Source of the DNA: Burkholderiaceae bacterium
Lineage (GTDB): Bacteria > Pseudomonadota > Gammaproteobacteria > Burkholderiales > Burkholderiaceae
Length of the DNA stretch: 64,000 bases
Direction: 5' to 3'
NCBI GenBank assembly: GCA_947457875.1
Contig: CANGWV010000001.1
Coordinates: 1,770 to 65,769 of the forward strand
Part shown: piece after piece, positions 1 through 64,000 of the stretch
How the letters are laid out: the number at the start of each line of letters is the position of its first letter
Numbering within the stretch: position 1 is the stretch's first letter
The notes under the pieces: generated by a model
Seen by the model: the letters and a program-made list of their open reading frames with translations, nothing else
Told to the model about the DNA's origin: nothing
The model's database searches: none
Made by a program: the position numbers and the translations under genes

Positions 1-2
1 AA

Positions 3-2549
<2,547 letters not shown>

Positions 2550-2594
2550 CAAAATAGAGACACCATCATCAACTCTAAGCTAAACGATCCTGCA

Positions 2595-3176
2595 ATGAAC
2601 TCCGGCGCAAAGGGCAAGAGCCAGATGCCTAGTTTAGAGCGCCGCACTTGGCTCGGGGCATTGATTGCCTTACCGGCCTTTTTTACCACGGCTTGCGGTT
2701 TTCAGTTGCGGGGCTCGGTATCGCTTCCATATAAGGTGATTGCGATTACAGGGGCTCCATCACCATTACTCAGAGCCGATTTAGAAATGATGATCTTGAC
2801 GGGTAGCGACTCCAAGGTTGCCAATAATGCTAAAGATGCCGATTTGATTTTAGAGATTATTAGCGAAGTCAATAACCGTGAGATTTTGGCCTACAACGCA
2901 GCAGGTCAGATTTCAGCATACCGCTTGAACTCGCGTGTGGCGTTTCAGGCGACCGATCAAAATGGCGTGGATATTGTTCCTGAATCGGAAATTTACGTTA
3001 CCCGCGATATGGACTTTTCGGTGTCGACAGTATTGGCTACCGATGTACAACAACAGCAATTTACGAATTCCATGCGCATGGATTTATCCCTGCAGATTCT
3101 GCGCCGCGTTTCTGCAACAGCAAGACCCAGGGCGCTTGCACCTAGCGGCGTTAAGCCCGCAATGGGCAAACCGTGA
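2595..3176 (+). CDS. lptE: LPS assembly lipoprotein LptE (start may be 2625)
   Basis: Lipobox TTACGFQLRG; leuS-lptE-holA synteny. Confidence 0.9.
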   Translation: MNSGAKGKSQMPSLERRTWLGALIALPAFFTTACGFQLRGSVSLPYKVIAITGAPSPLLRADLEMMILTGSDSKVANNAKDADLILEIISEVNNREILAYNAAGQISAYRLNSRVAFQATDQNGVDIVPESEIYVTRDMDFSVSTVLATDVQQQQFTNSMRMDLSLQILRRVSATARPRALAPSGVKPAMGKP

Positions 3177-3195
3177 GAATGGGGCCGGTTTCCCA

Positions 3196-4257
3196 ATGAT
3201 GACGGGCGATGCGTTGCAAGCGCATATCAGTGGTCTCAAATCTAGCCTAGCACTCTCACCAGTGTATGTCTTCAGTGGAGATGAACCCTTACTGATGATG
3301 GAGGCCATGGATCAATTGCGTTCCGCTGCCCGAAAGCTGGGGTATACCGAGCGCGAGGTATTGATGCATGAGCGTTACTTTGATTGGTCATCACTACTGT
3401 CTGCTGGGCAAACCATGTCCTTGTTTGGCGACAAGCGCTGGTTGGAATTACGCATTCCGTCGGGTAAGCCAGGTCGTGATGGCGCAGAAGTGCTTAAGCA
3501 ATTCGCTGCACAAATCCAATCTCAGCCATCAGGACATGATGGCCCCGACACCATCGTCTGCATTGTGTTGCCAAGGTTAGACAGCAAAACCAAAACGTCG
3601 GCCTGGTTTAGTGCCTTAGAGGATGTGTCGATCGCTGTACAAATTGACTCGATCGATCGCAGTCATTTGCCGATGTGGATAGCGCAGCGCCTTAAAAAAC
3701 AGGGCCAGTCTGTCGAGTCTAGTTCGGGCGGTCAAGAAGTGCTGGAGTTTATCGCCAATCAAGTAGAAGGTAATCTGATTGCTGCCCATCAAGAAATCCA
3801 AAAACTGGGCTTGCTTTATCCGCAGGGCGCTTTAACGGAAGCGCAAATTCGCGAATCGATCCTCAAGGTGGCACGTTACGATGTATTTCAGTTAACTGAA
3901 TCGATTCTGGCGGGGGATTTAGCCCGTTTAAACCGTATGCTCGATGGCCTCAAAGGGGAAGGCGAGCCTTTGCCCTTAATTCTGTGGAGCGTAACCGAAG
4001 AGCTTCGGATACTATCAAAGCTACAAGCCGCAAGTCAGCGTGGTGAATCAGTGCAGCAGTTAATGCGTGCGAATCGCATTTGGGGAAACAAGGAAAAGTT
4101 GTATCCCGGAGCCTTGCGCCGCGTGAACCCCCTAAAATTGCGGCGAGCGATGCAGGTAGCAGCGGGTTTAGATCGGCAAGCCAAGGGTTTATCGGCAGCC
4201 GAGTTGCCAGCAGACCCGTGGGACGGATTACGTATGGTCGGCAGCCTTCTGCGTTAG
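3196..4257 (+). CDS. holA: DNA polymerase III delta subunit
   Basis: VYVFSGDEPLL, SLFGDKR, EGNLIAAHQEIQKL motifs; start moved to ATG 3196, after the lptE stop. Confidence 0.95.
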   Translation: MMTGDALQAHISGLKSSLALSPVYVFSGDEPLLMMEAMDQLRSAARKLGYTEREVLMHERYFDWSSLLSAGQTMSLFGDKRWLELRIPSGKPGRDGAEVLKQFAAQIQSQPSGHDGPDTIVCIVLPRLDSKTKTSAWFSALEDVSIAVQIDSIDRSHLPMWIAQRLKKQGQSVESSSGGQEVLEFIANQVEGNLIAAHQEIQKLGLLYPQGALTEAQIRESILKVARYDVFQLTESILAGDLARLNRMLDGLKGEGEPLPLILWSVTEELRILSKLQAASQRGESVQQLMRANRIWGNKEKLYPGALRRVNPLKLRRAMQVAAGLDRQAKGLSAAELPADPWDGLRMVGSLLR

Positions 4258-4326
4258 TACTGCAAGAAAGTAAGCAAAAGTAGAATGCAGTATTGACACA
4301 GCAGATAACCATTTTTTAGAGCAAGC

Positions 4327-5604
4327 ATGAGCACTACAATTACCGAGATGATGCAGGCAGTAGGCAAGGAGGCGAGGCAGGCCTCGCGGGCGATGGCGCG
4401 CGCCAGTACCGAGCAAAAGAATCAAGCCCTCACGCACATAGCGCATTTGGTTCGTGAGCAGACTTCACGCATCTTAGAAGCCAATGCAGTGGATGTGGAG
4501 CGTGCCAAAAAAAGTGGCCATGATGCCGCGTTTATCGATCGCCTGACCATGACCGCCAAAACAGTTGAGTCGATGGCCTTGGGTTTAGAGCAAATTGCCA
4601 CTTTAGATGACCCGATTGGAAAAATGGGGCCACTGAAGCGCCAAACCTCCGGCATAGAACTTGCTCAAATGCGCGTGCCACTGGGCGTCATTGGCATCAT
4701 TTACGAATCCCGTCCGAATGTCACGATTGATGCAGCGGCTTTGTGCCTCAAGTCTGGTAATGCCGTGATTTTGCGCGGTGGCTCCGAAGCGATTGATTCG
4801 AATACCCTCTTGGCGGGTTTAATACAGCAGGGCCTAGCCGCGGCCAATTTACCCGCCAATGCAGTGCAGGTGGTGACTACAACAGACCGCGCTGCGGTCG
4901 GCGCCATGATTACCATGACCGAGTACATTGATGTGATCGTGCCGCGGGGAGGTAAGAGCTTAATTGCGCGCCTGATGGCCGATGCGCGGGTGCCGATGAT
5001 TAAACACCTCGATGGCATTTGCCACACGTTTATCGACCGCGATGCAGATCTCGATTTAGCTATCACCGTTTGTGACAATGCAAAAACGCAGCGCTATGCA
5101 CCTTGCAATGCGATGGAGACCTTGCTGGTGCATGAGGCCATTGCTACTGCGGTATTGCCGCGCTTATGCAAAATTTACCAAGACAAAGGGGTTGAGCTGC
5201 GGGTGGATGCGTCCACGCGTAAGACCTTAGAGGCGGCGGGTTTTCAGAATTTGGTAGATGCGACAGAGAGCGATTGGACCACCGAATACCTTGCGCCGAT
5301 TTTATCGATTAAGACGGTAGGCTCGCTGGATGAGGCGATGGATCACATTGAACGCTATGGCAGTAAACATACCGATGCGATTATCACGAACAATACGGCA
5401 ACTGCAGACCGTTTCTTGCGTGAGGTGGATAGCGCCAGTGTGATGGTCAACACCAGCACCCGTTTTGCCGATGGTTTTGAGTACGGGCTGGGTGCAGAGA
5501 TTGGTATCTCCAATGACAAGCTACATGCGCGTGGCCCCGTTGGCCTAGATGGCTTGACCTCGCTGAAGTACATTGTGATGGGTCATGGGGAAATTAGAAG
5601 CTAA
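4327..5604 (+). CDS. proA: Glutamate-5-semialdehyde dehydrogenase
   Basis: [52 protein letters not shown]. Confidence 0.98.
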
Positions 5605-5674
5605 TTAAATCGGTATAGTAATTAGCATTGAACTAAAGCAATGCCGCTTTAGTAAGCCAACAAAGGGGATAAAA

Positions 5675-6100
5675 ATGGGTGACGCGTATCTTTGGACGAA
5701 AACATTCCACATTGTTTTAGTCGCCTCATGGTTTGCTGGACTCTTTTATTTGCCGCGCATTTTTGTCAATATGGCGCAAGAGACCAATCCGGAAGTCAAT
5801 ACCCGCCTTTTGGGTATGGCCGATCGCCTCTTTCGGTTCATGACCATTTTGATGGTGCCCGCAGTGGTGCTGGGCGTGGTACTTTGGCTTCATTTTGGCA
5901 TTGGCCGTGGCGCGGGCTGGATGCATCCTAAACTGCTTTTTGTACTGATCATTTTGGGATACCACCATTCGTGCTACACCTTACTGAAGAAATTCCGGGC
6001 AGGAAAAAATAAGCGCAGTCACCTGTGGTTCCGTTGGTTTAATGAGGTACCTGTGGTCTTGCTCGTTATCATCACCGCTATTGTCGTGATCAAGCCTTAA
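5675..6100 (+). CDS. hemJ: Protoporphyrinogen oxidase HemJ (CopD/UPF0093 family)
   Basis: KTFHIVLVASWFAGLFYLPRIFV ... WFRWFNEVP; four hydrophobic segments. Confidence 0.88.
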   Translation: MGDAYLWTKTFHIVLVASWFAGLFYLPRIFVNMAQETNPEVNTRLLGMADRLFRFMTILMVPAVVLGVVLWLHFGIGRGAGWMHPKLLFVLIILGYHHSCYTLLKKFRAGKNKRSHLWFRWFNEVPVVLLVIITAIVVIKP

Positions 6101-6142
6101 GCAAATCTGCCTTCACCCCCTTTATTTTTTTAGGCTTTCTTC

Positions 6143-7648
6143 ATGCGATTTTTTGTAGTGTGTCCCGGCGGATTGGAAATAGTCTTAGCTGCTGAGCTGC
6201 GGCAGATTGCCGAGCGCCCTGAGGTGAAGGCCCAAGGTGCTTGGGTGATTGATCCAACACCAACTAGTCCCACGGGCGGTGTTGGTTTAGCCGGGCCTTT
6301 ATCGGCGGCGATGGCGCTCAATTTGCATTCGCGGATTGCCAGTCGCGTGCTCTTGCAAATGGCGGAGTCAACTTACCGGCAGGAAGAGGATTTGTATCGC
6401 CTTGCCTATGGCCTAGCGTGGGAAGAGTGGTTTAGTCATACGCAAACCCTGCGGGTCGATGTTACGGCGCATCGCTCGCCACTCAAGAGCCTCAATTTTG
6501 CAACCCTGAAAATCAAAGACGCGATCGTAGACCGATTGCGTGAAGTCTCGGGTGATCGCCCCTCGATTGATACCGCCTTTCCGGATGTGCGTGTACAGGC
6601 GCACCTCACTGCGACCCATGTATCGATCTATCTGGACACATCGGGTGAGGCTTTGTTCAAACGCGGCTGGCGCGATGAAAAGGGGGATGCGCCTTTAAAA
6701 GAAAACCTCGCTGCGGGTATTCTTGCTTTGACTGGCTGGCGGCCCAAGCAGCCATTGTTTGATCCGATGTGCGGTAGTGGTACCTTTTTAATCGAGGCAG
6801 CGCAGATGTTACTGGGCATTCCGTCTGGAGCGATTCGGGCGGGTCTCTATGATGAGGCAGGTAAAGAATCAGTGCCCACGCGCTTGGCATATCGGCCCCT
6901 TGTTACTTCCGTGCACGGCTTTGGCTTTTCCCGCTTAAAGCCATACGCAGTTGGTGCGGAGCAGAAAAAGTGGCAAGCCCTGAAAGATGCCGTGCTGGCA
7001 GAAATACTAGAACGGCGTAAAGCCTTCCCCGATGCCCAGTCATTGGGTATCAGTGGTAGCGACATTAATGAAAAACTCGTCTCCATGACTAAATCCAATT
7101 GGCAGCGCGCGCAATTGCCTGGCTTGCCCGTGGTGCGTCAGGTCGATGCCTTAGCAGCCAAACCTCCTGCCATTGCAAGTAGCGCAGGAGACGCAGACGC
7201 CTTGCCAGGATTAGCCTTACTCAATCCCCCCTACGGGCAACGCTTAGGCATGAAAGGTGGTCGGGGTGACGATCGGAACCCAGCGCAGAATCGCTATGAC
7301 GATGAAGGTTATGGCGAGGATGATGCAGATCTGTACAGCCATAACATTGAAACCGGACGGCAGAGTGCTAAGCGTTCTAGCCGTGAGTCACTCAAGCGCT
7401 TGCAGGCCGAAGAAGAAATCGACCCTGCATTTTTAGAGTTCATGCAGCAATTTGGTCAACACCTCAAAGATGCGTTTGGCGGCTGGCATGTCTTTATCTT
7501 GACAGCAGATATGGCCCTTCCAGGGCAGTTGCGGATCAAAGAGTCACGCCGTACCCCGCTCTTTAATGGCCCGCTCGAATGCCGTTTATTCCGCTTTGAG
7601 ATGCGCTCCAAAGCGGAGCGTTTGGAGTCTGCTAGTAAGCCGATTTAG
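6143..7648 (+). CDS. THUMP-domain class I SAM-dependent rRNA methyltransferase (RlmL-like)
   Basis: LDTSGEALFKRGWR, APLKENLAA, DPMCGSGT, NPPYG, LFNGPLECRLF. Confidence 0.9.
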   Translation: MRFFVVCPGGLEIVLAAELRQIAERPEVKAQGAWVIDPTPTSPTGGVGLAGPLSAAMALNLHSRIASRVLLQMAESTYRQEEDLYRLAYGLAWEEWFSHTQTLRVDVTAHRSPLKSLNFATLKIKDAIVDRLREVSGDRPSIDTAFPDVRVQAHLTATHVSIYLDTSGEALFKRGWRDEKGDAPLKENLAAGILALTGWRPKQPLFDPMCGSGTFLIEAAQMLLGIPSGAIRAGLYDEAGKESVPTRLAYRPLVTSVHGFGFSRLKPYAVGAEQKKWQALKDAVLAEILERRKAFPDAQSLGISGSDINEKLVSMTKSNWQRAQLPGLPVVRQVDALAAKPPAIASSAGDADALPGLALLNPPYGQRLGMKGGRGDDRNPAQNRYDDEGYGEDDADLYSHNIETGRQSAKRSSRESLKRLQAEEEIDPAFLEFMQQFGQHLKDAFGGWHVFILTADMALPGQLRIKESRRTPLFNGPLECRLFRFEMRSKAERLESASKPI

Positions 7649-7706
7649 AATTAGCAACGATGATGTGACTATCACTACAAAAAAGAAGATGGAAAGATAA
7701 AACGCC

Positions 7707-7877
7707 ATGGAATTCAAAACCTATATGTGCCTGATTTGCGGTTGGGTCTATGACGAGGCTGCTGGTTTGCCAGACGAAGGGATTGCGCCTGGAACCCTCT
7801 GGCAAGATGTGCCCATGAATTGGACATGCCCTGAGTGCGGCGCGCGCAAAGACGATTTTGAAATGATGGCCATTTAA
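7707..7877 (+). CDS. Rubredoxin (56 aa; not in the ORF track)
   Basis: Hand translation MEFKTYMCLICGWVYDEAAGLPDEGIAPGTLWQDVPMNWTCPECGARKDDFEMMAI; two CxxCG motifs. Confidence 0.95.
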   Translation: MEFKTYMCLICGWVYDEAAGLPDEGIAPGTLWQDVPMNWTCPECGARKDDFEMMAI

Positions 7878-7923
7878 GTTCTAAAGCAAATACACATTAA
7901 CAAATTAAACGAATGAGAATCAC

Positions 7924-9219
7924 ATGGGCTTAAACGAAACCGTATTCGAGCGTGCACAAAAAACCATTCCAGGCGGCGTGAACTCCCCTGTTCGGGCATT
8001 TCGTCAGGTGGGCGGCGCCCCACGCTTTATTAAGAAAGCGCTCGGCCCACACTTTTGGGATATCGAAGATAAGCGCTATGTGGACTTGATCATGTCCTGG
8101 GGCCCAATGATTGCCGGACATGCAAATCCGGAAGTGGTCGAGGCAGTGCAGCGAGCAGCCACCCTGAGTTTTAGTTATGGCGCTCCAACCGTCGGCGAAA
8201 TCGAATTGGCTGAGCGCATTTGCGCCATCATGCCCAGCGTCGAACAAATTCGGATGGTATCGAGTGGTACGGAGGCGACCATGAGCGCATTGCGTTTGGC
8301 GCGTGGCTATACCGGGCGTGACATGATCATTAAGTTTGAGGGCTGCTATCACGGCCATGCCGATAGCCTTTTGGTGAAGGCCGGCTCAGGCTTACTCACT
8401 TTTGCGGATTCAACCCAAAATGCGCCCTCATCGGGCGGCGTTCCGCAGGACTTGGTGAAACACACCTTAGTGCTACCGTACAACGACACTGCGGCAATTG
8501 AAGAAACCTTCAAATTGCATGGCGATCAAATTGCAGCGGTGATCATTGAGCCCATTGCTGGCAATATGAACTTGATTAAAGCCAAGCCGGAGTTTTTAGC
8601 CGCGATCCGTACCTTAACGCAGCAGTTCGGCAGTGTCTTGATTTACGACGAGGTTATGACGGGTTTTCGGGTGGCGCTCGGCGGGGCACAAAGTTTGCAA
8701 GGCATTACACCGGACCTAACTTGCCTCGGTAAGGTAATGGGCGGCGGCATGCCGATGGCGGCCTTTGGCGGCAAAAAAGAGATCATGCAAAAGTTGGCTC
8801 CGATAGGTAATGTCTACCAAGCAGGCACCTTGTCTGGTAATCCCGTTGCGGTTGCGGCGGGTATGAAGACCTTGGAGATCATTTCGCGGGATGGCTTCTT
8901 TGATTGCCTTTCTGGTCAAACTAGCAAGCTGATGGCGGGCCTGAAACAGGCAGCAGATGCAGCAGGCATCCCATTCTCTACAGATAGCGTGGGCGGGATG
9001 TTTGGTTTTTACTTTACCGACGAGGTACCGACATTATTTGATGCGGTGACCAAAAGCAACATTGACGCATTTAAAGTGTTCTTTCATGCGATGCTGGAAG
9101 AGGGTGTTTACTTGGCCCCATCGGCGTATGAGGCTGGCTTTACTTCAATCGCGCATGATAATGCGGTACTGGAGGAGATCATTGCTGCATCCAAAAAAGC
9201 ATTTGCCAAACTGAAATAG
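7924..9219 (+). CDS. hemL: Glutamate-1-semialdehyde 2,1-aminomutase
   Basis: [47 protein letters not shown]. Confidence 0.98.
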
Positions 9220-9240
9220 GTATTTGGCAATACTGCAGGC

Positions 9241-10086
9241 TCACATCCGCAATGGATGGTCGTAGCCCGTTACCTGCACGATGCGGTATTGGTTTGAACG
9301 ACTTTTCGCAGCAAAGTCGGGCACTTCAACTGCGGTGAGCTTACCGCCCCAAACGCAGCCGGTATCAAGGCCAGTCACTCGCGGTTTTTGAATTAAGCCG
9401 AGCGTAGACCAATGTCCAAAAATGACATGCACATTTGCAGTCTTTCGCTGCTTCACTTCAAACCAGGGTAGGTAACCTTTAGGCCCTGCCTCTAAGCCTT
9501 CTTTGCTCTCAAATTCCATTTGGCCTTTCGGAGTGCAAAACCGCAAACGGGTTAGGGCGTTGGTGATCACGCGCAGGCGATCATTTCCTTTTAAGGTCTT
9601 ACTCCACTTGGTTGGCGTATTGCCATACATCTCGGCTAAAAACCGCTTGTAAGATGATTTACGCAGCGCCTTTTCTACTTCATGGGCACACTCCAGGGTT
9701 TGGCTTAAATCCCAATCGGGTAGTACGCCTGCATGAACCAGTAAGGCGTGGCCATTACTGAGGGCCATCGGGCGATGGCGCAACCAATCAATCAGTTCTG
9801 CTCGGTCTTTGGCTTTTAAGATGCCATCTAAGGTATCTAAGGGGCGTGAACCCCGTAAGCCCGCGTCCCGCGCTAATAAGTTGAGGTCGTGATTGCCCAA
9901 GATGCATTCTGCAATGCCTTGCTCTTGCAGTTTTTTGAGGCGACGCAATGTGCCTAAGGAATTCGGGCCGCGATTAACGAGATCACCCAAACAAACCAAC
10001 TTCGATTTCTTGGGTAATTTGGCAATCAGTGCATCGAGCTGCACTAAGCAGCCTTGCACATCGCCGATAGCGTAAACGGATGACAT
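9241..10086 (-). CDS. apaH: Symmetrical bis(5'-nucleosyl)-tetraphosphatase
   Basis: GDVQGC, GDLVNRG, LGNHD, FGHWS, LDTGCVWGG. Confidence 0.96.
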   Translation of the reverse strand: MSSVYAIGDVQGCLVQLDALIAKLPKKSKLVCLGDLVNRGPNSLGTLRRLKKLQEQGIAECILGNHDLNLLARDAGLRGSRPLDTLDGILKAKDRAELIDWLRHRPMALSNGHALLVHAGVLPDWDLSQTLECAHEVEKALRKSSYKRFLAEMYGNTPTKWSKTLKGNDRLRVITNALTRLRFCTPKGQMEFESKEGLEAGPKGYLPWFEVKQRKTANVHVIFGHWSTLGLIQKPRVTGLDTGCVWGGKLTAVEVPDFAAKSRSNQYRIVQVTGYDHPLRM

Positions 10087-10132
10087 GCTTTAAGTGTAGT
10101 GGATTGACGTTAAATAGGTATAGCGCTAGTGC

Positions 10133-11266
10133 TTACGCTGCTAGGGTATTTAGCCACTTGGCAGCATCGGTAATCGCGATGCCCTTGCGAAACTCTTCCT
10201 GCCTTAAATTAAAAACAAGCTGTACTGCTTTGGCTTGTGAAAACTGCGTCGCAAAACGAGTTAATGCAGTGTGGGGCTTGGTATCACTTAATTTGCATTC
10301 AATCAGATGCGTTAACTGCTGCCCATCACTGAGCGCAAAATCAACTTCAGCACCATCTTTCGTGCGCACATAATGAAGACCGGCATCGTGACCAGTGCTG
10401 TCCCGCAGAAAATCCGTTTGTTTGAGTAGCATCCCGGCAACGGCATTTTCTAAGCGAATTCCTGCATCACCACGTACCAGTCCCGTATCAAAAAAATAGA
10501 CCTTTGGCATCTGCAGCATGGACCGAGCAATATTGTGATGCCAGGGCTGGATCGTGAAAACAATAAATAGGGCTTTTAGTATTTCAAGGTAGTGTTTCAG
10601 AGTGGTGGGGGAGATTGCTAAGTCACGTGCAATCGATGCCAGAGATAAGGGGGATCCGACACGCTCACGCAGTAATTCAATAAAGAGTCGCATTGTTGTA
10701 ATTTCATGAAGGCGTGAGAACTCCAATACATCTTCGCGAATCAGGTCGGTAAAGTATTGCGCGCGCCAGCGGTCGGCCTCAATTGCATTCGGCGCCAAGC
10801 AGGGCTCCGGAAATCCACCGCGCTCCAGTAAATGATCCAGTGCAATTGCTGGACTTACCTCCGCTTGAGTGCACCACTCCCGGACTGAAATGGGATGTAG
10901 TCTAAATGAAAAATAGCGCCCCGCTAGCGACTCACCAGATTGCCTAAAGGTATCCATTCGAGCGCTACCAGTAACGAGCAGCGCTTGGCCGGTAGGCCGC
11001 GCATCGATTACACCCTTCAACCAGGTTTTCCAGTTGGGCATTTTATGGATCTCATCCATTACCAAGAGATCAGCTGCTGGGCTCCAGGATTGATTTTGTA
11101 AAACCATGCGGTCAGCAAGTACGTCCCAATTGAGGTACTGGGCCCCATTGAACTTGCCCATCAACTGCCGGCTGAGGGTGGTTTTACCTACCTGCCGAGG
11201 GCCGGTCAGAACCACGGCTTTACTGGCAAGGTCTTTGCGAACAATCTGGTCGAGATAGCGTTTCAT
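10133..11266 (-). CDS. AAA+ ATPase (AAA_14) with DUF4143 / C-terminal PD-(D/E)xK-like region
   Basis: Walker A GPRQVGKT, Walker B LLVMDEIH, TGS..SLAGR, GGFPE, KVYFFDTGL, EVDF...IECK. Confidence 0.85.
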   Translation of the reverse strand: MKRYLDQIVRKDLASKAVVLTGPRQVGKTTLSRQLMGKFNGAQYLNWDVLADRMVLQNQSWSPAADLLVMDEIHKMPNWKTWLKGVIDARPTGQALLVTGSARMDTFRQSGESLAGRYFSFRLHPISVREWCTQAEVSPAIALDHLLERGGFPEPCLAPNAIEADRWRAQYFTDLIREDVLEFSRLHEITTMRLFIELLRERVGSPLSLASIARDLAISPTTLKHYLEILKALFIVFTIQPWHHNIARSMLQMPKVYFFDTGLVRGDAGIRLENAVAGMLLKQTDFLRDSTGHDAGLHYVRTKDGAEVDFALSDGQQLTHLIECKLSDTKPHTALTRFATQFSQAKAVQLVFNLRQEEFRKGIAITDAAKWLNTLAA

Positions 11267-11285
11267 GCGACTATTATATTGTATG

Positions 11286-11313
11286 TTGGATAAAAGTCGC
11301 GACTTTTATCCAA
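11286..11313. promoter_or_regulatory. Perfect 28-bp palindrome, probable operator upstream of the AAA+ ATPase gene
   Basis: TTGGATAAAAGTCG|CGACTTTTATCCAA, 20 bp upstream of the ATG at 11266 on the minus strand. Confidence 0.65.
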
Positions 11314-11390
11314 TTATATGTAAAAAAGTCGTAATAAATGTGTTTTTAAGGGTGATGGAGCGCTTACGGTAATGAGCAGGAGGGGCTCGT

Positions 11391-12869
11391 TTAGGCTACG
11401 GAAGCTTTCTTTACCACGCTGTACCGCACCAAGGTTTCTTTTCTGGCCTCGTCGTGATTGACGATCGGCATCGGATAATCGCGGCCGAGCAAAATACCGG
11501 CGGCTTCTAATTCAAGATGGCCGGCTTCCCATGGTGCATGAATCGATTTATCCGATAGCTTCTCTAACGCTGGGATATAGCGCCGAATGAACTTACCTTG
11601 TGGATCAAAGCGCTGCGATTGGGTAGTGGGGTTAAAGATGCGAAAGTAAGGCTGTGCATCGCACCCAGAGGAAGAGGCCCATTGCCATCCGCCATTGTTC
11701 GAGGACAGCTCAAAATCATTGAGGTGCTTTGCAAAGTAGGCTTCACCCCAGCGCCAATCTATACCCAAATCTTTCGTTAAGAAGCTGGCCACGATCATGC
11801 GCAGGCGATTGTGCATGTAGCCACTTTGATTGAGTTGGTGCATAGCTGCATCAACCAAGGGGTAACCCGTTTTACCATCGCACCAGGCCTGAAAGCGTTT
11901 CTTGGCAGTAGCGCCACTCTCCCAACGAATGCCATCGTAATCTGGTTTAAATGAAACCCCCTTTGCCAAGCGGGGGTGATTAGCCAGAATCATGAAATAA
12001 AAATCGCGCCATATCAGCTCACTGAGCCAGATGGTTGCGCCCATGCTACCGGCTAGCATGCGCCGGTGAGCCTCACGCACTAAGCCCCGAATCGACAACA
12101 TACCAAAGCGCAAGTGGGTCGACAAATAGCTCACGCCTTTAACGGCTGGAAAATCACGTCCAATTTGGTATTGATCAATGCGCGTGAGGAATTCCTCTAA
12201 AAAAAGTGTGCCGCCCTCAGAGCCGGGGGGAAGGTAGGTTTCAATCCCAGTTGCACAAAAGCCCATTGACTCCAAGGATGGAACACCCAAATCCAATTTT
12301 TTTGGGATCGCTGCAAACTGCCCCGCTTTAGGGGTGCATGCACGGGGCGCAAGATCGCTCTCGAGAAGCCGCTTGAGCCAGGCATTTTTATAGGGCGTAA
12401 ACACTGAAAACACAGTACTCGAATTGGTCAGCACTTCCTGCTTTTCAAAGATGACTTGATCTTTAAAGGAGGCAAAGGCAATCTCCTGCTTCGCCAGAGT
12501 AGTGGCAATTGCCGCATCACGGGCAATGGCGGAGGGTTCATAGTCTTGATTCACCAGGACGCTTGCAACACCCAGCTCACGTGCGAGCATTGGAATGCAC
12601 TCCCTTGGATCGCCATAACGCACAATTAGACCGCCTCCATGTTGGCGCAACTCGGCATCGATTTGTTCAATACCCTGCCATATAAAGTCAACGCGGCGAT
12701 CAGCTGTGAGTTTAGGATCGTCGGCTTTGAGGGGATCTAGAATGGTTTTATCAAATACAAAGGCGAGCCAAACCGCATGATTTTCGTGAAGGGCGTGGCT
12801 CAGTGCGGTATGGTCATAGAGGCGTAAATCACGGCGCAACCAAACCAAGGCTGTTGAAGGGTTTTTCAT
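11391..12869 (-). CDS. phrB: Deoxyribodipyrimidine photolyase (class I CPD)
   Basis: WLRRDLRLYDH, SYLSTHLRFG, WLSELIWRDF, GKTGYPLVDAAM, GYMHNRLRM, NNGGWQW, YFRIFNP. Confidence 0.93.
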   Translation of the reverse strand: MKNPSTALVWLRRDLRLYDHTALSHALHENHAVWLAFVFDKTILDPLKADDPKLTADRRVDFIWQGIEQIDAELRQHGGGLIVRYGDPRECIPMLARELGVASVLVNQDYEPSAIARDAAIATTLAKQEIAFASFKDQVIFEKQEVLTNSSTVFSVFTPYKNAWLKRLLESDLAPRACTPKAGQFAAIPKKLDLGVPSLESMGFCATGIETYLPPGSEGGTLFLEEFLTRIDQYQIGRDFPAVKGVSYLSTHLRFGMLSIRGLVREAHRRMLAGSMGATIWLSELIWRDFYFMILANHPRLAKGVSFKPDYDGIRWESGATAKKRFQAWCDGKTGYPLVDAAMHQLNQSGYMHNRLRMIVASFLTKDLGIDWRWGEAYFAKHLNDFELSSNNGGWQWASSSGCDAQPYFRIFNPTTQSQRFDPQGKFIRRYIPALEKLSDKSIHAPWEAGHLELEAAGILLGRDYPMPIVNHDEARKETLVRYSVVKKASVA

Positions 12870-13021
12870 AGTCCGTTATCTTAGGTTGGAATTGAAAATA
12901 ATGTTTAAAAGCAATGGAATTCGCTGTTCGACTGCCACGCAATTGCGTCGCTCTAAGCAGTCTGGGAGCAAAACGGGCTATAGGCTAGGAACTTCCTGGT
13001 AATTCGGTAAAATACCACCAA

Positions 13022-13687
13022 ATGACGCCCTCAAAGCCAAATCCAAGCGCAACACCAGGCGCTGCCTCCGAGGCCGTGGCCAGCGGCGCCGGTCCTGGTT
13101 CTGCCTCGATGTATTCAGCGACCTTTTTAGCCAATCAATTGCTCCTCGCCATGCCGGGCATGCTGGATGACAATTTTGCCGGCTCACTCATTTACCTGTT
13201 TGAGCACAACGAAAAGGGCGCAATGGGCTTGGTGGTGAATCGCCCCACCGATACTCAGTTATCCGAGTTGCTCGGCAAAATTGAGCTGCAATCGGAAATT
13301 AAGCCTATTACCGATCAAGTGGTGTACTTTGGGGGCCCCGTACAGGTTGAGCGAGGCTTTGTCTTGCATGAATCCGCTGGTGCAGCGTATAGCTCCTCTT
13401 TAAGCGTGCCTGGTGGTTTGACGATGACGACCTCAAAGGATGTACTGGAGGCGGTTGCTGGCGGCGGCGGGCCAAAGCGCTTCATCATGACCTTGGGTTA
13501 TTCAGGTTGGGGCGCCGGTCAATTGGAAGAAGAGATTGCACTCAACGGCTGGATTAATGTGGCCCTGAGCAGTCAACAGCTGGCGGACATTATTTTTGCA
13601 ACGCCCGCAGCCCTGCGCTATGAGCGCACCATGCAAGCCTTGGGCTTTGACCCTTCGCATCTGTCTGGCGAGGTAGGGCATGCCTAA
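13022..13687 (+). CDS. YqgE/AlgH family protein
   Basis: LLLAMPGM, GAMGLVVNRP, FGGPVQ, GYSGWGAGQLEEE. Confidence 0.93.
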   Translation: MTPSKPNPSATPGAASEAVASGAGPGSASMYSATFLANQLLLAMPGMLDDNFAGSLIYLFEHNEKGAMGLVVNRPTDTQLSELLGKIELQSEIKPITDQVVYFGGPVQVERGFVLHESAGAAYSSSLSVPGGLTMTTSKDVLEAVAGGGGPKRFIMTLGYSGWGAGQLEEEIALNGWINVALSSQQLADIIFATPAALRYERTMQALGFDPSHLSGEVGHA

Positions 13688-14108
13688 ACCGATGACGGTT
13701 TTGGCTTTTGACTACGGAACACGGCGTATTGGTATAGCAGTCGGTAATTCGATCACAGCTTCAGGCCAAGCTTTACCCGTCATTACAGCAAAAAAAGATG
13801 GCAGTCACTTTACTCAGATAGCGGCCCTCATTGCCGAGTGGGCGCCCGATCACCTCGTGGTTGGCTTGCCATGCCACCCCGATGGCGCTGAGCATGCGAT
13901 GACCGTAAAAGCGCGGCGCTTCGGTCAACAATTACAGGGGCGTTTTGGAATTCCGTTGACCTGGGTGGATGAACGCTATACCTCGGCTGTTTTAGAGTCA
14001 GACCCCGCTATGCGCGACCAGCTTGATTCAGAGGCGGCGCGATTAATTGTGGAGCAGTTTTTTTTAGAGCAGGCGGCGCCGCAGAGCCATTCGCTGGGAT
14101 GCGGGTGA
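13680..14108 (+). CDS. ruvX: Holliday junction resolvase-like RuvX/YqgF
   Basis: LAFDYGTRRIGIA, VVGLP, VDERYTS; follows yqgE. Confidence 0.93.
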   Translation: MPKPMTVLAFDYGTRRIGIAVGNSITASGQALPVITAKKDGSHFTQIAALIAEWAPDHLVVGLPCHPDGAEHAMTVKARRFGQQLQGRFGIPLTWVDERYTSAVLESDPAMRDQLDSEAARLIVEQFFLEQAAPQSHSLGCG

Positions 14109-14194
14109 AATACCCAGCAAAACCCGCCGGTTATGCTGAGGTGGTCTTAAAATAGCGCTCAACGGAAACACAGTAGTAGCTAAGGACAACGACG

Positions 14195-14701
14195 ATGAAT
14201 GCTGAATTGCTGTACAACAAGTTGCTCGCCACACTGCAAGCTCAGCTCGTGGCAGAGCAGCCGCTTCAGCTTGCTGGACTTGCCGTTGGCGGCGCTTGGA
14301 TTGCGGAGCGCTTGGCGCGCGATTTAGGCCTAGCCCAGTATGGCGTGATTAATGTGGCCTTTCACCGAGACGATTATGCGGAAAAAGGCTTAAATGCGAT
14401 TCGCTCTGCAGAAACGATGGGCACCCACCTTCCCTTTGATGTGAACGGTGCGCACATCGTCCTCATCGATGATGTGTTGCTGACGGGTCGAACCGTTCGC
14501 GCAGCCCTGAATGAATTATTTGATTTTGGCAGACCTGCTGGTGTGGAGTTAATGGTGTTGGTTGATCGCGGCGGACGCGAGCTACCGATCACAGCGAATT
14601 TTGTTGGCCAGCATATGCAATTGCCGCCAAACCAAATTTTGGCCTTAGAAAAAACCCCGCAGGGTGGCTTTGAATTTACTCTCGAGGAGCGTGCAGCATG
14701 A
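14195..14701 (+). CDS. pyrR: Pyrimidine operon regulator / uracil phosphoribosyltransferase PyrR
   Basis: [33 protein letters not shown]. Confidence 0.93.
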
Positions 14702-15645
14702 TTCAGACGAATAGCGCGGGCCAGCTCACCCACCTGTTGACGCTCGAAGGCATGCCAAAAGAGCAAATTGTGCACATATTGGATACGGCGCAGCAGTTTG
14801 TCAGCATTTCCGATCCAACGCGTGAGGTAAAAAAAGTACCACTGCTGCGCGGCAAGAGCGTCTTTAACCTCTTTTTTGAAAATTCCACGCGCACCCGAAC
14901 GACCTTTGAGATTGCCGCCAAGCGCTTATCGGCCGATGTGATTAATTTGGATATCTCGACTTCATCGACCAACAAAGGCGAGAGCCTCATGGATACGATT
15001 GATAATTTAATTGCGATGCAGGCCGATATCTTTGTAGTGCGCCACAGCATATCGCGCGCACCGATTGAGATTGCCAATCACGTTCCGGATTACGTGCACG
15101 TCATTAATGCAGGGGATGGTAGTCATCAGCACCCCACGCAGGGTTTGCTGGATATGTTTACGATGCGCTACTTTAAACAGGACTTCACTAAGCTGAAGGT
15201 TGCGATTGTGGGCGACATTGCTCATAGCCGCGTTGCTAAATCGAATATTCATGCGCTTACAGCATTGGGCTGTACCGATATTCGGGCGATTGGCCCAGAA
15301 AGCCTCTTACCAAGCGATTTGGATATGCTCGGCGTGAAGGTGTATCACAGTATGGAAGAGGGTTTGCGTGGTGTCGATGTAGTGATGACCTTGCGCATTC
15401 AGAAGGAGCGCATGGAGGCAGGTAAGGTACCCGAAGGGGCTGCATTTTTTCAGCAGTTTGGCCTCACACCTGCGCGCTTGGCGCTCGCCAAGTCCGATGC
15501 GATTGTGATGCACCCCGGTCCCATGAACCGTGGTGTTGAGATCGATTCGGCAGTGGCCGATGGTGCGCATTCCGTGATTCTGAAACAAGTGACCTTCGGC
15601 ATCGCGGTGCGCATGGCAGTGATGTCGATCGTGGCTGGCAATTAA
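14698..15645 (+). CDS. pyrB: Aspartate carbamoyltransferase catalytic subunit
   Basis: [32 protein letters not shown]. Confidence 0.97.
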
Positions 15646-15664
15646 TCCGTACTGCTAGGGACCA

Positions 15665-17029
15665 ATGCCGAGTTCAACTATGAAGAGGCGCTGGCTGATT
15701 CTGTCGCACGCATTCAATATGGATGGCAGGGCAGCCAGTCAAACCATTACCGATAAGATTCCCTATTTTTTGGATGCCGGAATAGAGCCAACGGTGTTGA
15801 GTTCGATCACCGGGATTGAAGACAAGCGCTTTCTACATCGGCAGTTTTTAGCCTGGGGGCCAGCCGCATTTCGCTTTGACTTTCGGCATTGGATAGCAAA
15901 CCAGTATGGCCGAGGATGGCTTTATAAAGTCGTGACGCCACTGGTATCCATTGTGCTCGCCCCCTTTATTGCGATTGAAAAGGGCTTGCTGGGGTATTCC
16001 AGCCAATGGTCTTGGGCGATGCCGGCATTCATGCACGGCCGTAAACGCATACGCGCACAGCAAGTGGATCTGGTTTATTCCACCGGGGGAGCATGGTCAG
16101 CCCACTTGGCGGGCTTATGGCTGAAAAAGGCGACGGGCGTGTATTGGATGGCAGAGATTCATGACCCCTTGGTGATCCGTAGCAATCCAGATGATCTGGG
16201 TTTTGCAAGGCCAAAAAATCGTGACGCTCGATTACGTCAGTGGCTGGAGACGCAAATCTGCAAACACGCCGATCTGGCTTGGTGGTTTACGGATGGCGCC
16301 GTTCATTACGCCAAACTCCGCAATCCCCATTTAAATGAACCAGGCAATGCCAATGGGGTGATGGTCATTCCGGGCGCAGAGCCACCGGCTACTACTATTG
16401 GCAAGGGCGAGGCGAATCAGCTAAAGCCTCCAGCGGCTACGCATGCATATGGCAAGCACTTTACGATTAGCCATTTCGGCTCTTTGGCGAACAATCGCTC
16501 GATCTCCACGGTCTTGCACGCACTACCGGCTTTTTTTAATCGCTATCCACAAGCGCGAGGCGTGCTCCGCATCGATGTGTATGGTGCTAAGGTCGATGCA
16601 CTTACAACAGAAGCAATCCAGCAATACGGTTTTGAGGATGTGGTGATTGAGCACGGCCGGATTGAAAAAGACCCGGTAACGGGGCAATCTGGGCGCGAAC
16701 GCATTGCCGAGCGCATGCAGGTTGCCGATGTGCTGCTCTTGCTGCATGGCGATGATGAGTGGTGCTCGGAGTACATTCCCTCGAAGATGTACGAGTACTT
16801 TTGGATGGGCCGGCCTATTTGGGCGATTACCCACCGTAATCCGCAGATGAACCAATTGCTAGCAGAGCGTCATGCCTACATTAGTGCGGCTGACGATACA
16901 TCCTCGATAGATCAGACCCTGGAGCAGCTGTGGTTGGACTGGCAACAGCAAAACCTCGCACCATTAGCCTGGCAGCCGATTGGGGTCGATCAGGCAGCCA
17001 AACGAATCTTAGAATTGGTAGCGGCATAG
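15665..17029 (+). CDS. Putative GT-B (family 4-like) glycosyltransferase
   Basis: VYSTGG, EIHDP, ADVLLLL...EYIPSKMYEYF nucleotide-sugar-binding motif. Confidence 0.7.
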   Translation: MPSSTMKRRWLILSHAFNMDGRAASQTITDKIPYFLDAGIEPTVLSSITGIEDKRFLHRQFLAWGPAAFRFDFRHWIANQYGRGWLYKVVTPLVSIVLAPFIAIEKGLLGYSSQWSWAMPAFMHGRKRIRAQQVDLVYSTGGAWSAHLAGLWLKKATGVYWMAEIHDPLVIRSNPDDLGFARPKNRDARLRQWLETQICKHADLAWWFTDGAVHYAKLRNPHLNEPGNANGVMVIPGAEPPATTIGKGEANQLKPPAATHAYGKHFTISHFGSLANNRSISTVLHALPAFFNRYPQARGVLRIDVYGAKVDALTTEAIQQYGFEDVVIEHGRIEKDPVTGQSGRERIAERMQVADVLLLLHGDDEWCSEYIPSKMYEYFWMGRPIWAITHRNPQMNQLLAERHAYISAADDTSSIDQTLEQLWLDWQQQNLAPLAWQPIGVDQAAKRILELVAA

Positions 17030-17091
17030 TCGGTGATATTGTCAGTGATATTGTCTCCATACATAAATCAACATAGTTCAGTACTTTTCCT

Positions 17092-18030
17092 ATGACTAAA
17101 TCACTCCTACGCAATCTCGTTCTATACAGCTGCACCTTTAGAAAAGATCTATTGCGCACAGTCAAGTTAGCGCAGAGCATTCAACAGCACAATACCACCG
17201 GCATCCCGTTTTATGTGTCGGTTCCAGAAGAGGATGTATCGCTCTTTCAGGAGCACTTGGCACCATTTGAGGCGATGGTCTTTAATGAAAAAGAGATTTT
17301 TGAGAAAAATCCCAAATTAGATATAGAACGGCTATATCAAATTCGGGGTGGCCTGCGTCAGCAGGTCATCAAGTCTGAGTTTTGGCGTCTTGGTTTGTCT
17401 GAGAATTATTTGGTGCTGGATGCAGATTGTGTTTTTATTCGTGACTTTGATGAGCGCGATTTTATTGCCCATGAAACCGTTCCTTACTCCGTCATTCATG
17501 AAGGCAGGGATATGCTGCAGGCAACCGATCGGTTTGGCCCCAAGCAAATACGGGGGCATTTTTTAAATGACCGCGAGCCGATTAAAGCGGTATTAGGGAG
17601 GACTGGCGTAACCTATGATTTTGGCTACGCCCCCTTTTTATGGAGCTCCGCAGTATGGCAATCCCTGGATGAAAATTACCTTACCCCAAACCAGATGAAT
17701 TTTTTAGATGCGGTTGAGCTGTGTGGCTCTGAGTTCACCTGGTACGGTGAATCGCTCGTGAACTTTAGGGCAATCCCCATTTATCCACGCGAGCAACTCT
17801 TTAAGCACTACCACTATGAGCATCAACTGTGGGCAGATCAACTGCTAGGCTATACAGAAAAAATCCTTGCCAAAGATTATCTGGGCGTGGTCTACCAATC
17901 CAATTGGGAGAGTTGGGGTGACTACGGCCCCAGCAATAAAAAAGTAAGTTCGCAACTACTACGGTCTGCCAAGCGCGTAGTGAAAAAAATAGCCTTTAAA
18001 TTGCGCGTACTCCCCCGAATACTGCGATGA
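17092..18030 (+). CDS. DUF6492-like putative GT-A glycosyltransferase
   Basis: QQVIKSEFW and YLVLDADCVF (DxD); located in the glycan cluster. Confidence 0.6.
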   Translation: MTKSLLRNLVLYSCTFRKDLLRTVKLAQSIQQHNTTGIPFYVSVPEEDVSLFQEHLAPFEAMVFNEKEIFEKNPKLDIERLYQIRGGLRQQVIKSEFWRLGLSENYLVLDADCVFIRDFDERDFIAHETVPYSVIHEGRDMLQATDRFGPKQIRGHFLNDREPIKAVLGRTGVTYDFGYAPFLWSSAVWQSLDENYLTPNQMNFLDAVELCGSEFTWYGESLVNFRAIPIYPREQLFKHYHYEHQLWADQLLGYTEKILAKDYLGVVYQSNWESWGDYGPSNKKVSSQLLRSAKRVVKKIAFKLRVLPRILR

Positions 18031-18887
18031 GCGAACCCTTGCTAGACTTATCCGCAGTGACCTTGCTTTGCGTTGAGACTAGGGATCCAGCACTAGCCCA
18101 CTTTGCGATTCAAAAATGCACAGATCGGGCTCGCTTTAGTAAGGTTGTGCTGATTACCGATCTAGCTAAGTTAGGTAATCCCGAAGAAAATCAGGCGGGC
18201 GAACAGAAATCGGATCAAGGGCCTCAAAGGTTAAATGGTATTGAGTACGTAGAGGCTCCATCCATTAAAACAACCAAAGACTATTCTCATTTTCTACTAA
18301 CGGGGCTGCGGCAATATGTCCCTAGCTCGCACGTTTTGATTATTCAATGGGATAGTTTCATTATTCATCCAGAGTTATGGACAGATGACTTTTTAAAATA
18401 CGATTACATAGGTGCCGTATGGCCACACCATCCTGAAACGCCAGTTGGCAATGGTGGGTTTTCACTCCGGTCGGTAAAGTTGCTTGATGCTCTCATAAGC
18501 CCAGACATTCCCAAGCGCCATCCAGAGGATATTTGCATCTGCATTGACAACAGAGCGCGCTTAGAGAAGAAGTTTGATATTCGATTTGCACCCACTGCAG
18601 TTGCGGAGAAATTTGCTGTGGAGCGCAGCCCCTGGTATCCTGCATTTGGTTTTCATGGCTTTTTTAATTTTGCACGCGCGCTGAATCATCAGCAGTTATC
18701 TCACTTCCTGAGCATATTGCCGGATGACTATTTAGGCGCAGTTGATACATACGACCTGATCAATGACTTGCTAGATAAAGGCAACTACACGGCAGCCAAT
18801 ACGATTTTTAAAAAAACAAAATTTACGTGGAAAATGAGAAGACAATACATCCATACTTTTTGTAAATTTATTTTTAGAAAGAATTAA
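18027..18887 (+). CDS. DUF5672-like putative glycosyltransferase
   Basis: VLIIQWDSFI, YDYIGAVW, VGNGGFSLRS, PEDICIC. Confidence 0.7.
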   Translation: MSEPLLDLSAVTLLCVETRDPALAHFAIQKCTDRARFSKVVLITDLAKLGNPEENQAGEQKSDQGPQRLNGIEYVEAPSIKTTKDYSHFLLTGLRQYVPSSHVLIIQWDSFIIHPELWTDDFLKYDYIGAVWPHHPETPVGNGGFSLRSVKLLDALISPDIPKRHPEDICICIDNRARLEKKFDIRFAPTAVAEKFAVERSPWYPAFGFHGFFNFARALNHQQLSHFLSILPDDYLGAVDTYDLINDLLDKGNYTAANTIFKKTKFTWKMRRQYIHTFCKFIFRKN

Positions 18888-18889
18888 AA

Positions 18890-20401
18890 GTGGCCACATT
18901 GCCTGCCATCAATCAATTTTTTAAAAAATCCAATGGCCTAGTTCTTGTATTGATGAGCTCACTCCTATTGGGCATTTGGGCTGTTGAGAGCACAATAGCA
19001 TTACGAAACATTCTGCTGTGGGTTGGCGGATTGGCATCACTCTACTACTGGTTTCATTTTTACGCAGAGCTGAATAAAAAGAAAATACAACTGCATTTGC
19101 ATTTTTTAGTCTACCTAGCCCTTGGTCTTGTGGCGGCGATGATGGTATGGGTACTGGTGCACTATCTTTTTTTTACAATTGATCCACAACGTCAGTTCCA
19201 TGAACTAAAAAGTACGTGGCTGCGAGCATCCCTTGCCATTGCACTCGGCTCTGCCACGGGACTCTGCCTTTTGAGGAATAGACGGTATTTGCCCATTTTG
19301 TGGCTGGGCTTGCTGTGCAGTTTTTTTGTGTTGATTTATCAATACATCCCCAAAGCATTATCGAACAACAGCTTTTTTGGTACCGACTACTACGGCGACT
19401 ATATTTACTGGGCAAAGTTTAATGGTGTGCTCGCCGGCACACTGCTGATTGCAGGTCTTTTGGGTTTATTGATTGATCAATTCGTATCGGTGCCCAAGCG
19501 CTCTAATTTAGGCAATGCGTCAAATAAGCAAAAATGGATCGCTGAAAATGGCGCGCAGACGAATGTGTTTGCAGCCCCTGAAGGTCAGCAAGATTACCTT
19601 ATTCCAGCATATTCATTATTGGGCATTTTTGTTGCGGTTTATTCTTTTGTTTTTATTTTTGATGCAAAGGCAGGAGTTGGCCTAGCGATCATATTGATAG
19701 TGTTTTGGATTGGGTTTGGCCTCATTCACCTACTGAAGAATGCTAGTCACCCGCTCTATCGGGATTCCATTTCTAGCATCAGTCGGAAGGCCCTGCTTTT
19801 CTTTATGCTGATATTGGCGGTGCTGACACTGTTGACATACAAGCACGTGAAAAACAATCCGGGCTGGGAAAACTTGTTTACGGATATAGCGATCTCAGCG
19901 GATGTTGAAAAATACACCAATTGGCATAACCCAGTAAAACTCGGCTACCCTTTGCGCGAGAGTGGCGAATCGGTTCGACCGAACACCTATGAAAGGGTTT
20001 CGTGGGGGGTTGTAGGGTTGCAACTGATACAGGAGCAGCCTTTTGGTTATGGTGTTTTCCGATCGTTTGCGCAGCAATTGCGAGGCAAAGTGGATAACTT
20101 TACAAGCGCGGTATACACCCATTCCGGTTGGATTGATCTTGGCCTTGCCTTCGGAGTTCCTGGACTCGTTCTATTGCCCCTTGCTATCCTGCTGCTACTG
20201 CTCAATGCCATTCTGACGGGGCGCCACCCGTTTCGCGGAACCATCATCAGTATCTGTGTTGCCTTGTTGGTTTTATACAGCGTTGGAGAGTACGCGTTTC
20301 AGCATGGCATAGAAATATTATTGTATTTTTGTGGATTCTTATTGGCGCTATCGATGTGGACATATCGCAATTCAGAATTAGATGAACTTTCCGCTGGATA
20401 G
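18890..20401 (+). CDS. O-antigen ligase family (WaaL-like) membrane protein
   Basis: About 12 hydrophobic segments, periplasmic loop with ERVSW...PFGYG and HSGWIDLGLAFGVPGL. Confidence 0.7.
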   Translation: MATLPAINQFFKKSNGLVLVLMSSLLLGIWAVESTIALRNILLWVGGLASLYYWFHFYAELNKKKIQLHLHFLVYLALGLVAAMMVWVLVHYLFFTIDPQRQFHELKSTWLRASLAIALGSATGLCLLRNRRYLPILWLGLLCSFFVLIYQYIPKALSNNSFFGTDYYGDYIYWAKFNGVLAGTLLIAGLLGLLIDQFVSVPKRSNLGNASNKQKWIAENGAQTNVFAAPEGQQDYLIPAYSLLGIFVAVYSFVFIFDAKAGVGLAIILIVFWIGFGLIHLLKNASHPLYRDSISSISRKALLFFMLILAVLTLLTYKHVKNNPGWENLFTDIAISADVEKYTNWHNPVKLGYPLRESGESVRPNTYERVSWGVVGLQLIQEQPFGYGVFRSFAQQLRGKVDNFTSAVYTHSGWIDLGLAFGVPGLVLLPLAILLLLLNAILTGRHPFRGTIISICVALLVLYSVGEYAFQHGIEILLYFCGFLLALSMWTYRNSELDELSAG

Positions 20402-20428
20402 TATGCAATCCCTACTTTAATTCACCTG

Positions 20429-21433
20429 CTAATCCGTTTGATTCAAGATTTGCTGTGCTCTGCGACCGAATTCAAGTAAAAGGCGGGACTCATTTTCTGA
20501 GGAATAGTATTCAGATAAATGATGTAGCTGTTCTTGATAGGCCTGGCTCCCAATAATGAGTTGGAGTTGATTGATCGAATTTTTTACACTTCCTATAAAA
20601 TTAATCAAGTCGCCGCAATGTACTTCTGTGAATATGGGTGGCTTAAAATATTCTTTAGCCCCCTCGCCGGTATAGCCAATAACCAAATTACCTGCCAATG
20701 CCGCCTCAATTGGCGGCAAGGCAAATCCCTCTGCTTCGCAAAAGGATAAAAAGATGGAGCTTTCTTTTAACAACGCAACAACCTCTTGCTCCGATTTATT
20801 ATCGATCGCAACAAGTTTCCAGCCCTCTGGAAGCGATTGCTCTAAAAAAAAGTGAATCATTTCTGCATGCCGAGTAAGTTTCCTTGGCATATAAGTGATA
20901 ATTTTTTTCTTAGAGAGGCATTGATCCTTAAATGCCTCGGCGATGTTTGGTATTACCCTACAAATCTTGTTTTGATTAAGGTTTGGAAAAGATAACTTAA
21001 GAACCTCTGTTGTATCCTCTGAAATAGATAGAATTAAATCTGCTTTTTCATAGACTGTATTTAACAATGGAATGTTTTTTTTGCCGCCTTGATGAATCAT
21101 GTATCCATTTTGTACAAAGATTCCATACCTTAATTTTCGTTGAATGCATTGGGCTCCAATCTGATTTGCCCAAACCTCAGGAATAACAATAAAATCCGAT
21201 TTTGGATTAAAAGGTTTTTTTTCGTACATCACATGTTTCTTGCGAAACCATTTTCTTTTTCCACTGCGAATAACGGCATTGTGGTTAAACCAATTACATG
21301 AAAAAGAGGCATCGTCAGGATGAAATATCGAGCTAGATATTCCAGCCTCGTTTAACATTTCGGAGTGACGGTAAATTACTTTGATCCCACCAATGGGTAT
21401 GTTGACTGCGGGTGATAAGTAAACAATTTCCAT
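20429..21433 (-). CDS. Putative glycosyltransferase (GT-B)
   Basis: GGIKVIYRH N-terminus; EGFALPPIEA (EX7E) motif; low GC. Confidence 0.75.
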   Translation of the reverse strand: MEIVYLSPAVNIPIGGIKVIYRHSEMLNEAGISSSIFHPDDASFSCNWFNHNAVIRSGKRKWFRKKHVMYEKKPFNPKSDFIVIPEVWANQIGAQCIQRKLRYGIFVQNGYMIHQGGKKNIPLLNTVYEKADLILSISEDTTEVLKLSFPNLNQNKICRVIPNIAEAFKDQCLSKKKIITYMPRKLTRHAEMIHFFLEQSLPEGWKLVAIDNKSEQEVVALLKESSIFLSFCEAEGFALPPIEAALAGNLVIGYTGEGAKEYFKPPIFTEVHCGDLINFIGSVKNSINQLQLIIGSQAYQEQLHHLSEYYSSENESRLLLEFGRRAQQILNQTD

Positions 21434-21601
21434 TTCAGGCTTATAGGGTTCTTGGTTGTTAAGTAGGCAATCGGGTTCGCGTTAGTTAGGATCAGTATAT
21501 TTTAAGACTCTAGTACCGGCACGCTAAGCCTATAATGACTTATTCCAATGTTGTAAAAAGTTTTCTTGTATGCCATATCAATGTATTGCAGGAGCCATCA
21601 A

Positions 21602-22660
21602 TTGATACTAATAACGGGTGGAGCAGGTTTCATCGGCGGTAATTTTGTGCTGGATTGGCTGGCCGATCCGACTGCGGAAAGTGTTGTCAATTTAGATAAG
21701 TTAACCTACGCCGGTAATTTAGCAACTTTAGAGGCGCTTGAGGGTGACTCCCGCCATACTTTTGTGCAGGGCGACATTGGCGATCAGCAGTTGGTTACCG
21801 ATCTACTAAAAACACACCAGCCGCGCGCCATCGTGCATTTTGCTGCTGAGAGCCACGTTGATCGCTCGATTCATGGTCCGGCCGAATTTGTGCAAACCAA
21901 TATTGTGGGCACGTTTAATTTACTGGAATGCGCAAGGGCCTATTGGAATGGGCTAGATGAAAGCAAAAAAGCAGGCTTTCGCTTTCATCACGTTTCGACG
22001 GATGAGGTCTATGGCTCCTTATCGGCAAGCGATCCGGCCTTTACAGAAACCCATCCGTATGAGCCCAATAGTCCTTACTCTGCCTCCAAAGCGGCGTCGG
22101 ACCATTTGGTGCGGGCCTGGTTTCATACCTATGGTTTGCCCGTCATCACCAGCAATTGCTCGAACAATTACGGCCCGTATCACTTTCCAGAAAAGCTCAT
22201 CCCCTTAGTCATTCTCAATGCCCTAGGCAATAAACCATTACCGATTTACGGTGATGGACAGCAAGTGCGGGATTGGTTATACGTTCGCGATCACTGCGCT
22301 GCTATTCGGGCTGTGTTGGCAAAAGGCAAGCTCGGCGAAACCTATAACATCGGCGGTTGGAATGAAAAAACCAATCTAGAAGTGGTGCAAAGCATTTGCC
22401 GTATTTTGGATGAATGCAAACCCAGGGCGGATGGCAAATCGTATGCCGAGCAAATTACCTTTGTCAAAGACCGCCCCGGGCACGATCGCCGCTACGCAAT
22501 TGATGCGAGCAAACTAAAGCGGGAGTTGGACTGGCGTCCGGCCGAAAGCTTTGATAGCGGTATTCGTAAAACAGTGCGATGGTATTTAGATAACCCAGCG
22601 TGGGTTGAAGGCATAGTCAGCGGATCCTATCGCGACTGGCTACAAAAGCAATATAGCTAA
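21602..22660 (+). CDS. rfbB: dTDP-glucose 4,6-dehydratase
   Basis: [38 protein letters not shown]; TTG start after a GGAG RBS. Confidence 0.97.
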
Positions 22661-22693
22661 GCACACAAGCACTTAAACACATAAACAAGCCAG

Positions 22694-23671
22694 ATGAACA
22701 TTCTCATTTTCGGCAAAGATGGTCAGCTGGGTAAGGCATTGCAAGCCACCTTTGAAGCCAGCACCGCCTTTGCTTGTAAAGACGGAGTCCGTTTTGTTTA
22801 CCTTGGGCGGGCTGAGTGCGATTTGAGTAAGCCAGATGCAGTGAGCGCCGCACTAGATCAATTCAGGCCCGATTGCATCATTAATGCTGCAGCGTACACG
22901 GCAGTCGATGCCGCCGAGACCAACGAGCTGCTTGCCAATGCCATCAATGCAGGCGCGCCGGAGCGCATGGCCCACTACGCAGTTCAGCATGGCGCCACTT
23001 TTTTGCACTATTCCACCGACTATGTGTTTGATGGCAGCAAGGAAGGCCCCTATCGAGAGACCGATGCGCGCAATCCCCTAGGGGCATATGGCAAAAGCAA
23101 GGCCGCCGGTGAGTGTGCGATCGAGCATGCCTTTTTGCATGCGACGCAGGGGCGGTACGCTATTTTTAGAACCAGCTGGGTGTATGGTGAGGGCAGTAAT
23201 TTTATTCGGACGATGCTGCGCTTGGCGCAAGAGCGTGATGAGCTCAAGGTGATTGCAGATCAGTACGGAGTACCAACTTCTGCTGCGTGGTTGGCAGAGG
23301 TAAGTACAGCTTTGGCATTTGATCGCCATGGCGCGCTGCGCTCCTTTCCATCGGGCATTTACCACGCGGTACCCGCAGGCGAGACCAGTTGGCATGGACT
23401 GGCATGCTGGGCTGTGCAAGAGGCTAGCCAGGCGGGCATGCAGCTCAAAATCGACACCGGGGCAATTCTGCCGATTCCGGCAAGCGCGTATCCATTGCCA
23501 GCGCCGCGGCCGATGAATTCACGAATGCAAACCACGAAGTTACTGCAGCAATTGGAGGCCCAAGCCGATGTGTCAGAATGGGGCTATGGCGCTGTTGCCT
23601 TGCTCCGTACCCCTTGGAATGTTGGCGTCACGGATTATGTGCGCACTATTGCGCGGCAGCACACAGCTTAA
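22694..23671 (+). CDS. rfbD: dTDP-4-dehydrorhamnose reductase
   Basis: GKDGQLG, NAAAYTAVD, STDYVFDG, YGKSK, PAPRP. Confidence 0.96.
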   Translation: MNILIFGKDGQLGKALQATFEASTAFACKDGVRFVYLGRAECDLSKPDAVSAALDQFRPDCIINAAAYTAVDAAETNELLANAINAGAPERMAHYAVQHGATFLHYSTDYVFDGSKEGPYRETDARNPLGAYGKSKAAGECAIEHAFLHATQGRYAIFRTSWVYGEGSNFIRTMLRLAQERDELKVIADQYGVPTSAAWLAEVSTALAFDRHGALRSFPSGIYHAVPAGETSWHGLACWAVQEASQAGMQLKIDTGAILPIPASAYPLPAPRPMNSRMQTTKLLQQLEAQADVSEWGYGAVALLRTPWNVGVTDYVRTIARQHTA

Positions 23672-23695
23672 GTACCGATTAAAAAGGCAGTCACT

Positions 23696-24613
23696 ATGGC
23701 AGTAAATCGAAAAGGCATTATTTTGGCAGGCGGCTCTGGAACACGGCTATATCCAGTCACGCAGGCTATCTCCAAACAGCTCATGCCGGTCTACGATAAG
23801 CCAATGGTGTATTACCCCTTGGCCACATTTATGTTGGCAGGCATTCGGGATATTTTGCTGATCTCCACGCCGCACGATACCCCCCGTTTTGCCGAGTTGC
23901 TGGGTGACGGTTCGCAGTGGGGCCTATCCATTCAATACTGTGAGCAGCCTTCGCCAGATGGCTTAGCCCAGGCCTTCACCCTGGGCAAATCCTTTGTCGG
24001 CAACAACCCCAGCGCCCTCGTTTTGGGCGACAACATTTTTTATGGTCATGAGTTAGTGAGTCAACTCGATAGTGCAAATGATCGTACGGCTGGCGCTACG
24101 GTATTTGCTTACCATGTCAATGATCCAGAGCGCTACGGCGTAGTCGACTTTGATCAAAACAACAAAGCCTTGTCAATCGAGGAAAAACCAACCCAGCCAC
24201 GCAGTAATTACGCGGTAACCGGTTTGTATTTTTATGACAATCAGGTATGCGATATCGCCGCTTCGATTCAGCCCAGCGCCCGTGGCGAACTTGAAATCAC
24301 CGACGTGAATCGGACTTATCTGGAGCGCGGCGAACTCCATGTCGAAATCATGGGCCGTGGTTTTGCTTGGCTTGATACCGGTACTCATGATTCTTTACTT
24401 GATGCGGCCGGATTTATTGCCACCCTGCAAAAGCGCCAAGGCCTGATGGTGGCTTGCCCTGAAGAGATTGCCTATCGTCAAGGCTGGATTAGTGCTGAAG
24501 CAGTAGAGCAGGTAGCGGCGCGCCTGAGTAAAAACAGTTACGGTCAGTACCTCACCAAGATACTCCACGAACTTAATGCAGGCGGCCGGACTACGCGCTT
24601 GCCACCCCAGTGA
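23696..24613 (+). CDS. rfbA: Glucose-1-phosphate thymidylyltransferase
   Basis: [43 protein letters not shown]. Confidence 0.97.
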
Positions 24614-24617
24614 GGAC

Positions 24618-25190
24618 ATGATGCCAAGTGATACAGGCAAGCTAAAGATAACGCCTACGTCGATACCCGAGGTATTGCTTATCGAGCCAACCGTATTTGG
24701 CGATAACCGGGGCTGGTTTACCGAGTCCTTTAATGCGAACGACTTTGCCAAGGCAACTGGCCTTGAGGTGCAGTTTGTACAGGACAACCACTCCTTTTCT
24801 CGGCAATGGACTTTGCGCGGAATGCATTATCAAATGGAGCACACCCAAGGCAAGTTGGTGCGCGTCATTGCTGGCAGTGTGTTTGATGTTGCAGTCGATT
24901 TGCGTCAAGCGGCTGCAACGTTTGGCCAATGGGTGGGTGTGGAGCTCAGCGCGCAAAATCACAAACAGCTGTGGGTGCCACCGGGCTTTGCCCATGGGTT
25001 TTTGGTTTTGTCAGAAACGGCTGAGTTTGTCTATAAGACAACGGATTACTACCATCCCGAGAGTGAAGTGTGCCTTTCGTGGTGCGATCCCCAAGTGGCG
25101 ATCCAGTGGCCAATTCCGCTGGGCAAGCAAGCCCTCTTAAATGCCAAGGACGCGGCTGGTTTGGCCTTGCAGCGGGCGCCCACGTTTTAA
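24618..25190 (+). CDS. rfbC: dTDP-4-dehydrorhamnose 3,5-epimerase
   Basis: FGDNRGWF, VQDNHS, LRGMHYQ, QGKLVR, GFAHGF. Confidence 0.96.
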   Translation: MMPSDTGKLKITPTSIPEVLLIEPTVFGDNRGWFTESFNANDFAKATGLEVQFVQDNHSFSRQWTLRGMHYQMEHTQGKLVRVIAGSVFDVAVDLRQAAATFGQWVGVELSAQNHKQLWVPPGFAHGFLVLSETAEFVYKTTDYYHPESEVCLSWCDPQVAIQWPIPLGKQALLNAKDAAGLALQRAPTF

Positions 25191-25268
25191 TTTGCCAAGG
25201 TCCTTCGGTGACTATGGCTAAGTGAAGAGACTAGGTTCAGGCACCATAAACCATACGATAATCCAGGG

Positions 25269-26360
25269 ATGAGCACTTCGCATTTGTCCAGTAATACCCA
25301 GGCCACGCCACATTCCGAGTCGCCCGCAATCTTGATTGTGAAACTCTCGTCGCTAGGCGATGTATTGCATACCCTGCCGATGGTTTGGGATTTGCGCAAA
25401 CGCTTGCCTCACGCACAAATCGATTGGATCGTCGAAGAAGCGTATGTGCATTTACTGGAGCCCTTAAAAACAAGCAATACCTTTCGAGGCATTGATCGGA
25501 TTATTCCAGTCGCCTTTCGGCGTTGGCGCAAGCAGTTATTTCAGTGGAATACCTGGCGCGAGTTTTTTGCGATGCGCGCCATGCTGCAAGCCGTGCCATA
25601 CGATGTGGTATTGGAAACCCAAGGCTTAATTAAGTCGGGCATGGTGTGCGCCTTGGCGCGCAAGTCAGCGCATGGCATGGTCACTGGCCTTGCCAATGCG
25701 ACCTTGCATTCGGGCTATGAGCCAATGGCGCGCCGCTTTTATGATGAATCGGTGCAAGTCCCCCTCAAATGCCATGCAATTGATCGCTCGCGCTGGGTCA
25801 TGTGCTCGGCATTGGATTGGCCGCTGTTTGATCGGCGCAGCGAACCACCCCAGTTTTATCCGGCCGAAAAAACCGCGGCGCTAAGCCCACTGATGTTAGA
25901 AGGCATGCGCTTGCAGTCTTCGGGTTTACCAGCGCCATACATACTGTGCTTTCATGCCACCGCGCGGGCGGCCAAGTGCTGGCCCAATGCCAATTGGATT
26001 GCTGCCGGTCAGGCTTTATCAACGCAAGGCTACCAGCTGATTTTTCCTTGGGGCAGCCCGGCTGAAATGAAAACCAGCGCCCACCTCGCTAGCCAGATTC
26101 CGGGTGCGATTGTGCCGCGGGCATTTTCGATTGAGGAGGCCTACCGCCTCATTGCCCATGCTGCGCTTACGATTGGGGTCGATACGGGTTTGACCCATTT
26201 ATCGGCCGTTTTGGGTAAGCCCACCATTGAAATCTACTGCGATTCACCGCGCTGGAAGACAGAAGGGTATTGGAGCAGCAAGATCGCCAATTTGGGCGAC
26301 TTTCAGTCTATTCCGCCAGTCCATGCCGTACTCGATCAAGCAAGCGCACTTTTAAAATAG
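25269..26360 (+). CDS. waaC: LPS heptosyltransferase I
   Basis: IVKLSSLGDVLH, QGLIKS, GVDTGLTHL (GT9). Confidence 0.88.
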   Translation: MSTSHLSSNTQATPHSESPAILIVKLSSLGDVLHTLPMVWDLRKRLPHAQIDWIVEEAYVHLLEPLKTSNTFRGIDRIIPVAFRRWRKQLFQWNTWREFFAMRAMLQAVPYDVVLETQGLIKSGMVCALARKSAHGMVTGLANATLHSGYEPMARRFYDESVQVPLKCHAIDRSRWVMCSALDWPLFDRRSEPPQFYPAEKTAALSPLMLEGMRLQSSGLPAPYILCFHATARAAKCWPNANWIAAGQALSTQGYQLIFPWGSPAEMKTSAHLASQIPGAIVPRAFSIEEAYRLIAHAALTIGVDTGLTHLSAVLGKPTIEIYCDSPRWKTEGYWSSKIANLGDFQSIPPVHAVLDQASALLK

Positions 26361-26418
26361 GATTCAGTCGGGCGGGTTAAAAGCAGGCCTTGACGGATGG
26401 CTATTCTATAATTGCCCT

Positions 26419-27867
26419 ATGTCTAAAGCCCCCCTTCTTTTGCCGGTTATTTTGTCTGGCGGCGCTGGAACCCGCTTGTGGCCGGTATCGCGCGAGGGGC
26501 ATCCAAAACCCTTCATGAAATTGGCGGATGGGCAAAGCCTCTTGGAAAAGACCTATCTACGGGCGGCTGCTTTAGAGCAATGCCTGCGCGTGGATGATTG
26601 CCCTACGGTAATCACGGTCACCAATACGGAATACTATTTTTTATCGCGCGATGTGCAGACCAAGGCCAACATCCATAGCCTGTTCTTATTAGAACCGTTT
26701 GCGCGCAATACCGCAGCAGCCATTGCTTTGGCTGCCCATCAAGCCATCAACCGTTTTGGCAAGGATGTGGTTTTGCTGATCTTGCCAGCCGATCACCTGA
26801 TTGACGACTTAAGCCAGTTTGATGCAGCCGTCAGCACGGCATTTGATTTGGCGCAGCAAGGGCATCTCGTCACGTTTGGCATCACACCAACGGCCCCAGA
26901 AACGGGTTTTGGTTACATTGAATACGGACAGGATTTGGGCGGCGGTAAAAAAGTGTCGCGCTTTGTGGAAAAGCCCAGCTTGGAAAAAGCCCGCGATTAC
27001 CTATCGGCCGGCAATTACCTTTGGAACTCAGGCATGTTTTGTTTTGGCGCAGCAACCCTGCTGGAACAAATGCAGCGCTGGGCGCCCAGCGTAGCAGCCA
27101 GTGTGCAAGCGTGCTGGGATGCAACTGGACCTCAGGATCAGGTGGACGCAGCCCTTGAAATTCCAGCCGCCTTTTTTGAAAGCGTCCCGAGTATTTCGAT
27201 TGACTATGCGCTCATGGAGCACTCCGACAAGGTCGTGGTGGTCGAGGGCGGCTTTGCCTGGAATGACATTGGCTCTTGGGCCGCAGTTCGGGACTTAGCT
27301 TTGCCAGATGGCCAGGGTAACCGCGCCTTAGGGGAATGCATTTTCGTCGATACGAGCAACACCTTTGTGCAGTCTGAAGACCGTTTGGTGGCTACCGTTG
27401 GCCTCAAAGACGTGATGATTATCGACACCCCCGATGCGCTTTTGGTAGTCGATGCCAACCGCTCGCAGGACGTCAAAAGCGTGGTGTCCGAGCTCAAGCT
27501 CGCTGATCACCACATTGCTAAATTGCATAAAACCGTATCGCGTCCTTGGGGCACCTATACGGTTTTAGAAGAGGGTACGAATTTTAAAATTAAGCGGATT
27601 GAAGTCAAGCCAAAGGGGCGCCTGAGCTTACAAATGCACCACCACCGCAGCGAGCATTGGGTGGTGGTGAGCGGCCTTGCAAAAGTAGTCAACGGTGACA
27701 AGATGCTGACCCTCGCTATGAATGAATCAACCTATATCCCTGCAGGGCATAAACACCGTTTAGAGAATATTGGTTCCGAGGTTTTGGTCCTGATTGAGGT
27801 GCAATCGGGCACCTATACCGGAGAAGATGACATCATTCGCTTTGATGATGAATATGGCCGTGAATAA
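26419..27867 (+). CDS. manC: Mannose-1-phosphate guanylyltransferase / mannose-6-phosphate isomerase
   Basis: LSGGAGTRLWP, LEP..RNTA, WNSGMF, SIDYALME, cupin RPWG..LSLQMHHHRSEHW. Confidence 0.95.
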   Translation: MSKAPLLLPVILSGGAGTRLWPVSREGHPKPFMKLADGQSLLEKTYLRAAALEQCLRVDDCPTVITVTNTEYYFLSRDVQTKANIHSLFLLEPFARNTAAAIALAAHQAINRFGKDVVLLILPADHLIDDLSQFDAAVSTAFDLAQQGHLVTFGITPTAPETGFGYIEYGQDLGGGKKVSRFVEKPSLEKARDYLSAGNYLWNSGMFCFGAATLLEQMQRWAPSVAASVQACWDATGPQDQVDAALEIPAAFFESVPSISIDYALMEHSDKVVVVEGGFAWNDIGSWAAVRDLALPDGQGNRALGECIFVDTSNTFVQSEDRLVATVGLKDVMIIDTPDALLVVDANRSQDVKSVVSELKLADHHIAKLHKTVSRPWGTYTVLEEGTNFKIKRIEVKPKGRLSLQMHHHRSEHWVVVSGLAKVVNGDKMLTLAMNESTYIPAGHKHRLENIGSEVLVLIEVQSGTYTGEDDIIRFDDEYGRE

Positions 27868-27888
27868 GCGCGGCGAATGGCAGTCTAA

Positions 27889-28950
<1,062 letters not shown>

Positions 28951-28951
28951 T

Positions 28952-29797
28952 ATGCGACTCTTGCTGACGGGCGCCGATGGATTTACGGGGATTCATCTAA
29001 CCCAAGCTGCCAGGCAAGCCGGCTTTGCGGTTTTTTCACTGCAGGCGCAATTGGAGGATCGCAAAGCGCTGCAAGCATGCGTCAATGAAGTGCAGCCAAC
29101 CCATGTAATTCATTTAGCGGCCATTAGTCATGTTACGCACGACGATAACCTTGCCTATTACCAAACCAACCTGTTAGGTAGCCTGGATTTTTTAGAGGCA
29201 CTCAGTCACCTTGCAAGCCCACCCCAAAAAGTCATTTTGGCAAGCTCTGCCAATGTGTATGGCAATACGGAGCAGTCGCCGATTGTGGAAAGTCAAACGC
29301 CCGCTCCAGTAAATCACTATGCAATGAGCAAACTGGCCATGGAGTTGCTTGCACGCAACTTTCATGCGCGCTTACCGATCGTCACTACCCGTCCCTTTAA
29401 TTACACTGGCATTGGCCATGGCGCGCATTTTGTGATCCCCAAAATTGTCGATCATTTTGCGCGTAAAGCCAGTGTGATTGAACTGGGTAATGTCGATGTG
29501 TACCGTGAATACAATGATGTGCGCGACATTAGCACGCTGTACCTTGCCTTGTTAACGCATGGCATAGCCGGCAAAACCTACAACCTAGCCTCAGGCCGCA
29601 CCCATAGTCTGCGCCAAGTAATTGCCCAGCTTGAAACCATGACTGGCCACTCAATGGCGATTGAGGTTAATCCCCAGTTTGTTAGAAGCAATGAAATCGT
29701 GAGGCTGTGCGGTAGTTCGGCGTTTCTAGAGCAGGCAATTGGGAGAATTGAATGGCGCCCGCTTGAAGAGACCTTGCAATGGATGCTAAAGGCATAA
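28952..29797 (+). CDS. GDP-4-keto-6-deoxy-D-mannose reductase (Rmd-like SDR)
   Basis: TGADGFTG, HLAAIS, SSANVYG, YAMSK, RPFNYTG; directly after gmd. Confidence 0.8.
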   Translation: MRLLLTGADGFTGIHLTQAARQAGFAVFSLQAQLEDRKALQACVNEVQPTHVIHLAAISHVTHDDNLAYYQTNLLGSLDFLEALSHLASPPQKVILASSANVYGNTEQSPIVESQTPAPVNHYAMSKLAMELLARNFHARLPIVTTRPFNYTGIGHGAHFVIPKIVDHFARKASVIELGNVDVYREYNDVRDISTLYLALLTHGIAGKTYNLASGRTHSLRQVIAQLETMTGHSMAIEVNPQFVRSNEIVRLCGSSAFLEQAIGRIEWRPLEETLQWMLKA

Positions 29798-29802
29798 GCC
29801 CC

Positions 29803-30765
29803 ATGACCGTTTGCGTGATTCTTCCGGCGTTTAATGAAGCCCTCACGATCGAGGCCTGCATCGCCGATTTTCATGCGCATTTGCCCAGTGCGCAAATCTG
29901 GGTCATTAACAATCGCTCCACTGATAATACGGGCGCCATTGCCAAGGCAGCAATGGCCAGGCTAGGCTGCGCCGGTGGCGTCATTGATGAAGTGCGCCCC
30001 GGCAAAGGCAATGCAATGCGCCGCGCGTTTATGGAGATTGATGCCGATGTGTATTTACTAGCCGATGCCGATACGACGTATCCCGCTTCGCAAGCGTGGC
30101 AATTAATTGAGCCCATTACCAGTGGGGCGGCCGATATAGTGGTAGGTGATCGCCATTCTGCGGGTAACTACGCCGTAGAGAATAAACGCGCACTGCATGG
30201 GTTTGGCAATCGATTGGTGCGTTATCTGATTAATCGCTTATTTAATGCGAGCTTAGTTGACATCATGAGTGGCTATCGTGCCATGTCCAGGCGCTTTGTT
30301 AAAAACTACCCGATTTTGGTGCCTGGTTTTGAGATTGAGACCGACATGACCTTGCACGCCCTGGATAAACGCTTTCGGATTATTGAAATTGCAGTAGCCT
30401 ATAAAGACAGGCCAGAAGGGAGCTTTTCAAAGCTAAGTACCTTGAGTGATGGCATACGCGTGTTAGCAACCATTGGTAATATTTTGCGCTACTATCGCCC
30501 CCTGTTCTTTTTTGGCAGCGCGGCCATCTTCATTGGGCTGTTGGGCTTGCTCGCAGGCGCCCCCGTGATTGACGACTGGATTCGGCATCGCTACATTTAC
30601 CATGTGCCTTCTGCAGTGCTCGCTGCGGGCTTAGAGATTATTGCGATTGTGTTGCTGGCAGTGGGCCTCATTTTAGATTCCATTGCGCACCAAGATAAGC
30701 GCATATTTGAGCGCGGCTTATTGCAACAACAATTGCAAGACAATGAGCGCAAATCCAATGGATGA
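29803..30765 (+). CDS. GT2 polyprenol-phosphate glycosyltransferase (GtrB/DPM-like) with two C-terminal TM helices
   Basis: ILPAFNE, NNRSTD, GKG, DADTTY, DIMSGYR, FEIETDM. Confidence 0.85.
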   Translation: MTVCVILPAFNEALTIEACIADFHAHLPSAQIWVINNRSTDNTGAIAKAAMARLGCAGGVIDEVRPGKGNAMRRAFMEIDADVYLLADADTTYPASQAWQLIEPITSGAADIVVGDRHSAGNYAVENKRALHGFGNRLVRYLINRLFNASLVDIMSGYRAMSRRFVKNYPILVPGFEIETDMTLHALDKRFRIIEIAVAYKDRPEGSFSKLSTLSDGIRVLATIGNILRYYRPLFFFGSAAIFIGLLGLLAGAPVIDDWIRHRYIYHVPSAVLAAGLEIIAIVLLAVGLILDSIAHQDKRIFERGLLQQQLQDNERKSNG

Positions 30766-30802
30766 GCGTAGTCTGCATCCTATTTTGCAAGGTTAAAACC
30801 GA

Positions 30803-31495
30803 ATGGCAGCGATTGAATACAGCGGGCGTGATAATTTGGACGTGATGGCGCACGCCAAAAACTACAATCGGTTTTTGCTAGACCTTGTCTTACAAAATGC
30901 GCATCCCGATCAATCGATCGTCGATTTTGGCGCAGGCAATGGCACCTTTGCGGGTCCAATTGCAAAGTCCCATGATCGCATCGTGTGCATCGAAACCGAT
31001 CCGACGCTGTGCGCTGCCTTGCAAAGCCAAGGCCTTACTGTAGTCAATGATTTAGCGGAGTTATCCGATGGCAGCATTGACTATCTCTATTCCCTGAATG
31101 TGCTCGAGCACATTGAAGATGATGAGGCGATTGCCGCCTTGTGGTTTAAAAAAGTACGACCTGGCGGGCAGATCCTGGTATTTGTGCCAGCTTTTCAGTT
31201 TTTATTTACCAGCATGGACCAGCATGTGGGTCACCACCGACGGTATACCCGCACTTCGCTGACTCGCGTTATTCAAAAAGCGCAATTTCAGATTACCGAC
31301 AGCTACTACGCCGATAGTGTTGGAGTGTTAGCAACATTGCTCTACAAGGCATTGGATCAAGGCGGCGGTCAAGTGAATGTGCGCATGCTCCGAATCTATG
31401 ATCGATGGTGTTTTCCCATTAGCCGATTCATCGATCATATCACCAGACGCTTTATTGGAAAAAACGCCATCGTGCGCGCAGTAAAGCCAGCGTAG
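30803..31495 (+). CDS. Class I SAM-dependent methyltransferase
   Basis: VDFGAGNG, NVLEHIEDD, GHHRRY. Confidence 0.85.
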   Translation: MAAIEYSGRDNLDVMAHAKNYNRFLLDLVLQNAHPDQSIVDFGAGNGTFAGPIAKSHDRIVCIETDPTLCAALQSQGLTVVNDLAELSDGSIDYLYSLNVLEHIEDDEAIAALWFKKVRPGGQILVFVPAFQFLFTSMDQHVGHHRRYTRTSLTRVIQKAQFQITDSYYADSVGVLATLLYKALDQGGGQVNVRMLRIYDRWCFPISRFIDHITRRFIGKNAIVRAVKPA

Positions 31496-31558
31496 CGGTT
31501 TTTAATGCGGGCTACGATTTGCCCCGCAGATCGAAATATCTACTATTTCTGAGATACT

Positions 31559-33598
31559 GTGCCCATGAATACTTACGCGGTGTGGAAACGTACCTTGCAG
31601 CGTCTGCTGACCTTTCCGTATTTGCTCACTGTGATTACGCTCATTTATATAGGCGTCTATTTTTTTCTGCCTTATACCCCTAGCAATGGCCCTGAAGTTA
31701 ATCCACTAAGCTGGTGGGGATGGTTTGATCAAAGTCAGTACCTTAAAGCCGCCAATGCCCTTTATGGACTTGATTTTTCTGCCGATCAATATTTTTATCC
31801 GCCAATGTATTCCGCCCTAGGAGCGGTATTTTTAGTTTTCTCGCCTAATCACCCGTTTTTTTTAATCAACCTGATTTGCTTACTGTGGTTTATCTATGTC
31901 TTTATTTGTTTATGCGATCGGTATTTGCCGCGGGTTGTAAGCATCTTTTTATTATTTGCAAGTACGATTTTTGAACTTACGCTTTTTGAAAATTTTGTTA
32001 TTCCATGGACAACTACATTAAGCGCAGCTTTATTAGCGACTGGCATCCTCGGTTTAATTTGGGTTCAGGAAATCAAGGCAGGTAAACGCAGCCATTTGCA
32101 TTCGTGGCAGGCGTTCTTGGTAGCAGGGAGTTTAGGCTTAATGGTGCCTACTCGGCCCGTTGATGCGCTCATCGGTATAGTCATTGGCTGCGCCTTTGTG
32201 TGGAGTTACTGGAGATTGCCTAAAACGGTAGGCACGCAACAGCATCTGCCGCGTTTTTTAATTAGCGTTGTGTTTGGCGCTTTAGTAGGCCCCGCTATCT
32301 TTATTGGCTTTAACCTATGGGTTCATGGCGCGCCCTTAGGAAACTATTTGCAAGTTGCCGGCAGTAATGGCTTTTGGATTGCCGATTTAGCTGAAAAGTT
32401 CTACTCCATTTGGTTAAATGCGCAGCCACTCTATGGCGAAGCCGGGTCAGGACTCATACAGCATTACCCTTGGTTGTTACTCTCTTTTGCTGGTTTAGTG
32501 TGGATTGCATTGCGCGGTGATTTTGTACTGCGCACCATCGCTATCACTATCACCCTCTTTTTTGTTTTGTATCTGCCGTATGGCGATCTACTGCCTAGCG
32601 GCATATGGCGGTTTTTAAATATTCATTACTTTAAATGGACTATTCCATTTTTTGCTTTATTTGCCTGCCTCTTGCTGGCGCAAATGATGCGCGGCGCGCA
32701 AGCGCGATCGGGCTGGCAATTACCCAGCGCCCTCTTGCTTGTGGTGCCGATGTTATTACTTTCTATTCAAATGAAAATAGTGACTACACCGCTAATAGTG
32801 AACCTTACACAAGCGCGCACTGTGACACTAGAGCTGCCCCAGCAGCCGATCGATTTTGTGGATGTCAAAGGTTTAACAGGAAGTTTTTCATCAATCTACT
32901 TTGGAGCGCATGTGCTCAAGGTCGACGGTAGAGTCTTGAAGATCAATCGCGACTATCGCTTATTGGCTCATGGAGACGATATTCGCATCCTCTTTATTCG
33001 GCCAGTCCAAGGTCGCGTATTCGAGTTATTACCCGATGCACATTTGCAAGCGCATGACGAGCAGCTCAATGCCCACTGGGCAAACTATTACTTTTCCCTT
33101 GGTTTGCCTACGTTTGCTAATCCACTGTCAACTCAGACTGTACCTGCAGCGTATAGACTCAATCAGGTGATTGATTTTTCTAACAAAGGAGTGAGTCAGT
33201 TTTATATTGGAAATGGATTTTCAATTCCCGAGAGTCTTGGACGCTGGACTATGAATGAGCAAGCAACGGTTAATTTGCGCGTGATGAATCTCGCACCAGA
33301 GAAAAAGGCCCAATTGGTATTAACGTTTAAAGCTTTAGTTACAAATAGCAAACCGTGTCAGCAAGTGATCATTCAACTAAATCAACAGCCAATAGGCAGC
33401 AATCGGCTTTGTTTGGATAACCGCGGGAATGAAGCACAAGAGTATCGCTATGACATTCCTATTGGTGCTATAGGAAAAGAGGGCCTTGTACAAATCCAGA
33501 TAGCAACACCAGATTCAGTATCGCCGTATCAGTTAAAAATGAATGATGATGAGCGCAAGCTGGGAATTTTTTTACAAACGCTTAAGATTGCTCAATAG
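31559..33598 (+). CDS. Multi-TM membrane protein, probable GT-C-fold glycosyltransferase with a C-terminal beta domain
   Basis: First loop WFDQSQY..YPP, about 11 hydrophobic segments, soluble C-terminus; next to the GtrB-like gene. Confidence 0.55.
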   Translation: MPMNTYAVWKRTLQRLLTFPYLLTVITLIYIGVYFFLPYTPSNGPEVNPLSWWGWFDQSQYLKAANALYGLDFSADQYFYPPMYSALGAVFLVFSPNHPFFLINLICLLWFIYVFICLCDRYLPRVVSIFLLFASTIFELTLFENFVIPWTTTLSAALLATGILGLIWVQEIKAGKRSHLHSWQAFLVAGSLGLMVPTRPVDALIGIVIGCAFVWSYWRLPKTVGTQQHLPRFLISVVFGALVGPAIFIGFNLWVHGAPLGNYLQVAGSNGFWIADLAEKFYSIWLNAQPLYGEAGSGLIQHYPWLLLSFAGLVWIALRGDFVLRTIAITITLFFVLYLPYGDLLPSGIWRFLNIHYFKWTIPFFALFACLLLAQMMRGAQARSGWQLPSALLLVVPMLLLSIQMKIVTTPLIVNLTQARTVTLELPQQPIDFVDVKGLTGSFSSIYFGAHVLKVDGRVLKINRDYRLLAHGDDIRILFIRPVQGRVFELLPDAHLQAHDEQLNAHWANYYFSLGLPTFANPLSTQTVPAAYRLNQVIDFSNKGVSQFYIGNGFSIPESLGRWTMNEQATVNLRVMNLAPEKKAQLVLTFKALVTNSKPCQQVIIQLNQQPIGSNRLCLDNRGNEAQEYRYDIPIGAIGKEGLVQIQIATPDSVSPYQLKMNDDERKLGIFLQTLKIAQ

Positions 33599-33664
33599 TT
33601 ACACAGTAGTTGCTTAGTGGTTAGTTATTAGTTACTTAGCAGCTATTTAGAAACGACTTAAAAA

Positions 33665-35020
33665 TTAATACGCTGTTTTACCCATCAAGCCATTGAGAAT
33701 GGTGAGCATAATGATTTTGAGGTCCAAACCCAATGACCAGTGGTTGATATAGTAAATATCATGCTCGACACGCGATTGCATTTTATCAAGCGTATCGGTT
33801 TCGCCGCGAAATCCATTGACTTGAGCCCAGCCTGTAATACCCGGCTTTACTTTGTGGCGCTGCATATAGCCATCAATCAGTTTGCGGTAATGCTCATTAT
33901 GGGCAAGCGCATGTGGACGTGGTCCCACAATAGACATAGTGCCTTGCAGTACATTTAAAAATTGCGGCAATTCATCCAAAGAATAGCGGCGTAGAAATTT
34001 TCCGACCGGAGTGATACGGACATCATTTTTAGTCGCTTGCACCACCACATCACCATCATCTAAAACCGTCATAGTTCTAAATTTATAGACTTTAATAATG
34101 TCACCATTCAGACCATGGCGTCTTTGTTTAAAGAGGACGGGTCCAGGCGAGCTTAATTTGACGGTCAGTGCAATGATCGCAAGAATAGGCGATATGAGTA
34201 TGAGTATGAGCAAGCCAAGTACAAAATCTTCGATTTTTTTTAAGAGCCAACCCCCATCAAAAAATGGATGGTCATTGATTACAACCAAGGGCGTATTGCC
34301 CAGCATAATCCAGCGCGAACCAAGTAATTCAGACAGTAGAAGGTCTGGCACTAAATAAGTTGAAGTGGTTGAATCGTTTAAGGCCTTAATTGCAGCAACA
34401 ATTTTTTCATGTTCACTTTCCGAGTAAGTTAGAAAAACATAATCGATCGGCTTATTTTCTAATTCATTGAGTAAATCTTCTAAACGGTCATACTGGCCAA
34501 CCAGTTGCAGTCCAGTCCAAGCAAGCGTTTGAATTTGTTCAGGAAGTGACTTGGCTACATTGCCGCTTCCTAAAATAGCGTAGGTGCGTGTATTGTGGAT
34601 GGAAGAGCGCAAACGACGCAAACAGAAAAAAATGAAGAGGCGCTCTGCAATTAACAGAATTGGTGTGATAAGTAGCCATGCGCCGATGGCGAGGCGAGAA
34701 AATTCAATCGATGTTTTAGTAAAAAAAGCCACTAAAAATAATGCAATACCCGTGAAGACCCAAGAAACAATAACTCTGCCGGCAATATCGCCATAATTTT
34801 CAAGACGCGCAGAACTAAAGCCAGAGCTAAATTCTGCGATCAAGAGGTAAAAAATAATGGATAGTAAAGTAGCGTATTGATACAGCGAAGATTCATACAC
34901 ATTGAATAGACGGAGTGATGCACTAAGTGCGAGCCAAATGATAGCTGCATCACATAAACGCGCTATGAAAGAAATGCCAGTACTTAAAGGTCGTAAGAAT
35001 CCGCGATGTGCGCTATTCAT
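33665..35020 (-). CDS. Undecaprenyl-phosphate glucose phosphotransferase (WcaJ-like)
   Basis: KFRTM, RITPVGKFLRRYSLDELPQF, VGPRPHA, KPGITGWAQVNG. Confidence 0.92.
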   Translation of the reverse strand: MNSAHRGFLRPLSTGISFIARLCDAAIIWLALSASLRLFNVYESSLYQYATLLSIIFYLLIAEFSSGFSSARLENYGDIAGRVIVSWVFTGIALFLVAFFTKTSIEFSRLAIGAWLLITPILLIAERLFIFFCLRRLRSSIHNTRTYAILGSGNVAKSLPEQIQTLAWTGLQLVGQYDRLEDLLNELENKPIDYVFLTYSESEHEKIVAAIKALNDSTTSTYLVPDLLLSELLGSRWIMLGNTPLVVINDHPFFDGGWLLKKIEDFVLGLLILILISPILAIIALTVKLSSPGPVLFKQRRHGLNGDIIKVYKFRTMTVLDDGDVVVQATKNDVRITPVGKFLRRYSLDELPQFLNVLQGTMSIVGPRPHALAHNEHYRKLIDGYMQRHKVKPGITGWAQVNGFRGETDTLDKMQSRVEHDIYYINHWSLGLDLKIIMLTILNGLMGKTAY

Positions 35021-35349
35021 TGGGGTATCAAGCTATCCGGTACAAGATGGTCAAAAGTATGCGAATCTTAGCAGGTTATCGGATTATTTAGAGCCCAAGG
35101 CCCTTTGAAAGCAGTATTTAAAGGGGGCGCCCAAATGAATAAAGGGAAGGAGGGGGAGCAATCTATGCTTAGATTGGCTTAGGGATGATTCTCTTTGGAA
35201 TGATTCTAATCCTTAGTACGATCAAAAGACGCTATTTTTTACTGCGCAGCGCTTTGGCGCTTTGGTCAGCAGAGCAATTGATAAATAATTAAAAAAATGG
35301 AATAACAACTGTAAAACAACCGTAAAACACCTGAAACGGGATCAGGTGG

Positions 35350-36144
35350 CTAGTGCGGTTTTTGCAAGCGCTTGGATTTTTCAATCTGCAAAGCTTGGTC
35401 TTTTTGAATTCCTGGGGCTGGCAGTAAAACAACCCATGACCGCAGTAAGCGACAAACCACTTTTGATAATACAAATTTAGCCAATGCTTTTTTCACAAAA
35501 GACTGCTCTTTTAGGAGGAGGATAAAGCCCCCACTCGTGACCAATGAATAGTCGTACTTTCTAGCGATCATCTCTAACGCTTTTTTGCTATAAAAAAATA
35601 CATGCTGCCCACTTTCAGGAACGAGGTACCACCAATCCTTGGATTGATTGTCATAGATTGCCGTGCTGAGCAATAACGCTTTTGATTGAAATTGAAACAA
35701 TTCTTCTAAATCTACTCGGGGATTGGCAAAGTGCTCCAGTACTTCAAAGCCAATAATCAGTTCTGGCTTGAGAAAATTTTGCTCAGTAAAACCCTGGGCA
35801 TAAATCGGGGTGGCGTACTTATCTTTGACAAAACAATTAATGCTGTAATCACGCAGCATGCGGCATAGCAGACCATCTCCGCCGCCAATATCAACCACGT
35901 CTTTTATCTTGAATAATTTGCAGATGGCATAGCAAGCAGCTAGATTGTGGATATTACGCTGCGCTGCGCCAGTATCTAAGTTCGATAAGTTTTTGCCAGA
36001 GTAGGCCTCGTCAAGCCAGTAAGGATTCTCCGACTGCAAGGAGCCGCATTGCTCGCATTTAGAAAATGGCACGTCATATTTGCCCAAAAGCCTTAGATCA
36101 AACTGATGGGTGAGCATTCCTTCGCAAAGGCGGCAAGGATTCAT
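35350..36144 (-). CDS. SAM-dependent methyltransferase with N-terminal CxxC...CxxC
   Basis: MNPCRLC...CEQCGSLQ, VDIGGGDG, FEVLEHF, GQHVFFY; start set at ATG 36144. Confidence 0.8.
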   Translation of the reverse strand: MNPCRLCEGMLTHQFDLRLLGKYDVPFSKCEQCGSLQSENPYWLDEAYSGKNLSNLDTGAAQRNIHNLAACYAICKLFKIKDVVDIGGGDGLLCRMLRDYSINCFVKDKYATPIYAQGFTEQNFLKPELIIGFEVLEHFANPRVDLEELFQFQSKALLLSTAIYDNQSKDWWYLVPESGQHVFFYSKKALEMIARKYDYSLVTSGGFILLLKEQSFVKKALAKFVLSKVVCRLLRSWVVLLPAPGIQKDQALQIEKSKRLQKPH

Positions 36145-36424
36145 GGCTATAGATTCACTCGTTGATGAGGTGTTAATAACTTCTCTCAATTGATTGTACT
36201 TAAAGCAATTGCAGCAATCGAACAATCTTGCAAAACATGCCCAATTAGGGAGGGCTCTTCTTTAGAGCGCCCTTTGATCGTAGTGATGGGGTCAATCGGG
36301 GCTTCTAACAATCGATTCTAAAGGCCCAGAGGGGGTTGATTCGCTATTAGCACTCTAGTGCTTTATAGAGTCAAAATGCTAAAATGTCCAAAAATGGGTA
36401 TCTAGACCATCACTGGAAGGCAAT

Positions 36425-37324
36425 GTGAACGATCGATTTGGGGATTTAAATATTTGGGAGGTGTTGGGCCTTATTCGTAAGCAATGGCGTTGGCCATTGT
36501 TTGGCGGTCTGATTGGATTGGTATCGGGTTTTGTACTGTATTTGGCGCTTCCATCTAAATTTGAGGCTACCGTAGTGATTTCGCCAGCCCGAGTAGGCTC
36601 TTTGGTTGTTGCGCCATCGGGAGCTACTATTGTTCAGGGCAGTGAACCCGAATCTGCTGCCTTGATGATTGAGCGCTTTAAGCAACCGTCTTTTTTTAGT
36701 GCAAGCATTCGAGAGAAGTGCCAGTATAAAGAATCTCCGAACTATCAAGCAGAAATGGTCAAAGATTTAAATGCGAACATGGTTAAGTTACCTAATCCGA
36801 CATTTCAAAGTTTGTCTTTAGCCAAAATAAGTTGGAATGCATCATCACCGCAAATTGCATCTAATTGTTTGAGTGCCATCGTCTTTGCGGTTCAGGAGGC
36901 CCAAAATTTGATTGCTGCTCCGGTAATCGAAAAATTGAAAGCTCAGAAAAAAATTACCCAAGATCAAGTGAATTTGTACCTTTCTGAGTTAGCCAAGTAC
37001 GAAGCGAAAGCTAGTAATAAGGACAACTCCAATAATTTCAATCAAATTGTCATTGCCGATAAAGCAGCTCAGAATTTACGTGAATCATTAACTATTGTTC
37101 GCAAGCAGCTAGCAGAAGAAGAGGCCCAGTTAAGCGAGCCATACACTCAACCGGTAAAACAATTGGAGCCAATTTATGCGGCATTCGAGCCAATTATTAC
37201 ATCAAGGTTAGCCATTATTATGGGCTTGTTGGCGGGTATTTTCATCGGAAGTTTTGCTTTGTTGTTAAAGCTAAGTCTAAGGCGGTATCGATCTGAGGCT
37301 AATGATGGCGTGGACTCAAAGTAA
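36425..37324 (+). CDS. Wzz-like polysaccharide chain-length determinant
   Basis: N- and C-terminal TM helices flanking a coiled-coil periplasmic domain; GLLAGIFIG. Confidence 0.75.
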   Translation: MNDRFGDLNIWEVLGLIRKQWRWPLFGGLIGLVSGFVLYLALPSKFEATVVISPARVGSLVVAPSGATIVQGSEPESAALMIERFKQPSFFSASIREKCQYKESPNYQAEMVKDLNANMVKLPNPTFQSLSLAKISWNASSPQIASNCLSAIVFAVQEAQNLIAAPVIEKLKAQKKITQDQVNLYLSELAKYEAKASNKDNSNNFNQIVIADKAAQNLRESLTIVRKQLAEEEAQLSEPYTQPVKQLEPIYAAFEPIITSRLAIIMGLLAGIFIGSFALLLKLSLRRYRSEANDGVDSK

Positions 37325-37459
37325 AATTTTAGCTAAGCCATTTAAACGTTTTCTAATTACAGTCTTTGATTCCAGTTTTTTCTTTTCAGCCCAAAGATAT
37401 TCTGTTCAGTCAAAGACCAATAACGTGACCAGCAATGTCTTGGTCGATGGCTGTAGCGC

Positions 37460-38854
37460 GTGCTAGAGACCAGTACCGTCGTATTTTCTTGCCTGGGGAT
37501 TATTTTATTTTTACTCGGGCAGCAAGCCATTCTCACTGGCTTAATTATTTCTTCCATATTTCAAGCGACTGCCTATATTAATATTGGTAGTAGTCCAATC
37601 ATTTTGTATTATTTTTTTGGGGCGCTATTTGTTCTGAGGGGAGTGGTCGATTTATTTTGGCAGCCCAGCGGATGGAGGGTGCCCAAGCAAAATAATCCCT
37701 TGCTTTATTTGCTGGCCTTCGTGATTGTCGGGTTGCTCGGAGCTTTCATATTGCCGCAAGTTTTTTACGGCACCTTAGTGTATTCCCCTAAGATAAGTAT
37801 TGACGATCAGTTTAACAATATGACTCGTCTTGCTCTAGAGTCGCAACACTTTAATCAGTCGATTCAATTACTGGTCAATGCACTCATTTTGATCATCATT
37901 TGGTTTAGGATCATTTCTCCGCTGACGTTTATCCGCGCCATTTTATTCAGTCTCGTTTTTGCGCTTGCCATAGCACTCTGGCAGGTGGTCTCAAATGCTA
38001 CTCATATTTATTTTCCTAAAGAATTGTTATATACGGTTGAAGGCTGGAGTTTAGGTAACGAACAATTGATCGGTTCTTTTTCTCGCGTCAATAGTACATT
38101 TTTGGAGCCTTCCGTTTTTGCTACCTACCTAACAGGTGTTTTTGCGTTTTTACTGGTTTGGTGGGTAAGGCGTCCGAGTATGGTATTGCTCGGCGGAGTG
38201 ATCCTCACCCTTTTTTCAATGCTCATTACCACTTCCACGACTGCATATGTGGGCATAGTTGGAGTCCTTGCCTGCATTTTGCTCGGGATCGGCTTTTTTC
38301 AAGTGATCAATGGGGGTTGGACCAGCAAGTCGCTATTAATAATTGTTTTTACTACGGTTGCGGTGATTTGGATTGGCCTGATGGTTTTTGTGGGCTCGCC
38401 AGAAGTTCGCGATCTGATCAATGTCGTGTTACTGCAAAAATCAGATGGCGATTCTTTTAGAGTCAGACTGGAATCCGATCTTCAGGGTTTTGAAATTCTA
38501 TGGCACACCTATGGCCTAGGGGTTGGTTTAGGTAGCAATCGACCATCGAGCTTTTTAACTTTTTTACTGAGTAATGTAGGGGTTTTAGGCTTTTTACTGT
38601 TTGTATTGTTTTTAGTTACCCTGACGCGTTTAGCGCTAGACAATATTTCCCGGCTCAATCACCATGGTATGAATGATTGGGCAGTTGCTGGGGTTTGGGG
38701 ATTATGGGCTACTATTATGGCTAAGATCATCGCCCAGCCTGACCTGAGCTTTTCTCCGATGTGGGTTTGGATATTTTTTCTTGCCTGCTTATGCCACGCC
38801 GACACTGGATTGATTCAGCGAAAAAAAGTGTCAAATACTTCCCAAGTCCATTAA
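37460..38854 (+). CDS. Putative polysaccharide polymerase (Wzy-like)
   Basis: About 11 TM segments, RVNSTFLEPS, GVGLGSNRPSS; lies between wzz-like and wzx-like genes. Confidence 0.65.
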   Translation: MLETSTVVFSCLGIILFLLGQQAILTGLIISSIFQATAYINIGSSPIILYYFFGALFVLRGVVDLFWQPSGWRVPKQNNPLLYLLAFVIVGLLGAFILPQVFYGTLVYSPKISIDDQFNNMTRLALESQHFNQSIQLLVNALILIIIWFRIISPLTFIRAILFSLVFALAIALWQVVSNATHIYFPKELLYTVEGWSLGNEQLIGSFSRVNSTFLEPSVFATYLTGVFAFLLVWWVRRPSMVLLGGVILTLFSMLITTSTTAYVGIVGVLACILLGIGFFQVINGGWTSKSLLIIVFTTVAVIWIGLMVFVGSPEVRDLINVVLLQKSDGDSFRVRLESDLQGFEILWHTYGLGVGLGSNRPSSFLTFLLSNVGVLGFLLFVLFLVTLTRLALDNISRLNHHGMNDWAVAGVWGLWATIMAKIIAQPDLSFSPMWVWIFFLACLCHADTGLIQRKKVSNTSQVH

Positions 38855-38899
38855 GTTTTTGTCTTTAATCAAGCCCTATCCCTTAAGCCTCTATTTAAT

Positions 38900-40219
38900 A
38901 TGAGTCATCCACCAAAAAGTATTACGCAACGGATGGCGACTTCCTCGGGTTGGTTGATGCTAGATCGCATCGTGCGGATGGGCCTTGGTTTTGCGGTCAG
39001 TATCTTAATTGCACGCCATTACGGTCCCACGGAGTGGGGCATGCTCAGCTACGTATTGGCATCCGCAACCCTGTTTGGCTCGGTCGCTACTGCGGGCGGT
39101 GAAGATATTATTTTGCGTGATTTGAGCCAAACCAAGTCAGATCAAGCAATGGCTAACATCCAAAAGACGGTGTTTATCCTTCGCATACTCTTTGGGTCGA
39201 TTGCCTATGTGGGGCTGCTTTTAGTCGTTGGCGTAAGTCAGGGCATTGGAGTGTTGTTTTATATGGCATTGATTTACGGAATATTGTTCGTATTTCAGGC
39301 CAGTGAGATTTGGGAGTATCGACTGCGAATCGAGCATCGTATTTATGTGATTGCATACACCCATATTTCAACTTCCCTTGTCTCCACCCTGCTCAAAGTA
39401 TGCTGCGTTTTATTTGGCCTTCCCTTGGTCTGCGTTACAGCAACCATGTCGGGTGAATATGCCGCCAATATGGGAATACTGGCTTCCTATAAGGCGCGCC
39501 ACTGGACTAATTGGGTTGGCCAATTTGATAAGGACTATGCAAAAAAACTCTTAAGTAGGTCTTTGCTCATGATGCTGAGCGGTTTTTTAATCGCTTTTCA
39601 GGTGCGCTGCGAATACTATTTAATTGATTATTATTTAGGAATCGAGTCGCTGGGGATTTATGCAGCAGCCTTTAAATGCATGGAGCTCTTTGACATTATG
39701 GTGGTCATTTTTTCGATGATCTTGGTACCCGAGCTGGCAAAAAAACAGCCCTCTGAGTTTCCAGTATTGGCCAGTCGAATTTATTTGCTCGGCCTACTCT
39801 TCTTTATTGCGATGCTGTTTCCTATCTTGCTCGTGTATTTAATTTTCCCCTGGGTATATGGCGCCCAATACTTAGCAGCCCAAGATCTGTTACTTTGGTT
39901 AAGTTTGAGGCCGCTATTGATATTGATGGGCTCGATTCGGAGCATGTTCTTGGTGATTGAGGGCAGGGTGCGTTATGTACCTATTTGCGCTTTTGTTGGC
40001 TTACTTACTTCATTGGGACTCGGCTGGTTTCTGATTCCAAGCTATGGATTACTTGGCGCAGCCATTTCCGGCTTGGGTAGTTTATTTATCTCCAATTTTG
40101 TGATGGACATTTTTTTTAGGCCGCAAAATATTCGCCACATGGTTGGCGCGGCAGGGCAGTGGCGCTATGTGCGTGATAAAGCGCTGCATCTGCTTGAATT
40201 ACGAAAATCCCGCAACTAA
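38900..40219 (+). CDS. Wzx-like flippase
   Basis: WLMLDRIVRMGLGF..IARHYGP, LGIYAAA, LIPSYGLLGAA; about 12 TM segments. Confidence 0.85.
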   Translation: MSHPPKSITQRMATSSGWLMLDRIVRMGLGFAVSILIARHYGPTEWGMLSYVLASATLFGSVATAGGEDIILRDLSQTKSDQAMANIQKTVFILRILFGSIAYVGLLLVVGVSQGIGVLFYMALIYGILFVFQASEIWEYRLRIEHRIYVIAYTHISTSLVSTLLKVCCVLFGLPLVCVTATMSGEYAANMGILASYKARHWTNWVGQFDKDYAKKLLSRSLLMMLSGFLIAFQVRCEYYLIDYYLGIESLGIYAAAFKCMELFDIMVVIFSMILVPELAKKQPSEFPVLASRIYLLGLLFFIAMLFPILLVYLIFPWVYGAQYLAAQDLLLWLSLRPLLILMGSIRSMFLVIEGRVRYVPICAFVGLLTSLGLGWFLIPSYGLLGAAISGLGSLFISNFVMDIFFRPQNIRHMVGAAGQWRYVRDKALHLLELRKSRN

Positions 40220-40230
40220 AAAAGTGTAAT

Positions 40231-41397
40231 GTGAAACTCATCTTTTCCTTAGACCCCATGCTCGTATCCCTAACGGGCATCGGCCGTTATACCTATGAGC
40301 TTGCCAAAGGCTTTCGCCAGTCCCCTTTATTGGAGCAGGTGAAGTTTCAGTTTTTACTCGGCTGGGTAGATGATCCGCAGACCTTAATTGATAAATACCA
40401 CTCGGTTGATAAAGCGCATGCTGGCGTGCCTGGCAGTCCATTAAGGCAGTGGGCACACGCTAAGGCGCGCTCGGCATTTTGGGCGGTATCGCCCACCATC
40501 AAAGGCATCATCACTGCGCCCTACAAAGACTACATTTACCACTCGCCCAGTTTTGTCTTGCCCCACTTTGCCGGTAAGTGCGTGAGTACCGTGCACGATA
40601 TGTCTGCCTTTCGGGTGCCGCAATACCATCCGGAATTTCGGGTGCGTTACCAAGAAAAGATCTTTCCGCATTTGGTAAAAAAAGGAAATCTCTTTATTAC
40701 CGATTCCGAATTTTCCAAACGCGAATTGCTTGATTTTTTTCCGGCCTGTGAACATCGCGTGGTGAGCGTGGCCTTGGGCGCTGACCCGATGTTTCAAAAG
40801 CGAGACAAAGAGGCGCTGGCATCCGTTCTTGCCGCCTATGGTCTGCAGGTGGGCGCATACACCTTGTCGGTTGGAACGATTGAGCCGCGCAAAAATGTGG
40901 AGCGCTTAATTGATGCCTACGCGAGTTTGCCCCTTGCGCTGCGCCTGCATTTCCCGCTTGTATTGGTGGGCGGTCAAGGCTGGAACAGCGCGCAGATTCA
41001 CCACAAGATTGGGCTCTACAGCGCGCAGGGCTGGCTTAAATACTTAAATTTTGTACCGGACTCGGATTTGCCATTGATTTACTCAGGAGCCAAAGTCTTT
41101 GCGTGTATTTCCCATTACGAGGGCTTTGGTCTGCCGGTGCTCGAGGCGATGGCTTCTGGCGTACCCGTCATTTGTTCCAATGCCGCTTCCTTGCCCGAAG
41201 TTGGCGGCGATGCCGTGCTCTACGTTGATCCCGAGCAGACAGAGGAGGTGCGCGAAGCCTTGGCGCAGCTCATAGTCGATGATGTCAAATGTGCCCACCT
41301 CTCTGCACTGGGGCTCGCGCGCGCGCAGCAGTTTAGTTGGGCCCGCGCGGCCGAGCAGACCATCCAGGCCTATTCCCAGATTGCAGCGGCATCCTGA
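40231..41397 (+). CDS. GT4 glycosyltransferase (WbpY/MtfB-like)
   Basis: TGIGRY, STVHDM, VGTIEPRKN, YEGFGLPVLEAMASG. Confidence 0.9.
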   Translation: MKLIFSLDPMLVSLTGIGRYTYELAKGFRQSPLLEQVKFQFLLGWVDDPQTLIDKYHSVDKAHAGVPGSPLRQWAHAKARSAFWAVSPTIKGIITAPYKDYIYHSPSFVLPHFAGKCVSTVHDMSAFRVPQYHPEFRVRYQEKIFPHLVKKGNLFITDSEFSKRELLDFFPACEHRVVSVALGADPMFQKRDKEALASVLAAYGLQVGAYTLSVGTIEPRKNVERLIDAYASLPLALRLHFPLVLVGGQGWNSAQIHHKIGLYSAQGWLKYLNFVPDSDLPLIYSGAKVFACISHYEGFGLPVLEAMASGVPVICSNAASLPEVGGDAVLYVDPEQTEEVREALAQLIVDDVKCAHLSALGLARAQQFSWARAAEQTIQAYSQIAAAS

Positions 41398-41541
41398 TCT
41401 GCGCTGCTTTGGCTACCATTGGGATATATTGAGGCTTGAACCGTAAAGGCAGTAGGCGCATTGCCCAGTACTAAATACCAGATCCCCTTTGCCCAATACC
41501 CAATATCAACCGCAACCACACGATGGGATGACACCAGCACC

Positions 41542-42705
41542 ATGAGCGCTTCTTTAGTACCCCAGCCCCTGCGCGTTGCCATCGTTCACGATTGGTTAAC
41601 GGTGTATGCCGGCGCCGAGCGTGTGCTCGAGCAAATGTTGCTGTGCTACCCCCAGGCGGATATTTACAGTACGGTGGATTTTGTCCCTCAAAAAGATCGG
41701 GCGTTTTTGGGCGGCAAGCCCGTTCACACTTCATTTATTCAAAATCTGCCATGGGCAAAAACCAAGTACCGTGCGTATTTGCCCCTCATGCCCTTGGCGG
41801 TCGAGCAGTTTGATTTATCGTCCTACGATTTGGTGATCTCCAGCAGCCATGCGGTTGCCAAAGGGGTGATTACCGGGCCGGATCAGTGCCATGTGTGCAT
41901 GTGCTATTCGCCGATGCGCTATGCCTGGGACTTGCAGCACCAATATTTACAGGAGTCTGGATTAACGCGTGGTCCCAAAGCATGGCTTGCCAAATATTTA
42001 CTCCATAAGATGCGGATCTGGGATTTGCGCACAGCAAACGGCGTTGATGAGTTTATTGCGATCTCCCAATTTATTGCCAGAAGAATTCAAAAAGTGTATC
42101 GCCGCGACTCGGTCGTGATCTACCCACCCGTGGACCTGGACGCCTTTACGATCGGCGAAGAAAAGGGCGATTTTTATTTAACCGCTTCGCGCCTTGTGCC
42201 CTACAAAAAAGTGGATTTGATTGTCAAATCCTTTGCCCAGATGCCGGGTAAACGCTTGATTGTGATTGGGGATGGCCCTGATTTTGACAAAATCAAACAG
42301 ATCGCCACGCCCAACGTGACCTTATTGGGCCATCAATCCTTTGATGGCTTACTTTCGCATTTACGCCGGGCTAAGGCCTTTGTTTTTGCTGCCGAAGAGG
42401 ATTTTGGCATTGCCCCACTTGAGGCACAGGCCTGCGGGACCCCCGTGATTGCCTTTGCTAAAGGGGGCGCGCTCGAGACCATTCGGGGTCGGGATGAAGA
42501 TATGGCACGGACAGGCCTCTTTTTCCCAGAGCAAACGGGCGAGGCGATTGTGCAGGCGCTAGGGCGCTTTGAGTCTTTGGGCGCGCCGATTACTGCTGCG
42601 AACTGCCGGGAAAATGCGCTGCACTTTTCAAAAGCGCGTTTTAGGGCCGAATTAACCGAGTGCATGGATGCGGCGCTGGCGCGGCATCGCCAGCTCCTTG
42701 GTTAG
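41542..42705 (+). CDS. GT4 glycosyltransferase (WbaZ-like mannosyltransferase)
   Basis: VAIVHDWL..AGAERV, SSSHAVAKG, SRLVPYKKVD, EEDFGIAPLEAQACG. Confidence 0.9.
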   Translation: MSASLVPQPLRVAIVHDWLTVYAGAERVLEQMLLCYPQADIYSTVDFVPQKDRAFLGGKPVHTSFIQNLPWAKTKYRAYLPLMPLAVEQFDLSSYDLVISSSHAVAKGVITGPDQCHVCMCYSPMRYAWDLQHQYLQESGLTRGPKAWLAKYLLHKMRIWDLRTANGVDEFIAISQFIARRIQKVYRRDSVVIYPPVDLDAFTIGEEKGDFYLTASRLVPYKKVDLIVKSFAQMPGKRLIVIGDGPDFDKIKQIATPNVTLLGHQSFDGLLSHLRRAKAFVFAAEEDFGIAPLEAQACGTPVIAFAKGGALETIRGRDEDMARTGLFFPEQTGEAIVQALGRFESLGAPITAANCRENALHFSKARFRAELTECMDAALARHRQLLG

Positions 42706-42780
42706 GAAAGGCCGAGTTTTTCGTGATGCCCTGCATAAAACAAGGGCAATTTGTGCTGAAAATGGGTTAAAAACGACGAA

Positions 42781-42820
42781 ATAGCATATTTTTGTGATTT
42801 ACATCACAAAAATATGCTAT
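42781..42820. promoter_or_regulatory. CRP-type box (TGTGA-N6-TCACA, 42793-42808) inside a perfect 18-bp inverted repeat upstream of the T1SS operon
   Basis: ATAGCATATTTTTGTGAT-ttac-ATCACAAAAATATGCTAT; overlaps a TGnTATAGT extended -10 candidate at 42815-42823. Confidence 0.8.
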
Positions 42821-42869
42821 AGTCGCCCTCTAAATTCAACTAACTTTTAAGTGGCTTGGGAGTACGACT

Positions 42870-44690
42870 TTGCGCAACCGAATTCGGCAATTAATGCCAA
42901 CCAATGAAATTACTGAGGCATTACTCAAGTTCAAGCAGGTTTTTTACACCATAGCCATTTTTACCGCTTGCATCAATATTTTAATGTTGGTGCCGTCCAT
43001 CTACATGCTCGAAGTCTATGACCGCGTCTTAGTGAGCCGCAATGAAACCACCTTGCATGTCCTAAGTTTCATGACCGTGGGCCTGTTTGCCCTGATGGCC
43101 GTGCTGGAGTACATCCGCAGCATGGTGGTGATTCGCATTGGCGCCAAGATGGACACCTTTTTAAATAATCGGGTTTACACCGCTGCTTTTGAGCAAAACC
43201 TAAGCGGCTCGGGCGTTAATGCCGGCCAAGCCTTAAATGACCTAACGACCATTCGCCAGTTTGTGACCGGTAATGGCATGTTCGCCTTTTTTGATGCCCC
43301 GTGGTTTCCCATCTATTTAATTGTCATTTTTGTCTTTAACTTTTGGATGGGTTTATTTGCGTTCATCAGTGTCGCAATCCTCGTCGCCTTAGCTTGGTTA
43401 AACGAAGTGGTTTCACGCAAACCCTTGGCCGAGGCCAATGGCGTTGCAATCCGCTCAAGCAATATGGCAACGAATAATTTGCGCAATGCCGAAGTGATTG
43501 AGGCCATGGGCATGCTGCCCAATATGCGCGCGCGGTGGTATGACCAGCATGTGAAGTTTCTCAAGCTGCAAGCCGAGGCCAGTCAAAAAGCGTCGCGGGT
43601 GGGCTCGGTCACTAAGTTTGTGCAAATCGCGGTGCAATCATTGATTTTAGGTTTAGGCGCTCTCCTTGTGATCATGGGTCAGGTCACCGCCGGTATGATG
43701 ATCGCTGGTTCGATTTTGCTGGGCCGCGCCTTAGCCCCGGTTCAGCAAGTCATTGCCGTGTGGCGCCAGTGGAATAGTGTGCTCAGCGCCTATCAGCGCT
43801 TACAAAAACTACTAGCAGACAACCCTCCGCGCGAAGCGGGCATGGAGTTGCCCCCACCTGTGGGTAATCTCTCGGTCGAGCAAGTCACTGCAGCGCCGCC
43901 CAATGCAGCCGTTGCGGTTCTCAAGAGTGTCAGTTTTCAAATTCAATCGGGCGATTGCCTGGGAATCATCGGGCCAAGCGGCTCGGGTAAATCAACCTTG
44001 GCCAGACTCTTGGTCGGTGTGTGGCGCGCGGGCGTGGGTAAAGTGCGCCTCGATGGTGCCGATGTCTTTTTGTGGAACAAAGATGAGCTGGGCCCACACA
44101 TGGGTTACCTGCCCCAAGACATTGAGCTTTTTGCGGGAACCATTAGTGAAAACATTGCCCGCTTTGGCAAAGTCGATGCCGAAAAAGTAGTAGCGGCCTC
44201 TAAATTGGCTGGCGTGCACGATATGATTTTGCGCTTGCCAGAAGGCTATGACACCATGATTGGCGATGGTGGCCTTGGCTTATCGGGCGGTGAAAAGCAG
44301 CGCTTAGGGTTAGCGCGCGCTTTGTACGATGAACCTGCGTTGATCGTATTGGATGAGCCCAATTCCAACCTCGATGACATTGGGGAAATTGCGCTCACCC
44401 AGGCAATCATTCGTTTGCGTCAGATGCGCAAAACGGTGGTCTTAATTAGCCACCGCCCAAGCATTATTCGCGAGACCAATAAATTACTCGTACTGCGCGA
44501 AGGCATGGTGTCGGCATTTGGACCAACCGACCAGGTGCTGAAAGACTTGGCGCAATTTAAAGCCCAGCAAGAGTCCCAAGCGGCGGCAAGGGCTAAAGCA
44601 GAAGCCGATGCCCGCGCGCAAGCATCTTCCAATATTGCGTCGGTCACGGATGCGCGCGCTGGGGATGCAGGTAGCGACAAGAATGCTTAA
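42870..44690 (+). CDS. Type I secretion ABC transporter/permease (PrtD/RsaD family)
   Basis: YMLEVYDRV, FFDAPW, GPSGSGKST, YLPQDIELF, LSGGEKQR, LDEPNSNLD. Confidence 0.95.
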   Translation: MRNRIRQLMPTNEITEALLKFKQVFYTIAIFTACINILMLVPSIYMLEVYDRVLVSRNETTLHVLSFMTVGLFALMAVLEYIRSMVVIRIGAKMDTFLNNRVYTAAFEQNLSGSGVNAGQALNDLTTIRQFVTGNGMFAFFDAPWFPIYLIVIFVFNFWMGLFAFISVAILVALAWLNEVVSRKPLAEANGVAIRSSNMATNNLRNAEVIEAMGMLPNMRARWYDQHVKFLKLQAEASQKASRVGSVTKFVQIAVQSLILGLGALLVIMGQVTAGMMIAGSILLGRALAPVQQVIAVWRQWNSVLSAYQRLQKLLADNPPREAGMELPPPVGNLSVEQVTAAPPNAAVAVLKSVSFQIQSGDCLGIIGPSGSGKSTLARLLVGVWRAGVGKVRLDGADVFLWNKDELGPHMGYLPQDIELFAGTISENIARFGKVDAEKVVAASKLAGVHDMILRLPEGYDTMIGDGGLGLSGGEKQRLGLARALYDEPALIVLDEPNSNLDDIGEIALTQAIIRLRQMRKTVVLISHRPSIIRETNKLLVLREGMVSAFGPTDQVLKDLAQFKAQQESQAAARAKAEADARAQASSNIASVTDARAGDAGSDKNA

Positions 44691-44725
44691 AGCCAATAGC
44701 TGGCACAGTTAATTAAGAGAATACG

Positions 44726-45823
44726 ATGTTAAAACTTCCTTACGAAAATTCGAAATCTTGGCTAACCAAGCGCATTGCTGCTTTGCAAGAAGCTAGGGCC
44801 AATGACGACGATTACAAAGAGCACGATGAGACCCACTATTCCCGCCTAGGCTGGATTGTGCTGATCGTTGGATTTGGCGGCTTTATGCTCTGGGCAATGC
44901 TGGCCCCTTTGGATAAAGGCGTGCCTGCGACGGGTACGGTGATTGCCGATGGCCAGCGCAAAACAATTCAGGCGCCATTTAGTGGCGTAGTGGACCAAAT
45001 CTATGTGAAGGATGGCGAGCAGGTCAAGGCCGGTCAAGTCCTGATTAAATACAATAATTTGCAGGCAACTGCCCAAGCCAATGGCGCGCGTCAAGCAGTA
45101 ATGGGGCTAAAAGCCCAAGTGAAGGGCATCGAAGATTCAATCGAAAATAAAAAGCAGCAATTGGTCGCTATGAAAGAGCAGCTAGCCAATGTAGAGCTGC
45201 TAGCGAAAGAGGGTTATGTTGCGCGCAACCGGGTGCTTGAAGTGCAGCGCACCTTTTTTCAGCTAAACGGTTCTTTAGCCGAAGATCAAGGCAACTTAGT
45301 GCGTTACCGTTCGCAATTGGCCGAGCAAGAATCCCGCCTGGCTGCATTTGAGTTTGATTTGGCGAACACCGAAGTCAAATCCCCTGTGGACGGCTCGGTG
45401 TTTAACCAAGAGGTGTTCACGAAGGGCGCGGTGACGCAGATGGGCTCACGGCTATTTGAGATTGAGCCAACCAATGCCGCGCTGATTGTTGAGGCGCAGG
45501 TGCCCGTGCATTTAATTGACAAGGTCTATGTCAATTTGCCCGTGGAGTTGTTGTTCCCGGCCTTTAATCAGCGCAGCACCCCCAATATTCCCGGCGTAGT
45601 AATCGTAGTGCCCAATAACCGGTCGCAAGATCCGCGCACGGGCGAGCCGTTTTTTAAAATTCAAGTCGCGGTAACCGACGAAGGCAAGAGCAAGTTGCGT
45701 GATAACAAAGTACGTCCCGGTATGCCGGCAGAAGTATTTATTATTACGGGCGAGCGCACCATGATGTCCTACTTGCTCAAGCCGATCACCGATCGCCTGC
45801 GCACCGCACTGCATGAGGAGTAG
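44726..45823 (+). CDS. Type I secretion membrane fusion protein (HlyD/PrtE/RsaE family)
   Basis: TM helix followed by WAMLAPLDKGV, VKSPVDG, PGMPAEVFIITGERTMMSYLLKP. Confidence 0.93.
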   Translation: MLKLPYENSKSWLTKRIAALQEARANDDDYKEHDETHYSRLGWIVLIVGFGGFMLWAMLAPLDKGVPATGTVIADGQRKTIQAPFSGVVDQIYVKDGEQVKAGQVLIKYNNLQATAQANGARQAVMGLKAQVKGIEDSIENKKQQLVAMKEQLANVELLAKEGYVARNRVLEVQRTFFQLNGSLAEDQGNLVRYRSQLAEQESRLAAFEFDLANTEVKSPVDGSVFNQEVFTKGAVTQMGSRLFEIEPTNAALIVEAQVPVHLIDKVYVNLPVELLFPAFNQRSTPNIPGVVIVVPNNRSQDPRTGEPFFKIQVAVTDEGKSKLRDNKVRPGMPAEVFIITGERTMMSYLLKPITDRLRTALHEE

Positions 45824-45825
45824 CA

Positions 45826-47196
45826 GTGAAAAAGACGATTATTGCGAGCGCACTTACCCTTTCAGCCATAGTTCCGCATGCCCATGCGCTCGATTTAATG
45901 GGCGCCTATGAGGGTGCCCTAGCGAGTGACCCGACGTTTCGCGCGGCGGTGATGGAAGCAGAAGCGGGGCGGGCCAACATTGAAATCGGCCGCTCCGGCC
46001 TATTGCCGCAATTAAATGCGACCTACTACACGGCGATCAATGAAAGCAAAATTGCGGCTCCGCAATTTGGTAGTGCGGGCGGGCCTACTGTCATCACCAA
46101 TCGATCCTATCCAAGTAACAATTCCTATTTTCAGGTGACGCAAGCCCTCTTTAATATGCAGGCGGTAGCGCAGTTTCGTCAAGGTACTGCCCAAGCGAAT
46201 TTAGCGCAAGCCCGTTTAGCGTACAACACACAAGACCTGCTTATTCGTGTTTTACAAGCGTACACCGATTTGCTGTTTGCACGGGATCAGCATGCGTTTT
46301 ATCTGGCGCAGCGCGATGCCTTTAAAGAGCAGATGCAAGTCAATGTCCGCCGCTTAGAAAAAGGCGAAGGCACCAAAACCGATGTCTTGGAAACGCGAGC
46401 ATCGTACGAGATGGCGGAAGCGCAAGTCATTGAGGCCAGTAGCATCATTGAAAACAATAAGCGCAAGTTAGAGGCAATTGTTGGCGAGCCGCTCAAATCC
46501 GTTAATGATGTGCGTCCCTTGTTAAAGCGTTTTCAAGTCAAGCCGTTAAATCCGAAGGCCTTTGAATTGTGGCGTGAAACGGCATTAGCAAGTAACCCAG
46601 AAATCCTAGCGTCGCAGCACAACGAAGAGGTAGCGCGCCAAGACATGCAAAAAAACGTGGCGGCTAATTTTCCGGTGGTCAATGTCATAGGAACCTGGGG
46701 TCAGCAAAATTCGTATTACATTTCCACCATCAATCAAAATGCAGTGACATCGACTGCTGGTATTCAGGCGACCTGGCCTATTTTTAATGGCGGTCAAACT
46801 ACGGGATTGATTTCGCAATCGCGTGCTAATTTTGAAAAGGCCCAAGCGCAAAGCGCAGAAGCGCGTCTGCGCGTCATCACTGAGCTGCGCAAACAATACG
46901 ATGCCGTGCTCACCAGCGAGCAGAAGGTGGCCGCCTTAAATCGTGCGGTCGAGTCTTCAACTGAACTAACCAAGGCAATGCGTTTGAGCATTAAAGGCGG
47001 GGAGCGAATCAATATGGATGCGCTCTTGGCTGATAAAGGCTTAGCAAATGCGCAGCGCGATTTAGCGCAAGCAAAATACAACTACTTACTGTCCTATCTG
47101 CGCTTAAAGCAACAAGCCGGCAACCTGAGAAGCGAAGACTTGCAAGAGGTTGCACTTTTTTTTGAACGCAATCCAGTGACCACCGCTAAAAACTAA
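45826..47196 (+). CDS. Type I secretion outer-membrane protein (TolC/PrtF/RsaF family)
   Basis: Signal peptide AHA-LDL, GLLPQL, WPIFNGG, GERINMDAL..AKYNYLL. Confidence 0.93.
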   Translation: MKKTIIASALTLSAIVPHAHALDLMGAYEGALASDPTFRAAVMEAEAGRANIEIGRSGLLPQLNATYYTAINESKIAAPQFGSAGGPTVITNRSYPSNNSYFQVTQALFNMQAVAQFRQGTAQANLAQARLAYNTQDLLIRVLQAYTDLLFARDQHAFYLAQRDAFKEQMQVNVRRLEKGEGTKTDVLETRASYEMAEAQVIEASSIIENNKRKLEAIVGEPLKSVNDVRPLLKRFQVKPLNPKAFELWRETALASNPEILASQHNEEVARQDMQKNVAANFPVVNVIGTWGQQNSYYISTINQNAVTSTAGIQATWPIFNGGQTTGLISQSRANFEKAQAQSAEARLRVITELRKQYDAVLTSEQKVAALNRAVESSTELTKAMRLSIKGGERINMDALLADKGLANAQRDLAQAKYNYLLSYLRLKQQAGNLRSEDLQEVALFFERNPVTTAKN

Positions 47197-47342
47197 TTGA
47201 TTCAGTCGGTTTGTTTTTAAGTGCTCAAATCGGTGCGCTCACAACCGACAACCCGAATCAGAATCAGAATGCGTGTCAGCGTCCCTAAATGCGCGGGAGC
47301 ATTGCGCAGACGAATAGCATCAACGATGCAGATGAATTACTG

Positions 47343-48050
47343 CTAATCGATTTTTTGATGGGGCAGGGCATCAAGGCCATCCACTGCCAACTTTTTGAGC
47401 GCTTCACTTTGTTGGATGTGCAATTGGTGACCCGTTTTAGTCAGCACCCCATTTTTAATCAGTAACTGCAGTGCGCGTGAGACGGTTTCACGGCTGGTGT
47501 TGACCATGGAGGCAATGTCTTGTTGGCGCGGCACATGGTGAATTTGGCGCTGCGCAGAAGCGTTGTTCACCAATAAATTGAGCTGCACAAAAATACGATG
47601 AAATGCATTGGGGAGGCTGAGCATCGAGCGCTCTTTGAGTGAATGGCGTACCGATTGTGCAAGCAGTTGCATGACCCGATTGGCAATCAAGGGCTGCGTT
47701 GTTAATAAGCCCTTTGCAAATGCCATCGGCACTAAAAGCAACTGCGAATCTTCTAGCGTCCGCAAGGAGTTGGTGACGGGCTGTCCATCGGCCAAGGTCA
47801 GGCAACCGATAATGTCGCCCGGCACGAGGATGGTGATGCCAATAATGCGGCCATCGTCCGCAATTTCAGTCGACTGAATACGTCCGGAGACAACAAAGGT
47901 TAAAAAACTCACCAATGAGCCCCTGGCTAAAATCTCTTGCCCCTGTTTTGCAGCCCCTAATTGGGTGTTTTGGGCAATTGTTTGCAAATCGGGCTCGGGC
48001 AGCCCCTGAAAGAAGGGAAATTGCTTAATTAGGTCAAGTGCAACGGGCAT
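47343..48050 (-). CDS. CRP/FNR-family transcriptional regulator
   Basis: cNMP-binding-like N-domain; HTH RQQDIASMVNTSRETVSR matches the CRP recognition helix (RE..R). Confidence 0.92.
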   Translation of the reverse strand: MPVALDLIKQFPFFQGLPEPDLQTIAQNTQLGAAKQGQEILARGSLVSFLTFVVSGRIQSTEIADDGRIIGITILVPGDIIGCLTLADGQPVTNSLRTLEDSQLLLVPMAFAKGLLTTQPLIANRVMQLLAQSVRHSLKERSMLSLPNAFHRIFVQLNLLVNNASAQRQIHHVPRQQDIASMVNTSRETVSRALQLLIKNGVLTKTGHQLHIQQSEALKKLAVDGLDALPHQKID

Positions 48051-48395
48051 CTTGCCTCCTTTGTAGGTAAAACCAGGGGACTAAGCCTATAAAGACTGGG
48101 AATTGAGGCAAATAATTGGTCTAAATGGGAGTTAACTTGCCCAGTTTTAGCTAAAAAAACCACTATTACATGGCGCAGAACCGACGCTAGCAGCAAATTG
48201 GGGGCAAAGTGTGACCTAGCCGGATTAAATCCAGGCCTGTAATCTAGTAAAAAACTAGTAAACGAGGCGCCAACCTGCCTCATTTGAGTTAAAATAAACA
48301 CTAGAAATTGCATATTGAATGGGCCTTAAGGGCTAATTTCTTTAAATTGTTGTTTTTTTTCACAGCAGAATCCGAAGTATGCATCCATTTGTATT

Positions 48396-48442
48396 AAATG
48401 TGATTCATATCACATATGACTAGAGTCTAAGTTAGTTATCAT
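48396..48442 (+). promoter_or_regulatory. CRP box plus -10 element: candidate class II CRP-activated promoter of the S-layer gene
   Basis: AAATGTGA-ttcata-TCACATAT (48396-48417); TATCAT at 48437-48442 places the box centre near -42; RBS AGGAG at 48491-48495. Confidence 0.75.
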
Positions 48443-48501
48443 TCATCGTCAATATTGGTTTTACTTGCCAATTTGCATCTATTAATTACTAGGAGAATTA
48501 C

Positions 48502-51500
48502 ATGGCCGTTCCAATTACCACAACAATGCAGCAACAGATTGCACAAAATTACATCGCTATTTTGGGTCGTAACCCAGATGCGGCTGGTTTCGCTTTTTGG
48601 CTTGATGTTTATGCCAATGCCAACGGCACTCCAGCAGCCCTAACAGCCATTACCAACGGTTTTGGTAACTCAGCTGAATTTAGAGGTACATACGGTAGCT
48701 TGAGCACAGAAGCCGCTATCGGATTGATGTATCAAAACGTACTCTTGCGTGCTGCTGATGCACCAGGTTTAGCATATTGGACTGGTATTGCAAATGGCTT
48801 GATCGCTAGCGGTCAGACAATTTCGAACGCGTATGCCCAAACTGGCGCGCAAATGATTTACACCGCTGCAAGCAACAATACAACCGATTCCGCCGGTATC
48901 ATCGCACGTACTAACGCAGCCATTACATCTGGTACAACCCCACCAACCACAACTTATACACTCACAACTGGTGTAGATACAGAAACAGCTTCTTTATTTA
49001 CTGGATTAGTAAATGGTGCTGCTGGAACGAACACATTTACCAACCTGGATACCTTGACTGGCAGAAACGCAAATGCGTCAACAAACACATTGCGTTTGGT
49101 TGACCTAGACAATGCCGCTCTTGCTACTGCTGCAATTACTCCAGTTGGTGCAACACTGACAAACATCGGCAATTTAGTCATTGCCGCTGCAAATGACGTG
49201 GGTACATTAGCCACAAATGCTGCACCATTCACTGGCATAACAAATGTTACTTTGACAGCTGCTGGTTCATTAACCGCATTTACTGCTGGTGCTGGACAGG
49301 CTGTGACTGTTACCAATACAGGCGCAACTGGGGCTCAATCAGTCCAAGGTGGTACTTCTCAGACTGTTACTATTACTGGCGTAGCGATTGCTGCCGCTGG
49401 AACAGGTGTAGCTGTTAACGTTGGTACAGTAACAGCTGGAACAGGCGCTGTTAACTTAACTGTTGCAAATACATCTGCAGCAGTAGCTGCTGAAGTAACA
49501 ACAGGTGGTGCCATTGCTGTAACTGGCGGTAGCACTGTGGTTGTAAACCAAACTGTTGCACAAACAGCTGCCGCAGCCGCAACCAACTTAGCTGCTGGAG
49601 CAACTGCAGTTAATACACAAGGCGCAGTTACAGTTACTGGTACCGCAACTACTACCGCAGTGACAATTAACCAAACTGCAGCAGTTGCAGCAGTTAACGT
49701 TGCCAATTCAGGCGCAGCAGGCGTTGTAGCTGGTGATACCAACGTTCTTGACGTGAACCGCGCTTCTGCAACTGCAGCTGGAACAATTACTACCGTTACA
49801 TTAAATAATTCAGGCGCTGCTGTAGTGAACTCTGGTGCGCTGACAACCCTAAACCTGGCCGGCACATTGACTACTGTCAATGCTGGAACATTGGGTGCGC
49901 TGACAACAGCAGCTAATACAGCGTTGGCAGTTAATTTGACTGGCGCGGTTTCTACAGGTGCTTTGACCATTGATACCGACATTAGAACCATTAACATCAC
50001 TGGTAGCGGCACAGCCAATACCCTTGCGGATTTAGTGAATGCAAGCGCTACTGCAGTTAACATCGGTGGTGCAGTTGGCGTAACGATTACTGCTAACACA
50101 TTGGCAGCAGCAGCTGTAATCACCTCTACAAATACTGCTGGCACAACATTGACTCAAGCCCTTGCAGTTGGTCAACAGTTTGTTGGTGGTGATGGTGCTG
50201 ACACAATTTCGATTGGTCAAACAACCACAGCCATTAATATGGGCGGCGGTAATGACGTCGTTACCATTTCCAATGAGACTTTGGGCGTAAACGGTACATT
50301 GAACGGCGGTAGTGGTACAAACACCATTGTTGCTAATACAAACGGCTCAACCCTTTCTGGTAATGGCAACATTACCAACTTCACCACATTGCGCGTTGCT
50401 GGCGGCGCTGCTGCTGGTGCGCATAATGCAACAGGCTTTACAGCCCTTGAAATTGGTGCATTGAACGGTGCCATGAGCTTTACGAACGTGGCTGCTGGCA
50501 CGGGATTAACTTATCGTGCTGCAACTGGTCAAACATCCGCATATATCCTTGCTAACTCCGGCGGTACTACCGATGTTTTAAACGTTACACTGTCTAGCGC
50601 CGCAACAATGGATGTCAATGCCTTAACTGCTGCTGGTATTGAAACAGTAAACATTACCAATACAGACACATTAACAACAGCTGCTTCAGGAATTAACACC
50701 AACGTAATGACCTTAACGGCCGCTGCTGCAACTACCGTAGTTGTTACAGGTAATGCTGGTTTGAACTTGACAGCAACTGGCTCTACTGCAGTAACCAGAT
50801 TTGATGCTTCTGGAATCACTGGTTTAGCTGCAAATGCTGCTGCTTTAGCGGTTACTTACGCCTCTTTAAACGCAACCCGTACAGCTGCTGTAGCGATTAC
50901 CGGTGGTGATGGTAACGATACATTAAGCGGAAATGCTGCTATAGATACAATTACTGGTGGCGCCGGCAATGACATCATTCAAGGTGGCACAGGTGCTGAC
51001 GTAATTGATGGTGGTACAGGTACCAATACATTTACAGCAGTTGCTAGCGGTACAGCTTCAGTTGAAGGTGCTGGTACAGGTACTACTGATGGTATGGCAA
51101 TCAACTTGGGTACCACAACAGTTACTGCAGCAACTATTAATGCAGCGTTTGGCGGCACTATTGGTTTGTCTTCAGCATCTGCAGGCTTAGCAGCAGGCAC
51201 AGCTCAATACGTATTTGCCACGCAAAGCAACTTGTTTGCAACTACAACTGATACTTTAGCGAACATCCAAAACGTAAATGGCACTGCAAGCAATGACTAC
51301 ATTGTTGGTAGCACAGCTAATAACGTAATTGCTGCTCTAAACGGCATTGACCAAATTATTCTAGGTACTGCAACTGTAGGCGGTTCAGATACAATCCGAA
51401 TTGGTTCTGGCGCAGCAGCAAATAGAGATGTAATCAGTGGTTTTACAGCTGGTGCTGTAACCACCACAGGTCAAGCTGACGTTATCAATATTAATACTGC

Positions 51501-51867
51501 ATTGGCTACATTGACGGGCACAAACAACTTTACTACTGCAGCTGCGATTCAAGAGATTGCAGCCGGTGGTGGTATAACCATTAACGCAGCTGCAGACGTT
51601 GTGCGTGTTGCTACGGGTGTAGGTACAGTTGCAGCTACTGATCTTGATGGAACAGCCTTGGTTGCTCTTACCGGCGCCATTACCGCTAATGCTAACAACT
51701 CCATACTTTTATTTGCAGTTGGAATCACTGGTGGTGGTACGGCGATTTACTACGCGGATTCTGGCGCTAATACTGGCATTGTTGCCGCTGAGATTGCTTT
51801 GATCGGCGTATTAAGTGATGTAACAGTTGGAAATCTCGTATTCTCTAACTTCAGCAACGTTGCCTAA
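48502..51867 (+). CDS. S-layer protein, RsaA/SapA-like (expressed copy): DUF4214-like N-terminal anchor domain, Ala/Thr/Gly beta-rich body, RTX Ca-binding repeats, T1SS C-terminal signal
   Basis: YIAILGRNPDAAGFAFW and MYQNVLLRAADAPGLAYW motifs; GGDGNDTL/GGAGNDII/GGTGADVI nonamers; no Sec signal peptide; adjacent T1SS; strong RBS. Confidence 0.88.
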   Translation: MAVPITTTMQQQIAQNYIAILGRNPDAAGFAFWLDVYANANGTPAALTAITNGFGNSAEFRGTYGSLSTEAAIGLMYQNVLLRAADAPGLAYWTGIANGLIASGQTISNAYAQTGAQMIYTAASNNTTDSAGIIARTNAAITSGTTPPTTTYTLTTGVDTETASLFTGLVNGAAGTNTFTNLDTLTGRNANASTNTLRLVDLDNAALATAAITPVGATLTNIGNLVIAAANDVGTLATNAAPFTGITNVTLTAAGSLTAFTAGAGQAVTVTNTGATGAQSVQGGTSQTVTITGVAIAAAGTGVAVNVGTVTAGTGAVNLTVANTSAAVAAEVTTGGAIAVTGGSTVVVNQTVAQTAAAAATNLAAGATAVNTQGAVTVTGTATTTAVTINQTAAVAAVNVANSGAAGVVAGDTNVLDVNRASATAAGTITTVTLNNSGAAVVNSGALTTLNLAGTLTTVNAGTLGALTTAANTALAVNLTGAVSTGALTIDTDIRTINITGSGTANTLADLVNASATAVNIGGAVGVTITANTLAAAAVITSTNTAGTTLTQALAVGQQFVGGDGADTISIGQTTTAINMGGGNDVVTISNETLGVNGTLNGGSGTNTIVANTNGSTLSGNGNITNFTTLRVAGGAAAGAHNATGFTALEIGALNGAMSFTNVAAGTGLTYRAATGQTSAYILANSGGTTDVLNVTLSSAATMDVNALTAAGIETVNITNTDTLTTAASGINTNVMTLTAAAATTVVVTGNAGLNLTATGSTAVTRFDASGITGLAANAAALAVTYASLNATRTAAVAITGGDGNDTLSGNAAIDTITGGAGNDIIQGGTGADVIDGGTGTNTFTAVASGTASVEGAGTGTTDGMAINLGTTTVTAATINAAFGGTIGLSSASAGLAAGTAQYVFATQSNLFATTTDTLANIQNVNGTASNDYIVGSTANNVIAALNGIDQIILGTATVGGSDTIRIGSGAAANRDVISGFTAGAVTTTGQADVININTALATLTGTNNFTTAAAIQEIAAGGGITINAAADVVRVATGVGTVAATDLDGTALVALTGAITANANNSILLFAVGITGGGTAIYYADSGANTGIVAAEIALIGVLSDVTVGNLVFSNFSNVA
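48951..48973 (+). repeat. Candidate recombination site 1, at the constant/variable junction of the expressed S-layer gene
   Basis: AACTTATA-CACTCAC-AACTGGTG; codons TYT-L-TTG; core identical to sites 2 and 3 and in the same reading frame. Confidence 0.7.
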
Positions 51868-51885
51868 TAGTTGTTTGATTTAGGT

Positions 51886-51985
51886 CCCCACCGCAGTATC
51901 GGTGGGGTCATGTAAAGCAGTAAATCCTAGTAATTAATAGAGTAATACGTTTAACCCCTATCAGCAGTGGTAGGGGTTTTTCTTT
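51886..51985 (+). terminator. 3' element of the S-layer gene: hairpin, conserved AT-rich linker, intrinsic terminator
   Basis: CCCCACCG-cagtat-CGGTGGGG (51886-51907); AACCCCTATCA-gcag-TGGTAGGGGTT followed by TTTCTTT (51953-51985). Confidence 0.85.
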
Positions 51986-52013
51986 GTTAGCTGCAATCTG
52001 TACAATTACCAGG

Positions 52014-52616
52014 ATGAAAACCCTCCTACATGTTGGCTGTGGTGCGAGCAGGATCGGACAAACTACCGCTGGATTTAATGATGGATCCTGGTCAGAAATT
52101 CGTATTGATATCAATGGCTTAAATAGTCCAGACATTATTGGCAACATGACCGACATGTCGGCAGTCCATTCAGGGTCAGTGGATGCTATCTTTTCTAGTC
52201 ATAACATTGAGCACTTATACTCCCACGAAGTACAGGTAGCATTAGCTGAATTTCATCGGGTATTAAATTCGCAAGGATTTTGCGTGATTACCTGCCCCGA
52301 TATCCAATCGGTATGCGCTTTAGTGGCACAAGACAAGTTACTGGATCCGGCCTATATTTCACCAGCTGGCCCCATAGCGCCCATTGATATCCTTTTTGGG
52401 CATCGGCCAAGCATGGCTCAAGGCAATCTGTTTATGGCCCATCGCACTGGTTTTACCGAAAAAACGTTAATAGCCACCCTCCAAGAGGTTGGATTTATGA
52501 CGGTAGCTACCATGAAAAGACCGCAACACTTTGATCTTTGGGCGCTAGGGACTAAATCAGCCGTCTCAGAAGCCAAAATTCAAGAGTTAGCAAAGGCGCA
52601 CTTTCCTAAAGGGTAG
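52014..52616 (+). CDS. Class I SAM-dependent methyltransferase
   Basis: MKTLLHVGCG, DAIFSSHNIEH, EFHRVL..G, AHRTGFT. Confidence 0.85.
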   Translation: MKTLLHVGCGASRIGQTTAGFNDGSWSEIRIDINGLNSPDIIGNMTDMSAVHSGSVDAIFSSHNIEHLYSHEVQVALAEFHRVLNSQGFCVITCPDIQSVCALVAQDKLLDPAYISPAGPIAPIDILFGHRPSMAQGNLFMAHRTGFTEKTLIATLQEVGFMTVATMKRPQHFDLWALGTKSAVSEAKIQELAKAHFPKG

Positions 52617-52734
52617 ACAGCTAACGAGTCAATTTAGGCCAATTTGGTAAAAACTAGGGTGGATAAAGCGGGGTGGGCACCTCAAAACCCACTGATTTAT
52701 AATCCATTCTTTATCCAATAGACGAGATACAGCT

Positions 52735-52938
52735 ATGACCACAGTAACAGTCGATAACAAAGAATATGAATTTGAGTCCCTCTCTGAGGAGACAAGAGCG
52801 CAATTTGTAAGCCTGCAATTTGCTGACCAAGAAATTGCCCAGTTGCAAGCCCGTTTAGCGGCAATGCAAACGGCGCGTAATGCCTATGCCCAAGCTTTAG
52901 GCAATTTATTGGCTGAAAAAGACGCTGTTGTTCAGTAA
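52735..52938 (+). CDS. Small DUF6447-like protein, copy A
   Basis: MTTVTVDNKEYEFESLSEETRAQFVSLQFADQEIAQLQARLAAMQTARNAY; paralog at 58250-58459. Confidence 0.8.
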   Translation: MTTVTVDNKEYEFESLSEETRAQFVSLQFADQEIAQLQARLAAMQTARNAYAQALGNLLAEKDAVVQ

Positions 52939-52949
52939 TTAAAGGCGCT

Positions 52950-54527
52950 CTAAGATGCAGAGTGCTGGGTCTGATTAAGCAACTCAATCAGAGTTGCTTC
53001 CAAAGATTTTGTAAATTGAGCAGATTGCATTAAGGGGGAGGTCAGCATCTCCTCCCTTAGGGATTGCCGGTACTGAATAAGCATTTCTGGGCTGGCGGCA
53101 AGCTCTATAGCCTTTTGGACATACCCTTTTTCATCTTGGGTTGCGAGCTCTGGATGGCCGACGCTGGATAAAAAGGCATAGGTTTGGCGCGAAACGACCC
53201 TCGCTTGCGGCCAAGTAATCACTGGGACCCCCATATAGAGTGCCTCACAGCTAGTAACTCCGCCAGAAAATGGAAATGGGTCTAGTGCAATATCAATTTC
53301 TTTGTACTGCGCCAGCATATCAATATGAAAAGAGGGCCCTCGTAGCTCAATGCGTGAGGGATCAACCCCAAACGCTTCAAATTGATTAAGAACAGACTGC
53401 GTAAATTTCGTATCATTGAATGTACGCCATTTGAGGATCAATCTAGATCTAGGCACGCTAAGCAAAATCTGGGACCAAAGCTTATAAACGAGGTGGTTGT
53501 ACTTTAAGGTGTTGTTAAAGCTGCCAAAAGTAATATATCCCTTTTGTATGGAGGGTGGATCAGTAATGAATGGCGCAGGATCAATCGCAGGAAAATAGCA
53601 CCACCTTCCAATTGGAAGGGAAATAATTGGCTCTATAAATTGCGTATCTATCTGATCATAGCTATGCCAGCGATCCAAAAGAACGGCATCGATAGTATCT
53701 AAACCAGTAGTGGCGTAATAGCCTAGCCAGCTCACCTGAACTGGCGCTGGCCGATAAGCAAATACTGCCAGTCTTGATCCGCCAGTATGGCCCGATAGAT
53801 CAATTAGGATATCGATTTGGTCAGAGCGGATACGTGAGGCTAACTCAGCGTCCGATAAATTTTCAACTCTGAAAAAATGAGAATGCTTTGCAATGGCTTC
53901 CGTAATCGCATCTTGAGTTTGGCCACTGCTGTAGCAAAAAACAGTAAATTGATCTGTGTTGTGCTTAGCAATAATATTTCGAATTAAGATCCCAACGGTA
54001 TGCTGACAAAAATCAGCCGATACATAGCCAATTCTTATTTTTTGCGAGCTAAAGTCTTTAATCTCAGGTCTTGGGTGTGGACCGCCTGCATCATCGATTG
54101 CACGCTTTGCCCATTGCTTTGCGAGAACTAACCGCTCTTCATTACTCGAACAGGGGAGGTACTCGGAAAAGTAAATCAGGTTACGTAATACACGGGGCTC
54201 ATTCGGAAAGCGTTTGAGTAAATCCTCAAAGATTACTTGGCACTGGCCAGTTTGACCTAATTGCAATAGGGTATTAGCAAGTGCCAGTAAGAATTCTGGA
54301 TCAGCTGGAAAAAGCGTTAATCCATTACTAAGGCAGTCTCTGGCATTGCTTAAAAAACCGTATCCAAGAAAAAGTGAGCTTACTTTGAGAATAAGCTCCT
54401 TATCGGACGAATGCTGTTTTAGAAGCTTATTACAAATGGCAATGCATTGCTCGTTTTGACCAAAATGAGCATGATTTTGAGCGGCCGAAAGTGATGTTTT
54501 CCAATTAGGCATCTTAATCAAAAGCAT
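52950..54527 (-). CDS. TPR + GT41 (O-GlcNAc transferase/SPINDLY-like) protein glycosyltransferase
   Basis: N-terminal TPR-like helices; IRIGYVSADFCQHTVG, DILIDLSGHT, RPAPVQVSWLGY, TFGSFNN, DIALDPFPFSGGVTSCEALYMGVPV. Confidence 0.9.
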   Translation of the reverse strand: MLLIKMPNWKTSLSAAQNHAHFGQNEQCIAICNKLLKQHSSDKELILKVSSLFLGYGFLSNARDCLSNGLTLFPADPEFLLALANTLLQLGQTGQCQVIFEDLLKRFPNEPRVLRNLIYFSEYLPCSSNEERLVLAKQWAKRAIDDAGGPHPRPEIKDFSSQKIRIGYVSADFCQHTVGILIRNIIAKHNTDQFTVFCYSSGQTQDAITEAIAKHSHFFRVENLSDAELASRIRSDQIDILIDLSGHTGGSRLAVFAYRPAPVQVSWLGYYATTGLDTIDAVLLDRWHSYDQIDTQFIEPIISLPIGRWCYFPAIDPAPFITDPPSIQKGYITFGSFNNTLKYNHLVYKLWSQILLSVPRSRLILKWRTFNDTKFTQSVLNQFEAFGVDPSRIELRGPSFHIDMLAQYKEIDIALDPFPFSGGVTSCEALYMGVPVITWPQARVVSRQTYAFLSSVGHPELATQDEKGYVQKAIELAASPEMLIQYRQSLREEMLTSPLMQSAQFTKSLEATLIELLNQTQHSAS

Positions 54528-54609
54528 AAATTCTAGGCATAAAACCAGTTTAACTCACCCTTATTGGGTTGTCGGGGCTTGACTCTCTAGCAATACCATC
54601 GTTAAGGTA

Positions 54610-54643
54610 AATTAGTCCACTCACTACTAGTACCGACATCCAA
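54610..54643 (+). repeat. Candidate recombination site 2, head of silent cassette V2
   Basis: AATTAGTC-CACTCAC-TACTAGTACCGACATCCAA; 54618-54643 matches the reverse complement of 62856-62881 at 25/26. Confidence 0.8.
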
Positions 54644-57613
54644 TCAGCAGGTATTTTCTACGGTACAGTGAACGCTGCTTCAGGAAATAGCTTTACGCCT
54701 GGCGATCAACTCACCGGCCTAGGCTCTAATGCTTCATTAGTTTTAGCTGACGCAGGAAATGCAGCTTTAACTACTGCCTTAATTAGCCCAGGTGGTGCGA
54801 CCTTAACTAATGTAAAGAGCTTAGTAATTAATGGTAGTAACGTAGGCAATAATGTAATTAGTACTGCTGGTAACTTATTTAGTAGCCTTACAAGCGTAAC
54901 CATTAACGAAGGTGGTCAAGTTGCTTTAACAGGATCATCAACCCAAGCTCTGACATTGAATCTCAGCGCAACTGCTGCTTTGGCTAGCTCAGTAAATGGT
55001 GGTACAGCAGTAACAGTAACGTCAGTTGATGCCACTACTGGCACTTTAAATATTGGACAAACTACCGCTGGAACTGGGGCTGCTTCTGCTACCGTTACTG
55101 GTCTAGCTTATACAGCTGCTGATGCTGACAACACAATGGGCGTTATTAACGTACTCAGTGGTACAAGCGCAACTGTAACAGCCAATGCATACGCAAACAC
55201 TACTGCAGCTCTAACTGATGGAACAAACGTAACTCGTACTATGGGCGATGTTGCTATTGACGGTACCTCGACAACTGCTTCTGCAAGCGTAACGCAAACT
55301 AGGGGCGTTACTGTGCAAAACTTTGCGGCTGGAACTGCAACGGCATACGTAGTTAACGGTGTTGCTGGTGTTACAAACGGCGCAGTTACAGTACGTGATG
55401 CAACTGCAATTGCTGGTACAGCAGCTGCTAATGCTGGTACATTGGCAACGGTTACTTTGGCAAATTATGGAAACTCAACCATCAGCTCAAATGCTTTAAC
55501 TACAGTTAACCTTTCAGGTACTGGCGGCACATTGGGCATTACAACGGGTTTAACCACGCCAACTAACCGTACCTTAGCCTTAAATTTAAATGCAACAACC
55601 AACCAGGATCAGGTTGGTGCAACATACCTTACCGGCAACACTATCACCGATTCAACCGCTGCATCTGGTCTAGGTTATACAACTATTAACATTACAAATA
55701 CCGGTTCTTCTCGGTTAACAGGTATTGCTGCAGTTGATACAACTGCGGTCACTTTGGCAGGTTCTGGCACATTAACTGTCGGCACACTTAACACAATGAC
55801 CACGCTCTCAACAGTCACAGTTACAGGCTCTGCTGGTTTAAGTTCAACTGGTGCCTTTGCAGCAACTGTTACTTCGATCAATGCTAGTGGCACATCAGGC
55901 AATATGACATTGAATTTGGCTGGTTTAGAAACTGCAACTAACTTTACTGGATACTCTGGTGGTTCTGGTGTTGATACAATTACTATTGCAACAGCACCAA
56001 CAAAAGCAATTAATGGTGGAGCTGGTTCTGCTGACGTAATTGTGAATAATGCGAATACTGATATTGTTGTGGGAAATGCAAATATCACAGGATTTGAGAT
56101 TTTGCGTGCTGGCGCTGCAGCAACAGGTACATTAAGCGCTAATGGCTTCACAGGTTTGCAAATGGGTGCTGTAGCTGGTGCGATAACGTTTAATAACATT
56201 GCAGCAGGAACCGCTTTGACCTACCTAGCTAGCCCAACTGCAAATACAACGTATACGTTAACAAACTCGGCTGGTACATCTGACTCTGTAACAATTAATC
56301 TAACTACTGGATCAACATCATCTAACGGACTAATTGCTGCCGGTCAAATTACCACAACTGGCGTTGAAACTATCAACATTGTCATGACTGATACGCCAAC
56401 GTCAGCAACTACAGGCTTACAACAAGGTCGTAATGCTGCGCTAGTCAATACTATGACTTTAGCTGACGCAACTGCAACATCGATTACTGTAACTGGTAAT
56501 GCAGGTTTGACATTAACTAATACGGCCCTAGATAAGGTAACATCGTTCAATGCTAGTGGAGTGGTAGCTGGTACAGCCTTAGCAGCTGGAGCTGTTACGT
56601 ATACATCTGCAACAACAAAAGCTAACTCCGCGACAACTACTATAGCTGGTGGTGCTGGTGCTGACGTGTTAACTGGTGGCGCTACAGCTGATACGATTAC
56701 TGGTGCTGCTGGTAACGACACACTAGATGGTGGATTGGGTGCGGATAGTATCGACGGCGGTACTGGAACAAATACTGCATCTTATGCATCCATTACAACT
56801 GGTGCTGAAGGTGAAGGCGTTGGCTCAGGATCCATTTCAGGTGTTGCAATTAACTTAGGCACTACTGCCGTGACTGCTGCAGCTATTAATACTGCAATGG
56901 GTGGAACAATTGGTTTATCCGGAAGTCTAACAAGTGTAGCCTCTGGAACTGCTGCTTATATTTTCCCAACTCAAAACGTTGCATTTAGTACAGTTGTAGA
57001 TACTTTGACTAACATTCAAAATATCACCGGTACCGCTGGTACTGACTATATTGTTGGTTCAAACGGAGTGGCTAACAGAATTACTGCAGCTAACGGTATT
57101 GATACAGTTATTCTGACGGAGACTACTCCAACAGCAGATGTGCTCAATTACTTATCTGGCGCTGCAGCCAATCGTGATATTGTTACCGGTTTTGTTGCCG
57201 GCGCAACAGGTGGTGATGTTATCAATATTAATACAGCATTGCATACGTTAACAGGAGGCAATAACTTTACGAGTGCTGCTGCAATACAAACTTCCGGTGC
57301 CGCTGGTAATAAAACTATGCTAGCAGCTTCAGAAGTACTGTATGTCTCAGCCGCCACCATTGCAAACGCTACCGATGCTAACTCACTAAACGGTACTAAC
57401 GTTTTATTAGCAATGGGCGGTGACTTGACAGGAGCAATTGTCGGTCAAAATAATATCTTACTGACAGTTGGTATTGCTGGTGGTGGAACTGCCGTCTACT
57501 CCGCAACCTCTGCTGACAATGCAATTATTGCTGCTGAAATTACACTGATAGCAGTATTAAACGGCGTTGCAGTTGCAGATCTCGTATTCTCTAACTTCAG
57601 TAACGTAGCTTAA
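54620..57613 (+). CDS. Silent (headless) S-layer variable cassette V2, 997 codons from the LTT junction
   Basis: In-frame TAA at 54608-54610, then ISP-LTTSTDIQSAGIFYGTVNAASGNSFTPGDQLTG, which aligns with LTTGVDTETASLFTGLVNGAAGTNTFTNLDTLTG of the expressed gene; no anchor domain and no RBS/ATG; same LVFSNFSNVA C-terminus. Confidence 0.85.
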   Translation, partial: LTTSTDIQSAGIFYGTVNAASGNSFTPGDQLTGLGSNASLVLADAGNAALTTALISPGGATLTNVKSLVINGSNVGNNVISTAGNLFSSLTSVTINEGGQVALTGSSTQALTLNLSATAALASSVNGGTAVTVTSVDATTGTLNIGQTTAGTGAASATVTGLAYTAADADNTMGVINVLSGTSATVTANAYANTTAALTDGTNVTRTMGDVAIDGTSTTASASVTQTRGVTVQNFAAGTATAYVVNGVAGVTNGAVTVRDATAIAGTAAANAGTLATVTLANYGNSTISSNALTTVNLSGTGGTLGITTGLTTPTNRTLALNLNATTNQDQVGATYLTGNTITDSTAASGLGYTTINITNTGSSRLTGIAAVDTTAVTLAGSGTLTVGTLNTMTTLSTVTVTGSAGLSSTGAFAATVTSINASGTSGNMTLNLAGLETATNFTGYSGGSGVDTITIATAPTKAINGGAGSADVIVNNANTDIVVGNANITGFEILRAGAAATGTLSANGFTGLQMGAVAGAITFNNIAAGTALTYLASPTANTTYTLTNSAGTSDSVTINLTTGSTSSNGLIAAGQITTTGVETINIVMTDTPTSATTGLQQGRNAALVNTMTLADATATSITVTGNAGLTLTNTALDKVTSFNASGVVAGTALAAGAVTYTSATTKANSATTTIAGGAGADVLTGGATADTITGAAGNDTLDGGLGADSIDGGTGTNTASYASITTGAEGEGVGSGSISGVAINLGTTAVTAAAINTAMGGTIGLSGSLTSVASGTAAYIFPTQNVAFSTVVDTLTNIQNITGTAGTDYIVGSNGVANRITAANGIDTVILTETTPTADVLNYLSGAAANRDIVTGFVAGATGGDVININTALHTLTGGNNFTSAAAIQTSGAAGNKTMLAASEVLYVSAATIANATDANSLNGTNVLLAMGGDLTGAIVGQNNILLTVGIAGGGTAVYSATSADNAIIAAEITLIAVLNGVAVADLVFSNFSNVA

Positions 57614-57614
57614 C

Positions 57615-57718
57615 CTCCCTCAAAAAGAGAAATCCACAGATCACCGTGGGTTGCAGTAAACAAAGTAATTAATAAGTCTCAAGAAGAACCCCTATCCATA
57701 AGGTAGGGGTTTTTCTTT
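57615..57718 (+). terminator. 3' element of cassette V2 (hairpin, linker, intrinsic terminator)
   Basis: AATCCAC..GTGGGTT hairpin; AACCCCTATC..GGTAGGGGTT followed by TTTCTTT at 57687-57718. Confidence 0.8.
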
Positions 57719-57762
57719 GACTCTTATGGAGTTTTTAACGAAAAACTTGAACTAAATGGGAC

Positions 57763-58110
57763 TTAGCTTGATTGCTGGATGATCCGCTCGTCATACATCA
57801 CCTTGCTTAACTCCTTAAAGAGATTAATGGCGTTGTCGGTTGGTATTAGGAATTGCACTCGCTTATCTTCTTCACTGATTTTTCGCATCACAAACTCTTT
57901 CAAAACTAAGTGAGTAATGTAAGTTTGAATAGTAGGACCGGAGCCTAAATCCTTATTAGCCAAAAGGTCTGATACTCTCATTGTCTTATGGGTAAGGTAG
58001 GCCAGAGTGATAAGCCTGAGAATGTAGCTCTCCTTATGCTGGATGCGGTTGTTCTTATAAATTTCTTCCTCTTTTAAAGAGTAAATTAGATACTGAACAA
58101 TGGAATCCAT
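57763..58110 (-). CDS. MarR-like winged-helix protein
   Basis: MRVSDLL...SGPTIQTYITHLVLKEFV..ISEEDKRVQFLIPT (wing DxR motif). Confidence 0.7.
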   Translation of the reverse strand: MDSIVQYLIYSLKEEEIYKNNRIQHKESYILRLITLAYLTHKTMRVSDLLANKDLGSGPTIQTYITHLVLKEFVMRKISEEDKRVQFLIPTDNAINLFKELSKVMYDERIIQQSS

Positions 58111-58144
58111 ACGACCATCTTACTCTTACGACTATGGAATAAAC

Positions 58145-58246
58145 AAAGAAAAACCCCGCCGAAGTGGGGTTAGTCGTATTACTAGTACAAGGTATTACTG
58201 CAACCCACGGTGATCTGTGGGTTTCTCTTTTGAGGGAGATTAGGCA
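58145..58246 (-). terminator. Fourth copy of the S-layer 3' element, downstream of DUF6447 copy B
   Basis: 58195-58238 is a near-perfect inverted copy of 57615-57659; terminator AACCCCAC-ttcg-GCGGGGTTTTTCTTT on the minus strand. Confidence 0.75.
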
Positions 58247-58249
58247 GAA

Positions 58250-58459
58250 TTAATGCTTATCTTTGCTACCTTCTTTTGGCAAAGCGGCGTTTAGGGCATT
58301 GGAATAGCCAATACGGGCTGTTTGGTATACGGCTACTTCAGCTTCAAGCTGAGCCAGTTTTTGATCTACAAACTGCAAGCTTGTAAATTGGGCTTTGGCA
58401 TCGTCAGATAAGCTATCTAGGGCATATTCAATATTATCGATGGTTACTGTAGACATCAT
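58250..58459 (-). CDS. Small DUF6447-like protein, copy B
   Basis: MSTVTIDNIEYALDSLSDDAKAQFTSLQFVDQKLAQLEAEVAVYQTARIGY; AAGGA RBS. Confidence 0.8.
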   Translation of the reverse strand: MMSTVTIDNIEYALDSLSDDAKAQFTSLQFVDQKLAQLEAEVAVYQTARIGYSNALNAALPKEGSKDKH

Positions 58460-58488
58460 TATTTCCTTTAAGGTGATTCATATTCTGT

Positions 58489-58594
58489 AAAACAAAACCC
58501 CAACTTTTTGAGCTGGGGTTTTATCGAAGACTACTTATTAATGACTAGGATTTACTACTTAATACTTTTGCTGCCCCACCGGTGATTTGGTGGA
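58489..58594 (-). terminator. 3' element of cassette V3
   Basis: Minus strand: CTCCACC..GGTGGGG hairpin, AGTAAATCCTAGTCATTAATA linker, AAAACCCCAGCT..AGTTGGGGTTTTGTTTT terminator. Confidence 0.8.
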
Positions 58595-58604
58595 GTATAA
58601 AAGT

Positions 58605-61600
58605 TTAACCAATTGTGAAAATATCGGTATTTGCGACAAATCCTGCTAATCCAGGAAGCGTGATGTCATTGGTTCCGAAGACTGCTGCAGTAGCGTCAGC
58701 TACACCAGCGAAAATGGCTACTGAGGTAAAGTCGGCTGCAGCTAATGCACCTGCACCTTTCGAAACTAACCAAGCATAGGAGTTTGCGTTACCAGTTCCA
58801 GTTCCTGAAGCAACGAAGAGTACTCGGTCACCAGCTACAAAGTCTGTTTGGGTTGTGAGCGCACGGTTAAATGCAACCAACGCACCTGCTGCAGTATCCA
58901 TATCAGCGTTACCAGCAATAGCATCCGAAGCAATTACTACCACAGTATTTGCGCCAATTGTTGCTCCGGCAGTAACTGCCTGCAATTTATTTGCATCGCC
59001 ATTTACCAGCAATCCGGTTGCAAAGTTTATACCCATCGTATTTGTTGCATTTTTTCCAGTATAGGTAGTGTAGGTATCTCCACCTTCAGCAACCATTCCT
59101 GCTACTGTTGTCGAAAGGTACTTAGATTGATTAATTCCAGCAGTGTCAGTAATGGTATCGGTACCATTTCCACCGGTATAAACGTCCGCACCAGCGGCAC
59201 CGGCTAAAACGTCATTACCAGCAAGGCCATTGAGCACATCAGCGCCTGACCCAGTAGTAATAGTGTCAACTCCAGCGCCACCAGTAAAGGTCACAATACC
59301 TGACCCAGTATGGGTGTAAGTATGATCACCAGTACCAAGTAGATTTACGGTAGTGTTTTGAGTTCCGGCGTTTAAAGTCATCGTAATGATTGCACTTGAA
59401 CCTACTGCATTAGTAATGGTCATTGCGCCAACAGTATTGGAAAGAGCAATACTCTGTGTGCCATTACCCGTTACATCTAGAGTAGCTGCAGCAGCTGTTG
59501 TCATTGACAATGTGGCTGTTGTAAAGGTCTGACCTGTCGTGTTGTTTAATGTAAATGCAGTAGCAGTACTTGTACGCGCCTCACTTACGATACCAAGCAG
59601 TGTGCTAGAAGCCACCATCGAATCCGCAGCACTTGCTACCGTTGCTGTATCACCGTTGTAGTAGTTGTAGTTCGTAGCGCCAACTGTAAAGCTATACACT
59701 GTATTCGCTCCAAGGTTGGCTTGTGCAAACGCCACACCTGCCGCTACCGATGCTGTTGCTGCTGCCTCTCGGACAACGCTCGTTACAAAGTTACCAGCCT
59801 GAACAAAGGATAATGTATCGCCACCCGCTTGACCATCATTGGTTGTAATAGTTGTAAACGCTGTAGCTGAGTTTAAGCCCGTGTTCGCAGTATTACGGTA
59901 TGTATGTACACCAGTTGTATGGGTCGCATCCACAATCGTATTTACACCAGAGCCAAAGTTAATCGTAGCAGTGTTGCTTGTTACGTTAGCACCATAGCTT
60001 AAGGTTAATGAATTATTACCATTACCTAAACTAAACACGTCAGCTGTTACGTTGGCTCCGCGGTTAATAACAATTGTATTATTCGCTGAATTTGCTGAGA
60101 AGTTAGCAGTCAGTACATTGTTTAATGCATTGGAGATAGTAGCGTTAATGACACCAGTTCCCGTACCAGTAATGGTTGCTGCTGAATCTGCTGTCATTGC
60201 AGTTACGGTCAATACGCCTGTACCAGTATTTGCAAGGTTAACGGTAGTAGCTGTAGAAGTACCAGCAGTATGTGTAAGGCCGCCTGAACCTGAACTGGTC
60301 AGCGTCAATGCATTAGCACCAGCAGTTAATGTGGCAGATGTCAATGTCAATAAACCAGAACCGGAGTTAGTGATTGACTGAACACCGTTGGTACCAGCTA
60401 CCAAGCTAGTGATTGTTACTGCACCTGCAGAGCTGCTTGTTAACGCAAAGCCAGCAGCACGAGAATCGATAAGGGTATGCGTTTGCGCCCCAGAACCAGC
60501 AATTGTTACTGTTGTGAGTGCTGTAGCGCCACCGCCAGTACCTAGGCCCGAATTTGTCAAGCGGCCGGTACCGGTGTTGTTGTAGGTTGCAGTAACTACA
60601 GCAACATCCTGGCTGGCGTTAACGGTCATGGCAGCGCCCGTATTGTTGACTACCAATGCGGTTGAATTGGCGCGGGTTAAGTTAATAGTTGCTGCACCTG
60701 CAGAGCTATTGGCAATCGTAATGGTGCCGGCTAAGCTGGTATTAGAAGAAACGGTCATCGCACCAGTACCTGTGCCGCTGACATTGACTGAAGCCAGTGA
60801 AGTATTTGCACCACCGTTTGAGCCGGCAAAGCTATTACCCGTTGCTGCTGTTGAGTTGTTTACTACGCTCAAAGAAGCAGCGGTTGCTGTTGCAGCATTA
60901 GCTAGCACTGTTACTGCAGAGCCATTTAGTGTATATGTTGCCAATGTTGCATCGGTAATGGCCATGGTACTAACAGCGCCGCTGGTATTGGTGTTGTTGA
61001 TGGTTAATGCTGTTACCAAGTTGGTCCATGTGCCAATGTTCAGAGCTGCATTGCCAGAAATAGCCAATGTGCTAATACCCGTACCTGCACCAGTTAAACC
61101 AGTAGAAAGATTGGTAATTGTATTGGCATAACCCAGTGCTGTAGAGGCATTATTGGTAATGTTAAGTGTACCGATTGAACCGCTAGCCATTCCACGTGAG
61201 TCACTAACGATCAAGGTACCGATGGTGTTACCCAAGTTCGTTGTCGCTGTTGTGCCGATGGTGATATTCGCTGTGCTGGTTGCGCCTGCTGTACCGGCAT
61301 AGCCCATGGTAATGCTGGTTGCTGTGCCGTTAATTGCTAAGGTAGTTGCTGCAGCAGCATTCGATACAGCAACCGTGCCTGTACCTGTCAAGGCACGAAC
61401 ACCAGTAAAGCCAGCCATGCCAGTACCGGATAGATCAAAAGTACCGGCTGAGTTTGCACCAAAGCCGAGTGTTTCAAAGCCAGTCACTGCGCCACCAGCT
61501 GCCAGGGAAACTACGCCCGTGCCGTTAAAGTTGGCAACGATGGTGTCTGCTGTATTGGTACCGCCAGCGAGTGTGCCGATGGTTTGGCCAGACAATGTAA

Positions 61601-62879
61601 CGGTTTGTAAACCAGAAGCAGCCGAACCTGCTAACGAAGCTGTGCTACCCAAGTTAATGGTCAGCGCACCAGAAGAGCTATGGGTTACGGTGGTTACGGT
61701 TGTTGGTGCTGTTGTTGTCGAGAGGCCAGCAGCGCCTGTCACGGCAATCGTTGTCAAACCAGCCATACCAGTGAAATCGGCTGTTAATACTGAAGAGCCA
61801 GAAAGGTTAAATGTACGAGCAGCAGTACCGTTAAATGTAATGAACGATGCTGTAGCGCCGGTAGAAGCATTAATTGTTGCGTACTGATTGCTTGCATCGG
61901 TAAAGGTTACAGCAGTAGCTCCTGCAGCAGCTCCGCTAGCATTAATCGCTAAGGCTAAAGTGGTGTTGGTTGCTGCTGTTGAGCCGCCTGTCGTGACTTG
62001 TACTGTACCGCCATTAACAACGCCGGTAAATGAAACGGAATTCAGAGCTGGTGAACTAATGGTTACGTTGCCGCTGTTAGTTGTTGTAACAGAAGTAATG
62101 GTTCCAGCTAATGTGCCGCTTCCAGCGTTTAAGTCATTAACGACTACCGCGCCAGTAACCACGCCAGATACTGCTGCTGCTGCAGTAGCACGGGCTGTTT
62201 GGGTGGCTGTTACTGCCGTTGTCAATGCGCCGCCGGTAAATGTAATAACGCCACCAGTAATGGTGTTGTTCACTGCGCCTGCTAAGTTAGCGATTACTGT
62301 ATTTACTGTACCGCCGTTAACGTTGATTGCAGCGGCTGTAGCCGTTGTCGCAGTAGCAGCTACTGTCTCAGCAACGTTGATCGTGCCAGTAGTGCGAGTT
62401 GCGCCAGCTTGTGTACCCGCATTAATCACCGAAGCGCCAGTCACACCAGTGGCGTTAATAGCAATATTTTGTCCGCCAGTTACGGTCAGGTTATTAGCGG
62501 CAGTTAAGGCATTATTTATGGTTGCATTTTGAGCTTGACTTGCTGCAATGCTAGACGCGTTTAATGCACCGCCACCAGGTACTTGGCCACCGGAAGAATT
62601 TAAAGTGACATTGCTTACACCAGATAGCACAGAGCCTGTAGTGTCTAAAATCACACCTTGATTGCTATTAACAACCAGGTTCTTGATATTGGTAAGGGTA
62701 GCGCCAGCAGGGGCGGCATAGGTTAGGGTTGCGTTAGCAACGGTATCTGCATTCGTAAGGCTCAATGTTGCATTGGAACCTGTGCCGGTCAAGCGATCGC
62801 CTGAGGTGAATGTTGCACCTGTGCCAATTAAACCTTCGTAGTTATTAAAGTTACTTTGGACGTCGGTACTAGTAGTGAG
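58605..62879 (-). CDS. Silent (headless) S-layer variable cassette V3, 1424 codons from the LTT junction, inverted
   Basis: Frame reads TST-LTTSTDVQSNFNNYEGLIGTGATFTSGDRLTG; no ATG/GTG/TTG upstream of internal TTG 62792; no anchor domain; RTX nonamers GGAGVDTI/GSGADVL/GLAGNDVL/GGNGTDTI. Confidence 0.85.
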   Translation of the reverse strand, partial: LTTSTDVQSNFNNYEGLIGTGATFTSGDRLTGTGSNATLSLTNADTVANATLTYAAPAGATLTNIKNLVVNSNQGVILDTTGSVLSGVSNVTLNSSGGQVPGGGALNASSIAASQAQNATINNALTAANNLTVTGGQNIAINATGVTGASVINAGTQAGATRTTGTINVAETVAATATTATAAAINVNGGTVNTVIANLAGAVNNTITGGVITFTGGALTTAVTATQTARATAAAAVSGVVTGAVVVNDLNAGSGTLAGTITSVTTTNSGNVTISSPALNSVSFTGVVNGGTVQVTTGGSTAATNTTLALAINASGAAAGATAVTFTDASNQYATINASTGATASFITFNGTAARTFNLSGSSVLTADFTGMAGLTTIAVTGAAGLSTTTAPTTVTTVTHSSSGALTINLGSTASLAGSAASGLQTVTLSGQTIGTLAGGTNTADTIVANFNGTGVVSLAAGGAVTGFETLGFGANSAGTFDLSGTGMAGFTGVRALTGTGTVAVSNAAAATTLAINGTATSITMGYAGTAGATSTANITIGTTATTNLGNTIGTLIVSDSRGMASGSIGTLNITNNASTALGYANTITNLSTGLTGAGTGISTLAISGNAALNIGTWTNLVTALTINNTNTSGAVSTMAITDATLATYTLNGSAVTVLANAATATAASLSVVNNSTAATGNSFAGSNGGANTSLASVNVSGTGTGAMTVSSNTSLAGTITIANSSAGAATINLTRANSTALVVNNTGAAMTVNASQDVAVVTATYNNTGTGRLTNSGLGTGGGATALTTVTIAGSGAQTHTLIDSRAAGFALTSSSAGAVTITSLVAGTNGVQSITNSGSGLLTLTSATLTAGANALTLTSSGSGGLTHTAGTSTATTVNLANTGTGVLTVTAMTADSAATITGTGTGVINATISNALNNVLTANFSANSANNTIVINRGANVTADVFSLGNGNNSLTLSYGANVTSNTATINFGSGVNTIVDATHTTGVHTYRNTANTGLNSATAFTTITTNDGQAGGDTLSFVQAGNFVTSVVREAAATASVAAGVAFAQANLGANTVYSFTVGATNYNYYNGDTATVASAADSMVASSTLLGIVSEARTSTATAFTLNNTTGQTFTTATLSMTTAAAATLDVTGNGTQSIALSNTVGAMTITNAVGSSAIITMTLNAGTQNTTVNLLGTGDHTYTHTGSGIVTFTGGAGVDTITTGSGADVLNGLAGNDVLAGAAGADVYTGGNGTDTITDTAGINQSKYLSTTVAGMVAEGGDTYTTYTGKNATNTMGINFATGLLVNGDANKLQAVTAGATIGANTVVVIASDAIAGNADMDTAAGALVAFNRALTTQTDFVAGDRVLFVASGTGTGNANSYAWLVSKGAGALAAADFTSVAIFAGVADATAAVFGTNDITLPGLAGFVANTDIFTIG

Positions 62880-62889
62880 TGTACTTGTT
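62856..62889 (-). repeat. Candidate recombination site 3, head of V3, inverted relative to sites 1 and 2
   Basis: Minus strand AACAAGTA-CACTCAC-TACTAGTACCGACGTCCAA; AGTA/TACT inverted arms flank the core; shares TACACTCAC with site 1. Confidence 0.8.
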
Positions 62890-63031
62890 AAGAAGGCATA
62901 GCAGGTATATAAAATATACGTTAAGATGTTATCTTCAAGATTTAGTTTGCAATATTTTTACTAGACAATCTAAATCATTTTTAATAAATTATTTATGTAA
63001 CTAATTTATTAAAAAATTTATAAATTTTAAT

Positions 63032-63053
63032 AAACCCGTTCCGACGGGTTTTT
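63032..63053. terminator. Hairpin with T-tracts on both strands between V3 and the recombinase (possible bidirectional terminator)
   Basis: AAACCCGT-tccg-ACGGGTTT-TT within a very AT-rich spacer. Confidence 0.6.
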
Positions 63054-63105
63054 GCATTTTGAGGATCAGAAAACATTTTTTACTAATTTTCTATAGTAAT
63101 TATTT

Positions 63106-64000
63106 ATGCAAATGTATTTAGATGACCAATTACTTTCTACCTTAAAGGTTCCTAGTGGTAAGACTCGTCTTACGGTTAGTGATAAAGCTTGTCCAGGCCT
63201 TAGCATTGAAATTCGCAATCCAAAAGGAGCGTCTTGGAGAATTCGGTATAGCTATGAAAAAATTCAACACTGCCTAACGATTGGAAAAGCAAGTGACTTG
63301 AGTTTAGATGAGGCTCGTCAGATCGGCTATGCAGTCAAAAAATTATTAACTGCTAAAGAGGACCCATCGCAGATATTGTTGCAGACAAGTGGGCATAGTT
63401 GTCCGACCTTTTCACTCTTTATTGAAAAGAACTATCTTCCACATATTCGCTCTTATAAACGATGCGTAAGTGCGGATATGACCTTACTTGATAATCATTT
63501 AATTCCGGCTTTTGGTCATTTAAAGCTCAATAAAATTGGGCGCTATCAAGTGGTTGAGTTTTTACAGGCTAAAGTGAGGGCAGGCTACAAGCCGGGCTAC
63601 TGCAATCGTTTCTTGGTTCTTTTAAGCTTTTGCTTTAATTTAGCCCTCAAGTGGGAGATACCTGGTGTTAAGCAAAATCCAGTTAAAGGGGTGGATTTAC
63701 TTAAAAATCTAAATAAAACGGAGCGCTATCTACAGGCCACCGAAATTCAAAGCCTATTAAATGCCTTAGAGGACAGTCCGAACCCTTTACTTAAATACTT
63801 TGTACCCCTTGCTTTGTTAACCGGGGCACGCAAACGGGAATTGCTGGATGCCAGGTGGTCTGATATTAATTTTGAGTCTAAAGTGTGGCGAATTCCGATG
63901 ACTAAATCAGGTAGACCATTAAACGTTCCCTTAACACCCCAGGCCGTTTGCATATTACTTAGCCTAAAGGAAAAGTTACCTTTGTTATTGGAAAGCGTCC
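63106..64000 (+). CDS. Tyrosine recombinase/integrase (partial; runs off the window; missing from the ORF track)
   Basis: Hand translation gives 298 open codons: MQMYLDDQLL..SDKACPGLSIEI..SWRIRY..LTIG..LSLDEAR (arm-binding-like N-domain) ..NPV..ERYL..LALLTGARKRELLDARWSDI..WRIPMTKSGRPLNVPL (catalytic Arg and Lys). Confidence 0.93.
   Translation, partial: MQMYLDDQLLSTLKVPSGKTRLTVSDKACPGLSIEIRNPKGASWRIRYSYEKIQHCLTIGKASDLSLDEARQIGYAVKKLLTAKEDPSQILLQTSGHSCPTFSLFIEKNYLPHIRSYKRCVSADMTLLDNHLIPAFGHLKLNKIGRYQVVEFLQAKVRAGYKPGYCNRFLVLLSFCFNLALKWEIPGVKQNPVKGVDLLKNLNKTERYLQATEIQSLLNALEDSPNPLLKYFVPLALLTGARKRELLDARWSDINFESKVWRIPMTKSGRPLNVPLTPQAVCILLSLKEKLPLLLESV

Follow-up and report, generated by a model that had tools for sequence, protein, structure and literature searches.

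The locus analysed here raises the question why a bacterium should keep two long, intact S-layer reading frames without a start codon beside a complete S-layer gene and a recombinase gene. In the window, a stretch of 64,000 nucleotides from a Burkholderiaceae bacterium, the complete RsaA-like gene (48502-51867, + strand, 1121 aa) joins a constant N-terminal DUF4214 domain (N; 48502..48958), with eight helices at residues 7-145, to a body of 968 aa, V1 (48961..51867, + strand), and it carries the sole S-layer start with a ribosome-binding site (AGGAG at 48491-48495) and an ATG. The headless body V2 (54620..57613, + strand, 997 aa) is RsaA-like with 45% identity to V1, and the headless V3 (58605..62879, - strand, 1424 aa) is a distant RsaA homologue. 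A sequence-only reading of this DNA, which proposed a shufflon-like C-terminal switch, had given these coordinates and N+V1 (1121 aa) as the current state, and had described V2 (997 codons) and V3 (1424 codons) as intact and startless, with RTX repeats and terminators of their own. All of this was borne out: both frames are open, RTX repeats are present in all three bodies, and hairpins are visible after each body, the terminator scan itself listing that of V1 only. In-frame stops lie 4 (V2) and 27 (V3) codons upstream of the junction, no ATG, GTG or TTG occurs in between, and the first internal GTG/TTG codons (54668 in V2, 62792 in V3) have, by eye, no Shine-Dalgarno-like sequence. The same reading had granted the gene at 48502 alone a ribosome-binding site, a start, DUF4214 and a promoter, of which the first three stand; a scan for sigma-70 promoters gave none on the + strand ahead of 48502 (13 sites against 27.9 expected by chance), and upstream of the start there is instead a TGTGA-N6-TCACA box (48399..48414, + strand), exact in G083 and with one change in G155 and L034, which we take to be the CRP-type consensus. 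The divergent Crp/Fnr-family regulator gene (47343..48050, - strand) keeps its position in the same three relatives.

Judged from its sequence, the gene product is an RsaA-type RTX S-layer protein, with lattice formation and LPS anchoring through the N-domain predicted: it combines homology to the RsaA crystallisation domain, RTX repeats, a helical N-domain and a linked type I secretion system (PrtD-type ABC, HlyD and TolC; 42870..47196, + strand) that is likely its exporter. The RsaA chain 5N97 (778 residues) aligns with V1 from chain residue 2 (E 4e-87), the alignment starting precisely at the junction, and also matches V2 and V3; in a structure model, helices extend as far as residue 145 and strands begin at 151. 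Caulobacter RsaA, an S-layer protein with a type I exporter as far as described in PMC3034196 and PDB 5N97, 6Z7P and 6T72, likewise consists of a helical N-domain and an RTX beta-helix body with a PrtD/HlyD/TolC exporter nearby, although the N-domain is shorter here (about 150 against about 250 residues) and weakly similar (fold match to 6T72, E 0.35); its anchoring role would be read across from RsaA. In the literature searched, no switch at rsaA was found. V1 is followed by a conserved cassette 3' UTR (51868..51985, + strand) with a hairpin, a AATCCTAGTAA motif and a terminator, and by a cargo block (51984..54527) that travels with the cassette and holds three genes, namely a methyltransferase (51984-52616, + strand), a DUF6447 gene (52735-52938, + strand) and a TPR-GT41 glycosyltransferase (52950-54527, - strand). 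Between V2 and V3 lie a small MarR/winged-helix regulator (57763..58110, - strand), an orphan cassette 3' UTR (58150..58249, - strand) with a 37-nt copy of V2's 3' UTR, likely the scar of a further, deleted cassette, and a second DUF6447 gene (58250..58459, - strand) downstream of V3.

All three junctions carry CACTCAC in one codon phase, as had been claimed. Site 1 (48959-48965, + strand) is the expression site, attB/attL-like, with its core at the boundary between helices and beta-helix. Site 2 (54618-54624, + strand) is a direct repeat of it, preceded by TC as in element-side (attR-type) sites and without an adjoining integrase. Site 3 (62881-62875, - strand), on the integrase side, is inverted relative to both and has perfect inverted half-sites (AGTA-CACTCAC-TACT). 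The bare core is common, with 6 copies in the window and 124 in the genome; the pattern T[AC]CACTCAC[AT]AC occurs 3 times in 1,577,015 bases, each time at one of the three junctions. At genus level, 21 of 22 junctions have CACTCAC and the remaining one AACTCAC, whereas only 2 of 81 internal [TP]LT tripeptides are encoded by CACTCAC and CTC makes up 6.3% of the other Leu codons, which argues for a constraint at the DNA level. Searches with longer patterns were less informative: a 16-letter pattern with 2 mismatches did no better genome-wide than a reversed control, so that matches with 0-1 mismatch alone were taken as informative, and the 58 loci found in IMG/VR with a 15-letter pattern were set aside as chance matches, none having an S-layer cassette or a close integrase. 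A contig of X3, one of four sequencing runs whose contigs nowhere span the locus, starts exactly at 54618, and five X4 contigs cover 62897 against one over 63126; both are compatible with branching at the sites and too weak to count.

The recombinase was said to start about 220 bp outside the last site, and its start indeed lies 225 bp from site 3. It is a tyrosine integrase of 400 aa (63106..64000, + strand), extending beyond the window to G000:C1:66074 and completed from the genome contig, with intact catalytic residues (R242/K267/H338/R341/H364/Y373) and an arm-binding domain (PF13356, residues 13-89, E 7.7e-09). The Rci-like invertase offered as comparator is thus not apt, the resident enzyme being an arm-binding, phage-type integrase. 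The AT-rich spacer between site 3 and the integrase (62882..63105), of near-fixed length and with 82% mean column identity over 7 loci, is a candidate arm-site and promoter region; no arm site was identified at the locus, which counts against an inversion switch, as does the difference between the left half-sites of sites 1 and 3. Several copies of one site flank alternative coding segments, at least two of them inverted, as in a shufflon, and the predicted products are obtained in silico: inversion between sites 1 and 3 (13,923 bp), which the resident integrase would perform, fuses V3 in frame to the constant 5' part (1577 aa, as anticipated), and two successive inversions give N+V2 in an open frame of the expected 1150 aa. 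The shufflon reading needs amendment in that sites 1 and 2 are also direct-repeat att cores, 5659 bp apart, around V1, methyltransferase, DUF6447 and GT41 alone, without an integrase or replication genes of their own. This segment is likely a decayed integrated element, its excision in silico yields N+V2 in a single step, and the cassettes were apparently supplied by satellites and prophages.

Alternative arrangements in related genomes, which the earlier reading had suggested looking for, do occur. In a lake metagenome (X4), a contig of 1073 nt carries 21 letters, 18 of which agree with the site-3 flank, and then V1, differing from the window at 2 of 1052 nt; this junction is the one computed for inversion between sites 1 and 3. 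In the same run, N reads through the core into an unrelated body and then the methyltransferase. Since the flank differs at 3/21 letters, the source is a relative, and it could have captured its V1 independently. In L029, the methyltransferase-DUF6447-GT41 block (83.8% over 2505 nt) is inverted and joined to the integrase-side cassette, and in L030 a V2-like start lies on the integrase side (57% over 104 aa). All six orthologous integrase loci with upstream DNA (L005/G155, L028-L031, L040) have a site and a differing headless body at a near-fixed distance. The inverted geometry recurs in G155, where a 3-bp duplication and an uninterrupted 3' UTR back the contig join, which runs through an IS, and in G612 from another family, where 18 letters with CACTCAC at their end are common to the two sites. 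Cassette types are found both headless and fused to N (57-60% over 800-1000 aa). The claimed inversion switch is supported in part, by the relatives that show the predicted flipped order and by the inverted geometry of G155 and G612; on the other side, none of the 26 N-fused homologues is an orthologue of V2 or V3 (the best match to V2 being 34%). Points against it are also that G083 (93% complete) has N and two headless bodies, on separate contigs that could not be joined, and no orthologue of the resident integrase; that 2 of 17 genus-level headless bodies may have a start of their own (L029, TTG with a good ribosome-binding site; G083, ATG); and that an integrase orthologue is present in just 1 of 240 further genomes from the genus. 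The orthologue was absent from a first sample of 60 relatives' genomes, and a phylum-wide sample added one genome (G701). Two further candidates for the geometry were left out, G484 with two junction sequences lacking a common core and G322 flanked on either side by complete S-layer genes; G220 contains an N-like gene but neither site nor integrase.

Members of the integrase family are carried by satellites and tailed prophages lying inside S-layer genes, with a complete S-layer gene at one end of the element and a headless body adjoining the integrase at the other. The order is N, site, body, cargo, replication genes, integrase, site and headless body, with the sites in direct repeat; it was found in satellite-like L034, L039 and G547 and in the capsid-bearing records G273 and G275. 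The units of L034, L039, G547 and G155 hold their own integrase and replication genes within the repeats, and in G155 three satellite-like elements, every one with an integrase of its own, are stacked at sites of this kind. Of the viral integrases preceded by 700 bases or more, 16 of 23 close relatives adjoin a divergent S-layer frame headed by CTCAC, against 0 of 37 distant ones. Several counts detract from this pattern: 4 of the 16 viral headless bodies have a possible start, the second S-layer gene at the far end was seen in 2 of 8 viral records read there (the other 6 end inside phage genes), and 4 of 12 order-level loci of the family lack an adjoining S-layer. In two relatives, flagellin is probably re-tailed by sister enzymes in the same manner. 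The resident integrase probably derives from that of a mobile element; the integrase trees (98 rows, then 39 after removal of near-duplicates and distant rows) were quick and midpoint-rooted, with long stems. Among 50,697 GenBank phage records, neither the integrase (E 1e-40) nor V1 had a match, and a DUF4214 search of G265 and G266 was empty. No circular record was found, and G268 has a possible attP-type arrangement, which is ambiguous.

The flipped relatives and the element-borne sister integrases make it likely that the locus is a chromosomal inversion switch stocked by mobile elements that re-tail the S-layer, and we consider it probable that it joins the constant anchor to alternative lattice bodies, the spares being delivered by integrating satellites or prophages. 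The resident integrase would invert the DNA between the in-gene site and the integrase-side site, within one clone, and would thereby join the anchor to a different lattice-forming body; satellites and prophages would integrate at CACTCAC, each bringing its own body, and the displaced bodies would stay intact beside the integrase as spares. The cargo enzymes may modify the matching S-layer, and the benefit may be escape from phages or grazers for the host and removal of its own receptor for the phage.

It is unlikely, in our opinion, that real att sites merely collected bodies by successive integrations and homologous exchange without reversible inversion, the integrase being a capture or excision enzyme or idle. 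The stacked elements of G155, the simple direct-repeat integrations in L034, L039, G547, G273 and G275, and the headless bodies of G083 without the resident integrase would fit such a history, as would the origin of every flipped state from a different strain and the normal directionality of arm-binding integrases (as far as treated in PMC8138268). However, integration at one site alone cannot produce an inverted outer site, and complete cassette-plus-cargo blocks occur in both orientations. A nearly identical V1 occupies the expression site in the window and the integrase-side site in X4, the silent bodies have remained open over 1000-1400 codons, and integrase and spacer are conserved without replication genes. 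We give very little credence to RecA-dependent recombination or gene conversion drawing on V2 and V3, as in the sap genes of Campylobacter fetus, with the integrase as a bystander: sites 1 and 3 have no more than 9 contiguous letters in common, long 5' homology is missing because the bodies lack the N-domain, and the pattern of site plus headless body tracks the integrase family, even though sites 2 and 3 agree at 28 of 30 letters and the genus often undergoes homologous recombination around its cell-surface island (in the part of PMC5644125 available). It seems equally far-fetched that V2 and V3 are translated on their own as secreted proteins without an anchor, or are young pseudogenes, with CACTCAC mere (T/P)LT coding. 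That motif is conserved in RsaA at the protein level, and elsewhere the junction of a few headless bodies offers a possible start codon, but V2 and V3 lack start codon and ribosome-binding site, codon choice is fixed at the junction and not at internal TLT/PLT, and the same body types also occur fused to N.

The preferred reading, an inversion switch stocked by mobile elements, combines traits of several known systems. Elements that carry a replacement fragment are known for tRNA genes, icd (e14/phage 21) and prfC (SXT). As in these, attB lies in a gene, the element brings the replacement piece, the displaced host piece rests beside the integrase and elements accrete in tandem; unlike in these, the replacement spans about 85% of the protein and is highly divergent, so that integration would change the coat rather than restore the gene, and the displaced bodies remain intact spares. 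Of islands, 43.4% are reported to sit in coding sequences (PMC12424338). In the R64/IncI shufflon, as far as the available texts of 10.1101/2024.10.25.620183 and PMC8138268 go, Rci acts at sfx sites on PilV C-termini; shared are the constant N-terminus, alternative C-terminal segments, a recombinase beside the outermost site and a 7-bp asymmetric core with a conserved right and a variable left arm. According to the same part of PMC8138268, Rci lacks the arm-binding domain, whereas the recombinase here has one (PF13356), which sets it apart from the Rci type. The R64 shufflon further differs from the present chromosomal S-layer gene with 3-4 kb bodies and cargo genes, direct-repeat sites, element-borne sister integrases and cassettes apparently imported by mobile elements. 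In the S-layer switches slpA/slpB and sap, a silent gene is put behind the promoter via longer 5' homology, in C. fetus RecA-dependently. As there, one expression site and silent copies allow the coat to change by DNA inversion; here, by contrast, the crossover is a 7-bp site within the coding sequence at a domain boundary, and V2 and V3 are not complete silent genes with a long shared 5' region, having no N-domain. Site-specific inversion at vsa and omp1 makes a major surface protein variable downstream of a single expressed 5' end, a trait shared with the present locus, which differs in protein class and recombinase; we know of no link of vsa or omp1 to cassette-donating phages or satellites. 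Inversion is described for Lactobacillus acidophilus slpA/slpB in the available part of PMC3666127, and that of 10.1101/2024.10.25.620183 names Campylobacter fetus sap, Mycoplasma pulmonis vsa and Dichelobacter nodosus omp1, the latter two as multiple-inversion loci. A literature search found no description of an S-layer switch of the present kind, in line with the earlier statement that no site-specific C-terminal shufflon was known to be described for a T1SS-secreted S-layer in this group.

More broadly, we lean somewhat towards the view that a family of arm-binding integrases targets the junction of anchor and lattice within the gene for the outermost protein of the host, that phages and satellites use it to swap the exposed body together with its modification enzymes, that some hosts domesticated one such integrase as a reversible switch, and that flagellin is re-tailed likewise. 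Integration of a temperate phage or satellite of Burkholderiales would then replace the whole exposed body, matching modification enzymes included, as an S-layer conversion; an integrase domesticated at an inverted outer site would turn a pile of bodies into a reversible switch, and the phase-variation repertoire would be written by incoming viruses. The locus is a natural source of interchangeable RsaA-type lattice domains and of a new integrase/att family, and makes the account of S-layer diversity by phage pressure directly testable in a cultured relative (L005, titled a Polynucleobacter isolate). Freshwater cell-surface islands have so far been explained by homologous replacement (as far as presented in PMC5644125). 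If true, our reading would show concretely how the surface of abundant freshwater bacteria could turn over fast. It would also add a kind of lysogenic conversion in which the act of integrating remodels the major surface protein, and would link this conversion to the origin of an inversion switch.

The window contains an S-layer cassette locus with three shared junction sites. Downstream of the PrtD/HlyD/TolC exporter genes (42870-47196) and of a divergent gene for a Crp-type regulator lies the complete S-layer gene (start at 48502, 1121 aa), in which the constant N-terminal domain N (DUF4214) is joined to the body V1 with its RTX repeats. Two further bodies, V2 (54620-57613, forward strand, 997 open codons) and V3 (62879-58605, reverse strand, 1424 open codons), carry RTX repeats, have no DUF4214 and lack any start codon in the stretch from the upstream stop to the junction; frame and domain checks bore out the sequence-only reading of both as intact but headless frames. 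V1 and V2 are 45% identical beginning with the first post-junction residue, and V3 is distant. A tyrosine recombinase had also been placed just outside the last site, and indeed a 400-aa integrase retaining R242, K267, H338, R341, H364 and Y373 starts 225 bp outside site 3, the integrase-side site. The promoter that had been claimed for the gene at 48502 was not recovered, since a sigma-70 scan found none; between this gene and the divergent regulator lies a perfect CRP-type box, TGTGA-N6-TCACA (48399-48414), kept in three relatives. Three more DUF4214-like N-domain matches (35-38%), without the site, occur on contigs C94 and C13 of the same assembly.

Despite their unrelated coding sequences, all complete cassettes end in a common 3' UTR, a AATCCTAGTAA-like motif between two hairpins (51868-51985, 57614-57717 and 58505-58604), which is also present in 14 relatives and is possibly an mRNA-stability or regulatory element. 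An orphan copy at 58150-58249 points to one further, deleted body.

Taking the window together with genus-level metagenome loci and genomes, we collected 22 junctions, 20 by a pattern scan beside S-layer frames picked by composition and 2 by eye at the remaining frames. CACTCAC is present at 21 of them and AACTCAC at one, while the same letters occur at only 2 of 81 internal [TP]LT tripeptides of the same bodies, in which CTC makes up 77 of 1230 leucine codons. The junction site is thus constrained as DNA. The 12-letter pattern T[AC]CACTCAC[AT]AC occurs three times in the 1.58-Mb assembly, at the three junctions. Left flanks fall into classes (..TTATA on the N side, AAGTA on the resident-integrase side, ..GTC on the element side), the right side reads tACtggT, and site 3 is an inverted pair, AGTA and TACT, about the asymmetric 7-mer. 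Inverted arms round an asymmetric core are expected of tyrosine recombinase sites. The N region matched 32 sequences, and all 26 that were aligned keep the N-domain to TYTLT and diverge after it.

The site also coincides with a change in predicted structure. V1 aligns to the Caulobacter RsaA chain 5N97 (778 of 1026 residues, E 4e-87) from residue 2 of 5N97, starting at the junction motif; V2 (E 1e-47) and V3 (E 2.5e-13) match the same chain. In an AlphaFold model covering residues 1-420 (pLDDT 87), eight helices extend as far as residue 145 and strands follow from 151. Full-length RsaA is the top fold match of this model (E 1.1e-05), and its match to the LPS-binding domain of RsaA is weak (E 0.35). 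Given where the alignment starts and where helices give way to strands in the model, the site lies at the boundary between a helical N-domain and a lattice-forming body. By analogy with RsaA (PMC3034196), the N-domain would anchor the protein.

We regard as probable a mechanism in which elements integrate at the N/body junction and re-tail the S-layer gene, the displaced bodies remaining open reading frames, and in which the resident integrase at the inverted outer site would flip site 1 against site 3 (13.9 kb), giving N+V3 (1577 aa), or alternatively site 2 against site 3 (8.3 kb). Four runs were compared with the locus, all at contig level. In a 1073-nt contig of a lake-metagenome run, a stretch of 21 letters agrees with the site-3 flank at 18 of them and is followed by the core and then by V1, with 2 differences in 1052 nt. 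Against the other 21 flanks these letters match at 4-10 positions, and in a seeded scan of the window's assembly the site-3 flank is the only match of at least 16. The junction is the computed product of the site 1 x site 3 inversion. Another contig of this run (10,179 nt) passes from N via the core to an unrelated body and then to the methyltransferase. At a related locus (L029), the methyltransferase-DUF6447-GT41 block (83.8% over 2505 nt) is inverted together with a decayed copy of MarR, both lying behind the headless body that occupies the integrase-side site; another locus (L030) has a V2-like start at that site, and the genome G083 keeps the cargo order of the window (81.9% over 6769 nt). 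All six orthologous integrase loci with upstream DNA have a site and a differing headless body at nearly fixed distance; three more (L032, L033, L042) begin inside the integrase gene and are not counted. Body types that are headless at one locus are fused to N at others (57-60% identity). In G083, the outermost site (C6, 14046) lies just 3' of groEL without a resident integrase, and in one of the inner bodies an ATG stands two codons ahead of the site.

The inversion switch proposed from the sequence stands in part: flipped junctions and blocks exist in related strains, but no N-fused orthologue of V2 or V3 occurs among the 26 aligned N-fused homologues. The arrangements flipped relative to the window come from different strains. 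This leaves some room for real attachment sites at which bodies have accreted without any switching, the main rival reading, which we consider unlikely. Homologous switching of V2 and V3 fits poorly and is very improbable. Equally improbable is independent expression of the headless bodies, which also fits poorly, although some of them have a possible start codon (2 of 17 at genus level, 4 of 16 in viral records).

Compared with known systems, the locus would work like a shufflon, and to that extent the earlier interpretation is retained; however, its recombinase is not of the Rci type, as it has the arm-binding domain PF13356, whereas Rci has none (PMC8138268). The S-layer inversions of Lactobacillus acidophilus (PMC3666127) and C. 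fetus are alike in outcome but differ in site and cassette structure. Islands carrying a replacement gene end are similar, but the piece replaced in this locus makes up most of the protein; PMC12424338 reports 43.4% of islands in coding sequences. A full-text literature search, with subscription papers outside its coverage, yielded no paper that describes, in its title or the opening of its abstract, either site-specific C-terminal switching of an RTX S-layer or elements re-tailing S-layer or flagellin genes, in agreement with the sequence-only reading, which knew of no site-specific C-terminal shufflon for a T1SS-secreted S-layer in this group.

The inverted geometry of the window recurs in two other genomes. 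In G155, the N gene lies on contig C11 and headless bodies of 961, 599, 1160 and 1081 aa lie on a single strand of C3; both contigs terminate in one IS (approximately 11 copies). Two features support their join, a duplication of 3 bp and the continuation of a cassette 3' UTR across the IS; C31 has the same 3 letters without the continuing UTR. Once joined, all four bodies would be inverted to N, with a window-type integrase outermost. In G612, from another family of the same order, N+body is found 20 kb from an inverted headless body adjoining an integrase; the two sites have 18 common letters ending in CACTCAC, and a related methyltransferase-domain gene follows each body. Among 240 other genomes of the genus, 3 have a family integrase, 1 an orthologue and 3 the N-domain, so by this count the switch system is rare in the genus.

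Elements and prophages probably supply the cassettes. Three G155 bodies adjoin sister integrases (44-46% identical) at the head of 9-13 kb units, which contain toxin-antitoxin pairs and replication genes of primase/helicase or other types. In three relatives (L034, L039, G547) a direct-repeat layout runs N, site, body, cargo, replication genes, integrase, site, headless body. By the logic of integration, in which a right junction is made up of element arm, core and host 3' part, N would be fused to the element's own body, and the headless body would be the host part that was displaced. Sites 1 and 2 of the window are direct, the left flank of site 2 is element-side and only V1 and cargo lie between them, so this segment is likely a decayed element that lost its integrase; its computed excision yields a 5659-bp circle and would give N+V2 directly.

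A search of IMG/VR with the integrase alignment returned 79 loci. A divergent, CTCAC-headed S-layer-like frame accompanies 16 of the 23 close loci with at least 700 bases upstream (including two pairs with identical integrases) vs none of 37 distant ones; at L133 and L136 the site is visible by eye, below the script thresholds. Two viral records (G273, G275) have a capsid gene in mid-record and a headless body beyond the integrase. Their far end holds an S-layer gene, which in G273 is complete and includes DUF4214 and in G275 is truncated where the record starts; both junctions read (C/T)GCTCAC. In six other viral records with a headless body the far side ends within phage genes, and in G265 and G266 a prophage stands in tandem with a second element. 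G268, in which integrase, site, a 1371-aa headless body, methyltransferase and glycosyltransferases are followed by a repressor and phage genes (L125 and L215), is a phage genome of attP type or else a prophage with its body at a resident integrase site. At the order level, 11 of 400 genomes hold 12 matching loci: 4 with a divergent headless S-layer body, 1 with a headless flagellin, 1 with a complete S-layer gene, 2 without upstream DNA and 4 with none of these.

Flagellin genes are found in similar settings. At L238 (G586:C48, 3237-4715 and 9147-10631), a sister integrase and a rolling-circle-type replication gene lie between a complete flagellin gene and a headless one, which is 53% identical to it, begins at Pfam position 33 and has an identical stretch from the INSAKDD codons onward; the locus seems to follow the same re-tailing logic as the S-layer loci. 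The viral record L130 (930-4454) has a 1174-aa headless flagellin frame that lies divergent to a related integrase and begins at Pfam position 36. Related integrases also adjoin complete S-layer genes (G322:C13, 9370-24528) or lie 40 kb from an outward-facing one (G484:C1, 3.62-3.67 Mb), possibly other geometries where the head or promoter moves. An integrase sub-clade (L235, L236) lies near a threonyl-tRNA synthetase-like gene, identified by eye, and has no S-layer neighbour.

The nearest relative of the window integrase among species genomes is L005 (72%); approximately 87 database proteins are 51-97% identical, followed by a gap and the rest at 42-48%. Quick trees place the window-type integrases together in one clade (98-100% SH-aLRT) that adjoins the G612 group and stands apart from satellite and prophage clades; with a midpoint root and long stems on both groups, neither a sister relationship to the G612 group nor the direction of descent is established. 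We call the window-type integrases resident because their genes are followed by a small conserved ORF and not by replication genes. One member of the G612 group (L126) directly precedes phage genes and this group is, therefore, not purely resident.

Methyltransferases, GT41/GT4 glycosyltransferases and TPR proteins follow the cassettes in the window (51984-54527) and at L125, L135, L203, L034 and L040, suggesting that bacteria and prophages may carry S-layer bodies together with matched modification kits. Switching of the S-layer may serve escape from phages or grazers.
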